Virus record (IMG/VR): IMGVR_UViG_3300031539_000003
Source of the DNA: an uncultured virus (IMG/VR IMGVR_UViG_3300031539_000003)
Lineage: Duplodnaviria; Heunggongvirae; Uroviricota; Caudoviricetes
Strand: one strand, 5' to 3'
DNA length: 64,000 bases
Below the pieces are notes generated by a model. It ran no database searches. It had not been told where the DNA came from and worked only from the letters and a program-made list of their open reading frames with translations. Every line of letters begins with the position of its first letter. Positions within the stretch are counted from its first letter, which is position 1. Shown one piece after another: positions 1-64,000 of the stretch. The position numbers were made by a program, and so were the translations under genes.

Positions 1-210
1 AGTGACCGTTCCTAGTCTTACGTTTTTAACTATGAGCCCAGATTCTTCTTCTGTTTCTCTCATCGCACATTTTTCCCATGACTCTCCTGCTTCGAGATGT
101 CCTCCTGGTGGACACCAGTCTCCTTCTCCATGCGTCCCTTTTCTGAGTCCCATAAGGAGGGTATTATCTTTTATGATATAAACGCCGACTCCTACTTTCG
201 GTCTATTCAT
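1..210 (-). CDS. Nudix hydrolase (MutT/NUDT15-like), runs off the window edge
   Basis: Hand translation from ATG at 210: [59 protein letters not shown], containing the Nudix box GX5EX7REXXEEXGL; RBS CAGGAG upstream. Not in the ORF track. Confidence 0.9.
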
Positions 211-234
211 CTTTTTCTCCTGATTAACGGTATA

Positions 235-254
235 ATCATAATATACCGATCATC
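235..254 (-). promoter_or_regulatory. Class-2 promoter-like motif GATGATCGGTATATTATGAT
   Basis: Variant of the GATGA-N-TTATATTAT motif seen 5 times just upstream of an RBS. Confidence 0.45.
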
Positions 255-268
255 AGAAGAAAAATTAA

Positions 269-823
269 CTACACTATTCGTTCCTTAGGTGGTAAAAGCA
301 ATTTCCCCTGCTTAACCCACTTGCAGACAGTAGACGCATCTACTCCATGAATTTTACCGTACTTCTTTAACACTCCTGCTCTCACTCTTTTTTTGGACCC
401 CATTTTAGGGCCTCTCTTCCGGTCTGTTTTCGCTGTATACTCATATTCAATGGGAATTATCTCTCCACTAAGTGTTTCCCCGGGTATCCACCGGAAAGTT
501 CTTCCTTTTATTATCGAGAGTGCTGCTGTATTTGAGATACCGAATATCCTAGCTATGGCATTAGCTGGTATTTTATCTTTTACTCCCATTTTACGGATTC
601 TTTGAACCTTGCTGATGGTAAGATTAGATCCTCTCAAATTCCTTTTCTGCTGTTCTTTGGACAATTTCTGGGGTGGTATCAGATCAAATACATGAAACCA
701 AACTGCATTTGCTCTGCATTCGAACTTACGGGCTATATAATGTATGGCAAACCCATCTTCTACCAGTTTTCTCATTCTATCAATATGACTTCCGGAGAAC
801 TTGCTATTATACCTATTGTACAT
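269..823 (-). CDS. Multi-HTH DNA-binding protein
   Basis: Three HTH-like segments (IARKFECRANAV, IARIFGISNTAALSII, YGKIHGVDASTVCKWV); basic protein. Confidence 0.55.
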   Translation of the reverse strand: MYNRYNSKFSGSHIDRMRKLVEDGFAIHYIARKFECRANAVWFHVFDLIPPQKLSKEQQKRNLRGSNLTISKVQRIRKMGVKDKIPANAIARIFGISNTAALSIIKGRTFRWIPGETLSGEIIPIEYEYTAKTDRKRGPKMGSKKRVRAGVLKKYGKIHGVDASTVCKWVKQGKLLLPPKERIV

Positions 824-2427
824 CTGTCATCCTTTTTAAATTGAGTCGAATATCATATTCATTTACTCTTTTTTATTTTTTAACTCATCCATGTATATTC
901 CATTATTTATTCCATGAAGGTCTGATAGGTCACTACCCTTATCGCCGATAAATACCCCATTATTCTTCTTTGACAGGACTTCTTTAATTTCCTGAAATTC
1001 TATTTCAATATCAATTATCCCAGTCCTAATTTCTTCCAACTTCCACATTAAAACATCAAACTGTTCATCTTTCATAATAATCCTTTTACGAAAACCAATG
1101 TATTATTTCACCTTCTTTTACATCAAACACATATGCTGTAAATTTAAAGTCGTAAAAAAGATGATTACCAAAACTATGCACCTCATTCTCATCCTTAAAT
1201 ACTCTGACTGTTCCATCGCTATTTCTAATGAAATCTACGATTTCTTGTTTTTGCTCATTTACTACATATATTATCAATAACATTATTTTACATCCCTTAT
1301 GTTATATGTTATTTCCACCATTTATACCATCCTCCCCCTCCTGAACTCCCTCCCCCGTAAAACCGCAAGATTTGCAATGCGGTGCACTCCAACACGTTCT
1401 ACCCTGATTGACTGTATGGCATAAACAATCGACTGAAATATACTCTGTTTCACTACTATCACATTTAGGACAATTCGGATGATTCTCAAGATTCTCAAGA
1501 TAAAGTACTCCAGGAAATTTGTTGCTTTTCTTCGTGGAAACTTCATACTTTTTAACATACTCCTCAACATTACCACACTCAACAACCGTATTAACACGAT
1601 TTCCTTTATCAACCTTAATCTGAAATTGCTTTATATAATCACAGAAATGTTGTGCAATGTCTTTTTGCCTCTCGTAATCAGCCTTCCCCCCTGGATTTCT
1701 TACTTGCCAGCCCATCGACTGTTGCTAATTGACAATCAGCAAGATAAAGTAATGCATCTTCCGGACTTCTCACTTCGAATGATCTCATAATACCTTTACC
1801 TTTTCATCTTTTTTATCAACAAACCTTTTGGGGACTTCTATATAAGTAATTTTCTTTCCATTCTTATGTACAGTATACTTATTTGCCCGTTCAAGTATTC
1901 TGCCGATTTGAAGCAAATCATCATCGTTTTCAGGGATTAATCTGACGTAATAACCATCAATCTTAATCTGTTTCATCTATTATCCTTCCGATAAGGTTTT
2001 GGTGAAATTTCATGCACTCACTTTCTTGATACCGATTCCCACGAGAACAGATATCTATTGCTATACATTCTGCGCATTTATCGGGAAACTTGTACCATAC
2101 AGGTATCCACTCTATTTTTTCGCTATCTTGCCCCATTTTTCATCTTTCTACTTTAAATGTTAATCCCGAATTTTCTCAACATGGTTTCAAATTGCTGCCA
2201 CTCTTTTTTATCATACGCTAATTGTCCAACTGATTTTGTCCACAACCGATGAAACAATGACCTTAATTGAGAGAAATCCTTTGATTCTTCTTCTTTTTTT
2301 GCATTTAATCGTAAAACTTCACGACTACACCTGATGCAACATTGTTTTGGATATTCTGCTACTATTCTTGTAAATCCTTTTTCATCAATCGGCATATCGG
2401 GATTTTTAGTATTACAGAGCACAGCCG

Positions 2428-2598
2428 TTAACAACCCTCCATTACTATTCTGAGTCGTTTTTTTATTGGATTCGCATTCTCTTTCTATTTTGCATCAAAT
2501 TCATCTTTTTTTCTCTGCCATTTTCTTGTTTCCATCCTACATGCCGGACAGCCACAATCGAATGGGGGATCCTTAAATTTTCTTAATTTACTACTCAC
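2428..2598 (-). pseudogene. Short Cys-containing ORF with an in-frame TAG at 2485-2487
   Basis: GTG start: MSSKLRKFKDPPFDCGCPACRMETRKWQRKKDEFDAK*KENANPIKKRLRIVMEGC; it fills the gap between its neighbours. Confidence 0.5.
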
Positions 2599-2864
2599 TT
2601 CAGTACCACTAAATCTCTTCCGCATTTAGGGCACATCGATTTCTTATGGATTTTAATAAGCACTTCAATAGCCATAGAATTATCACATTTTCTACATGGT
2701 GGTTTCATTTCTATTGTCCTAGATGGTTTACTCACTGGCTGCTCTTCCTTTAATTTGTGACACATATAATCTTTACATGCATACCCAGTCTTTTTACACT
2801 TCCAACCATCTTTCTTATCACAATCTTTTGAAAAAATATCGAACTCTCTTTTCGTCATCTCCAT

Positions 2865-3203
2865 TTATAACTCCATCTCCTCCCACCCTGAATTGCAGGG
2901 GTGTTTAATTGCGTGCACTTCTTCATCGTTGATAATGGTCCTTGGGCTTGGTGAATCCCATACTATTTGGTGATATTTCAATCCGATTGACTTCAACATT
3001 CTTCCGGTATTAGGTATTGAGAATGGATGGATTATATCCCAATTTGCTCCCCTGAAAGTAGTCAGGACAATCATTGCTCCATCGTCATATGCCTTATTAA
3101 TCTTTTCGACTGCCCCGGGTAATGGTTTTTCTGTCTCTGTATGCAGGACTGTTCCATCTAGGTCGATAAATTTAGTCCCTTTAGATACTTGAATGAGCCC
3201 CAT
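2865..3203 (-). CDS. Small capless HAD-superfamily phosphatase
   Basis: Motif I FIDLDGT, motif II LTTFR, C-terminal INDE. Confidence 0.7.
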   Translation of the reverse strand: MGLIQVSKGTKFIDLDGTVLHTETEKPLPGAVEKINKAYDDGAMIVLTTFRGANWDIIHPFSIPNTGRMLKSIGLKYHQIVWDSPSPRTIINDEEVHAIKHPCNSGWEEMEL

Positions 3204-4973
3204 TATTCCCCCATTTCTCTCGATGATACATACCCTAATGTTTTCATTTCTTCGGGTGACACTAAAGTATTAAGTGGAAGTTCTGGTTCATCAATCATAT
3301 ACGCCTGTGCATGGTCATAATCTGGTGCTATTCCCAGTTTTTCCATTTCGCACCTTGCTACTGCAGGGCAATCGGCTTTAACATTTATACAGCCCTGATT
3401 TTTGCCATCTTTTGAAAGAGATATAAAGAAATACGGCATCTACCTACTCCTTTTTTTATGTTATTGCGCCACTATTCCGGCTCACAGACAAGGGTATCCC
3501 CATCTTCAGTTACTTTCATCTTATTGTCCTTCTGCTAATACCTTATTGCTTCTTTTCCTAATACATTCTGTGCACAATTTTTTAAATTCACCTTTAGTAA
3601 GATGCCCCCAGTGCTTATATGTAACGCCCATAGTACCACAATCATCACATTTTTCGTCAGGCCAATACCCCTTTGTTGTATCACCCATTCTTAATCCTTC
3701 CGATTAGTCTTTCGCCCCATGTCAATTTTCTCCCCTGGGTCTTCACTATCGTTTCTTCCGGAAATACAGGGATAATCTTTGCTGCGCATGCATCAAATGA
3801 ACTTTCTCTTTTTAGTCTTAACTCCTCAGATATTTTTTCGGCTTCTTCAATATTGTCTGCATCTATTTCATAAACATTAAATCCGTTACTTGTGACATGC
3901 CACCCGTGGATAACGACAATAAACCTTGCCGTTTTTTCTTTAAGCCATTGGTCATCACAGATTTCATGCATTCTTCTGATAATTTTGCCGTCTATAAGTG
4001 TTTTACCGTTTTTCATTTTCTTCCTGAACTGAACGTACCATACCATCTATCATTGATGTCATCCATTCGCTAAAACTTACCATCATATTATCAAACCTTA
4101 ATTTCATTATTCTAAAACAGTCAGGGGATCCTTGTTTCCACCCGAAATTAATCCATGTCCTATATCCTTCACTTTTCCCAGGTCTGGTCGCTGTACTAAA
4201 AGAGAAAACCCACAGATTAAAGATAAAATGTTTCCCATATTTTGTATCTTTGGTAAACTGCAGAAGTGCTCCACCCTGAATACTATACCCTACAGTCCAA
4301 TCTTTATAAAAGGTTTTCCTGAGAAATCCTTTATTCTTCATGTAAATTTTCTTTTTCGGTTTCAATTTACCGAAGTAATTTGCTTTAATGAGCCAGGGGC
4401 TATTTTTCATTCTCCAACACCTTTTCTACCCTTTGTACTATTTCATCTCTGGTATACCCAGCAACGCAGAATATCACATTAAACTCATCGGTTATTTTGT
4501 TTGCTAAATTTCTATTAGGATATTGATATGGGCATACCCCGTTCTCAAATTGACATGGCTGATCAGGATTATAATGATTACATTCTTTACACTTACCCAC
4601 TTATATCCCATCACTTAAATATTAGAAAACATGGAGAAATAGTCTTACGATAACGCACCTTTGGCATCTCTATTAAAGCAGTACGCCATCCCTTAACTCT
4701 TATCACCTTACTGTAAGATTTATAATGATAATCCCATAGATATTTTCTGTATATCAATGCCCATAGCCATCTAATTATTTTCAGTCTACCTATTTTCATA
4801 TTGCTCTATATCAGCCTTTATTGCTTCAATATCCTTCCGATACGAATTATTGGCAAATGCTTCAAAAAGTTTTGGATTTTCCTTCTCCATACGCAGCCTT
4901 AATGCTTCAAGTGCTGTTTCAAGGTTACCCAGTGCTTCGTAGGCAAGTTTAAGTTGTGCTTCATTCTCAATCA

Positions 4974-5399
4974 CTATTTCTTCTTTCTGGGTAGCATTAC
5001 TGTCTTTTGACAGTCTATACGCTTAAAAAGTGCTTTTCCTGCACCCATGATAACTTGCTGAGCATTTTCATTAAACATAGCAAATCTTATTTTAGAAATA
5101 TCACGACCTTTAAACTCATCTTTAAGATTATCTTCATAAAGGGTCACTTTCATTTTCTTGCCCCTTATTTGATTATTCCCCGTACCTTTACATACCCTAC
5201 ATGTCTCGCTATAAGTAAAAGGCGCATTAGTATCCCATGCTTGCCCCTGACTTAATACAGTGCCTTCTCCCTTACAGTTAACGCATTTACCCTCTGCTCT
5301 AAGTCGTTCTTCTTCTTCTCGAAGCCTTGTACAATAACCACAATCTGTACAAAGATTAAAACTCATAGACCCCCTACCATGCCCACAACTTCTACTCAT
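4974..5399 (-). CDS. Hypothetical protein with DnaJ-type CxxCxGxG zinc-finger repeats
   Basis: CVNCKGEG and CRVCKGTG. Confidence 0.55.
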   Translation of the reverse strand: MSRSCGHGRGSMSFNLCTDCGYCTRLREEEERLRAEGKCVNCKGEGTVLSQGQAWDTNAPFTYSETCRVCKGTGNNQIRGKKMKVTLYEDNLKDEFKGRDISKIRFAMFNENAQQVIMGAGKALFKRIDCQKTVMLPRKKK

Positions 5400-8300
5400 A
5401 TATTAATCCTTAAAACGGCAAATTCTCATCCCACAAATCACCACGCTTAACCTTAACTGCCATCACATGACTTTCTTTACAGATAACCGATACCTCACAA
5501 TCATATATCTCTGGTTCTTCTTCATTACTACAAAATCCATCCGTATTAGAATTGAAAAATCCGCAATAATGATTTATGCAAACCATACCTTCTTTATTTT
5601 CCTTATCACTCATCTTTTTCCCCATTTACCAATTTATCTGCCGGATTTTTATAAAGTATAGATAAAACAATAGCCATTACAACTTCAGGGTCTTCCGAAG
5701 GTATATTACCGGCTAAACGCATTTTAGTAATTGCATCGGCAAAATCTTTACTCATCCCACACTCCTATATTAATTCACAGTTATCACAACTTCCCAAATC
5801 ACTCAATCTCTCGCACCCATTATGTTCTTTCCACCAGGGGCATACCGGAATCAACTTTGCTTCCTTAATCATGATTGTATATGCATCATGCACGGCATCT
5901 GGGCATCTTTCTTCGACATTATAACAGCATGATTCACTGGTTAATCTATAAACTTTCCGTAGCGATGGATATTGTGGAACTCCCAAAGAATCACTATCGC
6001 CGGTTGCAGCAACTACTCTACCAGTCTCATCGATTAATTCCCAATGACTATGCTCTCCGTTATCAGCATATCTTTCTGCTAATATTGGTTTCTTAACTTT
6101 TTCCACTACTTTACCCCTTTCATCACTATTCCATATCTTCTAAATCTTCCAGATCTTCATCTTCGACTCCTACTATACGATATTCTTTTCCTTCTTCAAG
6201 ACCAGGGCAATTAAAGGATATACATTCTGATTTTTTACCGTCTTTATCAACTATTGTTATTTTTGCCATTTTTCACTTTCTCCTTGGTACTCCTCTAATC
6301 CATGCCTTACGTTTAGTTTTTTGCCCCATTTTATACTTGGCAGTATCGCATACAAAAGACCACCCGTCATCCACAAGTTCCTGACAACGCTTTCCTTCAT
6401 ACCCATTCAATGTTCTGAGAACCATTTTGTCGTCTATCTTCCCACCTGATATATGATATGCAACAAATCCCTTTTTAATAAAATCATTAGGTTTAGCTGG
6501 CATCCTTTTTCTCCTATATCTTTTCGAATACTTCTTCTATTTTTTTAAAATAATCTAAAACTTTTTCCATTTCTTCTTGGGATAGTATTCTCATATTAAA
6601 AAAACAAGGATACCCATTAACGCTCCTTGGTCCTGCTTCACTCATATACTGGTAAATCATCCCCGGTTTCGAGTCAACCAATTCCTTTCTTCCCTTCTCA
6701 TCCATAAGAAGAAGTGGTATAAATATCGAACCTGCCAAATACTGATCTTCCGGCTTTATATTCCTATCAGTAAATATTGTACCTGCCCGAATTGCCATTG
6801 CTATCTCTTTTAATTCCTTGTCAGTTTTCATTACTTTCCTCATTCTTCTTTATAGTTCTTTCACACTGCTGAATTGCCCAATCCATTTTTTCAGGAGCAA
6901 TATCATCAACAGAACCATACATCCTATTAAACAAATCTATTTGACCAGGTGTACATTGTTTCAATAATCTTCTTAATTCTTCATGTTTAAATTCTGCTAT
7001 TTTTTTTAACGTTTCACTCATCTTTAATCCTTGGTTGTTCTTCCTTAATACGCAATAATACTAAAATTTTACCTATCAATGGTAACCCATAATCTTCAGC
7101 AGCCAAAAGAGTAACATTCCCAATACTAAGTGGAAAACGTTCCCAAAATGCAAAAAGACGAATACAGGGAGTATCCCTTCCAAACTTATAATAATACCAC
7201 TTCCCACCTTTAATCCATCTATATATTTTTAAGTCTTCTATTAACGATTTCAGCAATCTTATCACCTTTCTTATTTTCTTCTTTAGCCGGTACTAAATCA
7301 TCACTAAATTTACCAGATATTAATACTTTAACTTCTGAAGTTAATTGATCAAAAGCATTGCCAAGCATTTTCCTTATTGTTTTTTCTCTATTTTCAGCAA
7401 CAATATACAAAGAACAGACGGGACAAACATCAGCATTGAAGCCAACAGTCTCATGCCCCTTGTCACATTCATACATAAAACTAGGCACTATTTACCCCCA
7501 CAATTTCCATTAACACAAAGCCATTTCTTTTGAGCCCCACAATGAACGCAGCAAGGGTCTGATTCCTTTGTCTTAACGTTAGTAACTATCATACCTAACT
7601 CACTGAATGACACATGTATTTCTTCACAATTACTTGCTATATCAGAATCAAATACATATTCCCTTGCTTTTGGTTGCCCATTTTTCTCTTTTCCCCTGAG
7701 AGCATCGGGTTCTCTTATTATTATCTTCATTATAATTGCGATCCACTAATCTTCAATTTTATCCCCATTAATTTCTTGCCCTTCTTCAATCATCTTAACA
7801 AAATTCTCAATTAAATATCGAGGGCCTTTTCCTTTGCAAATCTCATCGTTACATCTTGCGATGACAGTCAATTCCAATCCATTAAGGTCTTTCATTGTTA
7901 TGCCCTTTTCCTTTTAACTCTCTTTAGATCGTAAGCCCCAGATATTCCCTTTAGCCAAATAACTGCTGTTGCAGACATCACTTCAGCTTCTGACCTTGTA
8001 ACTGTATCCCGAATCTCACCATCATCGAGAGTGACAGTAACAGCATCTCCAACATTACATTTACTATTAAACTTATCTACTCGTTCTTGAGCACGTTTAA
8101 CCATTGTTTCAATTTTCATTTTCATCATCCTTTGCTCGAAGATTAAGGCGGACAATCAATTTCTCCTTATCATGATATTCCCCTGTCACTATATCAACTT
8201 CAAGAACCTTACAATAATGAGTAGCCCTATGATAAGGTTTACGCCACAATATTTTCCATTCGCCATTACAATGTGGACATTTCTTTATGTCACTCATTCC

Positions 8301-10074
8301 GGCCCCGAATAAGATGTATAATTATCTTCATTCAATTCAGCCCTCATATTCCACTGCTTACCCATTTTCTTAATATTATAATCAATCATATCATGCACAC
8401 ATACGGTTGATACCGATCCACGACAACAGGTACATTCCCATCCAACTAAATATTGTTCACCAATAGTAGGGATTAAAAGAACTGTTGCTTTTCCACCACA
8501 ATGAGAACACGATTTTACAATTAACCTACTCATACTTAATCCCAATAGTATTGATGTTTTTCATTTTTCTGCTTTTCTTTAGGTTTTACAGGTTCATCTT
8601 TTTTATCTGGTCCTATTTGTATTTCATTTCCTGTCTTCTCGAAATAATATTGCTCAAGATCACGTACTGTTTTCATAGGTTTTTTCGCTATAAAATGTGG
8701 GAGGTGCATCATTTCACCGTTAGGCATATTAAACATTTCTGCTTTTGTAATAGGGGCATACTTTTTATTAAAATGCAAATCGAAGTAATCATCACCATCC
8801 ATAAACCAATGATCAAAACATGAAGAGCACATTACAACTATATCCTGATCTTTTCTCCAAAAACAATAATTGATCCAATCAATGATAGGATCCCCAGTAT
8901 CAAATTCCTTTACTTCGCCATCGACATTAATAGCAATACATTCATAGGTTGATTGTTTCCCATCATCATACTCAATTGAAAGGTGTGCTAAACACATATT
9001 AACCTCCATTTTCTACTGGGAAAGGCTCTTCTTCCCCCGTATGGATAATGACATGATTAGGTTTATACTCAACAATCCTATCACAATAATGCTCATTACA
9101 TTGATAACAACGGCGTGAACAATCACGAGCAAAATCATCAAAGTTCTCATTTGTTACTATCATTATTTTCTCACTTTAAAAGGATTCTTTTTTTCAAGCC
9201 CCAATGTTGTAGGAATATCAGTTAATAAATTGCCACATTTTGGGCATACTTCAACTTCCATAACATGGCTTTTATGGCTACAGTCTTTTCCATCAGGAGC
9301 ATCTATACATAAAGAAGCCGTTCTAACAAAATCAGCCCCATCACCATCGTCCCACAACACCGGAGTAAACCATTCATCGTTAAGAAAAAGATCGTCCCCT
9401 AAGGTCACACCCTTTTTACCGGTACCTTCCCAACCATCATCTATCATTACTCGCATTCTGATTCCTCATTTCCCTTTATCCCCCTACTGCCGAACGTAAC
9501 TACAACCCCGTCCTTTGCTGCGTCTTCGACAAGATCATCTTGCGCTTTAACAAGATCTTTTGAAGCCTTTTTCCTATCCTTATCATTATCGGCTGACAAC
9601 AATGCTGCCATTGCACTTCCTAAAGTCATTTCGATTTCTCCATTTCTTCATGTTCTTCTTCATGGTCAGAGCATACGAAACATAAGTTTCTTATGTCAAC
9701 AACCTGATTATATTTTTTGCTATAAAAATTGTAATTATTAAAATGAGGATCACCCTCAACAATAGAGAATCTTTTACAACCATCATACTCACAAGTTAAT
9801 CTTATTTTAACTAACATTGGAGATGTACCACATTTAGGGCATTTTGAATCAAGATCATCAGCAGGAACATCAAACTTTTTCCATGTTTCATAATTACATT
9901 GCCGACATCGCAATTTCCTAAGTTTCTTCACTTCTTTGTTCCTCGTTTCTCCTCTGGTTCCTCTCTGTCAATATCCTTAAAATGGTACAAGTTGTTATTG
10001 CCCTAAGAAATAAAACATCTATACAAAACAAAAAGAAAACGAATTTTAATATATCTTCCATAATAACCACCTTA

Positions 10075-10704
10075 TTATTTGGAATATTTTTTACACTTGT
10101 CAATGCAATCTATTATAGCATCCACAATACTTTGGGGTGTTCCTGTAGCATCAATTCTAATCCCATCGCAATCATTCTCATAATACTCATACACCCTTTT
10201 TCTGAATTCTAAATCTTTACTTTCAAAATTATCTCGTTCAGTCGTATTTTTCATCCTATCAAGAATAACACCCCAGGATACAGATAAAATAAAGTTTATA
10301 TCAGGTTTACAAACATTGCAAAAACCTAAATTCTTAGTAAATATTTTTTCAGCAATATACCTATCAAGAAGCTCCTTTTTAGTAGTACCAGATGAATATA
10401 TTTGATAAGCTGCAGTAGAATAATACCACCTATCACCTACAACCATCTTACCATCGGCAAGCGCAGGTATTATAACCTTATCGCAAGTTTCTGAGAACGA
10501 AGCAATAAATAACAATAATTGAGTCCGATTAGTAACAGGATCTTTAGCATGTAATAATATTTCCCTTATCTTCTCGCCAGATGCAGTTGTACCAGGTTCT
10601 CGAATATAAAGAGCATCAGGATACACTTTCCTTAACTCATTAATTACTGTTGTCTTACCAACGAAATCAGGGCCTTCAATAGTTATAAACATTCCACCCT
10701 TCAT
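10075..10704 (-). CDS. tmk: Thymidylate kinase
   Basis: FITIEGPDFVGKTT P-loop, REPG, DRWYYSTAAYQ, KPD, DNFE; 209 aa. Confidence 0.92.
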   Translation of the reverse strand: MKGGMFITIEGPDFVGKTTVINELRKVYPDALYIREPGTTASGEKIREILLHAKDPVTNRTQLLLFIASFSETCDKVIIPALADGKMVVGDRWYYSTAAYQIYSSGTTKKELLDRYIAEKIFTKNLGFCNVCKPDINFILSVSWGVILDRMKNTTERDNFESKDLEFRKRVYEYYENDCDGIRIDATGTPQSIVDAIIDCIDKCKKYSK

Positions 10705-11419
10705 AACTTCACCCCAACCACCTTAATGATCATACGACTTTTAAGTAATTCCTTTTTATTATAAATCAGATACAATAATTTTAATACATACTTCCCGGCC
10801 TTAGAGATATAATATTTATCACCATTATGGGCTAACAGCCCCTTTCTCTCTAATGATGCATATGTAGCACCAGAGAAATCTGGTGTTATAATCTCCCAAT
10901 TTTTATCATCTGCCAACTCATTCTCATGAGTCATCGCCAATAATTGCGCCTGCCTTTTAGATACTTGTAAACTAAAGGCAATATTAGTCGTTGAATCCCT
11001 AAAACACTTCTTCCAATGCTCTTCACTCATAATTAGTCCTTGTATTCATAGTATGTGCCATAATACAGTCAAGCATCCTGCCTTTATCTGAATCTGTAAC
11101 TACCGGTTTACCCCAAAACTCCTTAACTGCCCTATGCCATATATCTTCATTACAATTCGCTTTAAGCCTATTTTTAAGGGTCTCTATCTCAGTAGCAAGT
11201 AGCAGAGCAGGACATGGGTTTATGCCCCTTAAATCGCACCCTACACACTTACAGCCCTTCATTGTCCTTTCTTTATCCTCATAAGCGTTCCACCGCTTTA
11301 CTATTTCTTCCCCTAACTGATCCGGAATCCCTGGGGCTATTCCTGCAACTCCAGTATCAGGATCGCTGGTAAATACCAACTCATTACCATTCCAAAACAT
11401 TTCGCCTGTCCACTTTAAT

Positions 11420-11690
11420 TTAAAACCCATTAGTATCATCCCCCTGACGTCGTTCCCAATCTCCAATTCTTAATATTAACTCCTCATACTCACTTTCAGA
11501 CAATTGCCTAGTTTCAATCCACGCACCCGTGAAGGGTGCGACCTTTCCAACAAGGAGGATTATGATTACACCCACCAATCGTAAAAGCACCCTTCTCTAA
11601 ATTGCCTACAATATCCCTGCAAAGAGAGTTAAACGCTTTCTCATCTTCATATGCTCTTGCAAATCTACAGGCTGATACTGAAATAGTCAT
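11420..11690 (-). pseudogene. Small gene apparently interrupted by a CRISPR repeat
   Basis: ORF from ATG 11690 stops at the TGA inside the repeat (11514-11516); a second frame RQLSESEYEELILRIGDWERRQGDDTNGF* runs 11509-11420. Confidence 0.55.
11511..11542 (-). CRISPR. Solitary type I-C CRISPR direct repeat (no array, no cas genes in window)
   Basis: Minus strand GTCGCACCCTTCACGGGTGCGTGGATTGAAAC: 32 nt, CGCACCC/GGGTGCG stem, ATTGAAAC end; GC-rich in an AT-rich context. Confidence 0.9.
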
Positions 11691-13212
11691 TTATTATACA
11701 GCCTCTAATCTTTCTTTTATATTATTTTTCCCTGGCACACTCCTAATTTCTTTCACAGGAAATGCAGCATAAACGTGTATAACAGATGATTTCGACTCAA
11801 TGCCCATAACTTTCCATCCTTCATTTAAGATACGGCATAACCCTTTTTCAAATCCTCCACCTTCACTCTCCCATGTAAAAACTTCTACTTCTTCGTACAT
11901 TCTTCGATTATCCATATCCATTGTAAAAATAGGAGTACATCCTTCATAATTCTTTCTTGGGCATGGGTCACAATCTTGTTTATAATGAGGCCGCGCTCCA
12001 CCACAGGCATGATTATCCGAACAACTACGAAAATTTTTACAAATTACGTACATACTTCATCTTCTTCCACTTCAGGTTTTACAGGTTTAGCCGTAACTTC
12101 CATCAACCTTTCAGCAATAGCCCCAATTGCCAACTTTCTTGCCTTTCCATATCCTTCTGACACATGGCATAATACTAATGTATCTTTAGCATAACCGCTC
12201 CAGGGCAAATCAATCTTATAACAATCGCACTTTTCGTGCGAATAATAATCAATGTAAATCGGATTCTTTGACAATGCATGCCCCCTGTTCATTAATATCC
12301 TTTTTCAAAATAGCACAATGAATCTTAAAAAATCCCAAAGGAGACCACCTGTACAAAGGTTCTGCATTTTCACATCCAAAACATGCCTGTTTATCTTCTT
12401 CTTTTTGAGATTTCATACATCTTCCCCCATAAGCCATCTCTCTGTCAATTTTTCATCATAAACTATTCTATCATAAAAATCATCTCTTGCTTTTTCATAT
12501 GCTTTTTTACAAATATCATCACAAACAAAATCACCATCTGCACTCAAAAGAATACCACCATCTTTCATTTCTTTTTGACAATAAAAACACCTCATTAACA
12601 TCATTCTCCATTTTTTATCTTTTTAACACATAAATCTGAACATTCAGTACTTACTCTATAAGATTTAAATTTCAAAGCACACTTCTTACAAATACCGTAT
12701 TGCCCCCTATTAGTACTAATTACACTTACACGATCATCCGGAAACAAAACGTTACAATTCCAACACCTAACTTGTCCCTTCATAAATATGAACATTTGAG
12801 TTTCAAGAAAATCTATACCCAATGATTCCAGTTTATAATGCATATTTTTTATCTTCACTGGCATTCCATCTTCATCTTTAATCATATCAACACCACGGGT
12901 CTCTCTTATAGCATTAGGTAGATTAGACGAAAGGGGATTTTCTGCATGTCCTTCGAGTTCAAGGATTCTCTCACATTCCCTGACCACATCTTCCCACCAA
13001 TATGTCTCTTCTCTTCTTAATGGAAGTTGTATTTCCATTACCTCCATGCCTATAATACTATCAAAACGACCTCCACGCTCAATCTTCTGCCACCCATATT
13101 CATGCTCCATCCCTTCATTCTGAACTCGCCCACCAGGATCAGGAATATAGATTTCATCTCCTGCTCTTATTTTATCTTTTCTTACTTCGAGATACCTTAA
13201 CATCGTTCCTCC

Positions 13213-13422
13213 CTATATTATAATAAGTCTACCCCTCATTTTACCTTTTTCCTCAATGTAAATTGTTGCACCTTCTTTTTCTATCTCCATAAACTTCTTC
13301 ACAAGTCTTACTGAAATAGCAATTGCCTGCGCTCTGCTTCCAAGATCCATTTTATCCTGAATAATTCTAAGGTTTTTCAAGGCTGTATCACTAAGTCTTA
13401 CATTAACTTGTTCTTCTGCCAT
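13213..13422 (-). CDS. Ribbon-helix-helix (CopG/Arc-like) regulator
   Basis: MAEEQVNVRLSDTALKNLRIIQDKMDLGSRAQAIAISVRL beta-helix-helix pattern; likely start 13422. Confidence 0.55.
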   Translation of the reverse strand: MAEEQVNVRLSDTALKNLRIIQDKMDLGSRAQAIAISVRLVKKFMEIEKEGATIYIEEKGKMRGRLIII

Positions 13423-16400
13423 TAAATTTCCCTTTTGAATCCGGTAAATTAAGTTCCATAAAAACACTGTCATCTTCGGGACAGCTCAAAGATATTTTAT
13501 CAAAATGCCACGCATAACAACCGCCATCCTGACATACTACTGCCATAACTTCCTTTTCTTCCATCTTATTATCTTTAATAAAATCTATAACTTCTTGACC
13601 ATTCATTTTTTATTTCCCCTATGATAAGCTGTTCGTATTCCCGCTGGGGTATCTTTTCTTGGTCCCCTCCTTATCGAATTACAACAACTAACTTTTCCAT
13701 TTTTTACTATAATTCGATCCTTTAGCCCCTCGATAGTTGCAATATATTCCCCGTCAGGGATATTGGGGAATTCATTAGGATAATTCTTCTTAAACCATTC
13801 CTTAACAGCATCTATATATCCTGTCATCCACATTCAATCATCCTCCCCAGGTGGTTCGCAACCTTCAACTGGGCCGTCACACTCATCGCATGAAAACTCT
13901 ATACAATAACCAATTGGTGCACAAGTCATACATTGACAATACTGTCCAAAGTAACCCGACTCTTTCCTCGGACACTTAGACCATACTTCCATTTGAGTAC
14001 ACTCAAGAGACAATTTTAATCCATAGAGCAAGTGAAAATAATCCCCAAATTATCAGCATTATAAACTTATGAAATAATGCATCACCATTTGTCGGACACA
14101 TATCTTGAGATGTATCCTTCTCCACTCTATCAACCCTTTCTTTGCTACACCATTCTCTAAACTTATTCATTTATTCTCCAAAATATCTTTAATCTTCATT
14201 TTAAATTCACGCCACTCATCTATTATCTTCCCCAAACGTCTCCATGCATCCTTTTCTATTATTACTCCCTTTTTTGCTTCTTCCTTCGGGTGAGCACACT
14301 CATCATACGCTTTTTCAAACTTATCCATCCACTTCTTAAAATTACCTTCATTATTAACAAATTTAAGTAACGATCCCCATGTAACTTCTTTACTATCTTC
14401 CCACGTAGTTGTACCCATAGACCATATAAACCCCAATTCATTATCATCTAATCCGTGCTCATCCTGATACGCACGAATCATCTCATATACGCTACGACCA
14501 TTTTCATCCGACATACTACCCCCCACTTTCCCTTCTTCTCATTAGACCTATATCAAGATACCTGTATCTCTGACCACATAATACGCAATAATCATCTTCT
14601 TGAAGAATCAAAGTTTCTCGATCTCTACCAACTAATAATAAACCTTTTTTACATACTGGACATTCACTCTTATATATACCATCCCCAAATCGAGTTAACT
14701 CACAATGAGGTATCTGAATTATAGGCTTACTAACATTCTTACAACTTAAATTTTCTCTATTGGTTTTCTTCTCAACTTTCTTAGGCTCAACAGTTTTCTG
14801 TGATTCAACAGTTCTGCCGGTTTTTTTAAAATATTGTTCACGTATTTTTTCGGGAGCAGTTTTCAATTCTACCCCATATTCTTTTTCAATCATCTCTTCA
14901 ACTTCTTCATTAGGATGATGACCACCACCTAATCCTAAAAATCCAGGCTTTTCCAAAGATGGAACTCCATGAGAACAATTATCACATAATGGAGCACCAC
15001 AGACAAATTGACCGGTATGATCGCAAGATCTTGTCGCAATACCTTTGCAACAAACGCAAACTTTCACCTTATGCTTTTCGCAAAATCCTGATTCATCAGC
15101 AGGCTCATTACAAATTCCTATCCACGATTCATTCCATTTACAAGTTTTAATCAACTTTGACATCAACCGTTCCTTTCCCACTACATTCAGGACACCTTCT
15201 AGGTTTCCTGTACCCTATCATTTTCTGTCCCTTACACTTCGGGCAACACTTCTTCTTAAATAGCGGTACCGGTTCAACAGGTTCATCGTCTGGACAAAAG
15301 CATAACATAGCACCATGCCCTCTTGCCTCTGCTTCACGCCTGTTATACTGCCTACCAGTTACCGTTGCCCCACCATGACAATAAAAAGTCATCCCACCAT
15401 AAATAAACGGGACTGGATCTGTAATAACCATTAACAGACCTTTCTATTACGATATTCAGTACGAATTTTTTCTGGTTCACTCATTTCTTTAGTACTTCTA
15501 ATTTGTTTCTTTTTAGGTTTTTCATTTACCTTAATTTTCCCACTCATAACCGAAGGGTCTAAATCCTCTCCACATACAGGACATAAGGCTAAAATGCCTT
15601 TAGGGGATGCAGGCATCGGACGATACAAAAAAGGAACATCATTACTATTTTGGTATGTATCTTGATAATCATTCCAATATGCACTTATCCATTCTCCATC
15701 ATTAAAAAAACAAACCCGCAAACCTTCTGGATTAAAGTCTGCATTAACCCATTTATGATCAAATCCTATTAATTCAACACCCTCAGGAATATTCCCCGAT
15801 ACTACCTGCCTCCACATAATTAATCCCCATTATTCACCGGTAAATATCCCCATGCAACAATTTCTATGGTGTGTAACCTATGCCTAGAAAAACACATATG
15901 CCAGCATTTCTCCATATATCTTCCCTTTCCTTCATCCCAACTATAATAGTCATCCCCATAAAATCCGACCCCATGCCACGTTCCTGTATCAAATAATACC
16001 GGGTCATCTCTATCAGGTAACCCTTTCTCAATAGAATTCATCTCAATTTCCATTATTTCGGTTCCTCTGCCGATATAGAATTTTTAGATGAATCCAAAGC
16101 CTCTCCCAACTTCGTAATAGCATTACCAATTTCTAACGCAAGTGGCCTCAGATCCTTTCTAACTTCATGAAATACTGCATCAGACATCTTATACATTTCA
16201 AAAAGTTTCCCCTGAACATGGGCATCATCCATAGTAGAAAAACCTGCCATCGCATCTTGAACATCAGCAACGCAATCCTCACACTCTTTATTCCCCTTCT
16301 CATACTCTTTACCTTCACAGGCTTCAGGTCCACCACAAATTCCATCTGCTTCTGGGGATATATCCATTTCCTGCTTAATATTCTTATACTTATCGTTCAT

Positions 16401-19400
16401 CTTTTTTTAACCTTTTTTGGTATCACCTCTGTTAACTTCTTTTCCTTAATAAGAAGTTCCAAATAACTTAATCTATATGTACAATAAACCCATCCACCTC
16501 TCCACATTCTATACACAACAATTTCGTCATCTACAACAGCCCTTACGTTAATCATCTTATTATTAATATTATTTGCATTAAAGAATATTCGATACTTTTT
16601 ACCCTTCTTGATTTTCACACTTTTCCCCTGACAATTGGCATAGCCATTAGTTTTAACTCTTCTTCAGAAAACTCTCCATCAAAAACCTGCCGATTAATCC
16701 AAGTCTCTTTATATCTTGGTTCTTTCTCTACCCTTAAAATAGAAACCCATATTTCTTCATCAGTTCTTGTGTCTTTTGCTCCATGAAGACTATATCTATA
16801 TCTCTGCACCCTTTCTTTTGCTACTTTCCTTAACATCATATAGACCTACCTTCATCCCTAGTCAACTGGCTCATTTAACTTAGATGGCAAGTATATTCCT
16901 GACAAACAAAGTTCATCAATATTATTGAGATACTTCCCGTTATCAAGCTTAACAGTACAATACACATTCCCATGAAGATCCGAATGAGCATGTGTTATCG
17001 TTCCAGCCGGAGTACTCCTTGCTCTTTGCACCTTTACTTTCTTCCCCTTAAAAAGAAATGCCCTTTTATTGACAGCTTCTCTCCACTCCTTTTGTTTTTT
17101 CTCCTTTACCATCTCTTCCTTTTTAACCTTCGTTCTTCTCCGTTTTTCAGCACGCTCCCATTTGTCGTATTTATCTTTATCTTTCAAGACAAAACCCCAT
17201 ACAAACATATCTTGAAAATCATTACGATGAAAAGAAACACCAAAAGGAATACCCATACCTATAGGCATTGGAACATGACTTGTTGGAGAACCAGATGGCT
17301 CATACCCCCGTTTCATTAAGTTATTCCCATGCTCTATAATTTGTTTTTGAGTTCCAGTTATCACTTCACATAAATTCATACCGATACTCCTTAACATCGT
17401 AATAATCTCCTACTAAAGGTGGCCATAACCACACCTTTTTATACTGTTGTGGCCACTTCTAATTGCTTCCTTATCATACTTTTGTTTTCTAACAACAAAA
17501 ACTCATTAGGTGGGCTTCCTAATATCTCATCCAATTGCTGTGCTATATTTACCATTTCTTTATAATGAGCTTTTGAATACTCTATTTTAAGTTTTATATC
17601 ATTTGTCCCATTAAATCTATCAAACCAATAAAACATTGTATCACGGGAATTCCCACAGACTTTTAACACCTTCAGTATTATCCTTGTCTCTTGATTAATA
17701 GGATATTCTTTTAAGTATAAATGTGAAGCAATATCTTCTACTAAATATGACAATCCTGTAAAAGAGATAGAGATAATAGTTTTTACTCCAGCAGCTTCAC
17801 ATATCTTCTTTAAATCATTCTCAATATCTTTCGTCCCTTTTTTGGGCAATGTTTTAATATAATCAACCATCATTGATTCCCTTAAAGTAAATATTAATAC
17901 CCAGGATCAGAATACTCATCTAATCTAGGATCATATTCCAATCCAGCATTTTCTAAATTATTTTTTATTTGCTCTATATCATTTAAATCACCGACATAAT
18001 CAAACATGCACTCACTGCTTTCATCCAAATCATTATCATCTATGATTATATCTAAATCATCATCCACCCCTACAAGGTGCTGATCATGATCTTCTTCGAT
18101 TAATTTAATACATACTCCAATATTCCCGCTATCACTCTTCATTATTCCAAATTCAGCTTTTTTCATTTTTGTATGGTTTTATTCCAAAATATTCTTCTTT
18201 AAGTTCAAAATAATCTATATATCTACTCATTATTTATTGACCATATCTCTGCGTTATTTCACTACATTGCCCTAAACATACAGTTTCCCCTCTTACTTCA
18301 TTAATTTCACTATCTGGCTTTATTTTATGGCAAACATTACAAAGAATGCCTCCATCATTAAATTTTCTTATTGCAACATCACATTCAAGTGCATCTTTAG
18401 ATAAATGCAATGCCATCTCTTTTGCACAATCAGAATGTAAACCAACCTCAACATGCCCATGCCCTACCCTATCATCTGGTCTCCTTGTATATACCTCTCC
18501 ATGCCAAATTACAAACGGCGCAACTAATAACTCACCACATTTAAAACAATTTCCACCTTCTGAAACACTTCCATCCCATGTATTTACCACAATATACCTC
18601 CCATCAACTACTCATTATGATATAACTCAAACTCACTTCCCTTATCGCAATCTTGACACTTACTACAATTATTTTTGCAATTATTACACACATTGCCATG
18701 CAATTTTACATATTCTACTTTACTTTCACTTCTCAATCCTTCCAATCCCATAATAAAACTATTTATATCATTATTGCAACCACGACTATAAACAGCCTGT
18801 ACCATTGGAAAATAACAATATTGTCTCCACGCCGGATACCACTTAACTACCCCTAGCTCTACTTGACTATTATTATTAAAACAACTCCATACCGTTGTTT
18901 TGGGCTTTTTCTCAATAAGTTTAAAACTAATATATTCATATTCAGTTTTAATGTTTTCCAAAAATACTAATTCGCCCACTATTTCCCACCGAATGCTGTT
19001 GTCCACATTGACTTAGCCCAATCAGGACAATCTTTAAATGATCTTATAAAGTGCACAATTTGATTCCCATACTCATCGTATTCAACAGTCCATGCTAAAG
19101 GAGATTTTCCAGCACTGATAAATTTCCCCTTAAAAAGGAAAAGCCCACATAAACCGATAAAAAGAGGCGTTGCTTTTACAAGCGCCTTACCCACATTTCT
19201 CATTATACTCATTATTCTTTTACCTTCCTAAATTCACAATTATCAACAAACATATTCTTTTTATCACAACATGTTATTTCAATAAAATCGCACATCTTTG
19301 CCTTGTCAGCATTTAGGCAGTCCATACACATATCATGAGCAGCAATTGATCTTTCTTCAAAGCCTCTCCCTATATCTATATGTTCCTGACATGCCTCAGA

Positions 19401-19939
19401 AAACACTTCTAATTTTCCGAAACAACTCATATCTTTACCATCATAAGTAAATTTCTTACAACAAAAACAACGTTCAGAACACCATTCCAATGCATCCTCT
19501 TTACAACAAAATTCAAGAAAATCGGCTTGACCTTTTGCGCTGTTGAAGTACTTCTCTCCATCTACTCCATATTTTTTAAGCTCACGTAAGCTCTCTTCAA
19601 TCATTGGTATCTCTACATCTATTCTTTCCTGTATAAACTTTGATTTACTCAACTTGATTAGTTTCTCAAACCGTTCACGCCTTCTAACTCTTCTAAAAAA
19701 CATTTCCACCAGAGATACTGGTACTTCTACCGTCCCCATGTTACCATTCTCCTCCTATTATAAGTTTCCCTTATGTCCTTTGGTGAACTATACTCAGGAG
19801 GTCTATACCCTGGGCAATCTTCCGGACAAACATCAATCAAATCACCATTATCAATCGCCGGACAATTACCGGAGATACCTATTCTCTCGCATGCAGTCAT
19901 CATTGCATAATTAATATTATCAGCCATTAGGACAATCTC

Positions 19940-20614
19940 TCATTTTCCATCCCTTATCAATTGTTTATTCCTAAATATCGCCTGTGAATTAAATCCTGGA
20001 TCATTCAATGATATATCTGTACACTCAGCACATTGACCATCAAACATATTCCTATCAACAGTTATATCTTTATTCCCACAACCACTACATTCATAATAAG
20101 AAACAACATTAAATTGATGACATATTGGTAATGCCCCACGCTTATTGACAACAACGGTTAATATCCCCTCAACATCAGTATCGTTAGAATCAAGTGAAAC
20201 ACTGTATGTCCCATTATCGTTACAAGAAGCACAACCAACATTATTTTTAGATTCAAAACCTGACCCATTTTTAAAAATCTTAATTTCTTCCCTAATTATA
20301 GATAAGTCCGTTAATACTGTTGATCCATCTGTTTCATCAATAAATGTGCCAATATTTATGTCACACGGTTGACCTTTATCAATATTTGTAGAAATAGTAG
20401 AATTAAGTTTTATAGCATCTTCTGTCACCTTTTCTGATTCCAGTTGACACCGCTTCTTTTTGCCTATCCTTAAACTTTTTTCCCTTATGTCAATTATATG
20501 TTGATAATTATTTTTATATTCAACTCCATAGGCAATTTTTTCGTCAGACTTATCTTGCTGTGCCTTCATAAGGTTAAATTCATGTTCCATTAATTCACCT
20601 GACAAGCCAGACAT
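19940..20614 (-). CDS. Mosaic protein with a central beta-rich phage virion-type domain and a C-terminal Zn ribbon
   Basis: IGTFIDETDG...IKIFKNG...NGTYSVSLDSNDTDVEGIL...GALPICHQFNVV, followed by CSGC...CAEC. Confidence 0.4.
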   Translation of the reverse strand: MSGLSGELMEHEFNLMKAQQDKSDEKIAYGVEYKNNYQHIIDIREKSLRIGKKKRCQLESEKVTEDAIKLNSTISTNIDKGQPCDINIGTFIDETDGSTVLTDLSIIREEIKIFKNGSGFESKNNVGCASCNDNGTYSVSLDSNDTDVEGILTVVVNKRGALPICHQFNVVSYYECSGCGNKDITVDRNMFDGQCAECTDISLNDPGFNSQAIFRNKQLIRDGK

Positions 20615-20975
20615 TGTTATCCCCTTCGACTCGCTTCCCTTATTTCCCTTACAGGATCATCTGCAATCTCCTGATTATATATCTCCAATGCCTTACCTAA
20701 TACATCAACAGGAACATTCTGGACCATAAAGCCGATATCTCTAGCTGACTGCTCCAATGCCTTCTTAAATTTAGTCCCCATTTCATCTCTTTCAGCAGAT
20801 ACGACAAATTCCATTGTTTTATTAAGTACAGATGTACGCTTTGGAACATTATCGGTTTCATACAATAACATTACAATCTTCCCAGGCTTTACATTAACAT
20901 CACCCGGGACTCTCAAAGTTATAGAGTTTCCGGTAACAACTTCTACGTCACACCACCCGTTATAAATAGACATAT

Positions 20976-21686
20976 TTATTCCTTGTAACCAATAACTTCA
21001 ACACCACCATCTTCATAGAACCAGTCAAACATATTTCTTCTTAATTTCGCTCTCCATGTTTTATTTTCTTCCTTGCGCCTCAGATTATAAAAAACAACAC
21101 CTTCGGCAAGTACCTTCTCACCTTCACCAACTGCTGTCTGCTTTGCATGAAACCGTGAGATAAGCCACTCCCTGAACCACGCACTCCAATTCTCAAATGT
21201 CCTATCGTGCTCATGGAAAGAACGATACTTCAAATCCTTAATTGCTTTCGTAAAAGGATACCATAAATGATTATTGAGTTTATATGGATTACCCTGTAAC
21301 TTCGGGCCAATAACTTCCCCTACCTGCTCCCCATCGGCTTCTACATAACCTTTCTGAATAGCCATAAAAATCCCCTCAATAATAAATGTCTTTCCCTTTA
21401 TAATCTGAAGAGGATCCATAATATTCTTCCTATTTTGCAATCCGACAAGCCGACCATCATCTGTCTTTAATTTAACATTTGTTCCATTAAGCTTTTCAGT
21501 AGCAAAAGTATCTTTATCTTCAAAAACCCATTCATATCCAGGATTAACTTCATCAACAACAAGCCTTACCTCCGGAACTCTAAGCTCAAGTTTACTGCCA
21601 TGCGCTAAAAAATCCTGCTCATTAACCTTAAAGTCTTTCCTTACAAAAGGACATTCTAGTTTAGGATAATCTGTCATTTCTTCCAT
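20976..21686 (-). CDS. ATP-dependent RNA ligase-like nucleotidyltransferase
   Basis: Motif I TEKLNGTN, motif III GEVIG, motif IV AEGVVF, motif V RAKLR; no OB domain. Confidence 0.7.
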   Translation of the reverse strand: MEEMTDYPKLECPFVRKDFKVNEQDFLAHGSKLELRVPEVRLVVDEVNPGYEWVFEDKDTFATEKLNGTNVKLKTDDGRLVGLQNRKNIMDPLQIIKGKTFIIEGIFMAIQKGYVEADGEQVGEVIGPKLQGNPYKLNNHLWYPFTKAIKDLKYRSFHEHDRTFENWSAWFREWLISRFHAKQTAVGEGEKVLAEGVVFYNLRRKEENKTWRAKLRRNMFDWFYEDGGVEVIGYKE

Positions 21687-23063
21687 TGTTATTAATCTCC
21701 TTTTCCAAATTTATTTTTCTTCCATTTATGTAAATCAAAATCTTTTTCAAATGTTTCAAATACACACTCTCCATACCCTTCATACAACCCCTCATGTTGC
21801 GTTATTACTGATACTGGGATGCGTTTATTAATATCAATAAACACAGCATATGCAGGCTTAAAGTCTGCCGACAATGGGTCATCGTCAAACACTCTCCCAC
21901 AACTATACCCAACACCATTTAAAGTTGCTGAAATATTTAAAGATTCCAATATCTCTTTTGCCCTTTTTTGCATAGCATCGAAATCTATATCATCCATGCT
22001 CTCGATATCTTCAACACCAGTCATTATAACAAGTTCTGGTGGATCATCATCATCGAAACATATAAAAAAATCAGACCCACTAATAGTCGGGTCTTTATAA
22101 AACTCATTGTCATCTGCTAAAACATATGTAGGCACAAGGCTCATTAGCTGCTCCCATGATCGGATAAATCGTATATACTATACGGGAATTAATATTACAC
22201 TACATTATATACCTAAACTTTCAAGGTCTAAAGGATCACCACCTGTCACTGCACCATTAGCGTATATCTTATTAATAAAAATATCACGATGATGCCCTTT
22301 CCCCTTTTCTATATAAAGCCCAGCAGTTCTTACTCTATACGATTGGGCCTTTGATAACTTAAAACGCTTACTAATTATTTTCCAGGGGACATCGGTCTCT
22401 ATTAACGTAATAATTATATCTTTATTTTTTCTTGCCATAATGTTTCTTTCTCATTTTTATACATTCAGTAGACCCAAGTTTCTCATTGCAACCACTCGGG
22501 ACATCACAAGTTTCAAAAGAACATTCTTCTGGTAACGGCGGAATTACAGGCTTATCTTTCTGGTCTTCCATCTATTTCCTCATTTCAATGTTGGTTGGTC
22601 TTCTGGGATATTATAATTCTTCTTAAACGTTTTTTTGAACTCTGCAATATAATAAGGATCATTCTTAAGCTTAGCTACGTGGGAATCACCAGACACATAA
22701 TGCAAATTACCATCTGTATCATAAAACTTCCACCCGTCTGTCTGTGAACAACCCTGAACATATCCATCTTCAAGTAACCAATGTCTCATTACTCTTCCAC
22801 CACTATCATCGGTAACAATCCAGTACCCTTTTTTCGCACCCGCAAAAATCTGCTTTCTAAAAAGCTCCCCTTGCGCAGTAACAAAAAATGATGAAATAAT
22901 AATTATAAGACCCAAAAAAGCAATAAAAATACTCCCTGGTCTGTGCAAAACTGCTATATCGTTCTGATTAACAGTCCAACCAACATAAATGCCACCACCG
23001 ATCAACACTAGTATTCCAATAATTAATACTACATAAAACATACGCTACTCCATTCTTTATATA

Positions 23064-23091
23064 AATATAACAAATATATAAAGAAAGTCAA
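23064..23091 (-). promoter_or_regulatory. Sigma70-type promoter with extended -10 (class 1)
   Basis: TTGACT-16-TATATT with TTTGTTATATT; intergenic. Confidence 0.75.
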
Positions 23092-25387
23092 CTTATCTAT
23101 TCGTTCTCCCTATTCAACTCTTGCATTACCCTTGCTGTCCGCCCTCCCTGCTGTTCTTCACTATTTTCTCCCCCATCACCAGACAGTGAATCCATACTAT
23201 CATCGGGATCATCAAACATATCACCACTTCCACCAGTAGACAAATATTTTATCCTCTCAATATATGATTTTACTAACATCTTAAAAGCAACTGCATCATA
23301 AACGGGTGTCAACGGACCTCTACCAGCAAGATTAATGACAGTCCGGGGATCATAAGCAACAATAATACCCAACAAAGAACTTACAGCTTCACTAACACTA
23401 TTTAAACTATTTATAAATTCTGATCCGTAATCAGTACGTCTAACTTGTCCACTCCCATCTGAATCTATCACTGCCTCAATCATATTATCGAAATAATCTC
23501 TACGGACAGAATGATCTTCACGATCCCGTGGAGGTGCAGCAGCAACGGTTCTATCAGATTCAGCAATATCATTCTCAATTTTCAACAATTGTTTTATAAA
23601 TTTCTGAATAGTATTATTACTCATATATCATCCTTAAATCGGCAAAACATACTTATTATTGGTTACTTTTAATTTCCTGCAACAATTTCAAATCACCAAA
23701 CATCATTAATCTTATTTCGTCAATTCCATCTCCGACTTCCTGAGCATGTAACTGGCTTGCCAATGTCTGCAACAATACGAACGCTTCTTTCTTGGTAACC
23801 ACACATTGGATACAAGAATAATCTTTGCCACCATAGTCTTCGACATCTGTATTTAGGGTGTAATTTTTCATAATATCAATCTCCCAACCTGTTTGCCATA
23901 TAACCGAACTATCCTTTTTACCTGTTCAGTCCAAAATGAAAGTTCTTCAAAACCATCTGGGTCAGGATTACCATCAACTTGTAACATTTCCAATTCTTGA
24001 GCAAATACAAAGAATCCATGCCCTGGTCTCATGTCCTCATGATTCACAACAACAGCAGACAATAGCAACCCAGTCTTATCCAACTCAGGCCTATTTGTTT
24101 CACCAGCAAGAATACCGGCATTCAAACCATCAATTTGATCATCTATACTATAGCCTATATTAGCTACAAGGTTCTGATATGTGGTATATGGATTACCACG
24201 TAAAGAACTACTTGAAAATATGCTATTCTTATGCACGTTCTTAATGATAAAGAGCCTCGATGTAGCAATCTCTTCATCTGTAAAAGTTTTAGGTACCATC
24301 CGTTATTCCCTTTCATTTTCTTCTTTACAATGACAAAAATTACCACAACAATTATGTAAAACAGCATGTATACAATCTTCGCATACTTCTAAATTTGAAT
24401 AAAGCATTTCTAAACCTTCTTATTAATTCTCCTCAAAAAAAGACTTGCTTGTCTTTCTGCTTCCTTGACATCTGACCATTTTGACTGACCGTCCAAACTA
24501 ATAACTTCAACATTACCCACTTTGGCATAATAATGCTTACCTCCAGGCCACCTAAAAACGTTAATGTCACTTTTTGTATACTTTTCTGACGGCCATACAA
24601 GGACATTATTCTCACTCGTCTTTAATACCTCATATTCCATACCTACAAGTGGACGAATAGCACCTTCTTCTGTTATAAATATCATCCCCTGATCAAAAAA
24701 ATAATGGGAATATGATCCCAACAACTTATCTGATATAAGAAAACAATCATCAACTACTGTTAACCTATCATCTTGCCTACCATGCAATAAGGTAAACTCT
24801 ACAGCATATTCATCTTCACTTGCACAATGATACCTTATACCCTTTTGTATCTTCTTCTTAATCTTAAAATATTCCCCCATAAGCACCTTAGCGCGACTCA
24901 GCAAAAACTCTTCAAACGTCTCAATATCTGATGTTACAAGTAACCATTCCGTATGATACTTATTTACTTTTGGGTGTATCCTCCACTTAATAAATTGAAA
25001 GTGAAATACCACTAGAGTGTTTGTACATGTTGACATTTCTTAACTCCTTTGACATACCACGTAAATCGCCAAAGCTGTTTTATAATATCCATCTGATCCA
25101 CGAATACTTGTTTTTATATACATATGGTCAAAAACTATCATGCCCACATCCCCACTATAGAAATCGGATCAACTGGCGATTTCTGAAAAAAAGTTAAACC
25201 CCTCGGAATCTTCCCTATTGCTTCTTTAATGGTACTACATTTAGCGAACAATTCCTTATCAGGCACTGGCTCTGACTTACCATTTATAATCCTATGAATC
25301 CTGACAACATACTCATCTGGATAATCAACTGGCTTCTCATATAATATATACATTTGTAATAAACTATCCATCACTTAAACACCTTAG

Positions 25388-25983
25388 TCATTTCATCTCT
25401 CTTATTCTTCTTATAAAAGTAGAATCCCTTAATAATTGACTACAAATACTATCTGCAATAACATTATTATCAACATACATTTTTTCTATTGCAAGTTTTT
25501 GGGTCGAAATAACACCCAATGCTTTTATTGCATAAATCCTCTGCGACGTAGGGTCAGTAACTATTGGCTTTGGGCTAGGCTTATAATATTTAAGTGCAAA
25601 ACATGCTATCGCGCCAATACACATCAGAAGAACACATAATATCATTGCCCAATTTCTCGTCATTATTTTACCTGTTTTATAGTTAACAAATCATCGTTAG
25701 GAATATTAATAAAAGTATTTGCTACTCTATTTAAAAAAACAGAATCCCTTAACATCCTATGATAAAGACTATCTATAATAACATCATTATCTATCGAAAG
25801 TGCTTTAATAGCCTCACTACGATTAGCAGCGGTTGTTATTCCCTGTATAGCATAAATTCTCTGTGCCGTAGGATCGGTAAGTACTGGCACTGGTTCAATA
25901 TGCTTATACTTGACCTTAAAAGACAAATACGCAGCAAAACATAATGCAATAACACATGTTACCATCGCCTTATTTCTATCCAA
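25388..25983 (-). CDS. Tandem pair of paralogous N-terminally membrane-anchored proteins (25388-25663 and 25663-25983)
   Basis: Shared TDPT[SA]QRIYAI...DN[ND]VI[AI]DS...LRDS[TV]F and an N-terminal hydrophobic segment. Confidence 0.75.
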
Positions 25984-26530
25984 ATCAATTCTCCTGACTT
26001 ATAATAGAAGATAATAGTTCTTGGCTCACTTCAACTTCCCACTTCTCAACAACAACATCCATAAATTCACCATCTTTCCATACCTTCACTGCATAAGGTT
26101 CACCTGGAATAATAGGTGGTTCATTACTAAGGTCATCTTCAACCCAATCCCCATAAGACATTACTTCTTCAAACTCTTCATCTCCTGCTATATGCGCATG
26201 TGCTGCTTCAATAGCCTTGTCAAGATCGGTAGTTACAGCAAGGATTGTTGTACTGTCATTTGCTATCCCATGAGTCGTTATATATACCGGTATTTTCATT
26301 TTTTTACATCTCCATATTTTTTGTCGTAAGCATAAAATGCCTCTACCAAAAGTGAAAAACATTTCTCATTACTATATTTCTTAATCAACCGGTCAATAAG
26401 CGGGCTTTTAGCTGGTGACCCAGTATGCATACTCGATACAATAGCATCAATATCTTCTTCACGGGTATACTTACGCCTTCCCATCAGACACCTTCCCTAT
26501 TATTCATATCTTCTCCATTATATTTAATTC

Positions 26531-26559
26531 AATATAACAAAAAAGGTATTCTGGGTCAA
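26531..26559 (-). promoter_or_regulatory. Sigma70-type promoter (class 1)
   Basis: TTGACC-17-TATATT with TTTGTTATATT. Confidence 0.75.
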
Positions 26560-26584
26560 GTTTATAATTATTTACTTAATGTTC

Positions 26585-26604
26585 GATGAATATTATATTA
26601 TTAA
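26585..26604 (+). promoter_or_regulatory. Class-2 promoter-like motif
   Basis: GATGAATATTATATTATTAA upstream of RBS CAGGAG and ATG 26627. Confidence 0.5.
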
Positions 26605-26626
26605 TACTTTTTACAGGAGATATATT

Positions 26627-27532
26627 ATGCAAGAATCAGAAGTTATCATTATAAACGGGATCCCAGAGCAGATTTATAATAACATAGTAGACGAAGCATT
26701 TGCTTACGCAGTAAAATCAATAGCATTCACTTATAATAGGCTCAAGAGAGGACTTATAGAAAGAATAGAATACATCACAAGTGGCAAAATATCAGAAAGT
26801 ATAATATGCTTCTTCCTGCGAGAAAATGGAATTGTAATAGATACTGAATGTTGCAAAACACCATACGAAATACCAGATCGAAACGATTTCATGTACGATG
26901 GGGTAGAATACGATACGAAATGCTATAAATTAAAAAATCAATCATCGGATATCCTTAATGATAATTTATATACAAATCTTCCAGCAGCAATAATGCAGGG
27001 GCAATTCAAAAACATTACATATAATCGAAAAGCAACATCTGCAGCATTCATATTCATGTTCCATAGAAAAGAGTGGAAACCGGTATTTAATATAAATATA
27101 CCAAATGATGTTGCTTCCCAAATAGATTATCTCTACAAAAAATATTATAATAAAGGTATCCCGATAGAAACAAAAGATAGAATGCAAATAAACTCATTCC
27201 CTGGTCGTTGCCAGATCAAACAAAATTACTATTTCTATTACATTATTACTGCCTATGCAAATCTAGTATACGACGGTCAAAAATTTTCTCTCTATGATGC
27301 ATATAGAAAAGGGCGACTCAATTTCGGTAAACATTTCAGTATAATAAAAAACAACTTCATATGCCCACTCACTTACCTTGACTCTTTTGCAAGTCTTTTT
27401 CCACACCAGTTAATTAAAAGAGGAATGAAATACGGCGTATTTAAAACAAATGACTATTCATCGATACTACAACCACCAGTAATCACTGCAGATAGTACAC
27501 CAATAGAATCATCTTTATCAAAACAATTATAA
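26627..27532 (+). CDS. Putative PD-(D/E)xK nuclease (restriction-endonuclease-like)
   Basis: GKISE helix followed by PDRNDFMYDGVEYDTK; likely start 26627 given the RBS. Confidence 0.45.
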   Translation: MQESEVIIINGIPEQIYNNIVDEAFAYAVKSIAFTYNRLKRGLIERIEYITSGKISESIICFFLRENGIVIDTECCKTPYEIPDRNDFMYDGVEYDTKCYKLKNQSSDILNDNLYTNLPAAIMQGQFKNITYNRKATSAAFIFMFHRKEWKPVFNINIPNDVASQIDYLYKKYYNKGIPIETKDRMQINSFPGRCQIKQNYYFYYIITAYANLVYDGQKFSLYDAYRKGRLNFGKHFSIIKNNFICPLTYLDSFASLFPHQLIKRGMKYGVFKTNDYSSILQPPVITADSTPIESSLSKQL

Positions 27533-27710
27533 AAAACGTTGTACTACATTTCTCATTTTCTGAACATTTGTAGGACAACGTTTTACCCAACATCTTTCAC
27601 TTTCATTACCATCTGTTAGGTAACATTATTGCCTATCACCCTGCATTTTTTGCCCACCTGTTAGGCAACCTTTTCCCACCAGTATGTATGAAAAAATCAT
27701 ACTTACTGAC
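27533..27710. repeat. Three degenerate palindromic units at 45-bp period plus a fourth hairpin
   Basis: Right arms TGTAGGACAA/TGTTAGGTAA/TGTTAGGCAA at 27569/27614/27659, each with a complementary left arm; then CAGTATGTATG..CATACTTACTG. Confidence 0.7.
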
Positions 27711-27757
27711 TATTTTATACAACTTTTTAAGAAATTATCTACTTTTTGCACTTTTTC

Positions 27758-27786
27758 TTGAGTTTTCTTAAAAAATGTATTATATT
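27758..27786 (+). promoter_or_regulatory. Sigma70-type promoter (class 1 variant)
   Basis: TTGAGT-17-TATATT upstream of the gene at 27828. Confidence 0.6.
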
Positions 27787-28330
27787 AATAAATATAACAA
27801 TTAACTTTTTACCGAAAGGAGTACCGTTTGAAAGAGAAAAAAATAGAAACCATAACACTCGATAACGGAATAAGGGTAACACGAAAAGACAATAAACACT
27901 ACCTATCTTACGAATTTAACGATACCAGCGGCAAGTTCTTTACCATCAAAATAGGTAAATATGAAATCGGGACTGATTTCATAACACCAGAAATGAAACA
28001 AATGGGATTTAGAACCTGTACAGCAGAAGAAATCGAAAGACAACACAGGGGCAGTATCGTGCACCTTTTAAAAATACCCCAAGGCTCAAACCCCATTCCT
28101 GACGCTTTTATTAAGTATGAAGACCTCGTTATGACCTGTATTAGGTCTGCTGGTGCAACATCTTACACCTTTAAAGAAATAGCCTGTAAGACAATGGCTC
28201 ATGAATCTCACATTATTTCAAAAACAGACGACACAAGAATAATAGAAAGTTCCATTAAAATTATTGAAGAACAACTTATAGGGATAAAAGAAGGTTGGGA
28301 ACTAGCTGACAATATTATTTAACCTTTCAG

Positions 28331-28358
28331 TTGACTTTCTTCCCGTTTTTGTTATATT
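28331..28358 (+). promoter_or_regulatory. Sigma70-type promoter (class 1)
   Basis: TTGACT-16-TATATT with TTTGTTATATT. Confidence 0.75.
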
Positions 28359-28385
28359 AAGACATAAACAAAAACGGGATTTTTT

Positions 28386-28748
28386 ATGTCAAATACTCAA
28401 ATATGTGAACATTGTGAGGGCGGAGGTATCGCCCCTAACCCATTTGAATCAACTAATGACCCATGTTTACATTGTAATGGAACTGGGACTATTCCCCCAG
28501 CCTATATCGTTTCCCCTAATGAACAACAGATAGAAAAGCACCCATCAGCAACTATACATATTGAATGCCCACTCTGCAATACTCTCCACCCACATATACC
28601 TGATGCTATAGGAGAACAACATAAATGTGAACTTTCCAAAAAAGATTATTATATATCAGGTAAATTACCAAAAATTGTTACATTGGAAAAATCAGAAGGG
28701 GTTCATTCTAATAAAGAAATAGCAATAAAACGACTAGACCATATATAA
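28386..28748 (+). CDS. Zn-finger protein (CxxCxGxG x2 plus CPxC..H) ending in KRLDHI
   Basis: CEHCEGGG, CLHCNGTG, ECPLCNTLH. Confidence 0.6.
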   Translation: MSNTQICEHCEGGGIAPNPFESTNDPCLHCNGTGTIPPAYIVSPNEQQIEKHPSATIHIECPLCNTLHPHIPDAIGEQHKCELSKKDYYISGKLPKIVTLEKSEGVHSNKEIAIKRLDHI

Positions 28749-29185
28749 GGAGGCATTATGCCAACAATCACAGAAATATTTATCGCATGCATCAAATCTA
28801 TGTTATCAGAAGACGAATACCTAATTAAAGCTTTAATCACTCAAAAATCTATGGAGATTGAAGAAGAAGAACTCATCAATATGATGAATGAATTTAACAA
28901 ACTCATACAAAACGATGAACCAGAACATTTAAAAGAATCCATTAATAGGGATGACAACATCGGTTTATTGTCATTCTATTTCTTTTCTTATTTAGGCTAT
29001 AAGTGTGAACGAGAGCTTAATAAAATAAATATAAATAATAACGAAGTGTATAAGTGGACAGACTCATACAGACACCCAGAACCAAACGAAATAATAATAA
29101 AATTCTTTGAACAATTTTACCCAGAAAAAATTATAAACTCAAAAGCACTCTTAAAATTCATGGACAAAAAACCAAAAGAGAAGAA

Positions 29186-29722
29186 ATGAACGCAGATAAA
29201 GAACATCCACGCTTCGACCTTTGCTCTCATTGCGATGGAAAAGGGCATATAAAGCAGACTAAAGGTAAGAATAAAATCCGCTTCTTGTGCAATGGTTATG
29301 GTCGTATCTCACACGTATTTGCTAAAAGATGAAATCGTAAAGATACCGTTAAATGTCCATTTTGTGGTAATGAACATATGCACTCAACCGGACGAGGTGA
29401 GCGAAAAGCAGATTGCGGCAGGGGTAATTATAATATCGTAAAATACAAAGGAGATAACGAAGTAGATATTCAACACGAATGGATCGAAGGGAACATACCT
29501 AAATTACTAGCAGAACCAGTCGATATAAGACATATGCGAATTATATGTCCGACCTGTGATACAGTAAACATACATGCAAAAGATCTAGGCACATTCGATC
29601 TACACTGCGGTCACGGAAAATGCACAGTCATAGGATTTCAAGAAGCAACCGAAGAAGAAATTAAAAATAGATTTATATCCGTTGCTACCCGTGCAATGAA
29701 AAGACTGGACAACATACAATAA
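29186..29722 (+). pseudogene. Paralog of 28386-28748 with an in-frame TGA at 29330-29332
   Basis: ATG 29186 overlaps the previous stop and is in frame with the 29378 ORF: CSHCDGKG...RFLCNGYG...KR*NRKDTVKCPFCGNEHMH...KRLDNIQ. Confidence 0.65.
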
Positions 29723-29723
29723 G

Positions 29724-30008
29724 TCACTTTTTTGCTTCACGCTTATCATCATCCCCCCATTTTTTCCAATTCCTAATATTAATAAAAACAAATATCACCT
29801 GTCTAAAAAATACCCCCCATAATATAGGAGTGCCATAAAAAACAACTGCCATTACCCCAAAATTAACGCCAAGAAAAATAGGGAAACACCACCTATTCTT
29901 ATCTCCCATCATAATCAGTGCTGGTATTGTAATAACTGCAAGACAAAAATCAATTATCTGCAATAGTTTCAAGTCAAGAAAGAAATTACCTATTTGAGTT
30001 AATTCCAC
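29724..30008 (-). CDS. Small 3-TM membrane protein, PnuC-like half module
   Basis: Three hydrophobic segments, KNRWCFPI and INIRNWKKW pattern. Confidence 0.45.
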   Translation of the reverse strand: MELTQIGNFFLDLKLLQIIDFCLAVITIPALIMMGDKNRWCFPIFLGVNFGVMAVVFYGTPILWGVFFRQVIFVFINIRNWKKWGDDDKREAKK

Positions 30009-31574
30009 TATATTCTCCTATTTCTTTTTATTTTTATTTTTATTTTTCTTTTTCTTTGGTGGCTTATTCTCCAATTCTCTCTCCTTCTTCAAATCATCTA
30101 ACGAATAACGTTTAGTTCCACCCTTAGGCAATGGTCTATCCCCATAAGTAGAATCAAACCAATTCCGATAGTTGTCAGTAGCCGGTTTAGTCCTTATATT
30201 ACTCATTGCATAGCTCCTGTTCATAACCAGGGACTAACTCATAACTCAAATTATTCCCTAATCCTACATGTGTCATAATATCTATCAAATAGGCTCTCAT
30301 TGGATAATCAAACCCACGTCTATTACATAACCACTCAAAATCTTCTACCTTTACCTGATCACCTACCTGTATCCACATACTTATTTCCTGCCACATCAAA
30401 TGCGTCCACTTAAAATTCTTATCATTTGCTACTGACTCATCTAACTTTCTCTGATTGTCATCCACATCTGCACTCCATTTATTGAATGCCTTCTTTATTC
30501 TACCCCTTCGCAGAAACTCCTTTATCGTTGGAGGCAACAATATACGAAAATCAAACGTATCGAAAACAAAACTTAATAATTTAACCAATTCCATATTATA
30601 TAGCTTCTAACCGTTCTTTTATCTGCCCTCTACGAGGTGTTCCAACTACTGCCCTCCTCGGCGGTCCTCCAGATACAATATCACCAGCCCATGATCTCTT
30701 ACATCTCGGACATACAAACGATACACCAACGGTTATATTATCAGATGTTTCCGGTTCACGGGTAGCACAAGTACATGCATGAAACATAGCCGTAGAATGA
30801 TTACAAAAAATTCTCCAGAATAGAGTAATTAAAAATCTCTTTAACGTAAAATTATATCCCCATACACTAATCATCTTTTGTCTCATCTCTATGCTTCGCC
30901 ATTTCACCACTAACAACTTTAGCCCGACCAAGCGAACCTTTCAGATTTTCTATCAACCATTTTATAGGTGACTTCGAAGCCTGTAGTCTTATAAGTGCAG
31001 CCTCAAGATTCCCACATACACCAACTGATTTTGCATGTATAAGATTTCTTCTGAGATATTCTGCACTTACTATTTTGGCTTCATCTTCACGATTATGCTT
31101 ACTATATTGATTACTACCATCCAATAAGCTTTGAAACATATCTCTCATTTTAATAAGCCATTCTTCGGGCATATCCTTATACGTAGACCCACACTCACAT
31201 GGATTTTCTAAACATTTTCCACAATCTGACATAGCCATTACAACTTCTCCAATTTCCCGATAAATTAATGGTTTTAAGCCCCTATTTCGTCACTTCTCCA
31301 TGTAAGGCACACCATAGTACCACTGAACCATTTATGAGCCCTATAAATCGTTTCAATAATAATGATACACGGCTTACAATTTCATTACCTATGAAACACT
31401 ATTTATCGACAGCAACACTCACCTTTATCTGTCTTTTATAAATTCTGGTTTTAACTTTTTTATTCTCCCCATCAGTTAAAAAACCGTGAATCTGAAGATA
31501 TGCCCGACTTTTTGATGCACGATCAAGAATTGTTATTTCCCTTGATTTGCCCATTAATTTTTCATCCTTTCTAC

Positions 31575-32345
31575 TCATAAATCAAATATCCCATCAACTG
31601 CCTGTTCAGCTATTTCACAATACTCCCTTGATATATCAATCCCTATAAATTTTCTCTGATTCAACTTTGCAACTCTACAAGTAGTCCCACTACCAACAAA
31701 AGGATCTAATACTATATCACCATCTTTACTCCAAGAAATAATATGATCTCGCACCAACTGTTCCGGAAAAACTGCAGGATGATTCTTTTTACCGCCACCA
31801 ACACCATACGTCCAAATATTTTTTCTTCTCCCAAATGTTGCCATCATCTTTCTAACCCGATCTGCCTTTGTACCATCAGCAGATAAACCGGTAACAGCCA
31901 TACTTTCGACACCACTACGAACATTTTTTCTGTCCCTTATTAAATTTATCGTCTTTGGCTTTCCTTTACTAAAAACAAACATATATTCAAATGATTGAAG
32001 GTAACAATCATTACTCCCAAAACATGCTTGCGCTTTTTCGTAAATCATAGTATCATGTAAGTTAAAGCCTATTTGCATGAAATGTAATGCTTGCCTAAAA
32101 CTTGTCCCTGTTTCGCTACCCTTAATAGTCTCATCCATAACCACCCATACTACAACGCCACCAGGCTTAGTGACCCTATACAATTGACCTGCAAGATACT
32201 TAAAATCAAAAGTATATCCATCGTAAGTTCTTAAATTATCGTATGGGGGACTAGTCACCGTCAAATCAACCAACTCTTTCGGTAAACTAGGTAAAACATC
32301 AGCATTATCGCCACATATAATCTTATTTATATATTCCTGCATCAT
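31575..32345 (-). CDS. Beta-class N4-cytosine/N6-adenine DNA methyltransferase (orphan)
   Basis: VTSPPY catalytic motif precedes HPAVFP and the VLDPFVGSGTT SAM-binding motif. Confidence 0.92.
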   Translation of the reverse strand: MMQEYINKIICGDNADVLPSLPKELVDLTVTSPPYDNLRTYDGYTFDFKYLAGQLYRVTKPGGVVVWVVMDETIKGSETGTSFRQALHFMQIGFNLHDTMIYEKAQACFGSNDCYLQSFEYMFVFSKGKPKTINLIRDRKNVRSGVESMAVTGLSADGTKADRVRKMMATFGRRKNIWTYGVGGGKKNHPAVFPEQLVRDHIISWSKDGDIVLDPFVGSGTTCRVAKLNQRKFIGIDISREYCEIAEQAVDGIFDL

Positions 32346-34170
32346 TCTTCAATAATAACCTTTAAATCATAAATGCCACCATCTAACCGATACTGCCCAT
32401 AATTACTATCATACCTATCTATTAAATCATACCACTCATCTGAGTGATCTTTAGCTTTATCAATATCCATACTAATCTTTTCATATTCTTCAACAAGTTC
32501 TTCCGGTATCACATACCAATGAGATGAATCGTCTTGTCTCAATTTACCTAATCGCAATTTTACCTCCTATTGCCTGTTCAAATTCTTCTTGCTTTTCATT
32601 AATTATTTCCGGCCAAATCTCCAATTCAGCAGCAAACACATCTTCAGGAATTAAATAATTAATACTCACCACTCTATATGCAGCCCAATGATCAAAATGA
32701 TTAAGAGAAAGAATGATTGCATCGTCTTTAACAATACCCTTCCCACATCCTCTACACCTAAATTTCCATGAGTGAGATGGGTTTAATACCATTAATTTAT
32801 GATACCAATTACATTTCTCTTTTCTATAATCATGAATGTTCATTTTTTTTCTTCTCCACGTAATCTTTGCAATCAGCCCACGGATCAGATGCACAATCTT
32901 CCGGTTCACCAGATCCTCCCCAATGAAATTTTGCACAATAATCATAATCGTATGGATCATCACCACCTTCTGCCACACTCATAAATGAACCAGGAAAATG
33001 ATGCAACATATTATCGCATGTATCACATTTCATCTTACGTGGCTCACTCATTCGAAAAAATCTCCTATAAAATCGCCATTTCTATATTGTGATTTATTAA
33101 ACCAACCAAGATCCCCAAATCTATCTCTAATAGCCACAGAATGGGCTGTAATTTCACCCACATCACAAACTTCATCTTTATAAAACTGAATAGCATGTTC
33201 AATCAACTCGGGGACATCCCTATATGCTATCACAGTATCACCAACATCAATATTACCCCAATCCCTATAACTAGCTCTTCGCCTTGAGTTTGCTATTTCT
33301 CTTCGAGATGTCCAATTTCCCAGTCTTAAAGTTTGGACGAATAACATAATTGCGTCCTTTAGCAATTATTCCTCCTTTAGGAAACATTTTCTTTAATGTC
33401 AATTCCCTACATTCTATTATTACATCATCTACTGTTTTACAATGACTATACAATTTTACATACCTCTTTTTCAAAAACTAAAAAAGTATCAAGAATCATA
33501 TCCGGTTGTTGCTCAGAGGATAACATATACTTTGATAAATAATTCTCTATCCACCATTTAGCTGCATCTTTACTTTTATGAGAAAGAATATTAATCGCAA
33601 TCACAGCCTTAACTCTATATCCATCAATAGCCTTACTGATCTGTTTCTCAGTAACAACTCCACGCTGAAAGTATGATTCTCCAGGGACAACAGACAATTC
33701 AACTCCGATCCATTGTTCTCTAACCCAAAGAGGGGCTTCCCCGTCAGGGGTACTTATTATCTTAATTTGCACTTCTCGCCTTGCCTTTCTATACTCTTCA
33801 ATCTTTCTTTCGCCGTATTCCTTTTTCTTTTCTTAACCTTCGTTTTTCTTTCCCCTCTATGGATACCCATACTATCACTAACAATACGGACATCCCCAAT
33901 ATCATCTCCATATTTAACTTCAACCCAATCAACCCCAATCTGCTCCCTTAACCATTCTACAAATGCCCTTCTTTTCCATTCATAAACTTTAGATTCTGGA
34001 TCCTGCTCTTTATATCCATCTGGATATATAAAAAAACTAACATATCTATTTGCTACAGTAGGTGATACGTCTGGTAACCAGCCAAATATCTCCTCAGCTT
34101 TATAAAGAACAGCAGGAAGATAACTTGAAATAGCAGTTACAACTATCGCATAATGCACTGTATGCCCCAC

Positions 34171-34455
34171 CTATGCTACTTCTTCTTTTTTTTCTTCTTC
34201 ATAGAGCAATTTCTCATCAGTACCGATATACTTTATATAAGCCCCGCTATTAACGAAAATAGCCAAAGGTTTTGTTACTCCATACTGTGGGAAATCAACC
34301 TCAAAAAGAGCTTGTTCAGGACTATACTGTATAATCCCATTAACTTCATGATTAAAAAAATCACAATCAGCAACAGTAGTAATAATATCACCCTCACGTA
34401 AAATCCTACCATCATCATCTTTAACACCAATAACATCTCTCTCAAACATTCGCAT
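34171..34455 (-). CDS. YopX-like protein
   Basis: GVKDDDGRILREGDII resembles the YopX GLKDKNGKEIYEGDI signature. Confidence 0.55.
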   Translation of the reverse strand: MRMFERDVIGVKDDDGRILREGDIITTVADCDFFNHEVNGIIQYSPEQALFEVDFPQYGVTKPLAIFVNSGAYIKYIGTDEKLLYEEEKKEEVA

Positions 34456-34987
34456 TACTTTCCTCCCACTTATTTAAAAAATTAACAGTCTTACTAACTG
34501 CCTTATTTGTTTCTATGACTTCCTTTGTTTTTTCCCTATTTTTTGTCAACTTATCAACAGCAATCAACACATCCTTAATGCTTTTGCACCAACTCCCTTT
34601 ATGTAACCAATGGCCATCATTAAAAACAAATAAAGAATCATCATCATTAATCAATTCAATATACATATGAACTTTATCTTCATAATTATCATCAACGTAA
34701 AACTTAATATTCTTATACTCAAGGCAATTACAACTATCAATACTCTTCCGTAACAGTTCGCAATAATTACGATATTTATTAACCACTTGCTTTAGAAATC
34801 CTACGTAATGCTCTATTTCATTCCCATAATGATCTGTGGGCGGGAAATTCGGAACAGTACTTTTACATTCTTTATAAAGCAACATGGCGTAATGCTTCCA
34901 TCTAAACATCGATACCCCATAAACTAATCACATCTGTTTCGGAAAAGAAATTACCTTATCCAACTTTGGATTAATGCTACCTTTAAA

Positions 34988-35470
34988 TTATCCCCTTCTT
35001 ATCTCATTCTCCATCATCTTAACAGTATTCTTAAATATACTGACTAGTTGTTCGGATATCCCAAACCTCTCTGCACTAACCTCAATGCTTTTATATATAT
35101 CACCATTTTTTTCATGATCTATAGCAGCAGCCATCCAATCAGAAAACATCTCATTAACATCGACAAGATTCATCCCACTTATTCCATTTTCAAAAAATTC
35201 TGGGTGATGGCGATTAACTTTACGGTGGTGGTCAACTGCCGGAGCCATTTTATTTGAATTCTCATCATACTCCTTCGTTCCATAAGCAGGTCTTTCTTTT
35301 TTGGGAGGCATCTTTTCAAATATCTCTATTTCAGGACTCTCAAATTTAGACCTGTCATGCGCTAATGCTCTTTTAGATAATTCACTCTTAATCTTAAAGA
35401 TAAATTTCATAACATTGGTAATATGCTCAACAGTTTCTCTTTTAAAACCTTTTAAGTCTTCATTCTTCAT
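34988..35470 (-). CDS. DUF5662-like HD-type metal-binding protein
   Basis: HDRSKF...HHRKVNRHHPEFF...MNLVDVNEMFSDWMAA. Confidence 0.7.
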   Translation of the reverse strand: MKNEDLKGFKRETVEHITNVMKFIFKIKSELSKRALAHDRSKFESPEIEIFEKMPPKKERPAYGTKEYDENSNKMAPAVDHHRKVNRHHPEFFENGISGMNLVDVNEMFSDWMAAAIDHEKNGDIYKSIEVSAERFGISEQLVSIFKNTVKMMENEIRRG

Positions 35471-36813
35471 TATTACCTCACTTAAATAGTACTTTTCAAA
35501 TCTTCAACTTCACTAGCAATAACTTCAGAAATTGACGTAATCATAATTCTTAAAAAATGAGAAGGATTACCTAATGCTTTTTCAAAAGACTTATCATAAT
35601 CCGATCTACCTAATCTTTCTAAACATTTCGACAATATAGCATCGTTAATTTCCGTTGATCTATCAATTTTGTCAGCTATTACACCTCCAGCTAACTCAAT
35701 TCTTTTTGATGCATATTTATTTGTATCCATAAAAAACCTTTTTCTCATATGATCTAATAACTTTTTATCTTCAAAAGCAGTTTCGGCAGCATCACGAATA
35801 AAACATTCAGAATCATCTGGCGGGATTTCTTCACTCGGCAAACTACACTCACCATCATGATATTCATATTTACATCTGGGATAACACATCGCCCAATGTC
35901 TTTTTAATTAAAATAAGAGGAGCCTCAAATAGACTGACAAAACGTGGGTGATCAACTTGCAAAAAACCACTTGCTGTCACAAATAACCCATGCGAAAATG
36001 ACAATTTAACTTGAGAACTATCCCCACTTTTAACTAATACTGCACTCAATTCATTATTCATATTTGCCATATGATATTCAGTCTTATCACCAGAGCGTGA
36101 CATTACCGTATATCCACGTTCTTCCATTAAAATTAATGCAGATTCAATATCCATTATTTACCATGCTCCGGACATACGGCTATAGGTTTATTATCTATAA
36201 TTAACATATCTGTTTTTTCTCTCCCACAATCTGAACACCTATTATGACCATCAACTACAATATCCTTAAAAGTATTTTCTACTGCCATCAATAATATATC
36301 TCTTGCTTTTTCGGGAGATATTTCAGTACATTGCCCCACATGATGTCCACCCATAGGATTATAGTCACCCGTAAGCTCGCTCCCTATTTCCCACTTCTCA
36401 CCAAAATCTTTGCAGTTAGGTAATAAAAATTTAGTCAAAGTAGCATCTTCAGGAACTGCATAACAATGGGCTAATATAAACTGCCCTTCTATACATTCTT
36501 CCCCATCGTATATCTCAATATCATCCGGCATTCTTATAAGTCGATAATTCACAAAACTACCATGCATTTCTTGAAGATAATATTTCATCACTTACTCCAT
36601 TATTTTATTGGAAACTCCATGTCCACAACAAACACTATCCTTCCCTGGCACATATCCAATACAAGCATCATATCCTTCGACAGTAGGAAATCTACCACAT
36701 CTATTACATACCCTACTATCATCAAAAACAGAACCATCATCATCGTAATACCATTTTCTCTTTTTCTCATCCCAAACTATGAGATGACCTCTAACATATG
36801 CTCCAGCAGCCAA

Positions 36814-37188
36814 TTATTCATCTCCATTTGGGCACTTACACTTAACTCGATAAACACCGAACTTATTCTTCTTATATTTAACCTCGCAACCACGGTCTTC
36901 GAGTTCTCTAATAATACTTAAACTATCAACATATTTTATTTCCCAACAACCACAGAGAAATAAAATAAAGAGGAATAACAACGAATACTTCACTCTTCCT
37001 CCTTGTTACTTTTTTTTATCTTTTGGCATCCTATATTTTACACGGTATACACCAAAATCGGTATGAGTAACTTTAACCTCATAACCTTGTCTTCTTAACT
37101 CATCAATAAATAAATCGCTTTCAGTGTATCTTATTTGCCAACATTGACAAAATAACAACACAAATAATAACACAAAATACCTCATCAC
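36814..37188 (-). CDS. Tandem pair of small putative lipoproteins (36814-36993, not in ORF track, and 37006-37188)
   Basis: MKYSLLFLFILFLCGCWEIKY...FGVYRVK and MMRYFVLLFVLLFCQCWQIRY...FGVYRVK. Confidence 0.6.
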
Positions 37189-38195
37189 CCCTCCATAACA
37201 ATAGTATCAGGAATGGGTCGTCTGACGGACTCAAAACTGATACCTTTTTTTAATGCCATAATCATACCAGTTGCCTCAAGATAATTCTCTGCTATCAGAA
37301 ATTCATCCGGCATTAGATCATTTAACACTGTTTTATTTTCCCTTACTGCAATTACAGGTATCTTGTTCTGTAAACACGCCTTGTGCGGCCTGCCCATACA
37401 ATTGTATGGTGTAACCATACAAAGAACATTATCTACCGTAACATCATTGCCAATTTGAGGAGCTTTATGAAGCCCCTTAATGATACAATGCAAATAACAC
37501 GTTGAAATTGCTTCTGGGGCAATTCTCGGATCAACTATCTCATTCAATGGTAACATAAATAACTCATTATCATTTTCAACCATAGAAAATTCAACCGGAG
37601 CATGTGCTACCGGTTTATCTAAAGCATCTGCTATGAGTTTTGATGCTATTGCTTCAACACCACCCCAAGGATTCACACCACCTTCACGATAATATCTCAA
37701 AGATATATCTCTACCAACTTTTATCTCAGATGCTATTCCTAGCGCATCAAAATCATACATCTTAACTTGCTTTACAAGTTCCTGCCATCCACTAACATCC
37801 CCTGTGGCAATCCCATTCTCTATTCTCCCTGTCATTTTTAATGGTGTTTTCAATGTTACCACCATTATATCTGCCCCGACAGTCACGCGTGCAGCAGATA
37901 TAGCATTGATCGTCTCTTTATGAATAGGGGCATTGACAACAAACAATATTTTATTTCCACATACTTTTTCAAGCCCTATTTTATTTTCTAAAAACCTGTC
38001 AAGCATACTCCCTTCAACATAAAGAGTATTATGGGACATTTCATTTATATCACTAGCATTTACTACATTCGGATGCGTTATAAAATTTTCACAGGTACTT
38101 GCTACTAACTTTGCTACAGGATTTGCATCCCCCGCATGTCCACCTATTTCTGCCCCGATCCCAGTGGGAACTATAAAAACAACTGAATTTTTCAT
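37185..38195 (-). CDS. DUF3326 family protein
   Basis: IVPTGIGAEIGGHAGDA, ITHPNVVNA, LYVEGSMLDRF, GGVEAI, HAP, GLHKAP, IAVREN, NYLEATG. Confidence 0.85.
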   Translation of the reverse strand: MKNSVVFIVPTGIGAEIGGHAGDANPVAKLVASTCENFITHPNVVNASDINEMSHNTLYVEGSMLDRFLENKIGLEKVCGNKILFVVNAPIHKETINAISAARVTVGADIMVVTLKTPLKMTGRIENGIATGDVSGWQELVKQVKMYDFDALGIASEIKVGRDISLRYYREGGVNPWGGVEAIASKLIADALDKPVAHAPVEFSMVENDNELFMLPLNEIVDPRIAPEAISTCYLHCIIKGLHKAPQIGNDVTVDNVLCMVTPYNCMGRPHKACLQNKIPVIAVRENKTVLNDLMPDEFLIAENYLEATGMIMALKKGISFESVRRPIPDTIVMEG

Positions 38196-38202
38196 TTTCT
38201 TC

Positions 38203-38287
38203 TCCTATATTGATTAGTTTATGGTATCTGTTAATTATTAATTAAAAACAGATACCATAATAAAAATCAATATAGGATGCCCAATTA
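38203..38287 (-). promoter_or_regulatory. Long hairpin leader occluding the RBS of the DUF3326 gene
   Basis: Two perfect 13-bp inverted pairs: 38203-38215/38265-38277 and 38220-38232/38247-38259. Confidence 0.7.
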
Positions 38288-38320
38288 CGCTCCCTTTCTA
38301 CCCAAATATTTTCCTGATAA

Positions 38321-38812
38321 TCATCCATTTTTATTTGTATTTGTATTTCTTAATAAATATTCAAAGAAATCTTGACCCCAGGCAAATATCTTATCTTTAT
38401 CTTCCACTACACTTAAAGCAACTTCCTTAAATTCACAATAAGCTGCTAATGATTCGGGAACAATATCAACCCAAACATCGCCTACAACGCAATCAATATT
38501 ATTTACATCAGCGGGACATAATTCAAAAAAATCACCGATAGAGTGTGAGCCATATATTTCTCCAAAATGTTCCCTGCAAACATCTATTACCCCTTGATAA
38601 AGTTCTATAGTATGTACCGATTTTACTTTTGGATTCTGCTCAAGATACTTCTGTATTACTCCCAACCCATAACCGGCAACAAGCACATTCCCACAGGCTT
38701 GATCTGCAATAACTTTTTGATACTTACTCTCATCTGGGATGTCCCACATCCATAACTGATCATCTATCCATAAAAAATGATAACCATGTTGCTCAAGAAT
38801 TTCTATTTTCAT
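38321..38812 (-). CDS. Class I SAM-dependent methyltransferase fold, short spermidine-synthase-like protein
   Basis: GNVLVAGYGLGVI, VHTIE, GDFF, DCVVGDVW. Confidence 0.7.
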   Translation of the reverse strand: MKIEILEQHGYHFLWIDDQLWMWDIPDESKYQKVIADQACGNVLVAGYGLGVIQKYLEQNPKVKSVHTIELYQGVIDVCREHFGEIYGSHSIGDFFELCPADVNNIDCVVGDVWVDIVPESLAAYCEFKEVALSVVEDKDKIFAWGQDFFEYLLRNTNTNKNG

Positions 38813-39180
38813 TTCCTATCCACCACCGTAAAAGAAGATATTTGACCTGAGAACCAATCAGCCGTAAAATTTGCAGTCAAATTACTATCAAAATCTTTAC
38901 AACTGAATATATTAACAAATAACTTCTTAAAAGGATCAACTGTATGAATCACAATATTGCTAGTCTTAATGAACTGCACACATGTAACCCCCTTCAAATG
39001 ATCCTCTGCCTTATCATATTCTTCTGGATATCCATTATAATCCCACCAATGGAGATCCTCCCTTTGCATATCAATCAAGTTGCATAATGCTATTATATAT
39101 TTCTTAATATCATTACGATTAAATTTAGAAACATCGCAATTATGTATATCTAGAATAATCTCCTTACCATAATTTTTCAC
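38809..39180 (-). CDS. speD: S-adenosylmethionine decarboxylase proenzyme (SpeD-like, pyruvoyl)
   Basis: YGKEIILDIHNC, GVTCVQFIKTSNIVIHT (putative autocleavage Ser), VNIFSCKDFD. Confidence 0.8.
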   Translation of the reverse strand: MKNYGKEIILDIHNCDVSKFNRNDIKKYIIALCNLIDMQREDLHWWDYNGYPEEYDKAEDHLKGVTCVQFIKTSNIVIHTVDPFKKLFVNIFSCKDFDSNLTANFTADWFSGQISSFTVVDRK

Positions 39181-39185
39181 AAATA

Positions 39186-39290
39186 CCTCCCATAATTGAT
39201 TATTGATAAATTCTGTTTTAACTTACTATAAAAATCAATAATTAATAATCAATAATCAATAATCAATAATCAATATAGGAAGGCCAATTA
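39186..39290 (-). promoter_or_regulatory. Hairpin leader occluding the speD RBS; contains a 7-bp tandem repeat (AATAATC)x4 at 39244-39271
   Basis: CCTTCCTATATTGATTATTGAT can pair with ATCAATAATCAATTATGGGAGG; 21/23 nt identical to the leader at 38265-38287. Confidence 0.7.
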
Positions 39291-40230
39291 ATATCTACAG
39301 TTATCCAAATATGATCACTATTTTTAAAATTAACCAAAAATCCCACCTCCCTGCCAGAAATAAGTTTTCTTACAACAAGGATAATATCTCTTGTATGCTT
39401 CAATATCTATTTGCCTATTTTATTAGCCATCTTAATATCAATCCATTCAGGCTGCGCAGGCTCACTCGCTGGAACAACCTGTATTTCATCTAACTTATTC
39501 CCATGCCTTACAGACACTTTATTATATCTTAATGACTCCTGCGTATGAGGCTTTATCTCATTATGAACAACAAAAGAAATACCACTATAGGGAGATTCAA
39601 CCATCACTTCATCCCTACCTAATGCTCTCGAATCTTCAACTGCTCTTAATAATTCTCTAACCGTCTGTTCGGTCAGTTTGATAACCCCTTCTTTTATTTC
39701 GATACTACTCATAATACTATTTCCCCTTTGCAAAAATTGGTTTACCACTAACACTATCAACAATATAAAATTCAACAGGGACATCTAACTCTGCAACTTT
39801 CTTAAAATTTGTCTTAGTCTCACTTACTCTTCCCTTACCCTTACACCTTTTACATTTTTTATTATCTTCACTCCCCTGACATGATTGACAAGGAAATCCT
39901 TTTTCAGCAATTTCATTATCCTCAAACCATTTTATAAAACATTCCGTACTACAGAAATAATATCTCCATTCAACCGTATGGGTCTGTTTACATTTACCAC
40001 AATTATTTGCTTCAGATAGAAATTTAAAACTAATAGGGAGCATCCCCGTTTTATTACATAACGTACACCCAATCTCCTGAATCATTATTTTACCCCCTGT
40101 TTCTTTTTATCCTCAAGACTATCCCAACATTCCATACATATCTTTATAAACTTACCTTTTATTTTTCTATAATATATCCGTGACTGTCTATATTTCCAAC
40201 AAAGCTGGCAGCGTTTTCCATACTCATTCA

Positions 40231-40581
40231 TTATTGTAACTCAGTTATCTGAATATCCAAATTAGCTCTCAACCATTCAGAGGCTAAATGCCTATGGCAA
40301 AATTTACCAGATACTTCCCAACATAACATAACAGCATTCTCCCCAAGTTCCATTAAAACTCGTTGAGGGTCAAGTTTACTTAACACTTCATTATAATAAT
40401 TTTCTACATAAAAATCCTGATTAAGATACATTTCATCATCTTTATCTTTGTATCTTTTAAAGAACCAGTATTTAGGGGCTAATATTTTATACTCCCGACC
40501 ATTATACCAACTAGGCGCACGTCCGGCTATCGAAACTGCATTAGGATTATTCGCAGATTTTGCGAAATAAGAAGTTTGCAT
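40231..40581 (-). CDS. DUF488 family protein
   Basis: TSYF, VSIA..AP, LAP, MLCWE...FCHRHL. Confidence 0.8.
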   Translation of the reverse strand: MQTSYFAKSANNPNAVSIAGRAPSWYNGREYKILAPKYWFFKRYKDKDDEMYLNQDFYVENYYNEVLSKLDPQRVLMELGENAVMLCWEVSGKFCHRHLASEWLRANLDIQITELQ

Positions 40582-41971
40582 CTATCCCCCTAAATTATAA
40601 TAAACCTATTTTATATATGAACAAGAACTACCGCCCAAAATTGCTTCAAGCCTACCCCTTATATGAGAAGGGCAAGTCAACCCGAATAAATCCTTTTCTA
40701 TCATATAATCTTCTAATATCAAATTTTTTTCCCAATCAGCCAGCCAAACCCTTACTATAGCATCATTCAACTCATCCACTGTTTTAAAAGCAACCATATA
40801 ATCCCTTTTACCATACTCTACACCCAATGCATCCAACATTCTTTGAAATTTGCTCATTGTAGCAACGTCACAATGAAAAGGAACTAAAACAGGAAACATC
40901 TTAACATTCTCTTCTGTCTCATCAGCCAGTGTAGCAAGGGAATATAATAGGTCTTCCTGAATAGATAACACATCCTCATTACCTTTATATTCTTTCAATA
41001 ATTGAGGAAACTTTCCAGAAGAAACCTTTTCCTTAATATGGGCTATATTTTCTTTAGTCGATGCATTCCAATTAATCCCCACAGCCATCACCTCCATCAC
41101 TTAATCCCCCACCTATTGCATCACACATTACGCATATCCCTTCAAATAAAAAGAAAGAATCCCTAAACGCATAAGAAATGGCAATCAATACAATTATTGC
41201 CAATATAACAATTACTATAATACCCCACAAAGGCATAATTCCTCCCGATAAAACGTTAACCCACACTAATACATACTTCCATACCCTTTTTATGCATTTC
41301 CCTTAAAACAACCCTACAGAACGCTCTCCTTAATATCTCCTTAACCTCTCTGCTATATCCACCAGCAGAAGCCAACTGAGCTATATAACGCTCTCTATTC
41401 CCGATATCATCAGATTTCTGATCAACTATCTTTATGGTCAAATCAGTATGATTATTATAATTCTTTGCATAATCAAAAATCTTCTCATTAAACTTCGGAT
41501 CTCTACCTTCAATCTCAACTGCATCATCTGCTATCAAATTATAATTCTCACAATAATATGCAGCGACCCTTTTTAATTCTTGCCATACATCAAATTCACT
41601 AAGAACACTATTGTAACCTATATAAATGTAATATCCTGTCATCTAATTACTCCTTTTTGCTATACTTTCCTCTTCCAAATTTTTTATCATCCTCGATAGA
41701 CTCCTTAAGCAATCTATCGGTTTCCTTATGATTATCAACAAAATCATTATGAACTTCTTTGATAAAATCACCTACAATATTATCTAACTCATCTTGATCC
41801 TTCTTCTGCTTATACCCTTTCCAAAAACCGATAATATATTGTTCATGAAAAATAACTCCACACTTCCCACATTTATATGCATCAAGCCCCTTGTCGATCC
41901 TATTCATCGCTCTCTTATTACAAGAAACGCATTTATATACTTTGTCTTTTCCCAATTATACCTCTATAACA

Positions 41972-41999
41972 AATATAACAAATACTATAAATTCGTCAA
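41972..41999 (-). promoter_or_regulatory. Sigma70-type promoter (class 1)
   Basis: TTGACG-16-TATATT with TTTGTTATATT. Confidence 0.75.
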
Positions 42000-42520
42000 C
42001 ACCATTGTAATAATCCCTCATTTTGTTCATCGTTTTCATTTGACGTACCAATTAAAGCAACAAAATGTACTGTTTTTTGAGGATTCTTACGCATCCGGAT
42101 ACCATGACGATGAGCAGTACGAAATACATTCACCCCCATACCTTCCGGACATAGCGTATATGTCATTTGAGCATGCAAGCGTATATACTGCCAACAATAT
42201 TCCTCCAGATTCTTCTTGACCCCTCTTTGCCAATATAAGAGACAACGACACTGACGATCAGACCAATTCTTGTGGAGTCCTGCCATTCTATCTGCATGTG
42301 CACCTAAATCAAATTTAATAATTGCAAACCAATGCTGTTGAGATAAATCAAAAACATCTGCTACACCACGAACTTTAGGTGGACACCTATCATGCTTATC
42401 CCAATTAGGGCAACCTTTCGGGTGATCAGGATACGGGTACCGGCACCAATCAGTAACCCTATTATCTATAACTAACGTTCCTGTAACATCAATCAGTTCC
42501 ATCGACTGCCTTAAATACAA
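41996..42520 (-). CDS. DUF2284-like metal-binding protein
   Basis: C...GCPNW...CPP and PEGMGVNVFRT. Confidence 0.65.
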   Translation of the reverse strand: MYLRQSMELIDVTGTLVIDNRVTDWCRYPYPDHPKGCPNWDKHDRCPPKVRGVADVFDLSQQHWFAIIKFDLGAHADRMAGLHKNWSDRQCRCLLYWQRGVKKNLEEYCWQYIRLHAQMTYTLCPEGMGVNVFRTAHRHGIRMRKNPQKTVHFVALIGTSNENDEQNEGLLQWC

Positions 42521-43238
42521 ACTCTATTTCACGGCCACCATCAAATGTTACGCACTCAGCAGAATTGCAACCTTCATATGTATCAGAAAGATCGCAATGA
42601 TCACAATATTTACCTTCAACCAACAAATCTTCTACAGGAACCGGCTTATAAAACTTTCCATTTATCTCTATTGTATTCATATTACCCTTCTAATGTTTCC
42701 TCTGTTTCCATTACCCTGACCATCTTAACTTTATCTTTACCTGATTTAGACATAATTCTCTTAAATCTTGTTTTTGCAGTTTCATAATCATGATCAGGTT
42801 CAGTATAAAAAATATTATTACCATCATTATAATAAATACGATAATAAACATCGCTTACTTTGAATTTTTCATTTTCCATTATAGCCTACTTTCTATATCA
42901 TATTATATGTTCTTCTTTATAACCAACAGAATAATCTGCCATGATAGCATCCAACCTCCTGTCAATATAAGATTGCTCTCTATCCTTCTTTGCTATTACC
43001 TTCCCATCCTCCATGACTATCCTATAATAAGGAGGTTCAAGGCCTCCGGATAATATATCAAAAAGATCAGAATAAGCCACATATTCTATTCTACGCATAT
43101 GATATAAAGATTCAGCCCTAATTATTACCATACGACTAAAAACACACGATAAATCCCAACCATCCTCAATACAATTACAATTAATAGAAAATCTACCAAT
43201 TCTATTTTCTTTATACAAATTTGATTTTACCATAATAT

Positions 43239-43679
43239 TTAAGAAAAAAGATACCCTCTCTCATCTCTAGTAACTGCCGCTATATGACCTACTAATTCAC
43301 TGTCACGCTCACGACTATAAGGTTCTTCTCTTAACCTTGCAATAATACAACGAATACCATCTTCAACTATTTTAATATGTTTTTCATGATCTTCAACTTC
43401 ACGCTCTAATACCTTTGAATCATCCGCCATTATAAGCCTCTAACTAAAAAGTTTTTTGCCATTTTCCCTGATCAACAATTCAAGCATTTGAATAATTTTA
43501 TCATCACGATCCTGTGAATATTCATCAAGAAATTTAATGGCAACCATCAGAAGTCCCTTTTCAATAGTATCTATATGTTTCAAATAATCACTTATCAACT
43601 GTTCATATTCTTCCATACTAGAAATGCCTATCTCATCCTCTCCATAGTGGCATAATATTCCCGTAAACAATTCCCGCAA
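43239..43679 (-). CDS. Tandem pair of small paralogous helical proteins (43239-43430 and 43440-43679)
   Basis: Shared KHI..[VI]E.G, YS.[ED]RD and terminal LFS. Confidence 0.6.
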
Positions 43680-44368
43680 TGTCTACATGATGTTTTACCC
43701 TTTTCACCTTCTATCTTCCCACAAGAATGAACCCATATGTTATCTTCAAATAATGCCATTACACATCTCCACGCATTAGTAGTAATGGCATAATACTTAT
43801 TCAATGTCCTCTCTCGAAATATATAATTACACTGATGATAAGCATCAGCGCCATCCGGAAACTTATTATAATAAGCCATAAAAGTGAGTACAACAGGAAT
43901 TTCTCTTTTACTATAATAATCAACAGCAGGAAGCACAGTAGTATCCAAATTCCACGTATTCGTTCTTACCCTAACAAACATAAGATTATTAGGAATATCA
44001 TTCAACATGACAGGCTCACCATCCGTCCTATTACTAGGATTAACCGTAAGCACTACTGGAGCATCGAAAGATTCAATATCATTAGAAATAGAAGTATTAT
44101 AAAACTTCATAGGATAATGCTTTGTTGATTCAATAACTAAACTTCTCCTATTGTTACTATCATTACCATCGTTAACACGAATAACTCTCCCTGCAATTAT
44201 ATCTTCCGATGGCATATTGGGAAGATTTTTTCCCAATGGCTCAAGATATGAACGCCCTGATTGGAAAAAACAATCATCACACTTTATTGGGCACATCCCA
44301 CCATGAGGGATACATGCAATAATTCCACTCCCTTTTGTTTTTGGATTTTCTATATAACTCATTTTCAT
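43628..44368 (-). CDS. Radical-SAM-like Fe-S protein
   Basis: N-terminal CPIKCDDCF (CX3CX2C-aromatic) and C-terminal SC...CRHCGNC. Confidence 0.55.
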   Translation of the reverse strand: MKMSYIENPKTKGSGIIACIPHGGMCPIKCDDCFFQSGRSYLEPLGKNLPNMPSEDIIAGRVIRVNDGNDSNNRRSLVIESTKHYPMKFYNTSISNDIESFDAPVVLTVNPSNRTDGEPVMLNDIPNNLMFVRVRTNTWNLDTTVLPAVDYYSKREIPVVLTFMAYYNKFPDGADAYHQCNYIFRERTLNKYYAITTNAWRCVMALFEDNIWVHSCGKIEGEKGKTSCRHCGNCLREYYATMERMR

Positions 44369-44379
44369 CTCCTTAGTTT

Positions 44380-44399
44380 ATTATAATATAACGTTCATC
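44380..44399 (-). promoter_or_regulatory. Class-2 promoter-like motif
   Basis: GATGAACGTTATATTATAAT immediately after a terminator and before RBS AAGGAG. Confidence 0.55.
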
Positions 44400-44413
44400 A
44401 CAAGGCGGTCCAT

Positions 44414-44448
44414 AAAAAAAGGCTACCGGATAACTCACGATAACCTTT
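44414..44448 (-). terminator. Intrinsic terminator
   Basis: AAAGGTTATCG-loop-CGGTAGCCTTT followed by a T run. Confidence 0.7.
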
Positions 44449-44468
44449 ATAAAAATATTAGTATGTTA

Positions 44469-44888
44469 TTATTTACTTTTTCTGTCTATCTCCCATTGAT
44501 CGTAAGATTTACCAGCCAGGATAGTGAAAAGAGCATCTGTTATACCCATATTAATAGCTAATCCTCCATGCTCAATACCACTTTTCAATACTTTAAATAA
44601 AATGCCACGATCATATTCATTAACTTTCTTTATTTTAAATACCCCATGAGGAGCATCATTTCCAAACCACATCCTCATACGATAATCAATCAGATATTTA
44701 CCGACCACTATCCACCAGTGAGGCTTAAACTTTCTACCCTGAAAATCTACGTATCCACGATAGCATTGATGATCTATCCCATTTTTTGTTAAAATATAAT
44801 CAATAACAGACGAAAGACCATCACACTCAAGAGGAAAACTGTCACAAGACGACAAAAGTTCAGACAAACTTTTAACAGAATTTTTCAC
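44469..44888 (-). CDS. Putative transglutaminase-like Cys-His-Asp fold protein
   Basis: ECDGLS ... PHWWI ... LIDYR spacing. Confidence 0.4.
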   Translation of the reverse strand: MKNSVKSLSELLSSCDSFPLECDGLSSVIDYILTKNGIDHQCYRGYVDFQGRKFKPHWWIVVGKYLIDYRMRMWFGNDAPHGVFKIKKVNEYDRGILFKVLKSGIEHGGLAINMGITDALFTILAGKSYDQWEIDRKSK

Positions 44889-45253
44889 TAAATATCCCTT
44901 GCGTACATTTTTATTGCAAGATATTCAACAATAGCATAATTAACACCTTCTATCCTAACATCAACAGTAGCCTTTTTTGGATAATAAACTGTATCACCTT
45001 CCTCAATTTCTAACGAAATAAATGACATTTCAAGAGATTTATTATCTTTCCCATCTATAATAGACTGCATATCATCTTTATCCCTATGTACTGGAATAAA
45101 AAACCCCGGACCCTTCTGCATAACTGTTCCCATTCTTAATACTTCTTTTTTCTTAGCTTCATCCGGAACAATTATAGCACCAACAGACTCTTCGCCAGGG
45201 TCTATTGGTTTAACCAAAACATTAATGCCAAGCAAATGTACTTTTTTTCTCAT
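44888..45253 (-). CDS. groES: Co-chaperonin GroES (Cpn10)
   Basis: LLGINVLVKP, GAIIVPDEAK mobile loop, GTVMQKGPG, IEEGDTVYY, VRIEGVNYAIV. Confidence 0.85.
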   Translation of the reverse strand: MRKKVHLLGINVLVKPIDPGEESVGAIIVPDEAKKKEVLRMGTVMQKGPGFFIPVHRDKDDMQSIIDGKDNKSLEMSFISLEIEEGDTVYYPKKATVDVRIEGVNYAIVEYLAIKMYARDI

Positions 45254-45274
45254 TTGATATTAATATACCATTCA

Positions 45275-46006
45275 TCAAGCTGCTTGTTCAGAACTCTTTT
45301 GACCTCTAATGGGAGGTATACCCATCTCATTTCTCAACCTGATAACATAAGGAGGTTTTACTTTCAACTTTTTTGCAATAGCTGGATCATTCAAACCATG
45401 ACTATTTAATTCCCTTATCTTACCCATCAATGATAAAACTTTTTCAGAGTGCCCCCTTGAAGAGCCATCTTGATGTGGAGTCAATTCTAATTTTTTTAGA
45501 TCTCTATTAACATGGGCAACATCACTCTTTATCTGTTTTGCTATGTCCTTGCTTGAAAAACCATCTTTATGAAGCCCACCGATAACAGATAATCTTTTAA
45601 CTATATTCCGTTTCTTAACACTTACCAATTTAACCTGTTTCCTCTGTTCGGCAATAAATTGACGAGTACAACCCAACTTATCAGCAATCTTTAAGTCATT
45701 CAATCCATCTGAGTTAAGAGACTCTATCACTCCTATTAAATCATGTCCGTTCTTTGCTCTATTAACAACGACATCAGAAATATTAAGTATTTCGGCAATA
45801 TCACTAATTTTAACTTTCTTTTTTATTAGTTTCTTAACCTGATATATCAGGATATAAGAAACTTTCTTTTTCTCATTCGGTGGCAATTTTGCAACATCAG
45901 TTCTCCATCGGCGAACTCTCGAAAATGGTACTTCCAATTCAGCAGCAATATCCTTATCAGAATATTTCTTGTGGTACAACCGTGACATTTTATTATCAAG
46001 TTTCAT
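45275..46006 (-). CDS. Multi-HTH repeat DNA-binding protein
   Basis: Five repeats of the [SN]D..IA..L type (SDKDIAAEL, ISDIAEIL, NDLKIADKL, SSKDIAKQI, NDPAIAKKL). Confidence 0.7.
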   Translation of the reverse strand: MKLDNKMSRLYHKKYSDKDIAAELEVPFSRVRRWRTDVAKLPPNEKKKVSYILIYQVKKLIKKKVKISDIAEILNISDVVVNRAKNGHDLIGVIESLNSDGLNDLKIADKLGCTRQFIAEQRKQVKLVSVKKRNIVKRLSVIGGLHKDGFSSKDIAKQIKSDVAHVNRDLKKLELTPHQDGSSRGHSEKVLSLMGKIRELNSHGLNDPAIAKKLKVKPPYVIRLRNEMGIPPIRGQKSSEQAA

Positions 46007-49000
46007 CGCTCACAGATCCTTTCTCCTGCATATTATTGGCTAAAATAATATTTAAAGCCTCATGACGCGATAAAACGATATTAGTCATGTTGCAAACTGA
46101 TTCTTTCTTATTATAAATTACCAAAACCTATCCCATCAATAAATTATCTCCCTCTACTAATTGATTATGATCCGGCTAAATCTATTCTCTTATTTATGTA
46201 TTCAGTCCTATCCATCTCAACTTTATTATCATTACATAATATCTCATCGCTATAGGCAGTTTCAGGATCATACGCATATGGAGCAGCAGATAAAAACTCA
46301 TCGTTCAATCCCCTCAAATCTGTCTCTATATTTAGAAAATCCAAAAACTCTTGAGAATACCCTCTCTGCTCATCCAAATGCTGTCTCACCCACCTAATAA
46401 TATTAGCCAAATGTTTATCATGAAGATCTTTAAACTTAATCTTCCTAATATTATCAGGATCGGCATTGCTTGTCCATGTCATATCTCTATTATATTTCAC
46501 TCATCTCCTCCTGCTATCTCTATCCTTCGAGATGGGCTTACTCCCTTTTCTTCCACTTTTTCTTCCTGACAAGGAACATATCTATATGTAACAATAAAAT
46601 GATGATTATTTTCTTTACGACTAACAAAACTATGTATATTCCACCCCATTTTCTCAATCTCATTAATAAGTTCTTCAAACCGTCCCTTTTTGATATATTC
46701 TCCTGCATTCAATTCGCAATCTTCATCCGTCCCAAAAACTCTCCACTCCTTTTTCATTGGCATCATTGGCAATTCCATAAAATCGGTCACATTTTCAAGT
46801 TTCACTTTTGAATATTGCTCCTGCCAATGATTTCTATTATACCAACCCATTGCCATATCATAATTACCAGATTCATTTTTATATCGTACCCATACAGGTA
46901 TTATGTATTGCCTATTATCACTAAAATACTCTGATATTGGTAACCACTGACAATGATACATATTACTCATTCAACAACCTTTCCATTTCTTCTTTACTCT
47001 TCCTGCAATCATATACACCAAGTGAAATTGAATAAACTACCACGACAATAAATGCAATAAGCCCCATTACCATCACCTCAAATTTAGCCATTACAAACAT
47101 ACTTATCGCAAAAAAGCCTATTATAAAAAGGCCCATTTTATACCTTTGCGTATAACCAATAAAAGTAAGAACATCATATGTACTCACAACACTGACTATC
47201 GTACAAGCCAGTAGCGTTGATAACATTATCTTAATCATCTTTTATATTCAACTTCTTTTTAAGTTCCTCAAATTCAGGATACTCAACACCAGGGACTGAT
47301 TTAGTCAAATTATTAAGATAATCCAAATACTCCTGATCAGTACCAGGAACAAGTGCTTCACCAAGATCTTCCAAGGGCTTCACAGTACCAAATGGTTCTC
47401 CAGTATCCCAATGAAATTCATCAAAAAGAAAATTCTCCCCAAATTTATGCCGACTCAAGGTAAATGAACTATCCACCTTATTAAATACCCCTATACGCCC
47501 ATTCCTGGCACGTATACGGTACACTCTCCCATCGGCACACTCACCCAACGGTATATACTCTATCTGCTGCTCATCGCCCTTATTCTTCCCCATATCAGTA
47601 TCTACCCCTATACTGTTTAATCTCTTATTAACATATGCTTCGGAATTATTCCTTATCGCTACCTTTTCCCTACCTTTTTTCTCCCCTAATCGTATTTTCT
47701 CAAGATCACTATCAGACATAGGATGACCGACACTCTCCCTATGTTTAGATATCCTTCTCTGAATAGAGTCATCCATTTGTGCATGTTCTTGAGTATGGCA
47801 CTGCATACAATAACTTCTTCCACCACCAACGTTATGCATAGAAACATTACTATCAAGATTTATTCCACACATATCACAGACATGTCTTGTCCTTGGCTCT
47901 GATTCCCCCTCTACTATTAATTCCCCAGTAGGTCTTACTGGAGGATCAGGGATTGAATTAAAATCCGGTTCTAAATGGTGCAGCGGAGTCATTTAATGTC
48001 CTTAATCAAAAATAACCGGTATCCAATGTTTCGGTAAATCGGTTGAATTCAATGGCATTAAATTTCTACAAACTGAACAGGTACAGGAACAATTGGTACC
48101 ATTATGATGCCTACCTAAATGTCCGGTATCATCTTCTATAACATCGCCTGCTTCTATTTCCAATAAACTGCCACAAACAGTACAGGTTATTTCGTGTGCT
48201 TTATACTTCCTTTTCACATTCATTTACACCACCTAATTATAATTAGAATCACTTCTATTATTTTTCATTCGTTTAATCAATTGAGGGGGAACTCCATAAC
48301 GAAGCTAAAAAACCAGCCATTCCATCCCTTATTTTATGAGCAGCATACGATGCAGCATAATAATGAGTCAACTCATCTTCACTTAAATCTATCGTTTCTA
48401 ATATTGCCCCTCTCTCCAACTCATTATTTGTCTTTGCTGCTTGCGCTCTTAAATAATCACCCATCTTTCCCCTATTAACAACTATGACATTTGGAGTAGA
48501 ACAAACTTCTTTCTCGCAATCTTTACAATTATCACTATCAGGCCTTTCCATCTTTATAAACTCTTTCTTTTCAAGATCCCGAAAAAGTTCATGCGGCCAT
48601 CTATAAATATTATCTTCCATAATTATTCTCCTATGGCTTTCAAACGATCAGCAATACAATCAGCATTGCTTCTATATGTTGATACTTCCGGATGCGATTC
48701 TATGACTTGCTGCATATACGCTTCTAATTCGGCAATTCTACACTCACATACCTGATTCCTATAATATTCATTCCCACAATTCTGACACTTATAGCAATAA
48801 GGCAAAGGCTGTTCATTAGAATTCCCTCTACTCCTACCACCGAAACCAGTAATAAAGACAGTCTCAATGACCAATAACCCATAATGACCAATCCGCCTTA
48901 ATACCGTTCTACAATTCCTTAAAAAGTTCTGAAGCATAATGTCCGTTCTTATTAAAAAATCCCTGCGCAAATCGCATTGATATAGACTTCATTTTAATAT

Positions 49001-51185
49001 ATTCACTTGGCGACATATTTCTTTTTAAATCTTCTATATCAACATCTCTTACACCAATAATAATTCCTTCGACTGCTGTTTCATCCATCGAATCTTTATC
49101 ATACAAAACAGATATTCTTTCTGGAACACTCAACTCCTTATCTTCAACAAACTGCATTATATGACCACATCGTATACAAATAGATATATCACCTTCTTGT
49201 GGCCCCCTTCCACCAGCCGTACTAGCCCTATCGAGCATTGTGGAACACTTTAAACAAGCATATTTATCAACATTAAAAGTTTTAAGCATTAAATTCACCC
49301 CAATACCAATCGCCTTTTCCTTGCCCCATTTTCCTCTCCCACTCCTTGCCACAAGAACACTGATAAACGCTCGGCTCTACATTTTCCATTTTTTCACCAC
49401 AACACGGAGACAGCCCGTCTTTTGTTTCGTCACTCATAAATTACTCCATTAATAATAAGAATTACTTTCAAATTCAATATATTCATTATGACCTGGCAAA
49501 TACATATGAGCATACCATATTTGATAACCCATAGTATTGTAATGCGCTTTTAATTCAAAATATTTAGCCTTACATTCTTCTATAGTTTCGAAATAATAAT
49601 GATCACCGACATCCCTTGACATTAATGTCCCTCGATGTATACCCCAACGAAACTGATACATCCCTTTTTGCTTTTCCTGATCTTTAACCCGCTGTATATC
49701 ACGATCAATCCTATTCTGGACTTCATGTATAGCCCCGATTCTATCGGTAGCATATTGTTGGCAATTGGGTGACATTTATTTATCGTCCTCATACAACTTT
49801 TTCAATCTATCTGGCATATCATCAGATTCAAAATAAAAATCATCACCGAAAGGCGACCTTGAATAATAAGTCCCATCAGGACTATACATAAACTCGCTCT
49901 TAACTTTTTTGCCATTTTCTCTTAAAAATTGATTCCTAATCAATGGAGTCTGATCCCTGCTTGTATTACCAGCAAAACCTTCAATAACAGTACCTATAGC
50001 AGTACCAATATCTTCAGGATATATCCCGTTCTTATTAAACTTCTGTTCCTTATATTTCCACCCATTATTTTCCAACGTAAACAACTCTAACAAAAAATCT
50101 GTAGCAGTACACTTTTCCATCCCAGCAACCATATTTACAAAATTCTTTTTTGCAGCCTTCCCATGATGCTTTTCAATCATTTTTGCTATTGCTGTTAAAA
50201 TTTCATAATTCAAATCACTTGTAGTTGCACCACGACCAGAAAAATATCCCGGCCTTGCACTCATTCTTAACTCATATAACATGTCACGAGCATTCATTTT
50301 AACCACCCATTAAGTTCAGCCCAGTGATATGCACATTTACCATGACCAGCCTTAAAGCCTGGCAATGACCTATGATCACATTCTGCACACTTCTGTCTAC
50401 CGGTATGCTTTATTTTACTATTATATTTTTCAGCCTTACTCATTGATATCAAGCCCATCAAAAAAAGGATTAGTTTTCAACAGATTTTCATTCACATTCT
50501 TTGATTCTCTCTTCCTTTTTTTATCTTCTTCCTCTACCTGCTTTCTCACTATTAAATCATCGATAGTCACAGACTCTTTCTTTAAAAAATTTCTTAAATC
50601 ACCAACAGTAAAATGGAAAAAATCACTATTCCACTTACCCTTCCACTGAACCATTACTTTCGTCTCATCACCAAATTTATCCAACTCTTTAGCATTATGA
50701 ACTATTACGATATTCATGGCATCACCATCATCACGAAATACTATAAACGGATGGTGATTTAACTTCTTATCAGTAAGCACATTACTCTTTGTAAATAAAT
50801 CATGAAGAGTTGTTCTGCCAATAGTAATGATTCTTTCGGTTAACGTTTTATCTCTCGGGTCTGCATCATACAAAACCCATATTCTTTCTGGAACAACAGA
50901 TTCTCTTTTTTCCTTCGCTACCTTATCTTTATTTTCCTTCGCATACTTATCATTTAAATCTATCCCCCTTTTTGTTGCAATGTCTTTAAGTTCACCTAAA
51001 AAACGAGGGGGCAATTTGCGCTTTTCAAACATCTCAATAACACTCACAAGATGACCATCTGTCATTTCATCAACATTTAAATCTTCAATAGTATCTGCTT
51101 TCCATATATCATTATTCATTTTAAAATACCTCGCTAATATCAAACAAAAAGCCCATAAAATGGGCTCCAAACAACCCCATAAACT

Positions 51186-51214
51186 AATATAACAAAAAAT
51201 GGGTGTTAAGTCAA
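51186..51214 (-). promoter_or_regulatory. Sigma70-type promoter (class 1)
   Basis: TTGACT-17-TATATT with TTTGTTATATT. Confidence 0.75.
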
Positions 51215-54051
51215 GTTATTAAGGTTAGATTAAATACTTTATGCAGAAAGAACTGCTTTCAATCTCTTTTTTAATAATTTAGACGTTTTATTATTAATTT
51301 TATTGTATAGTTCTTTTTCCATATCACTTACAGTTTTTAACTTCGTAGTTCCTATATATTCCAGAACTGAGAACTCTTCCTCACATGATTTTTTTGCCAA
51401 AAATGAAGACCCAGCCACAATCTCAACTTCTCTTTTAAACGGGACTGTCTTACGACTTCCGGGGATTAAAACCGCTTCCCAAAACTCACATAAATACTTC
51501 TCTATTTTATTTACTTTATCACTTGCTTTTCTGCGCTTCTTATGATTAAATCCAAATTTAGCATTTCTCTCATCTAAATGTAAATATTTAAAACACTGAT
51601 TGTGGAATCTGAAAGTTTTAAACCAATTCGACCCGTTAGAAGGCCCATTATAATAAGTATGCTTCCCCTTAACAATTTTCCCACCACACCAATCACACAC
51701 ATAATTATTCCTGCCATTTACAATTTTTGAATAATAAGGATTATCATCTAATCTTATCTTAGCCACTAATTATAATCCTCATATTTATCTACCATCTTAC
51801 CTTTAACTAAAGATTTAAAAACAGCAGACTCAACAATCTTTAAATTAGCCTTCTGTGCTATATCTAAATGAGCCCATCCATCTAGAATCCATAACCCCCT
51901 AATACAAAAAACATTTTCCTTCTTATAATTAAGAACATCAAATTCAAACATCAATGTCTGCTTTTCTTTCCACCTCTTAAAAAATTCCTTTGGCGGTTTT
52001 CCTCCCCCTTTATGAGTATAATCAACAAGTGCATCTGTTTCTTCCAAGGAAGATTTACCTATATACACACTCTGTTTATCATGATCAATGCTAATTGTCT
52101 CTGCCATATCCTTAGCATCTGCCATCATAAAAGCCTTCTGCATAATAGATTTTCCTTCAAATAACTGAGTAGACATCATAACGCTACATATAGGAACTTC
52201 CATTTCCCTTATTTCTTGAGATTCTTTTTCTCCAAAATTTGAAAGTATTGTAAATGCAGTAGTTGACAAAGCAACATAAATATCATCTATCCCATTACCA
52301 ATCATAATCGCCTTAAACCTTTCGCTAACGCTATACTAGCATCGGTTGGTAAACAATCATCTGAATCTAAAAAATCAGGTTCACAACTTATACATTTATG
52401 ATCAAAAAGACTATTGAAATCACTCAACAGTATTTTCCCACCGGATTCTTTTTTCTCAAACTCAGTTGGTGCCAATTCATACCAATTCAAATCTTTATCA
52501 GACATCATATCAGATGTCAAAAAAGTTTTTACAATATGCACACCCCTAAATGACTCTATAACTAACACCCCAAAATGAACGTTTAAATAATGAATATCTT
52601 TATCAATAGCATACTCACTCGTAAACATTATTAACTGATCAAGCAAATCGGCAGCAGTTGGAGCAACACCATAAGTCCTTTTATATGTTTTATAAAAATC
52701 ATTATATCTAGATGGATCTACTCGCTCATCGAATCTTTCAAGAGCATGCGATGTATAAAACAATGCTCTTAAAACACTGCCTTCCCAATGCCCATACAAC
52801 TTCCCCTTAGCCGTAACATATGTACTATCAAGATTAGTTTTAAATCTAAAACCAGTTCTACGAGTCCATTCAAGATTGAAATTTAGCCACTTTCCATATC
52901 TGAGTCTTAACTTTTCAATAATTTTTTTCTGAATCTTCAATACTTTTTTTTGAGACACCTTATCAGGCATTTTATCCTTATATATCTCTTTACACACCCT
53001 TGAAAAAATAGTAGAAATAGTTGCTCTTATGTATTTATCAACGGGCTTTATATCATTAAAATAAGACTGCAATATAGCAAAAGTTACATCATCTGTACAA
53101 TCTTCAATATTAGTAATAAAATTGAATTTAATGGGATCGCCCATAACTAATCATCCGGAATTTCTTTGCCACATTCTCTCAATAACCTATTGTGCCATTC
53201 TTTGGGGTTAGCAATATCATCTACAGTTATAGTAAAGCCATCTATAACTTCCTTACCTTTCATAAAATTAACAGTCAACGTACTATAATCAGTAGCAACA
53301 TTGTCACACTGAATACCTTTTTCGGTAGCATATAGTTTCCCCATAAACCCCAATAGTCCGGCGACCTGAACTACCTTCTTATCTACCCCGTCCGCTTGCG
53401 TCCCCAATAATTCCTTACCCATATAGTATAGCAATTGTTCTGATATTTTTTGCTCCATAAACTCTACCCTATTGATTTAAGTCTTTGTAAAATTGGATCA
53501 TCTTCCTTTTTATTTTTTTTATCTTTATTATTTTCTTCGACCTTAACAACTTTATCTTTACCAACTGACAATCTATCAATTCTATCTTTATATTTATCAA
53601 CAAAACCATAGGCAGTAATAATAAATGAGATATTAAAAAATATCGCTAAAACCAAAGAAATTCCAACAAACCATTTAGATAACAAAATACAAGCAAAAAC
53701 AGTCCCTATCCCTAGCGTTAATCTACACCCCCATAGCATCCTTCTATATGTACTCCTATTTATTATACCAATAAAAGTATCCATTTGTTTCATAAAAAAT
53801 TTATCGTCTGACCTCTCATAATTAGTGTTAACATGACCATAAAATCCAAGTAACAATAATAAAATAAGGATAATTAAACCCACTACATAAACCACTTCAA
53901 TAGTATTAACGTAACATCTTAACTTTCCAGTATATTCATAAAACAATTGCGATACAATAAGACACTGAATAACGGTACTAATAACCCCAATGATATTACC
54001 CAAAATTGCTAAATCTTTTTTCATATTATTTGCCATAGAAATATCCTTCTC

Positions 54052-54068
54052 TATAATATAACATCATC
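54052..54068 (-). promoter_or_regulatory. Class-2 promoter-like motif
   Basis: GATGATGTTATATTATA before RBS AAGGA and ATG 54036. Confidence 0.5.
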
Positions 54069-54371
54069 TTAAAATCTTGAAAGAAAATTCTGTTGTCTAC
54101 GTTTATCAGCAGCAAAATACAAATTAGTTAGAAACTTTATTCCTTTTTCTGTATCTATATCCATTTTCTCTATTGCATCCTTGACACTCATAAAAGAGAT
54201 CATTAATACATCTGAAGATGTCATATTAAAAAAAAGACTCTCCATAAGGACTATCATTATCTGTATAATCTCCTGTTTACTAAGATCACTATCTGCTCCT
54301 ACATATTTAGTCAAATAGAGCATTGCCCCTTCTATCTTTTTATTCTTTTTTCTCTGCATCCGATAATCCTA

Positions 54372-55154
54372 TTATTCACTTCTGTATTTCTTGAACCCTT
54401 TTTCTATTTTTTCATCTTCACTTTCATCCGGCTCTTCTTCAATATCCATTAAAAGATTTATTCTTTCCACACCAACATTCCTATCGGCCTTTAATCTCTT
54501 GGCTATCGTCTGTCTGTTAAGTTCTTCTTCTGCTTCTGTAAATATATTCCTACGGGAAAGATGTTCTGGAGAAAGTGGCTCCCTTCTACCACTCCCACTC
54601 CCAGTTCTACTAAAATCACTTCCAAAATCACTATCCGAATCACTGCTAAAACTATCGCTATCAAAATCACTACTTTCACTTTCACTACTCATACTTTCCA
54701 TTTCTGCTTCTTCAATTGTATCAATAAACTCCTGTTGCTGATCAACCTCCGCCATCAGATCTTCCATTTCTATGCCCAATGACTCATCCACTTCACTTGA
54801 TTCAGCAGGAACAGATACTTCCGAAGATTCAAATAAAACCGGTATTGATTCTGACGATTCTGACGATTCTGACGATTCTGACGATTCTGACGATTCTGAC
54901 GATTCTGACGATTCTGACGATTCAGATGATCTTAAAAAAACTCTCTTCCTAAATTTTATCAAGTTAATCACAATGCAAAATATCAAAGCAAAAAAACACG
55001 AACTCGGAAGATGAGTTGGAATAATATCAAGAACAGACTGAAAATCATAATTCCCTTCAAACACTCCCCTAATGAAACTGGATAAAAAAGTAACCCCTAA
55101 AGCCACCAGGAAAAACTCCCCAATCCAAACCTTAATATTATCTCTCAATGACAT
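54372..55154 (-). CDS. 2-TM membrane protein with a Ser/Glu-rich disordered tail
   Basis: Two N-terminal hydrophobic helices followed by an (SSE)n tract. Confidence 0.65.
   Translation of the reverse strand: MSLRDNIKVWIGEFFLVALGVTFLSSFIRGVFEGNYDFQSVLDIIPTHLPSSCFFALIFCIVINLIKFRKRVFLRSSESSESSESSESSESSESSESSESSESIPVLFESSEVSVPAESSEVDESLGIEMEDLMAEVDQQQEFIDTIEEAEMESMSSESESSDFDSDSFSSDSDSDFGSDFSRTGSGSGRREPLSPEHLSRRNIFTEAEEELNRQTIAKRLKADRNVGVERINLLMDIEEEPDESEDEKIEKGFKKYRSE
54847..54927. repeat. 9-bp tandem repeat (GATTCTGAC)x8 plus one imperfect copy, encoding (SSE)n
   Basis: Read directly from the sequence. Confidence 0.95.
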
Positions 55155-55860
55155 TATTTATTCCCACCATAACGACTTCGCAACTTTTCAATTTCACCCT
55201 TCGGTTTTTTCTTCTTCTTTTTAACAGGAACTTCCTGTTGTACCGGAACTTTCTTCCTGTACAATACCCTTCTTCTCCAATTTTTCCATTCTTCAGATCC
55301 CCAATATATTAAAACCCATGCCAAAATCATAGACCCAAAAGATTGTAAATATATCCATTGCAAAAATCTATCTCCAAAAGATGAAATAGTTCCATCTGCA
55401 ATAGACCAAATAATATGTACAACAAAAGTACAAACAAAAACACCAATATAATAAGAAAGAAACTTTTTAAACGATTGGTGTATTGTCATCTTCTTTTTCC
55501 CATTCTTCGAGTCTTTTGTCCACTTCTCCCTTTATTCTCTCCTCAAGATCAGATAAAACATCTGATACATCATTGAACTTTTCAATAACTAAATCCTTTG
55601 CCTGTTCAACAATCATACACTTCACATTTTCCTGCCATCGTTCAATGAATTTCTCAAGCGGCACTTCAATCCCGTCAATAGTAAGATTAACATCTATCAA
55701 TTTATTCTTTGACTTATTCCTTTTTCCTGTATATTCATGGAACTCCTTTTCACTCAAAGCATTTGTTAAACCATCTATTATAAGCATTTCCAATAAATGG
55801 TTATCCCTATGAATCTTTTGAAAATCTACCTTCATATATTCCTCCTTAATATTATATCTA

Positions 55861-55888
55861 AATATAACAAAAATGGAAATATAGTCAA
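55861..55888 (-). promoter_or_regulatory. Sigma70-type promoter (class 1)
   Basis: TTGACT-16-TATATT with TTTGTTATATT. Confidence 0.75.
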
Positions 55889-55920
55889 GTTTTTTGGTCA
55901 AAAATAAAACTAATATAATC

Positions 55921-55941
55921 GATGAACTTATAATATATAAT
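55921..55941 (+). promoter_or_regulatory. Class-2 promoter-like motif
   Basis: GATGAACTTATAATATATAAT before RBS AAGGA and ATG 55957. Confidence 0.5.
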
Positions 55942-55956
55942 CAGAAAGGATATACT

Positions 55957-56235
55957 ATGAAAAAGTACTATTGTTCATTTTGGGGAGATAATGCCGGGGA
56001 AAGTGCAATATTTCACGAAATTATTGAAGCCGAAGACATAAAAGAAGCCATAAATAAACTTATTGAAATGTGGGGCCAAGGATTCTATTCTGGGGATACT
56101 GAAAGTATTAATGAATGTATAAGAGTACCAGAATTCCTACAAAAACAGGAAAACGATGACATTCTTATACATTATGATAAACTATATCAATATGAAACTA
56201 AAATACAGAAGAAGATGAAAATACCAACTTTATAA
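55957..56235 (+). CDS. Hypothetical protein (lone plus-strand gene)
   Basis: Has an RBS and an upstream motif, and occupies a gap between minus-strand genes. Confidence 0.65.
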   Translation: MKKYYCSFWGDNAGESAIFHEIIEAEDIKEAINKLIEMWGQGFYSGDTESINECIRVPEFLQKQENDDILIHYDKLYQYETKIQKKMKIPTL

Positions 56236-56625
56236 ATCTTCATAATAGATGAATGAGAATTTATCCCTCCATCTGATACAGACAAACTTATAACAACCCA
56301 TATTTTCATTTTTGCCCTTGAAAAGAACCATCTTATTTCTCCAATAATAAGTAACCCCATCATGCCTAATCACAATAACATCATCTTCATACCTTTTTAA
56401 TTCAGCATGCCTAAGATCAATAATTGGATCATTAATATCACAAGGTAAAAACTGAAAATATAAATTTTTTAAATTGATTCTCGTAACTTCAAGAGAATCA
56501 CCAATTCCAGCATAAGAAGCCAGAAAAAACATTAAAATAAACATTAACGTCTTCATGCTTCCCCCCATCATAGTTGTAACAGAGCTATATCTTGTGGGAA
56601 ATATTAAATCAGATATGTCGTTTAT

Positions 56626-56994
56626 CTAAAAACGAGAAAAAGAGAATATATAGACTAAGGTAATGGCTACCACTCCTAAAAAATCGGCGAGAATATCTTC
56701 CCAGTCAAAAAGTTGTTTCTTCTTATTTAGTTTATCAATTACTTCTTTTCCAAAACCAATAAGCATGGCTACCGCAGGACATACCCACCAAAAATCGTCT
56801 AATATTTTAATGAGGGCAAAAAGATGGAATAATACAAAGACAATCCCTAACGAAATAATAGTATGCAAAAATTTGTCTATTTTTTTAAGATAAAGCATCC
56901 TAAAAGGATATATTGCATAAGCACACGTAATAACAAAACTTATCATATGATTAACGTAAAGAACGTGCCCACTATCTTGCTGAAACTCAAGCAT
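56626..56994 (-). CDS. VanZ/YfiM-like small membrane protein
   Basis: DKFLH...GFGKEVID...FDWEDILADFLG with 4 hydrophobic segments. Confidence 0.55.
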   Translation of the reverse strand: MLEFQQDSGHVLYVNHMISFVITCAYAIYPFRMLYLKKIDKFLHTIISLGIVFVLFHLFALIKILDDFWWVCPAVAMLIGFGKEVIDKLNKKKQLFDWEDILADFLGVVAITLVYIFSFSRF

Positions 56995-57317
56995 CTTATT
57001 AACCTATCTTGGCAGTTGGAGACCTTGGAGTACGAACCTTTCTATAATCTCTACTATTCAGATTCAACGGTTTACCCCTTGATCCACTTTTCGCTTTTCG
57101 ATGTGTAGTTATCTTCTTCGGTGTCTTAATTATTTTTGACGGCAAACCCTTATCATTATTTATAACTACAACTCGCTCTCTACCATCACCATCAACTACT
57201 GTTTTTGTTATCTGAGCCACATCTTCCTCCTGAACTTATCATTATTTTAAATAAAGTTAGTGAGCGCACCTTTCAGCACCTCACCATTCGGCTGTAAGCC
57301 CAGCCGATTACTACAAC

Positions 57318-58077
57318 TTATTTTGGTGTCCTGACTGAACATGATTTACGTCCACCGCCACCATTATCTTTATCTTTCTTTTTAGGCGATCTAACCATTT
57401 TCTTCTTTTTTCTCTTTTTATCTTCGCCAGGTTCATGATGACTATTTAGTTCTGGCGCATCATCCCCACTAACTACCATTTTAATAACTTCAATAGCTAA
57501 ACATTTACCATTAAAATCATCATCACATTCCGCCAAAGCAGCTATCCAACTAATATCCTTACCCTTTAGCCACTTTTTGGCAGATGCCATTGTCCAGCCT
57601 TCTTTCGTATCAAAAATATAAGCCTGAACAACTGTCTCATCTGTTGTCTTTAAGGTAGCAAGTCTTACCGATACTCCCTTTGTATTAGTTGGCCTGGTAA
57701 ACCAACCATCCTTCTTCATAGACTTCGATGGTCTAATCGGAAATATTATTTTACCTGTCGATGTTTCTTCTGGCATAAACTGTTCCTTATTATGCTATGG
57801 CTTTTTTTATTTCACCACGTCTAATGTTTGGTAAATCCAGATCTTCTTTAACCATACTCAATCCTCCAGCCCCACTACGAGCAAGGTGCTTTTCGGCAGA
57901 TTCCTCAGTCCAACCTTCTTCAGGGTCAAAGATAAAAGCAAAAATGGCTCTTTCTCCACCATCTTTAAGTTTCCCTATTTTTAAAAAAAACCCTCTTTGA
58001 CCACCAAAACGAATAAATTGTCTTTTATCCTCAACTAAATCATCAGAAAGCCTTGAAAAAACGAAATGTTTAGCCAT
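57318..58077 (-). CDS. Pair of paralogous proteins (57318-57776 and 57790-58077)
   Basis: AYIFDTKEGWTMASAKKWL versus AFIFDPEEGWTEESAEKHL. Confidence 0.65.
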
Positions 58078-58119
58078 AAATATCCCCTCGTTACTCCGGT
58101 TTATTTTATACTATTATCG

Positions 58120-58464
58120 TTAATCCCAACCAACCTCTTTCTTAGCTGTCGCAAGTTTTAATCCAGCCTGTCTACGAAGCTCTACAACAGTAATACTATC
58201 AGTCAAAGGTTTAATCTGATTAACTCTCGCCAATGCATTTTGAAGATGCGATTTATCTATCTTCCCAGTTTGGTCCCTAAAAGGCAAATGGCGAGCCCTT
58301 TTATCAAGTGTTTCGCCCTTCAAATAAGCAGGCTCAATAACAGCAAAAGAACTATTAGGTAAACTATTCCTAAATTTAATAGTCCACTTCTTAAACTTTT
58401 CCCTCACAGTATCAAGAGACGGGCTATTTTCAAGAGCATCCACCAAAATATCATGTAATTTCAT
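58120..58464 (-). CDS. DUF6582-like protein (possible head-associated protein)
   Basis: RNSLPNSSFA...RHLP...D..HLQNALARVNQ. Confidence 0.5.
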   Translation of the reverse strand: MKLHDILVDALENSPSLDTVREKFKKWTIKFRNSLPNSSFAVIEPAYLKGETLDKRARHLPFRDQTGKIDKSHLQNALARVNQIKPLTDSITVVELRRQAGLKLATAKKEVGWD

Positions 58465-58495
58465 CGTTTACCTCTATATCTAATGATATTAATTA

Positions 58496-58533
58496 TCATT
58501 TTTATACTTTATTTTTTTACTGTTTTATATCGA
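58496..58533 (-). promoter_or_regulatory. Class-3 upstream motif, copy 1
   Basis: TCGATAT-N4-CAGT-A7-TAAAGTATAAAAATGA; near-identical to 60857-60893. Confidence 0.6.
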
Positions 58534-58550
58534 TGTTTTTTAAAAATATA

Positions 58551-58883
58551 TTAAAACGAATACTGTACCTTCTCATTTACATCAATATATTCTAATACTC
58601 TTCCACTAGTAGATTGTAACCACCCCAATATTATAATAGAATCCTTACCCCTTTTTGTATGAATTCCCCTCGTTGCTTCAGGAATAAAAACTTTCGTATG
58701 ATGCGTAGGGCATAAATAAGCCCTATTATACCTAGCATTAGAGCCTCCCAACTCCTTCGGCTTTATATGGTGCCAATTGATTTGAGATTTCTCATCAGTT
58801 GTATAATCACAACCGGGGAATTCACAATGATAGGTTCTTTTTTTCATTCTATTCTTAATTAAAAAAGACTGAATACAAACCAT
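58551..58883 (-). CDS. HNH endonuclease
   Basis: C..PGC...HHIKPKELGGSN...N...LCPTHH. Confidence 0.75.
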   Translation of the reverse strand: MVCIQSFLIKNRMKKRTYHCEFPGCDYTTDEKSQINWHHIKPKELGGSNARYNRAYLCPTHHTKVFIPEATRGIHTKRGKDSIIILGWLQSTSGRVLEYIDVNEKVQYSF

Positions 58884-58926
58884 CCAGCCCTATAAAGATA
58901 TTGAACTATCAGATGAAACAGAATTA

Positions 58927-60783
58927 CTATGGTACATATATTTCAACATTTACATCTTCATCAAAACCAACATCGCCTCTACGTAATGTAAAAACATCAC
59001 CATTATGATCAGCTATAATTATCATTCTCTTTTCCCAAGTCCCTGTATTGGTATACTCATTAAGTGTAAATAATCCGCGCCATTGACCATTCCTATTTTT
59101 ATGACTTATCACCTTCTTTTGGCCACTGCTATGCTTATAAACAACAGCCATAGAATCCCATTTATCTTCACTATTAAAATTAGGATCAGCAACTATACTT
59201 GGTACCTGTAAAATTTCTGACGCAACAACTATTGATAATCTATCAATGCCATCATTCTCAAAAGTATCACCACCAACAATACCAGATAAACCAAGCACCT
59301 GAACATCAAACGATGAAGATGAATCTGAACTCTCTGACGAACCACTTGACAATGAAGATGATGATGAGTCACTGCTCAATGAATCTGAACTAGACGAATC
59401 ACTAGACAATGATGAATTACTTGAATCTGACGACCCAGAACTCTTCGATGATTCTGAACTTATTGAATCAGATGAAGATGATTCACTTGACCCAGAACTC
59501 TTCGATGATTCTGAACTTATTGAATCAGACGAAGATGATTCACTTGACCCTGAACTCTTCGATGACTCTGACGATATTGAGTCTGACGAAGATGATTCAC
59601 TTGATACAGAACTATTTGATGATTCACTTAAATCTGACGACCCTGAACTCTTCGATGACTCTGACGATATTGAGTCTGACGAAGATGATTCGGAAGATTC
59701 AGAACTGAAAGATGAAAAAGAACTATCGGAAGATTCAGATGATTTGCTCTCAGACGATGATTCACTTGATTCTGACGATATAGAACTGACAGATGATAAA
59801 GAGCTTTCTGACGATATTGAGTCTGATGATGACGATTCGGAAGATTTGCTCTCAGACGATGATTCACTTGACTCTGACGATATAGAACTGACAGATGATA
59901 AAGAGCTTTCTGACGATATTGAGTCTGATGAAGATGATTCACTTGATGCAGAACTAGTTGATGATTCACTTAAATCTGACGACCCTGAACTCTTCGATGA
60001 ATCAGACGATATTGAATCAGACGATGACGATTCGGAAGATTTGCTCTCAGACGATGATTCACTTGACTCTGACGATATAGAACTGACAGATGATAAAGAG
60101 CTTTCTGACGATATTGAGTCTGACGAAGATGATTCACTTGATGTAGAGCTATTCGACGATTCACTTAAATCTGACGACCCTGAACTCTTCGATGACTCTG
60201 ACGATATTGAATCTGACGAAGACGATTCCGAAGATTTACTCTCCGAAGATGATTCACTTGACTCTGACGATTCTGAACTTACAGATGATAAAGAGCTTTC
60301 TGACGATATTGAGTCTGACGAAGATGATTCACTTGATGTAGAGCTATTCGACGATTCACTTAAATCTGACGACCCTGAACTCTTCGATGACTCTGACGAT
60401 ATTGAATCTGACGAAGATGATTCGGAAGATTCAGAACTGAAAGATGAAAAAGAACTATCGGAAGATTCAGATGATTTACTTTCAGAAGATGATTCGCTTG
60501 ATCCTGACGATCCTGAACTTTTGGATGACTCAGACGATATCGAGTCAGATGATAACGATTCACTCGACCCTGACGACCCTGAACTTTTTGATGATTCAGA
60601 TGATTTGCTTTCCGAAGATGACTCACTAGATTCAGAGCTTATAGAAGAAAAAGAGCTTTCAGATGACACTGAATTAGAAGAAGATTCGCTCGACTCTGAA
60701 CTGATCGATGATAAAGAACTTAAAGATGACAGGGAGCTTTCGGACGATTCGGAACTTAATGAGCTTATTGAACTACTGGACAT
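58927..60783 (-). CDS. Serine-rich repeat protein with an approximately 125-aa C-terminal globular domain
   Basis: About 490 aa of SSES/SDSISSESSKSSGS repeats; RBS GAGGA; no signal peptide. Confidence 0.75.
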   Translation of the reverse strand: MSSSSISSLSSESSESSLSSLSSLSSISSESSESSSNSVSSESSFSSISSESSESSSESKSSESSKSSGSSGSSESLSSDSISSESSKSSGSSGSSESSSESKSSESSDSSFSSFSSESSESSSSDSISSESSKSSGSSDLSESSNSSTSSESSSSDSISSESSLSSVSSESSESSESSSESKSSESSSSDSISSESSKSSGSSDLSESSNSSTSSESSSSDSISSESSLSSVSSISSESSESSSESKSSESSSSDSISSDSSKSSGSSDLSESSTSSASSESSSSDSISSESSLSSVSSISSESSESSSESKSSESSSSDSISSESSLSSVSSISSESSESSSESKSSESSDSSFSSFSSESSESSSSDSISSESSKSSGSSDLSESSNSSVSSESSSSDSISSESSKSSGSSESSSSDSISSESSKSSGSSESSSSDSISSESSKSSGSSDSSNSSLSSDSSSSDSLSSDSSSSSLSSGSSESSDSSSSFDVQVLGLSGIVGGDTFENDGIDRLSIVVASEILQVPSIVADPNFNSEDKWDSMAVVYKHSSGQKKVISHKNRNGQWRGLFTLNEYTNTGTWEKRMIIIADHNGDVFTLRRGDVGFDEDVNVEIYVP

Positions 60784-60856
60784 TACATTTCCTCAAAATC
60801 ATAATCGTTTAATAATGTACCTGTCCAATACGATACACCGGGAGGACGGCAGAATC

Positions 60857-60893
60857 TCATTTCTATACTTTATTTTTTGCCGAAAAATATCGA
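60857..60893 (-). promoter_or_regulatory. Class-3 upstream motif, copy 2
   Basis: TCGATAT-N4-CGGC-A6-TAAAGTATAGAAATGA. Confidence 0.6.
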
Positions 60894-60930
60894 ATTTTTT
60901 ATGAGTAGAGATAAAATATTTAGGGTGCTT

Positions 60931-61677
60931 TTACTTTTTATCACCCTTCGAGGGACTGAAAATACGGAATATTCCCATTATTAAGTCTAACACCACTCCA
61001 AACAACGAACCACCCTTTTTAGTAGATGACTCATCCTGAACTTTCTTATCATCTACAATAACATCTTTTACTTCCTTTAATGGTTCTTCTTTCGGCTCTT
61101 CTACTGGCGTTACTGTTAATTCGGGCGCGGTAATTATGGTTTTTTGAGGTTTTATCTTTTTATCTAATTCTTTCCAAACGGTATCAAGCCCATCATTCAT
61201 TAAAATTTTATAAAGATCATTAATTTTAAAGCCGTAATCATTTTGAAAATGTGGAAATTCTCTAAATGTTTCCCACCTTCCAGCCCACTGTAACCCACAA
61301 CTTTCACCTAATTCACCTAATTTCATCCAAGGTAACGGTTGCTTCCCAGGCTTCGTAGCATCGGCATCATCCCATGTCCACTGTATACCCTGCTTCTGAG
61401 GGTTACCATCAAAAACATAGTCAGAAGCTATCCCGTAGGCATGAAAAGACCTACCTGGTTTTGCCTTAGTAACTATTTTGCTACTATTAACAACTACCCA
61501 TACCCCATCTCTTTTTTCTCTCCCCTGACCATATAACTCTTCCTGTCTTTCAAAAGACCTATATGATTCAAAAAGATAAGCATGCAATTCACTTTCTTCT
61601 ATTTTCCTATTAAAATCCTGTATCTGTTCAGCAAATGGAGGATATAAAGATTCAATATCACTTACTCTCTTACCCAT
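60931..61677 (-). CDS. M15 family (L-Ala-D-Glu) peptidase, probable endolysin
   Basis: YRSFERQEELYGQGR, VTKAKPGRSFHAYGIASD (SxHxxGxAxD), WAGRW..FREFPHFQ; likely start 61677 with RBS GGAGG. Confidence 0.88.
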   Translation of the reverse strand: MGKRVSDIESLYPPFAEQIQDFNRKIEESELHAYLFESYRSFERQEELYGQGREKRDGVWVVVNSSKIVTKAKPGRSFHAYGIASDYVFDGNPQKQGIQWTWDDADATKPGKQPLPWMKLGELGESCGLQWAGRWETFREFPHFQNDYGFKINDLYKILMNDGLDTVWKELDKKIKPQKTIITAPELTVTPVEEPKEEPLKEVKDVIVDDKKVQDESSTKKGGSLFGVVLDLIMGIFRIFSPSKGDKK

Positions 61678-61864
61678 CAGTACTACCTCCCTTTTTTGAA
61701 TTATCTTCCCATTTTTTGCGAAAACTAGCACTACATTCCCAAATCCATTGGAAAATTGGATCATCACCCAATTCTCTACCTAACTTCTTTTCCATCTTTT
61801 CTTTAAATTTCAAAGCTTCTTTTCTCTGGGCTTCCATAAACCGTTTAAATTCAGCCTGATCCAT
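61670..61864 (-). CDS. Small helical protein, DUF4032-like
   Basis: AQRKEALKFK....KKLGRELG.....QWI....ASFRKKW pattern. Confidence 0.4.
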   Translation of the reverse strand: MDQAEFKRFMEAQRKEALKFKEKMEKKLGRELGDDPIFQWIWECSASFRKKWEDNSKKGGSTDG

Positions 61865-61900
61865 AATTCCCTCCTAACAATAGAAGGGAGCGACAATAAA

Positions 61901-62602
61901 TTAATCCCCCATTAACACATCATATATGTTCATTATAACCGGATTAATGGTATAGGGAAAACGTTTACTATAAAATTTGCTAAAAATATTATATGAAATC
62001 TGGTCATTTAACCTACCCCAAAATTGCTTAGCAACTTTCAATTCATCTTCATTTGGAGTAATAAAACTTGCCATCGTTTCAGGTTGTATATGCTTTATCG
62101 GCTTATCTATAAAATCTCCCCTATCATTTGCAAACGGCATTGTTGTAGCCAAAGAACTAAATGAAACATCATAACCTTTCTTGTAGGCTTCCTTCCTTAA
62201 ATACGTTAATTGCTTTAATAAAGCATATTCGTGCGCCATTCCATATTCATAATCATGAGATGCCTGCGCTACTTTTTGATTAACAAGTATTATATCTATA
62301 TCATTAAGACATTTCAAATATTCTTTTATATCCTGAAAACCATCCCTATTCGCTAATCTTTTTAATGATATACTATTAATATCGAATGGACTACAACCAA
62401 ATCTCTCCAATTCCTTTAACTCATAATATTCATGTAAAATATATGAACTACTTAATATATCCCCATCTTCATGAGCATGATATACAAACCAATTATGTAA
62501 ATTCCCAATTTTAGGAATTCCTACTGACCATATAGAATACCACTGAGTTCGTATGGCATCTTCCTGACTAATTTTAACATTTTTAAATAATGCGTTATCC
62601 AT
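61901..62602 (-). CDS. Hypothetical protein with a HExxE...AH putative metal-binding motif
   Basis: ILHEYYEL ... YGMAHEYA. Confidence 0.35.
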   Translation of the reverse strand: MDNALFKNVKISQEDAIRTQWYSIWSVGIPKIGNLHNWFVYHAHEDGDILSSSYILHEYYELKELERFGCSPFDINSISLKRLANRDGFQDIKEYLKCLNDIDIILVNQKVAQASHDYEYGMAHEYALLKQLTYLRKEAYKKGYDVSFSSLATTMPFANDRGDFIDKPIKHIQPETMASFITPNEDELKVAKQFWGRLNDQISYNIFSKFYSKRFPYTINPVIMNIYDVLMGD

Positions 62603-62647
62603 AAAATTATACTTTATTTATACTATTTAATTAATCGGAATTCCAAA

Positions 62648-62681
62648 TAAAAAAGGAGGCAAGAAATCACCTGCCCCCTTT
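62648..62681 (-). terminator. Intrinsic terminator
   Basis: AAGGGGGCAGG-loop-CTTGCCTCCTT followed by TTTTATTT. Confidence 0.75.
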
Positions 62682-64000
62682 ACTTAAAGCTACATTCAAT
62701 CAAAGTTACCATAATGGTAACACTATTGCAAGTACTTCTGTAAAACGGTTCTGCTGATTCCAAGTTGAATAGGGGCCTGTAAAATTCTCCTTATCCCTGC
62801 ACGAGAAGTACTAAAAAATATACCTTTCGCCTCAGGGCCTCTCATATACGACTGAACTGTTTCTGGTATGTCAGAAAATTTTAAATCCATATTTTCTCTA
62901 ACTATTTTCTGTAATACCTCAGTAAGGGTTAAATTATTAACATCTCTTTGGAAAGCAGTAAAAGCATTTGTCAAATTTTTACTTGCAACAGCAGTTAGAA
63001 ATTCTTTATCTACCGCTGTCTCACTATCAGATGCCCTATTATTAATGAGCCCTGGATAATCACCGGTAAATTCATTTGCTGCCAACTCAAGAAAACGTTT
63101 TACATTTCCATCGTTTATATCTTTTATAGATCTTAATCTTTTACGTCTCTCTCTTCCACTTCCATAGCTCATAATAAACCCACCTACAATTCAGTTTTAT
63201 TTTTTCTTATTTTTAGTACCAGAAGCAACATCAGTATCAAGAACTTCCATAGTCGTAGACATAATAACATCTTCAATATTCCTGTCCTTAAAAGGAGCAG
63301 AACCAACCGTCATTCTTTTCCCATCCGCAGTAGCAGTTACTTCAAATAATCCAGTTTCCTTTAATGCTTGATTAATTAAAGCAAACGCTCTGGTTTTTGC
63401 TCTAGACGACTTAGTAATTATCTCTTTTGACTCCCGAATAAGCTGTTGTTCACCTTCATCATTATCTGATTTCTTTGGCGCAACATTAGGTTTTGGTTCG
63501 GTAGTAGTCTTTGGTTCTTTACTGCCCTTCTCATTATTCTCCCCGTCTACAACTGGGGGCTCATCACCATTTTCGGGATCGATATCATCTTGACTTACGC
63601 TTTTACCTGTCTTTTTCTTAACGGTAGTCGTCTTTTTTGGTTTCGAAGATTCGGCTTTATCATCGCTCATTTTACCTTTATCTAACTCTTCGGTGCATAA
63701 TGTAAGTCTTGAACCATCATTATTCCTAATACTCACCGAATATTTATCATTTCCTACTCCATCTTCGATCTCATTATCCTTAATTTCACCTATGTCTGGA
63801 TTTTCGTCTATAATACTTTCATTATTCGACATACAATCCCAGCATAATCCATACTTCAACTCTTCAAAATCATAAATATCGTTACTGCACTCAGTGCATT
63901 TGCTCATAGTATGTCCTTGCTAATATCCTGCCTTAACGATCCAACAAATCTCTCTGTGACGCTATCAAACAACCTCTCGCAACAGCATCCAAAGGATTAG

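Follow-up and report, generated by a model that had tools for sequence, protein, structure and literature searches.

A short Arg-Leu motif near the C-termini of a dozen otherwise unrelated phage proteins: a putative docking peptide

Twelve small, otherwise unrelated proteins share a short motif, aliphatic-x-x-Arg-Leu-[K/E/D/N]-[A/S/N/H]-[I/V], in the small-gene block of a large uncultured phage (IMG/VR record IMGVR_UViG_3300031539_000003; the window is the whole stretch of DNA analysed, 64,000 nucleotides). On balance, we read the motif as a short linear docking peptide specific to this lineage, a putative tag that connects its carriers to one common partner. The tag would be a two-turn amphipathic helix that closes, or nearly closes, a C-terminal tail of basic and flexible character, and all twelve carriers would be joined to the same partner through it; we infer both that a partner is bound and which one it is. 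Cells rely widely on short address peptides at protein termini; to our knowledge, few such peptides are known in phages, and each serves one machine (clamp, prohead or protease adaptor). A search of the literature yielded no description of such a tag, which is carried here by ∼7% of genes in a 64-kb block whose ORFs otherwise defy annotation.

Table 1. Copies of the motif and two weaker candidates, with profile scores; the 11 tails and the internal copy are listed in gene order.
Motif	Coordinates	Strand	Gene (product)	Residues between motif and stop	Score (bits)
VNRRLKNI	7222..7245	-	7219-7488 (89 aa; Cys/His-motif protein)	0	20.4
IKERLEAV	11697..11720	-	11694-12053 (119 aa; Cys-rich N-terminus)	0	20.7
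AIKRLDHI	28722..28745	+	28386-28748 (120 aa; CxxC protein, weak DnaJ_CXXCXGXG match)	0	19.9
AMKRLDNI	29693..29716	+	29378-29722 (114 aa)	1 (Q)	20.6
IKERLEAI	30599..30622	-	30596-30931 (start codon uncertain; overlaps ORF 30867-31238)	0	23.6
AKERLKSI	33790..33813	-	33757-34170 (137 aa; phrog_11375 domain aa 1-100, then basic linker)	10	21.5
IRGRLEAI	40639..40662	-	40606-41100 (164 aa)	10	21.4
IDRRLDAI	42943..42966	-	42898-43233 (111 aa)	14	22.6
VNKRLNSI	47609..47632	-	47231-47992 (internal copy, aa 121-128 of 253)	125	20.1
IADRLKAI	48632..48655	-	48623-48970 (start uncertain; overlaps ORF 48909-49352)	2 (GE)	21.9
LKKRLKAV	51251..51274	-	51239-51766 (175 aa)	3 (LSA)	18.6
ILQRLKSI	53470..53493	-	53464-54036 (190 aa)	1 (G)	20.3
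TIAKRLKAD	54483..54509	-	54372-55154 (possible 13th copy; last position D, not I/V)	36	16.2
IKKRLRIV	2428..2484 (whole extension)	-	in-frame extension of 18 codons, KENANPIKKRLRIVMEGC, past the TAG stop (2485-2487) that closes the small CxxC ORF 2485-2625		10.1

The strict pattern RL[KEDN][ASNH][IV] occurred 12 times in 172 ORFs (20,303 aa), whereas 2000 residue shuffles averaged 0.52 occurrences and never exceeded 4. The last 20 residues held 11 of the 12 matches (shuffles: mean 0.08, maximum 2, n = 2000), and a uniform-position model gave p = 1.9e-8 for at least 11 of 12 motifs in that segment. When 29,734 gapped three-residue patterns were screened without bias, RLxxI ranked first (11 tails vs. 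5 bodies, p = 2e-8). NKK was almost as strong in that screen (p = 5e-8). A profile made from the tails scored the 12 copies at 18.6 to 23.6 bits, the next match at 16.2 and those after it at 10.1 and 9.8, so that the scores were bimodal. Five control loci, with 185 ORFs and about 41,000 aa between them, contained no profile match of at least 12 bits and none at a C-terminus. The first-pass annotation, which had read 11 tails and one internal copy from the translations and proposed a comparison with shuffled tails, was borne out: on re-reading the sequence, every copy was at its reported position and distance from the stop.

Arg and Leu are invariant in all 12 copies, as are the aliphatic residue at position -3 and I/V at +4. 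The third position of the motif is acidic in 7/12 tails, and several tails also have an acidic residue just before the Arg. The motif forms the very end of the protein in 4/12 copies and lies within 3 residues of the C-terminus in 8/12; three tails have 10 to 14 extra residues, and the internal copy separates a CxxC region on its N-terminal side from a phrog_3740 domain (aa 146-214) on its C-terminal side. The weaker variants first reported with these copies fared less well. INKRIDLA and PSRRIEIA scored <9 bits, a level at which shuffles give 1.7 matches per proteome, and are noise. IKKRLRIV is indeed present, but it lies outside any ORF, behind an in-frame TAG; among the 172 genes, its extension is the only read-through extension with a profile match, and it may be either a decayed tail or a tail that depends on read-through.

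The 13 residues upstream of the motif contain 3.42 K/R vs. 1.72 in the background (p = 5e-5). In a single-sequence AF2 model of the 7219 protein, a linker (residues 61-72, pLDDT <50) precedes a helix (73-87), and in the 33757 protein AF2 placed the motif inside a predicted helix (120-135). The predicted anatomy is a basic, polar, flexible linker followed by a helix that holds the motif, in line with the earlier description of a charged linker before an amphipathic helix.

Selection acts on the peptide. The 12 copies use five different Arg codons and five different Leu codons, both in genome proportions, and carriers show no similarity beyond the tail. By hand count, identical-codon pairs made up 22/66 for Arg (0.31 expected) and 12/66 for Leu (0.27 expected). 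The synonymous differences first quoted for the two closest copies are correct, and with no excess of matches in other frames the earlier claim of selection on peptide rather than DNA stands. Profile searches gave the carriers no Pfam or PHROG family in common, and all-vs-all BLASTP between them returned the tails only or E values of 0.1 or worse, in agreement with the view that they are mostly unrelated and not one detectable family. The similarity of the 28386/29378 pair, previously called paralogs, is present but weak (E 0.1). Family annotation and a profile scan of the ORFs agreed that the recognisable enzymes lack the motif.

The sole carrier with relatives, the 33757 protein, allowed us to ask, as had been suggested, whether homologues lack the tail. 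Its phrog_11375 domain belongs to a family of 528 relatives, and the tail is absent in 148 of the best-scoring 149. The closest of these 149, P0015 (43% identity; from a 927-base contig), keeps a tail variant and ends ...TVEERLDLIGGNDES; the motif is kept, its distance to the protein end is not. P0015 is the only tailed orthologue among the best 149 relatives, so tail conservation rests on one comparison. Judged from these sequences, the tag is best read as lineage-specific.

Other explanations account for parts of these data. A degron, also among the first suggestions, would deliver early proteins to an AAA+ protease of the host or the phage (ClpXP, Lon or FtsH), to be destroyed at a set time. 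The flexible, basic tails and the eight motifs within 3 residues of the C-terminus are in keeping with it, and RRLKNI resembles RRKKAI, the end of the MuA tail that ClpX recognises. The three tails with 10 to 14 residues after the motif and the internal copy, however, disfavour a strictly C-terminal degron; the change of distance in P0015 also speaks against it, the acidic third position of 7/12 tails is unlike the basic MuA-type signal, and the neighbourhood of the carriers showed no protease gene. We regard a degron as unlikely. A loading signal for the capsid or for a phage-built compartment, another of the first suggestions, like the encapsulin cargo-loading or microcompartment encapsulation peptides, would share the architecture of a short helix on a linker that ends unrelated proteins; it would be a special case of docking, with a shell or scaffold protein as partner. 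The carriers lie, however, in the kind of small-gene block that early or host-takeover regions typically have, the 74 kb analysed contained no recognisable capsid, scaffold or portal gene, and one carrier, the product of gene 53464-54036, has about four putative membrane-spanning stretches and a Lys-rich tail (read by eye rather than computed as topology). We regard a loading signal as improbable.

Slightly less probable again is an inherited or recombined module, in which the tails stem from one ancestral 3' gene end, disseminated by duplication or recombination, and no shared partner is required today, or the carriers are one fast-evolving family. A C-x-x-C/H motif is present in 9/12 carriers vs. 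47/160 other ORFs (Fisher p = 0.002), and the 28386/29378 pair may be paralogues; but there is no excess of identical Arg or Leu codons, no similarity extends outside the tails, the folds differ (alpha/beta domain, membrane protein, Cys-rich proteins), and neutral descent would not hold two residues invariant while codons drift. We give little credence to an amphipathic helix that binds the membrane directly, like the C-terminal anchors of MinD or FtsA. Such a helix would explain why the C-terminus combines a basic stretch with an amphipathic helix behind it; ...IKRLNSW... occurs in the FtsA anchor, and the best PDB profile match of the tails was a membrane-active cathelicidin-like peptide (E 0.35). 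The hydrophobic face, though, would consist of only three small aliphatic residues with no aromatics, acidic residues recur at the third position and before the Arg, and an Arg-Leu pair that never varies suggests recognition by a specific site on a protein, not by lipid. Least credible of all is chance, or a nucleic-acid signal near the ends of genes (a promoter, ribosome-binding or processing site in DNA or RNA) of which the peptide is only the translation. At the Ile position of the motif, ATA makes up 8/10 Ile codons vs. 45% genome-wide (p = 0.03), and several motifs abut the start of the next gene, but the sequence after the stop codon differs case by case, a six-frame scan found 14 strict matches, 12 in genes and 2 elsewhere (chance level), and none of the 2000 shuffles reached the observed count. 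Shuffles, codon usage and frame counts have largely refuted this explanation already.

For a docking peptide, a tentative first guess at the partner is the dimer of a ParA/MinD-type ATPase, either host MinD or a phage-encoded one, since the motif appears to copy the core of the MinD-contact helix of MinE. Tagged proteins would then be brought to membrane-bound MinD-ATP, where they would compete with MinC and MinE and might trigger the MinD ATPase. A more speculative extension is that the tag, mimicking the MinE helix on a dozen unrelated small early proteins, lets the phage use either the host Min oscillator or its own ParA-type ATPase as a common landing pad, gathering takeover proteins at the membrane or poles while jamming division-site choice. 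If true, this would be the natural counterpart of the synthetic 'MinE peptide tag'. The receptor, once found, would be the first functional handle on a dozen orphan proteins and on the spatial or temporal order that a large phage imposes on its early proteins; were it MinD or a ParA-type ATPase, it would mean a new viral use of host positioning machinery.

The best match of the tail profile in E. coli MinE is aa 17-25 (IAKERLQII, 11.5 bits). The aliphatic, Arg, Leu and Ile/Val residues of the tag align with MinE A18, R21, L22 and I25, the core A18-K19-E20-R21-L22-Q23-I24-I25 compares with the tails AKERLKSI and IKERLEAI, and the basic patch upstream of the tag parallels MinE R10-K12. According to the respective papers, the MinE contact helix comprises aa 13-31 and folds only on MinD (PMC6803595), R21 contacts MinD E53 (PMC12462528), MinD binding is impaired by K19A, L22R and K19E/R21G (PMC2883074), and the peptide can be moved onto foreign proteins as a tag that works 'internally or at either terminus' (PMC6922632). 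A contact segment that is unstructured until bound and portable on foreign proteins would suit the phage tails. In contrast, the position equivalent to K19 is K or R in 6/12 tails only, and the Ile at MinE position 24 is a small or polar residue in the tails. In favour of the likeness, the MinE chain of 3R9J (with 3R9I, one of the MinD-MinE structures) has N at position 24, where the tails have A/S/N/H. The phage tag is C-terminal and sits on 12 unrelated proteins with neither membrane-targeting sequence nor dimerisation domain, whereas MinE is one dedicated regulator with its contact helix near the N-terminus.

The MinE match is statistically weak: shuffles give scores of at least 12 bits about 0.3 times per 19,000 positions, hence ∼20 equally good chance matches per bacterial proteome, and the likeness was picked after about ten other motifs had been weighed. 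As a sequence resemblance it is not statistically unique. PF03776 (MinE), whose model covers the contact helix since it aligns with E. coli MinE from about aa 14, matched neither the 12 tails nor 15 full-length carriers and candidates, even at E values up to 10 or 0.1; the carriers are not MinE homologues, and any likeness would be mimicry of one helix. Neither a PDB profile search nor Pfam linked the tails to MinE. No ParA, MinD or CbiA-type protein was found among the 141 ORFs of the window and 7 ORFs of a 10-kb extension, which together cover 74 kb of a genome no shorter than 136 kb.

ATPase-activating peptides of ParA partners (the ParB N-terminal motif, ParG and PomX) would also resemble the tag as ∼9-residue motifs in an unstructured end. 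The ParA-binding peptide of ParB combines hydrophobic residues with a single central Arg or Lys in an unstructured terminus; the hydrophobic residues of such peptides occupy a pocket where the two ATPase subunits of the dimer meet, and the Arg/Lys contacts an acidic patch (PMC12462528). These peptides differ in being N-terminal, on a cognate adaptor encoded beside the ATPase, and no ParA gene was seen in the 74 kb.

The MIM1 motif of ESCRT-III (consensus [DE]xxLxxRLxxL[KR], minimal LxxR-hydrophobic-xxL; PMC12057046) appears to fit the tag core equally well as MinE, with the same spacing, the same Arg-Leu and a C-terminal place after a linker. The last position of the tag is I/V rather than L, however, with no K/R after it in the 5 tails that end there. 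MIT domains are known from eukaryotes and archaea, and none was found among the ORFs of the window and extension; the virus encodes a peptidoglycan peptidase and has Shine-Dalgarno-type starts, both of which indicate that its host is a bacterium.

Known terminal tails include the clamp-binding tails and the capsid-targeting sequence of T4, the SspB XB tail, and the encapsulin and microcompartment targeting peptides. The phage tag differs from these in sequence, in a carrier set that is much larger and more mixed, and in a partner that is putative, but it would resemble them in that one short terminal peptide addresses several unrelated proteins to one machine.

All tails listed in the first-pass annotation were present in the translated window genes, each at the claimed distance from its stop codon. 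Of the core pattern RL[KEDN][ASNH][IV], the 20,303 residues contain 12 copies, whereas 2000 shuffles within proteins gave 0.52 on average and never more than 4. Eleven of the 12 matches lay within the last 20 residues, where 0.08 were expected from the shuffles (maximum 2); given uniform positions, such a distribution has a p-value of 1.9e-8. Because the strict pattern had been defined after inspection, we added a screen of 29,734 gapped three-residue patterns, in which the last 20 residues were compared with the protein bodies. RLxxI ranked at the top (11 tails vs. 5 bodies, p = 2e-8), and the low-complexity pattern NKK was nearly equal (p = 5e-8). The motif aside, the C-terminal tails of the window ORFs are rich in Lys low-complexity sequence (NKK, 9 tails vs. 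3 bodies; KxxKK, 13 vs. 17).

An aliphatic residue precedes the Arg by three positions in 12 out of 12 instances, so that the full motif is aliphatic-x-x-R-L-[KEDN]-[ASNH]-[IV]. A 9-column profile derived from the instances scored the 12 at 18.6 to 23.6 bits, with a clear gap below. One extra site, TIAKRLKAD in 54372-55154, which lies 36 residues before the protein's C-terminus, scored 16.2 bits; the following matches, at 10.1 and 9.8 bits, were at shuffle level (1.7 matches of at least 9 bits per proteome). Among 185 ORFs (∼41,000 aa) from five control loci of other phages and from this phage's own extension beyond the window, there was no match of at least 12 bits and none that was C-terminal. 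The weaker variants INKRIDLA and PSRRIEIA, proposed earlier, both fell below 9 bits, at noise level. A third, IKKRLRIV, lies within no ORF but in frame past a TAG stop. It is the only read-through extension with a motif match among the 172 genes, and the stretch past this TAG may represent either a tail that has decayed or part of an isoform made by read-through. With 40 ORFs ending in TAG (TAA 84, TGA 48), the window shows no general recoding of this codon. A tail placed behind a stop codon suggests that stop-codon changes create and remove tails.

The tail has a recognizable anatomy. Lys and Arg are in excess in the 13 residues upstream of the motif (3.42 vs. 1.72 in the background, p = 5e-5); this segment has no acidic excess and contains many polar, disorder-type residues. 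In the AF2 model of the 33757 protein (gene 33757-34170, minus strand, 137 aa; 63-row alignment), a compact domain (aa 1-99) is followed by a helix (102-114), a break, and a second helix (120-135) that carries the motif, with a mean pLDDT of 89 for block 121-130. The single-sequence model of the 7219 protein (gene 7219-7488, minus strand, 89 aa) was poor overall (pLDDT 70); it has a linker at 61-72 with pLDDT <50, and then a C-terminal helix (73-87) with the motif. Spaced at i, i+4 and i+7, the aliphatic, Leu and Ile/Val positions fall on one helix face, next to which the Arg lies. In 47231-47992, the internal copy separates a CxxC region from a phrog_3740 domain that occurs alone elsewhere, a layout expected if a tagged gene had fused with its neighbour.

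As had been claimed, the proteins that carry the tail (carriers) appear unrelated. All-against-all BLASTP between them aligned the tails alone or gave E-values of 0.1 or worse. This also holds for the products of 28386 and 29378, whose supposed paralogy is thus weak (E = 0.1). No Pfam or PHROG family is common to the carriers: some are Cys-rich, one (53464) has several membrane-spanning stretches, and another (33757) contains the alpha/beta domain of phrog_11375. A C-x-x-C/H motif is present in 9 of the 12, compared with 47 of the remaining 160 ORFs (p = 0.002). By these comparisons the carriers are not detectably one family.

A wider family exists for the 33757 domain alone: a full HMMER search gave 528 relatives. 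Among the best 149 of these 528, homology to 33757 ends near residue 100, and 148 lack the tail, in line with the expectation that homologues elsewhere would do so. One of the 148 has a strict match within the domain, which was taken as chance. P0015, the closest of the 149 (43% identical, 132 aa, from a 927-base contig), ends in ...KNITVEERLDLIGGNDES and retains aliphatic-x-x-R-L-x-x-I at a changed distance from the end. The tail is therefore an addition specific to this phage lineage; its retention in a diverged relative is seen in a single comparison. The alpha/beta fold of the 33757 domain was predicted at high confidence (pLDDT 89). Foldseek against the PDB gave weak rows only, the best being phage SAM lyase 6zm9 (E = 8e-3, TM 0.37); other weak structural neighbours were ACT or PII-like domains.

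Searches for further tagged relatives were negative. Megablast and tblastn found no match to the 618-aa ORF or to DUF3326 in 50,697 phage records. IMG/VR scans with proteins recovered two DUF3326 loci only, on two contigs with 53% identical copies, both without the motif, and a DNA pattern for IKERLEA[IV]-stop had 0 matches in IMG/VR. Scans of species genomes for relatives gave no match, and word-index protein searches returned the query itself or tail-less relatives and no other.

A simple ORF pick gave ∼172 small, densely packed ORFs in the window (35% G+C, 93% coding), 149 to 151 of them on the minus strand; an island of plus-strand genes spans 26.5 to 29.7 kb. A PHROG family was matched at E 1e-5 or better by 17 of the 141 ORFs of at least 62 aa. 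Pfam matches comprise thymidylate kinase, N6/N4 DNA methylase, RNA ligase, AdoMet decarboxylase, a Cpn10-like protein, DUF3326, DUF5662, an HNH protein, a multi-HTH protein and an M15/VanY peptidase; no tRNA genes were found in the 64-kb window. The host is probably bacterial, to which both Shine-Dalgarno-like starts (4-mers upstream of 76 of 172 starts vs. 15% of random positions) and the peptidoglycan peptidase point.

Public metagenomes contain the window sequence as well, on contigs that reach 136 kb. A metagenome scan recovered the same phage, and one contig, L003, adds 10 kb beyond the window. This extension encodes large proteins: Ser-rich, glycosyltransferase, subtilase-like, and a Volactin-family actin-like protein, which has an N-terminal extension of ∼130 aa. 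The only phage relatives of the actin-like protein are in two uncultured huge phages (485 and 595 kb; 32 to 36% identity), and no motif tails were seen in 41 kb around the actin-like gene of these two records. The Ser-rich repeat proteins of the window and L003 have no Pfam or PHROG match in any case; within the window, the repeats relate the 618-aa protein to the 260-aa one (BLASTP E = 1e-15). The promoter-like sequence past one tagged gene may mark a transcription-unit boundary within the small-gene block.

Features in the window and in contig L003, which extends it
Feature	Coordinates	Strand	Description
TAG-interrupted motif variant IKKRLRIV	2428-2484 within 2428-2625	-	18 in-frame codons KENANPIKKRLRIVMEGC after the TAG of small CxxC ORF 2485-2625
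Auxiliary-type genes	37185-38195, 38809-39180, 2865-3203, 44888-45253	-	DUF3326 (E 2e-72), AdoMet decarboxylase, phosphoheptose-isomerase-like PHROG match, Cpn10/GroES-like protein
Tandem helix-turn-helix protein, 243 aa	45275-46006	-	HTH_23, HTH_7, HTH_28 and others along its length
Sigma-70-like promoter, by eye	51170-51239		TTGACT, ∼17-base spacer, TATATT; past stop of tagged gene 51239-51766
Large Ser-rich proteins, window	58927-60783, 54372-55154	-	SESS, SDSS repeats
Large Ser-rich proteins, extension	L003:70-3261, L003:3303-4103		SESS, SDSS repeats
Actin-like protein, 464 aa	L003:8581-9975		∼9 kb past window right end; Pfam Volactin E 6e-70; weak MreB and PilM matches

A nucleic-acid signal or chance is essentially excluded as the origin of the motif, and selection on the peptide, as first proposed, is upheld. 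The Arg is encoded by AGA, AGG, CGA, CGG and CGT and the Leu by TTG, CTT, TTA, CTA and CTG, in each case roughly at genome proportions. By a hand count from the codon tallies, identical-codon pairs are no more frequent than codon usage predicts, and thus there is no sign of recent copying. A six-frame scan gave 14 strict matches, 12 in genes and 2 elsewhere, the latter at chance level, and the sequence downstream of the stop codon varies between tagged genes. The sole hint of a DNA effect is the use of ATA at 8 of 10 Ile positions (p = 0.03). At the peptide level, three observations weigh against a strict C-terminal degron: some proteins continue for 10 to 14 residues beyond the motif, one copy is internal, and P0015 has the motif at another distance from its end. 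A lipid-binding helix is likewise disfavoured, since the hydrophobic face is small and acidic residues are present.

We lean towards a docking peptide, through which some twelve small, mutually unrelated proteins would attach to a single partner. A ParA/MinD-type ATPase dimer would be the most likely kind of partner, a tentative assignment overall that draws on analogy with MinE; any effect on a Min system is likewise putative. Next most likely would be another phage or host hub, with the neighbouring actin-like protein as a possible alternative receptor, and a shell or scaffold. C-terminal helices are also employed by the adaptors of partition systems built on actin-like proteins. No ParA/MinD gene was found in the 74 kb of window plus extension. 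We know of no clamp-binding motif, PDZ ligand, Tat motif, DnaK-binding peptide, T4 prohead-protease site or nascent-chain arrest peptide that agrees with the tails in sequence and also allows for their varying spacing from the stop codon. In open-access full-text literature, no description was found of this motif or of a MinE-like tag on phage proteins.

MinE did not emerge from an unbiased search, and the link suggested by sequence is modest. The tail profile matched E. coli MinE (K-12 minE) best at aa 17-25, IAKERLQII, with 11.5 bits; in shuffles a score of ∼12 bits arises ∼0.3 times per 19,000 positions, so that about 20 matches of this quality would be expected by chance in a whole bacterial proteome. 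From the PDB the profile retrieved a cathelicidin-like peptide (E = 0.35), SCO1480 (E = 3.2) and nothing else, MinE being absent; it had no match on the E. coli chromosome, MinE included, and the tails had none in Pfam at E up to 10. A complex model of two E. coli MinD with ATP and Mg and the tails alignment (33757 tail first) scored 0.21 and 0.25, below the mark of 0.32; MinD was that of another host and was modelled with no alignment, and these scores speak neither for binding nor against it.

Two known docking helices, the MinE contact helix and MIM1 of ESCRT-III, have exactly the tail core. MIM1 has the consensus [DE]xxLxxRLxxL[KR], minimally LxxR-hydrophobic-xxL, and is C-terminal too (PMC12057046). 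Its core fits the tail motif as well as MinE does. The window ORFs yielded no MIT domain, and a bacterial host is likely. To our knowledge, the MIT-domain receptor of MIM1 is not known from bacteria.

The four constrained positions of the tails correspond to MinE A18, R21, L22 and I25, and the 33757 tail, KRKRNTAKERLKSIERQ, resembles MinE in its flanks too. The one core position that differs is 24, which is Ile in wild-type MinE and A/S/N/H in the tails; PDB entry 3R9J contains a MinE chain with Asn at this site. Half of the tails have no Lys equivalent to K19. MinE aa 13-31 form the MinD-contact helix, which folds on binding only and competes with MinC for MinD helix 7 (PMC6803595); R21 has a part in ATPase stimulation and contacts MinD E53 (PMC7276532, PMC12462528); and K19A, L22R and K19E/R21G weaken MinD binding (PMC2883074). 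MinE R10, K11 and K12, which lie ahead of the helix and contact the membrane (PMC6803595), parallel the basic patch upstream of the tail motif. The ParA-binding peptide of ParB follows the same logic as the MinE contact peptide and the tails. The link is worth stating because four positions coincide with a proven portable docking tag, functional on foreign proteins at either end or internally (PMC6922632), and because of the parallel in the basic patch.

Follow-up and report, generated by a model that had tools for sequence, protein, structure and literature searches.

What might a single type I-C CRISPR repeat do on a phage genome in which no cas gene is recognized, and how did it come to lie there? 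The question is raised by a 64,000-nt stretch of DNA from an uncultured virus, analyzed here in full (the window). A first-pass annotation had described the repeat as solitary, intact and placed in crRNA sense within a phage operon, and had proposed it as a candidate RNA anti-CRISPR or Cas5c processing site. Two features define the locus:

11511..11542, minus strand: type I-C CRISPR repeat, exact, 32 nt, identified by its sequence, its array matches and its fold
11511..11521, minus strand: predicted 5' handle of 11 nt, TGGATTGAAAC, deduced from the fold and the published I-C processing rule, cleavage itself being expected from that rule

On the minus strand, from 11542 to 11511, the repeat reads GTCGCACCCTTCACGGGTGCGTGGATTGAAAC. 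It is present as a single copy in the window when both strands are searched at up to three mismatches, and none of 100 dinucleotide shuffles yielded a match to the 32-mer. Its G+C content is 59%, whereas 32-nt windows of the whole stretch average 35% (sd 8.7%). Exact copies are found in CRISPR arrays 618 times, at 37 loci in 26 genome records. Folded in isolation (-13.1 kcal/mol), the repeat forms a stem of 7 bp closed by a 5-nt loop, and its last 11 nt stay unpaired; in the stem, repeat nucleotides 3-9 pair with nucleotides 15-21 (window positions 11540-11534 with 11528-11522). The subtype I-C label for this 32-mer is taken from the catalogue of the Racr paper (PMC10651486), and the window copy has the properties by which an I-C repeat is recognized, namely a sequence identical to that of array repeats and a hairpin with an 11-nt 3' tail. 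The description of the repeat as intact, solitary and canonical in its I-C architecture is therefore borne out.

The flanks do not hold a degenerate second repeat: local alignment of the repeat to the two sides gave scores of 12 and 10, below the 95th percentile of 14 from 4249 control tiles. The earlier statement that no second repeat lies at spacer distance thus holds, and a viral mini-CRISPR array is excluded, because the locus has one repeat only, with neither a second copy nor a degenerate repeat beside it. In the set of viral contigs, the exact-repeat scan matched one contig alone (L001), which carries the end of a two-repeat array. The single exact matches in genomes were also set aside: two are two-repeat mini-arrays (L006 and L031), one lies at a contig end (L009) and three belong to arrays of variant repeats (L021, L023 and L025). 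Rfam returned no match at E <= 1 in 9000-14000 and none at the gathering score in the whole window. A search for further repeat units as G+C-rich hairpin islands gave 103 islands and was uninformative.

The surroundings of the repeat are those of a compact phage region. The G+C content of the window is 33-38%, and its strand bias is strong and constant. The minus strand carries nearly all ORFs of at least 100 aa, which puts the repeat in crRNA sense relative to its neighboring genes, as first reported. Two genes adjoin the locus:

11694..12053, minus strand: gene upstream of the split gene, 119 aa, without a family match; 3 nt separate its stop from the ATG of the split gene
11023..11430, minus strand: downstream gene, 135 aa from the ATG at 11430, no family match; it would be carried on the 3' cleavage product

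Neither the viral nor the metagenome contig set contained a relative of the 135-aa protein, and a blastn search of phage GenBank entries with 9000-14000 gave no match. Among the larger ORFs of the window, 13 of 87 matched PHROGs at E <= 1e-5, including DNA methyltransferases, an M15-type endolysin, an HNH endonuclease and an RNA ligase, and a thymidylate kinase gene lies 0.8 kb downstream of the repeat. Pfam adds an AdoMet decarboxylase, a Cpn10-like protein and DUF3326. No Cas family was matched in scans with PADLOC (44 ORFs), PHROGs (97 ORFs) and Pfam (34 ORFs), sets that leave out most ORFs shorter than 100 aa, and to that extent the reported absence of cas genes is upheld. The ORFs scanned likewise gave no integrase or other sign of a temperate lifestyle, and no tRNA was found in the window. 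The label 'phage' rests on gene content and architecture, since the 64 kb contain no capsid or tail gene; the window is part of a genome of at least 136 kb, and the region is an accessory or early part of a large phage.

A repeat shared with host arrays could enter a phage contig by misassembly. Twelve public runs are listed with part of 10800-12300, six of them with nearly all of it, and thus possible sources of the record, and none of them an RNA run; contigs from four of the 12 (X1, X3, X7 and X10) were placed on 10000-13000. The Logan contigs of X1 and X3 stop inside the repeat (10000-11540 and 11511-13000, with a 30-nt overlap), as might be expected if the assembly were a chimera through a host array. 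X1 and X3 do not bridge the repeat because their k-mer-based contigs end within it. Many arrays in these two samples carry the same repeat. The same runs contain arrays whose repeat is identical to it or at least 80% similar, and the summed depth at the repeat reaches 65.7 in X1 and 613.5 in X3, with 12 spacer-bearing joints. Depth on the two flanks is equal, at 14.3 and 13.8 in X1 and at 16.1 and 17.9 in X3. In the separate run X7, which is not marked as a possible source of the record, a 252-nt contig spans 11459-11710 with 1 mismatch and bridges both junctions, extending past the repeat by 52 nt in one direction and by 168 nt in the other. The 58-aa product read across the upstream junction is found on 6 contigs, the longest of 136,346 nt, and contigs on the phage's own sequence in the four runs differ from the window by 0 or 1 mismatch. 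In addition, the sequences on either side of the repeat are parts of one gene, in the correct order and orientation (see below). Equal depth, the bridging contig, the junction-spanning product and the two gene halves all argue against a chimera, and the shuffles against a chance likeness, so that an artefact of either kind is scarcely credible. The first-pass annotation had named a chimeric assembly with a host array as the outcome that would undo its proposal, and the X7 contig and the gene halves speak for a genuine locus. The gene-based evidence for real junctions is independent of any assembly.

Placement in a phage operon was correct insofar as the genes form a co-directional block. The repeat does not, however, seem to occupy an intergenic gap: judged from the homology of its flanks, the repeat is part of an insertion of about 40 nt that splits a small conserved phage gene. 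Three features make up this arrangement:

11514..11690, minus strand: present ORF of 58 aa; its residues 1-47 correspond to the first two thirds, from the N terminus, of a small conserved protein
11510..11549, minus strand: inserted block of about 40 nt, TGGAAAG + repeat + T, delimited by the homology gap and the read-through scores
11420..11509, minus strand: C-terminal remnant of 29 codons and a stop in the +1 frame, recognized by codon usage, family alignment and HMM

The repeat overlaps the final 29 nt of the present ORF and encodes its last 9 residues and stop, with the TGA at 11516-11514 lying inside the predicted handle. A word-indexed homologue search with the 58-aa ORF returned the query alone, and an exhaustive HMMER search of 1.84 billion representatives gave 19 proteins at E <= 0.001, including the query and four long repetitive proteins. 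The other matches cover ORF residues 1-47/49, and in each of them except P0019 the aligned part starts at residue 1 or 2 of the matching protein. Nine of these matches are 69-83 aa long and the others 48, 104, 108 and 124 aa. On this sequence evidence, the split gene encodes a member of a Cys/His-rich protein family (69-83 aa) that has no name. The family alignment consists of 11 full-length members (69-108 aa) and one 48-aa fragment, and the family HMM matches the 58-aa ORF over residues 1-48 (E = 9.3e-21). The ORF retains C8, C41, H43 and C47; a second alignment, of 15 members, shows all four to be invariant, which suggests a metal site. The 11 aligned members go on past Cys47 with the pattern R/P-x-L/P-[ST]-E-E..L..RL, a helix, which the AlphaFold model of the member P0007 (pLDDT 89) places at residues 52-71. 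An intact member of 78 aa (P0012) is encoded on another phage-like metagenome contig (L039) that has no repeat-like sequence and none of whose other ORFs match the window; P0012 and a further member, P0018, are absent from the viral contig set.

Nothing in the databases searched gives the family a name. The only name given at source is 'hypothetical protein', none of 14 matched in a Pfam scan apart from one weak TPR_20 match (E = 0.048), and the ESM Atlas held no usable match. Foldseek of the P0007 model (pLDDT 89) against the PDB gave a best E of 1.6, and the annexin returned by a PDB sequence search (E = 0.22) was rejected.

The missing third of the protein lies on the other side of the repeat. 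The remnant at 11509..11423 begins RQLSESEYEELILRI and aligns to the C-terminal helix of the family. It has no convincing start, and its stop at 11422-11420 overlaps the downstream gene, whose ATG is at 11430; such stop/ATG overlap is usual in this tightly packed operon. The codon usage of the remnant frame is the best of the three (-3.79 compared with -5.07 and -4.53 mean log P per codon), in a test in which the true frame wins 99% of the time on real 80-nt coding pieces of the phage. An HMM of 11 homologues gives the N-terminal 47 residues 70.4 bits and the read-through with 40 nt removed 85.4 bits, extending to position 63 of 73. Tails in the other two frames reach 71.6-72.0 bits, a gain of 1.2-1.6 compared with 15 for the remnant frame, and a read-through with one X at the break reaches 78.8 bits, 6.6 below 85.4. 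Of the 2829 stop-to-stop fragments of the window, the remnant is the third best by an HMM built on the C terminus only; a BLASTP comparison of its 29 aa with P0007 yielded no alignment.

Family homology ends at 11550 and resumes at 11509, which sets the inserted block at 11549..11510. One T is ambiguous, so the block can equally be written as TTGGAAAG + repeat, ending exactly at the repeat 3' end. Its length is 1 mod 3, and 37 or 34 nt are less likely than 40. The sequence past the handle, TAGGCAATTG..., is accordingly the split gene's own tail. By shifting the frame, the insertion cut the protein after its Cys/His-rich core and left the tail of the gene untranslated. It must be recent, because the remnant is undecayed and the contigs in four runs differ by 0 or 1 mismatch, and for the same reason conservation is uninformative about selection. 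A short sequence upstream of the block was also recorded:

11600..11611, minus strand: 12-mer TTGTAGGCAATT, recreated across the junction once the 40-nt block is removed

This 12-mer lies 58 nt upstream of its recreated copy (98 nt at present) and in another frame; 0.6% of 20000 random 40-nt deletions give such a 12-mer, and its occurrence may be chance.

The shape of the block bears on its origin. A random host fragment is unlikely to comprise a single complete repeat and to stop within 0-1 nt of its 3' end, which points to selection or to an array-specific mechanism. Recombination between spacer and target would account for an exact 3' and a ragged 5' junction, and such recombination between arrays and phages has been documented (Varble et al., 2019, as described in PMC8616872). 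For spacers of 33-37 nt, no TTC is found at the PAM position upstream of the repeat. TTC is the usual I-C PAM, and in the 40-nt model the bases before TAGGCAATTG are TTG, not TTC. Both TTC and TTA are named as I-C PAMs in the available text of 10.1101/2024.12.27.630466. No donor array was found among the 618 exact repeats, the best flank match being 5 nt. One array unit in X7, with a 35-nt spacer, has ends that align with the repeat-flanking TAGG and GAAAG, which may be chance. The 624 unique spacers from 38 repeat-bearing loci gave no match to the window, the best being 19/20 nt, at chance level.

The repeat was also put forward as a handle for predicting the host, and for this purpose it proved weak. 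The 26 genome records with the exact 32-mer come from many bacterial phyla, represented by Verrucomicrobia, Limisphaerales, Megasphaera, Atopobiaceae, Collinsella, Melioribacter, Bacillaceae, Oscillospiraceae, Peptococcaceae, Spirochaetes, Psychrobacter, Alteromonadaceae, Oxalobacter and Bdellovibrionales, and from three archaeal lineages, Thermoplasmatota, Methanofollis and Methanomassiliicoccaceae. Because it is common to so many bacterial phyla and to archaea, the repeat alone names no host. This is a practical caution: an exact I-C repeat shared by 26 records of many phyla does not identify a host.

As for function, it is established, as the first-pass annotation had stated, that solitary repeats can act as RNA anti-CRISPRs (Racrs); a type I-C example, RacrIC1, is among those described (PMC10651486). 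Our preferred reading, made by analogy with RacrIC1, is that the locus is a host-derived solitary repeat unit, recently inserted, which acts as an RNA anti-CRISPR; the chances that this is right seem to us about even. In its favor are the perfect identity of the single copy to I-C array repeats, the occurrence of arrays with this or a similar repeat in the same runs, the capture of one whole repeat and the precedent of RacrIC1. One complete I-C repeat was inserted, with about 8 extra nt on the 5' side and none on the 3' side, into a small conserved accessory gene. The genes around it are co-directional and closely packed, and the repeat has the same sense, so that it is probably transcribed as part of the operon mRNA. 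Where the host has a cognate I-C system, Cas5c would be expected to bind this hairpin and to cleave between 11522 and 11521, in keeping with the I-C rule that the cut falls directly 3' of the hairpin and an 11-nt handle is kept (10.1101/2024.12.27.630466; PMC10651486, legend). Cleavage would yield an upstream RNA with a hairpin end and a downstream RNA with an 11-nt handle and no 3' repeat, and either product could tie up Cas5c and Cas7 in unproductive complexes. For instance, the inhibitor formed by RacrIF1 is described as a hairpin-ending product together with Cas6f and an over-long Cas7f filament (PMC10651486). The cut would also remove the stop codon of the truncated ORF at 11516-11514, which is located in the handle.

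Several observations weigh against this Racr-like role. Inhibition by Racrs is reported to depend on dose, and RacrIF1 is driven by its own strong promoter (PMC10651486). At the present locus no sigma-70-like promoter was found on the minus strand within 250 nt upstream (11543-11792), and the nearest promoter-like site is at 11927-11899, with 9/12 matches; a promoter within 250 bp upstream was one of the properties by which candidates were chosen in the Racr paper. No terminator follows the repeat. The cut would sever the operon mRNA ahead of the downstream genes, thymidylate kinase included. The insertion is young, and conservation is therefore silent on selection. None of the 624 unique spacers matches the window, and no known Acr was recognized near the repeat with PHROGs, Pfam and a PDB sequence search. 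The predicted fold is a further difficulty: with flanks of at least 60 nt, the probability of the hairpin is 0.02-0.32, whereas in 144 array contexts of the same repeat the median is 0.55 and the 10th percentile 0.10. Two complementary sequences are relevant to the fold:

11587..11595, minus strand: competitor 9-mer GAAGGGTGC, perfect complement of the repeat 5' arm and loop
11234..11246, minus strand: 13-mer complementary at 12 of 13 positions to repeat nucleotides 2-14, inside the downstream gene, where it codes C-V-G-C-D

In the predicted folds the hairpin probability is low with flanks because the 9-nt competitor upstream pairs with the repeat. The competitor predates the insertion, since it encodes the conserved E-K-G-A motif of the family. 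The 13-mer is the sole such complement in the window, and its complementarity is probably chance.

The same observations can be turned into a case that the repeat does nothing. It could be the scar of a one-off recombination or repair event with a host array, persisting in a dispensable gene with no meaningful effect on CRISPR, an explanation that we judge somewhat unlikely. A recent insertion that wrecks a reading frame, a repeat without its own promoter and a low predicted hairpin probability in context are all consistent with such a scar. Recombination between array spacers and phage targets is on record (PMC8616872, on Varble et al., 2019), and the asymmetric junctions, with 7-8 foreign nt on the 5' side and 0-1 nt on the 3' side, fit one homologous and one illegitimate crossover. 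Against this, the traces that such an event might leave are missing at this locus: no TTC stands at the upstream PAM position for spacers of 33-37 nt, the best-fitting 40-nt model gives TTG before the downstream flank, and no donor array is found among the 618 exact repeats, with a best flank match of 5 nt. An exact sense-strand repeat should moreover be bound by Cas5c whatever its origin, so that inertness would require low expression or a host without a I-C system. If the repeat is a scar, it possibly entered while the phage was under targeting. A quite different use of perfect identity to host repeats would be as a patch of homology that lets the phage recombine into host CRISPR arrays and interrupt them. 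The idea is in print (PMC10651486; PMC8616872), but here the homology extends over only 32 bp, the ORFs scanned show no integrase or temperate signs, and no joint connects the phage flanks with an array, the joints seen being those of arrays by themselves. Such a role is very improbable.

It is also conceivable that the single repeat makes a guide. The handle followed by the gene tail would then load Cascade and would target siblings that have no insertion, or would repress a host promoter in the manner of a Cracr. A I-C repeat-like unit has been reported to give Cascade-dependent RNAs of 48-50 nt, single-repeat I-C crlRNAs having an 11-nt handle and a variable 3' end (10.1101/2024.12.27.630466), and viral Cracrs exist for I-C (10.1101/2024.10.29.618823). 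The phage's own copy would be shielded, because the repeat occupies the PAM position. However, what follows the handle is ancestral coding sequence of the phage and not a captured pseudo-spacer, so any match to a host promoter would be accidental; the combination of TTC or TTA with the 9-nt seed has 0 matches in 116,343 bases of array-bearing loci. An uninserted sibling would, in the 40-nt model, carry TTG, which is no reported I-C PAM, and no insertion-free sibling was found in the four runs examined. No stable 3' hairpin is present about 37-39 nt downstream. A single-repeat guide is thus distinctly improbable, and a Cracr-like regulator in particular is unlikely because the sequence past the handle is the phage gene's own tail. 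A related picture is that of a unit caught at birth, in which a repeat captured at a site targeted by the host now serves as a guide against insertion-free siblings. The crossover would have fallen exactly at the repeat-spacer boundary, and the repeat, by replacing the PAM, would shield the site. This sequence of events is allowed and not favored, because the best-fitting reconstruction gives TTG and not TTC, and we give it a small chance. If true, the locus would be a protein-free, self-favoring element that uses the I-C machinery of the host.

The Racr-like reading is therefore retained, with the repeat as a candidate RNA decoy against host CRISPR, an activity that we infer by analogy; the locus itself is a genuine and clean instance of such a unit, and its origin is informative. 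The kind of element is already known, since the exact 32-mer has been catalogued as a viral I-C solitary repeat unit. What the locus adds is a dated origin, in that a piece of a host array of about 40 nt can be seen to have been dropped into a conserved phage gene. No discussion of how solitary repeat units arise was found in the available part of PMC10651486. The exact 3' junction, the ragged 5' junction and the intact displaced tail offer a testable picture of how phages may gain such units.

Several known systems bear comparison with the locus. Like the mini-CRISPR arrays described on viruses (PMC11656645; PMC8616872), it places a host-type repeat on a virus without cas genes; those arrays have at least two repeats around a spacer, whereas the window has one repeat. 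With the single-repeat crlRNA genes of host I-C loci (10.1101/2024.12.27.630466) and viral Cracrs (10.1101/2024.10.29.618823) it shares a I-C repeat-like unit joined to non-repeat sequence, and the cut by Cas5c 3' of the hairpin that leaves their 11-nt handle is predicted likewise for the window repeat. In crlRNAs and Cracrs a pseudo-spacer matches a promoter beside a TTC or TTA PAM, and the RNA ends in a 3' hairpin. In the window unit, by contrast, the gene's own tail follows the handle, with no target found and no evident 3' hairpin.

The solitary repeat units gathered with SRUFinder resemble the locus more in kind of sequence than in placement. The published catalogue holds 2,103 viral solitary repeat units, and nine candidates were tested as inhibitory (PMC10651486). 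Rows 364 and 846 of supplementary file 3 of that paper list the same 32-mer, labeled I-C, on two viral contigs, either of which may possibly be from this very phage. As in those units, the window has an exact match to a known repeat (32/32 nt; identical catalogue entries score 63.9 bits, above the SRUFinder cut-off of 41.1), no partial repeat of more than 70% identity within 100 bp in the flanks, and a viral sequence context, here phage-like gene content without cas association among the ORFs scanned in 64 kb. The SRUFinder catalogue is limited to intergenic regions, whereas the window unit is an insertion within a gene: the repeat now lies between the conserved part of an ORF and the next gene, inside what was formerly a single gene. 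Catalogues restricted to intergenic sequence may therefore hide repeat insertions that split genes.

RacrIC1 is a I-C RNA anti-CRISPR from a prophage of Bifidobacterium pseudocatenulatum (Camara-Wilpert et al., 2023; PMC10651486). It lies 11 nt downstream of an acrIC5 homologue, is transcribed with it as a bicistronic RNA and inhibits I-C alone (PMC10651486). It thus closes a short unit of two genes whose promoter has been mapped, and its inhibition of I-C is demonstrated, whereas the window repeat, known from sequence, sits in the middle of a long operon with no near promoter, interrupts a gene and follows an ORF that is no known Acr. The likeness between the two lies in their architecture: in both, a single I-C repeat is carried by a phage without cas genes, in the same direction as the neighboring genes and right after a small ORF.

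The small gene that the insertion of about 40 nt (11510-11549) splits belongs to an unnamed family of Cys/His small proteins from phages or metagenomes, whose members comprise the following:
window 11420-11690 (-), the split gene
proteins P0003-P0022, homologs of the split gene
L039 8001-8237, an intact member on a phage-like metagenome contig
Family members are approximately 70-80 aa long, with C8, C41, H43 and C47 invariant and a helix at the C-terminal end. The family matches no Pfam family, and its members are named at source only as "hypothetical protein". Despite a confident AlphaFold model of member P0007 (pLDDT 89), no fold match was found in the PDB. Removal of the insertion restores the 12-mer TTGTAGGCAATT across 11553-11550 and 11509-11502, an outcome that random 40-nt deletions recreate at an empirical rate of 0.6%. 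A second copy of this 12-mer lies upstream in the split gene (11600-11611), in another reading frame.

The same transcript carries two complements of the 5' arm of the repeat, both in coding sequence:
11234-11246, 12/13 nt, encoding C-V-G-C-D
11587-11595, 9/9 nt, encoding E-K-G-A
The upstream complement (11587-11595) reduces the predicted probability of the repeat hairpin. Both complements probably arose by chance. The coding sequence around both looks conserved.

Many of the small proteins encoded in the operon (9626-13203, minus strand) are rich in cysteine and carry CxxC pairs of the zinc-ribbon type. Examples seen in the sequence are the products of three genes:
9626-9931 (-)
12413-12604 (-)
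12601-13203 (-)
Apart from one weak match to Zn_ribbon_8, the Cys-rich small proteins of this operon have no family matches. Two genes downstream of the repeat lies:
10701-11030 (-), 109-aa protein
Judged by eye, this protein looks like a winged-helix DNA-binding domain; Pfam and PHROG gave no supporting match at E <= 0.01. An Aca-like regulator would be of note at an anti-CRISPR locus. The accessory region also contains:
31575-32345 (-), N6/N4 DNA methylase, classed by PADLOC as an orphan methyltransferase (E = 2.8e-85)
37185-38195 (-), DUF3326 (E = 1.9e-72)
38809-39180 (-), AdoMet decarboxylase-like protein

In the marine metagenome run X7, an array unit placed on 11507-11547 has a 35-nt spacer, the ends of which align with TAGG and GAAAG, the bases on either side of the repeat in the phage, in a match too short to call. 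Two-repeat mini-arrays of this I-C repeat occur in the genome records L006 (1400-1532) and L031 (minus strand, at the only exact copy there), and the flanks covered contain no array of greater length. In both, a spacer of 34-35 nt separates an exact repeat from a degenerate or variant one, and their sources are Sphaerochaetaceae and Spirochaetes MAGs.

Follow-up and report, generated by a model that had tools for sequence, protein, structure and literature searches.

A small conserved phage gene has very probably been split by a 40-nt piece of a type I-C CRISPR array, made up of one whole repeat and 7-8 nt of non-repeat sequence on the 5' side of that repeat, and the repeat may since have been kept as an RNA decoy of the kind represented by RacrIC1. 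To this explanation as a whole, that is, the insertion of an array fragment into a phage gene followed by retention of the repeat as a Racr-like decoy, we assign a probability of about 0.55. The window, by which we mean the whole stretch of DNA that was analysed (64,000 nt), contains the following features around the insertion:

11694-12053, minus strand: upstream gene, 119 aa, given as context; it ends 3 nt before the ATG at 11690
11551-11690, minus strand: 5' part of the interrupted gene, codons 1-47, with a profile match at E 5.8e-21
11551-11553, minus strand: TTG, the last 3 nt ahead of the junction (the "PAM-like" position)
11543-11550, minus strand: the 8 nt TTGGAAAG, which came in with the repeat and are needed to restore the frame
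11511-11542, minus strand: solitary type I-C CRISPR repeat, 32 nt, GTCGC...GAAAC, present as a single copy in the window
11514-11690, minus strand: present ORF, 58 aa, starting at the ATG at 11690 and stopping at a TGA within the repeat
11420-11510, minus strand: 3' part of the interrupted gene, out of frame, 29 codons plus stop, placed by a fixed-register matrix
11023-11430, minus strand: downstream gene, 135 aa, given as context; ATG at 11430, with AGGGGG 9 nt upstream

The present ORF reads ...GGCNHNPPC as far as Cys47 (11552-11550) and then WKGRTLHGCVD before its stop, these final 11 residues being encoded by the insert. Past the repeat, the +1 frame encodes RQLSESEYEELILRIGDWERRQGDDTNGF followed by a stop (11509-11420). 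Removal of the 32-nt repeat alone does not bring the two parts into one frame, while removal of 40 nt does, joining 47 and 29 codons into the 76-codon reading frame that the initial annotation had reconstructed, the stop of which overlaps the ATG of the next gene (11430) by 11 nt. All that this annotation had stated about the layout of the sequence was confirmed at its coordinates. The insert can be placed at 11511-11550 or, equally well, at 11510-11549, given that one T is ambiguous, and the third base of codon 47 is either 11550 or 11510 depending on that placement. The repeat is oriented in the same direction as the surrounding genes, all of which lie on the minus strand.

The relatives of the interrupted gene were collected with phmmer, using the 58-aa ORF as query against 1.84 billion representatives (E <= 1e-3), which resulted in 19 matches: the ORF itself, 13 small homologues and five long proteins. 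The latter (P0005, P0008, P0011, P0014 and P0019; 300-2,072 aa, each matching in 4-9 short stretches) are repeat proteins according to Pfam (with DUF5907, Ig-like or cadherin repeats, among others) and were not counted as members of the family. Two further members (P0027 and P0028) came from a profile search, for a total of 15; in a word-based search, the 58-aa ORF retrieved nothing but itself. With this number of members, the gene family is a rare one. The homologues measure 48-124 aa, most of them 67-86 aa, and are only 35-50% identical to the window protein, the 13 found with phmmer aligning exclusively with query residues 1-47/49. In spite of that, a profile built from these 13 homologues, with the window protein excluded, matches the 5' part at E 5.8e-21 over positions 1-48, and the eight residues that are invariant in the family (M1, C8, A13, N30, C41, H43, P45 and C47) are all found in codons 1-47 of the window gene. 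In 14 of the 15 homologues the protein runs through the position of the junction, with Cys47 followed by [RPSLA]-x-[LIPMV]-[TSND]-E... and then by a helix (in P0020, for example, ...SPPC is followed by RQLSDEEINSL...), whereas in the window the helix is out of frame after the insert. The AlphaFold model of P0020 has a pLDDT of 88, and its helix 52-71 is confidently modelled and belongs to the fold, so that the insertion would, judging from this model, take away a structural element of the protein. As to what these proteins do, no match was found in Pfam or PHROG at the curated level, with Foldseek in PDB and BFVD, or in the ESM Atlas, and the four invariant Cys and His residues suggest metal binding.

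Homologues that end naturally near the junction had been named beforehand as what would speak against an insertion, and this objection falls for 14 of the 15 but stands for P0006, a protein of 48 aa that ends one residue past the junction. P0006 is found on three contigs, the longest of 21.5 kb (21,524 nt), and its end is probably not a contig-end artefact; it represents either a natural short form of the protein or a copy that has been likewise disrupted. Given this short form, the truncated gene in the window may still work.

The tail that follows the repeat was part of no search query, and it therefore offers an independent test of whether the gene was once continuous. For this, a fixed-register matrix of the 17 columns after Cys47 was built from 12 homologue tails, leaving aside P0006, which has no tail, and P0027 and P0028, which were found later. 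The window tail scores 9.59 bits on this matrix, a value reached by 8 of 54,929 stop-free 17-residue windows (p ~1.5e-4, the pseudocount being arbitrary and the null taken over all six frames), and true members, when left out one at a time, score between -3.3 and 33. When the register is slid from -3 to +3, the score is +3.53 at register 0 and at most -4.4 elsewhere, and, register 0 being the only positive one, the family comparison favours an insert of 40 nt over inserts of 34, 37, 43 or 46 nt. The whole-family HMM places the tail at positions 48-65, directly following the 5' part, with 0.9 bits (E 54), a score that is not significant alone, so that the support from the tail comes from the fixed-register matrix.

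Could the 58-aa ORF simply be a natural gene, and the family-like frame downstream of it a product of chance? The short P0006, the 0.9 bits that the HMM gives to the tail alone and the fact that stop-free windows of 29 codons are common in this sequence (0.295) would all be in line with this. Against it, the tail of the window resembles the family in one register only and at a level that chance seldom reaches, nearly all homologues continue past the junction, and the last 11 residues of the ORF are nothing but the repeat read in frame, as is also reflected in an unrelated ORF, in locus L125, that ends in ...RTLHGCVD* as well. Furthermore, the 58-aa ORF leaves a gap of 83 nt to the next gene, unlike its neighbours, since at the seven other gene junctions between 10075 and 13203 the genes overlap by up to 44 nt or are separated by at most 3 nt. 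Taken together, a chance resemblance is very improbable, and we hold with high confidence that a 40-nt insertion into a once-continuous gene is real; the proposal that the repeat and the 8 adjacent nt form one insertion thus finds support both in the 14 homologues that cross the junction and in the register. The direction and the age of the event are read from the family comparison, rather than from an uninterrupted allele or a donor array. Two ways in which the interrupted gene might still be read through were considered and, on the sequence alone, rejected. Ribosomal bypass of the 40 nt was set aside since the take-off codon is not immediately followed by a stop and the landing site lacks a Cys codon, and a +1 frameshift since a shift site could not be recognised and 13 residues of the product would be encoded by the repeat.

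The identity of the repeat is clear from its occurrence elsewhere. The exact 32-mer is found in regular arrays, with a spacing of ~66 nt, at 37 loci in reference genomes, which belong to very distant bacteria and archaea, and at no fewer than 124 metagenome loci (at least), the window repeat being identical to these array repeats at 32 of 32 positions. In two of the genomes, L015 (Melioribacteraceae) and L020 (Ca. Coprousia), the arrays adjoin type I-C cas genes, with Cas5c, Cas8c/Csd1, Cas7/Csd2, Cas4, Cas1c and Cas2 in their flanks, all above the curated cut-offs, which makes this a type I-C repeat. These two genomes are unrelated to each other. In L015 the cas genes and the repeats, read from GTCGC to GAAAC, lie on one strand, and the window repeat is likewise oriented as its own genes are, from which we infer that it is transcribed in the sense direction. 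The hairpin of the repeat is present in both the MFE and the centroid folds, and Rfam gives the repeat a weak match to CRISPR-DR9 (17 bits, E 0.19). At the gathering level, Rfam returned nothing in the whole window, and an intron or a known structured RNA was accordingly discarded.

In the window, the repeat is solitary. The 32-mer matches there once (none of 100 shuffles gave any match), a single copy is found in the 64 kb at up to 3 mismatches, and the best ungapped second match within 300 nt on each side reaches 15/32, which is chance level. There is thus neither a full nor a partial copy within ~100 nt, as is the case for viral SRUs. A mini-CRISPR array, with at least two repeats around one or more spacers, was not found, and this reading was ruled out by the lack of a second repeat within those 300 nt. 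No Cas family was detected in the 93 ORFs of at least 100 aa in the window (E 1e-6), so the repeat lies on a mobile element without associated cas genes, again as viral SRUs do. In another respect it departs from them: the SRUs of PMC10651486 were selected as intergenic and with a promoter within 250 nt upstream, while this repeat overlaps the 3' end of the 58-aa ORF, and the search for a minus-strand promoter gave as nearest promoter-like site one with a 9/12 match, ~360 nt upstream (15 such sites are present in the region, against 8.6 expected). A second lone copy of the same repeat was encountered in locus L045, 13 nt after the stop of an ORF and on the same strand.

The genetic context is one of tightly packed genes, all those near the repeat being on the minus strand. 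The window encodes an endolysin, a dTMP kinase and DNA methyltransferases, with PHROG matches in 10 of 47 ORFs, and no structural genes were found in its 64 kb. We speak of a phage on the basis of the endolysin, kinase and methyltransferase genes and of the contig size of 136 kb, and the gene content of the window resembles that of the accessory region of a large phage. Six contigs, the longest of 136,346 nt, are on record with the identical 58-aa product. No known acr gene lies nearby, and the neighbouring genes have no match in Pfam or PHROG. Relatives of the downstream gene with 74-75% identity exist (P0003, P0004 and P0024), P0024 being encoded on a contig of 110 kb (110,153 nt) and P0003 on one of 5,534 nt; searches of IMG/VR and of the metagenome collection did not return them.

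An uninterrupted allele, which the initial annotation had proposed to look for in related phages or in reads, was searched for in phage collections and in the contigs of four runs and was not found. GenBank phages contained no related phage, whether by DNA or by protein (P0002 and P0015), and the same applies to IMG/VR when searched with both neighbouring genes, with alignments A1 and A3 and with P0006; JGI metagenome contigs searched with alignment A1 gave no match either, the window itself being absent from that collection. Among the contigs of the four runs, aligned to 10700-12300, none skips the 40 nt, bearing in mind that contigs drop rare variants; in runs X8 and X9 the junction was not covered. 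The interrupted allele itself, on the other hand, is not confined to one sample, since every sampled word is present in six soil runs, which may be the source of the window, and a marine run independent of them (X7) yielded a 252-nt contig over 11459-11710 with one difference and no gap. In run X1, the phage contigs are interrupted within the repeat, and the depth rises from ~14 alongside to 125.7 in the bin containing it, which indicates that arrays with this or a similar repeat co-occur in the sample.

As the piece landed in a conserved gene, its borders can be read exactly. At the junction, no base of the target has been lost and at most 1 nt has been duplicated. Formally, the event would be a blunt insertion at one phosphodiester bond, with no more than 1 nt of junction homology. 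Integration by Cas1-Cas2 is staggered and would duplicate the target, and, given that no such duplication is found, this route was rejected. A resemblance of the 8-nt prefix to a TTG...GAAAG found 8-18 nt downstream (with 3 nt skipped) was also considered and judged to be due to chance.

How the piece was acquired, and why it has been maintained, can be explained in several ways. In the explanation that we prefer, a 40-nt piece of a type I-C array, donated by an array of the host or of another mobile element, would have been inserted cleanly between codons 47 and 48 of the Cys/His gene. The reading frame would thereby shift, the gene ending 11 codons further on at the TGA of the repeat and the C-terminal helix being left out of frame, and the repeat would be transcribed within the tightly packed minus-strand operon. 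It would then have been kept for the sake of its RNA, whose hairpin and handle, recognised by Cas5c and Cas7, may tie up the Cas proteins of the host. Once the insertion is granted, such a Racr-like decoy is our tentative choice over a scar without function, at somewhat less than even odds and by analogy, because the repeat is whole, in sense orientation, with its hairpin intact, located in an operon and identical to array repeats at every position, and because RacrIC1 provides a precedent. The repeat has no promoter of its own and no acr neighbour, both of which count against a decoy, and a neutral scar would look identical in sequence. In that case, an array fragment would have entered a dispensable gene where that gene was broken, and would have reached fixation by drift. 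The rarity of the family, whose function is unassigned and which is thus probably dispensable, its naturally short member and the same lack of promoter and acr neighbour are favourable to this view, which we nevertheless consider doubtful, because a random 40-nt fragment would rarely hold exactly one whole repeat in sense orientation, because the repeat has retained its full identity to array repeats and because soil and marine runs share the allele.

A more specific route had been suggested in the initial annotation, namely recombination with a host array carrying a spacer that matches the phage. Spelled out, homologous exchange would have taken place at a host spacer equal to the 34 nt past the junction, together with an illegitimate join 8 nt upstream of the repeat; the PAM would thereby be parted from the protospacer, the phage would escape that spacer, and the 8 nt would be the end of the neighbouring spacer. 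It is coherent with such a route that the 3' end of the repeat abuts phage sequence in the way in which a repeat abuts the PAM-proximal end of a spacer, in the right orientation, and that the same sample is rich in arrays with this repeat or one very much like it. The triplet at the junction is also compatible with it: TTG does precede the breakpoint (11553-11551) as had been pointed out, and the accessible part of bioRxiv 10.1101/137067 lists it among six non-TTC PAMs that allowed 95-99.5% interference by the L. pneumophila type I-C system. It is not, however, the usual acquisition PAM of this type, since in that same system acquisition took place next to TTC in ~90% of cases and next to TTT in 2-4% (bioRxiv 10.1101/137067, again in part), and TTC is likewise given as the type I-C PAM in other abstracts. 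In addition, TTG stands before 2.5% of positions on the gene strand of the window, and any of those seven PAMs before 12.4%, and with these background frequencies the triplet agrees with spacer recombination while adding little weight to it. Nor was the PAM replaced by repeat sequence, as had been proposed: the insertion added sequence without replacing any, and the TTG persists at a distance of 40 nt.

The donor array itself was sought in a set of 162 listed loci with the exact repeat, in which the repeat occurs 3,503 times and which supply 2,515 unique spacers. None of these spacers matches the window, the best hits, of 17/17 nt and of 20 nt at 95%, lying elsewhere in it, nor do any of them, or any of the ~2,600 unique flanks listed for each side of the repeats, match the 34 nt after the repeat (11477-11510); no match was found either among 735 unique spacers from IMG/VR locus L001 and the genome loci. 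The idea that the 8 nt are what is left of a neighbouring spacer fared no better, as no spacer listed ends in TTGGAAAG, and this sequence is not the end of a spacer or leader in any of the ~2,600 unique upstream flanks listed. Among those flanks, the nearest to the 8-nt prefix is a 7/8 match (TTGAAAAG), and the best 12-nt match is 10/12, which a fraction of 0.12 of random targets equals and is therefore at chance level. The missing donor spacer is a weak negative, given that the set lacks the arrays of the source samples and that the phage of the window and its relative are absent from the metagenome collection. Recombination guided by a spacer would also leave unexplained why the left join falls exactly at the protospacer boundary, and one point mutation in the PAM or the seed would give an equal escape. 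All in all, we regard this route as unlikely.

Even less probable, in our opinion, is that the flank of the repeat serves as a guide. Here, an RNA cut by Cas5c would consist of the 3' handle of the repeat and the next 34 nt of the gene, and would direct the host Cascade against co-infecting relatives with the uninterrupted allele, in which TTG stands beside the same sequence. The carrier would be protected because the repeat occupies the position of the PAM, and repair from the carrier would copy the insert into the relative. The sense orientation and the exact abutment of repeat and flank fit this possibility, as do the AAC at the end of the repeat, which is the carrier's own flank, and the interference proficiency of TTG in one type I-C system (L. 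pneumophila, in the portion of bioRxiv 10.1101/137067 cited above). Nonetheless, the second repeat that would provide the 3' handle is missing, and, according to excerpts of PMC10651486, a lone repeat of type I-F needed an added spacer and a second repeat to give a working crRNA. Moreover, contigs of the four runs contained no near-identical uninterrupted allele, the known homologues are too divergent to be targets, and the PAM triplet is weak evidence at the background of 12.4%. If it were true, this would be a protein-free cassette of a single repeat, spreading like a homing element, and spacer-guided recombination could have made its first copy.

Returning to the preferred explanation, insertion of an array fragment and its retention as a decoy, the closest known counterparts are the viral SRUs and, in particular, RacrIC1 (Camara-Wilpert et al. 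2023, PMC10651486, as excerpted). With them, the window shares one type I-C repeat of host type on a phage-like genome without cas genes. RacrIC1 sits 11 nt after acrIC5, with which it forms a bicistronic RNA, and inhibits type I-C interference (PMC10651486, same excerpts); the window repeat resembles it in its sense orientation, in its intact hairpin, in its location a few bases past the coding sequence of a small ORF and, as far as the operon suggests, in its co-transcription with that ORF. Unlike RacrIC1, the window repeat lies inside a disrupted conserved gene whose state before the insertion can be read, lacks both a predicted promoter of its own and a known acr gene beside it, and is known here from its sequence. 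A second kind of counterpart are the mini-CRISPR arrays carried by viruses (Medvedeva et al. 2019, PMC6858448; PMC11656645; both in part), which similarly consist of host-type repeats in a virus without cas genes and might similarly make use of host Cas proteins against related viruses (PMC11656645, in the part consulted). In contrast to them, as the excerpts describe mini-arrays with two or more repeats and an acquired spacer, the window holds one repeat, and its "spacer" would be the gene's own flank.

An exchange between arrays and phages has its own antecedents. Homology between spacers and protospacers was reportedly put forward by Varble et al. in 2019 as a route of exchange between phage DNA and CRISPR loci, and the integration of phages and the transduction of CRISPR loci are said to have been described in that same work. 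That work is not known to describe a 40-nt patch with a repeat left in a phage gene, and no donor spacer was found here among the spacers listed. How phages acquire lone repeats was, in a narrow search, not discussed in the excerpts of PMC10651486 or PMC11656645.

The finding has a practical side for the detection of solitary repeats. SRUfinder, as presented in the available text of PMC10651486, excludes ORFs by masking and takes matches inside genes to be probable false positives, and the window repeat would therefore be hidden by the 58-aa ORF that is called over it; searches for solitary repeats that mask ORFs can, in this way, miss real cases. As for the biology of these elements, lone phage repeats were already known as a means of counter-defence, and what is unusual in the present case is that the states before and after the insertion can be compared and that the borders of the acquired piece are exact. 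Such borders constrain the mechanism by which a phage would acquire a repeat and argue against a staggered integration by Cas1-Cas2.

A second truly solitary copy of the 32-nt type I-C repeat, identical to that of the window, was found at locus L125, and a further solitary copy lies at locus L045:

L125, 136-354, minus strand: solitary repeat and ORF, on a metagenome contig with a GC content of 0.41
L045, 300-331, minus strand: solitary repeat; the contig is AT-rich, with a GC content of 0.36

In L125, a 71-aa ORF enters the repeat in the same frame as the interrupted gene of the window and acquires the same repeat-encoded end (...RTLHGCVD*). Past the repeat, another frame runs without a stop as far as the locus extends, over 44 codons. 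Judging from this arrangement, L125 may represent a second insertion of the repeat splitting a gene. P0006, a 48-aa member of the family of the interrupted gene recorded on three contigs (the longest of 21.5 kb), ends one residue past the position at which the window gene is split; it may be naturally short or may itself have been disrupted. The copy in L045 is intergenic, with the stop of a 104-aa ORF 13 nt before it and the next ATG 48 nt after it, all on one strand, and is thus arranged as described for the type I-C RNA anti-CRISPR RacrIC1.

Three other features of the window deserve mention:

45275-46006, minus strand: multi-HTH protein of 243 aa, weak match to NF040595
58927-60783, minus strand: 618-aa ORF with a recurring 11-mer, adjoining the endolysin (60931-61767)
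26579-29722, plus strand: the sole block of plus-strand ORFs, the rest of the window being minus-strand

The match of the 243-aa protein to NF040595 (CRISPR DNA repeat-binding protein Cbp1) is far below threshold (30 bits, for a cut-off of 140), as are its weak matches to ParB-like and HTH PHROGs, and its likeness to Cbp1 probably reflects HTH similarity only. For the 618-aa ORF no family match was found; one 11-mer, noticed via a chance spacer match, recurs in it seven times (at 59440, 59497, 59554, 59647, 59989, 60184 and 60379) and therefore points to internal tandem repeats. The product may be a fibre-like protein. The ORFs of the plus-strand block gave no family matches either, and its GC skew is relaxed (-0.09 to -0.19, versus about -0.35 in the remaining window).

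Arrays with the identical 32-nt repeat occur across very distant lineages (reference loci L002-L038), both bacterial (Verrucomicrobia, Melioribacteraceae, Megasphaera, Atopobiaceae and Gammaproteobacteria) and archaeal (Thermoplasmatota, Methanomassiliicoccaceae and Methanofollis), and consequently no phage host can be assigned from the repeat. The solitary copy also leaves its mark on assembly, as seen in the soil run X1:

11511-11540 of the window, within the repeat: contig break in X1

There, phage contigs of 10,482 and 20,475 nt meet inside the repeat with a 30-nt overlap: where arrays in the sample share a phage's solitary repeat, de Bruijn assembly of that phage is interrupted at the repeat.
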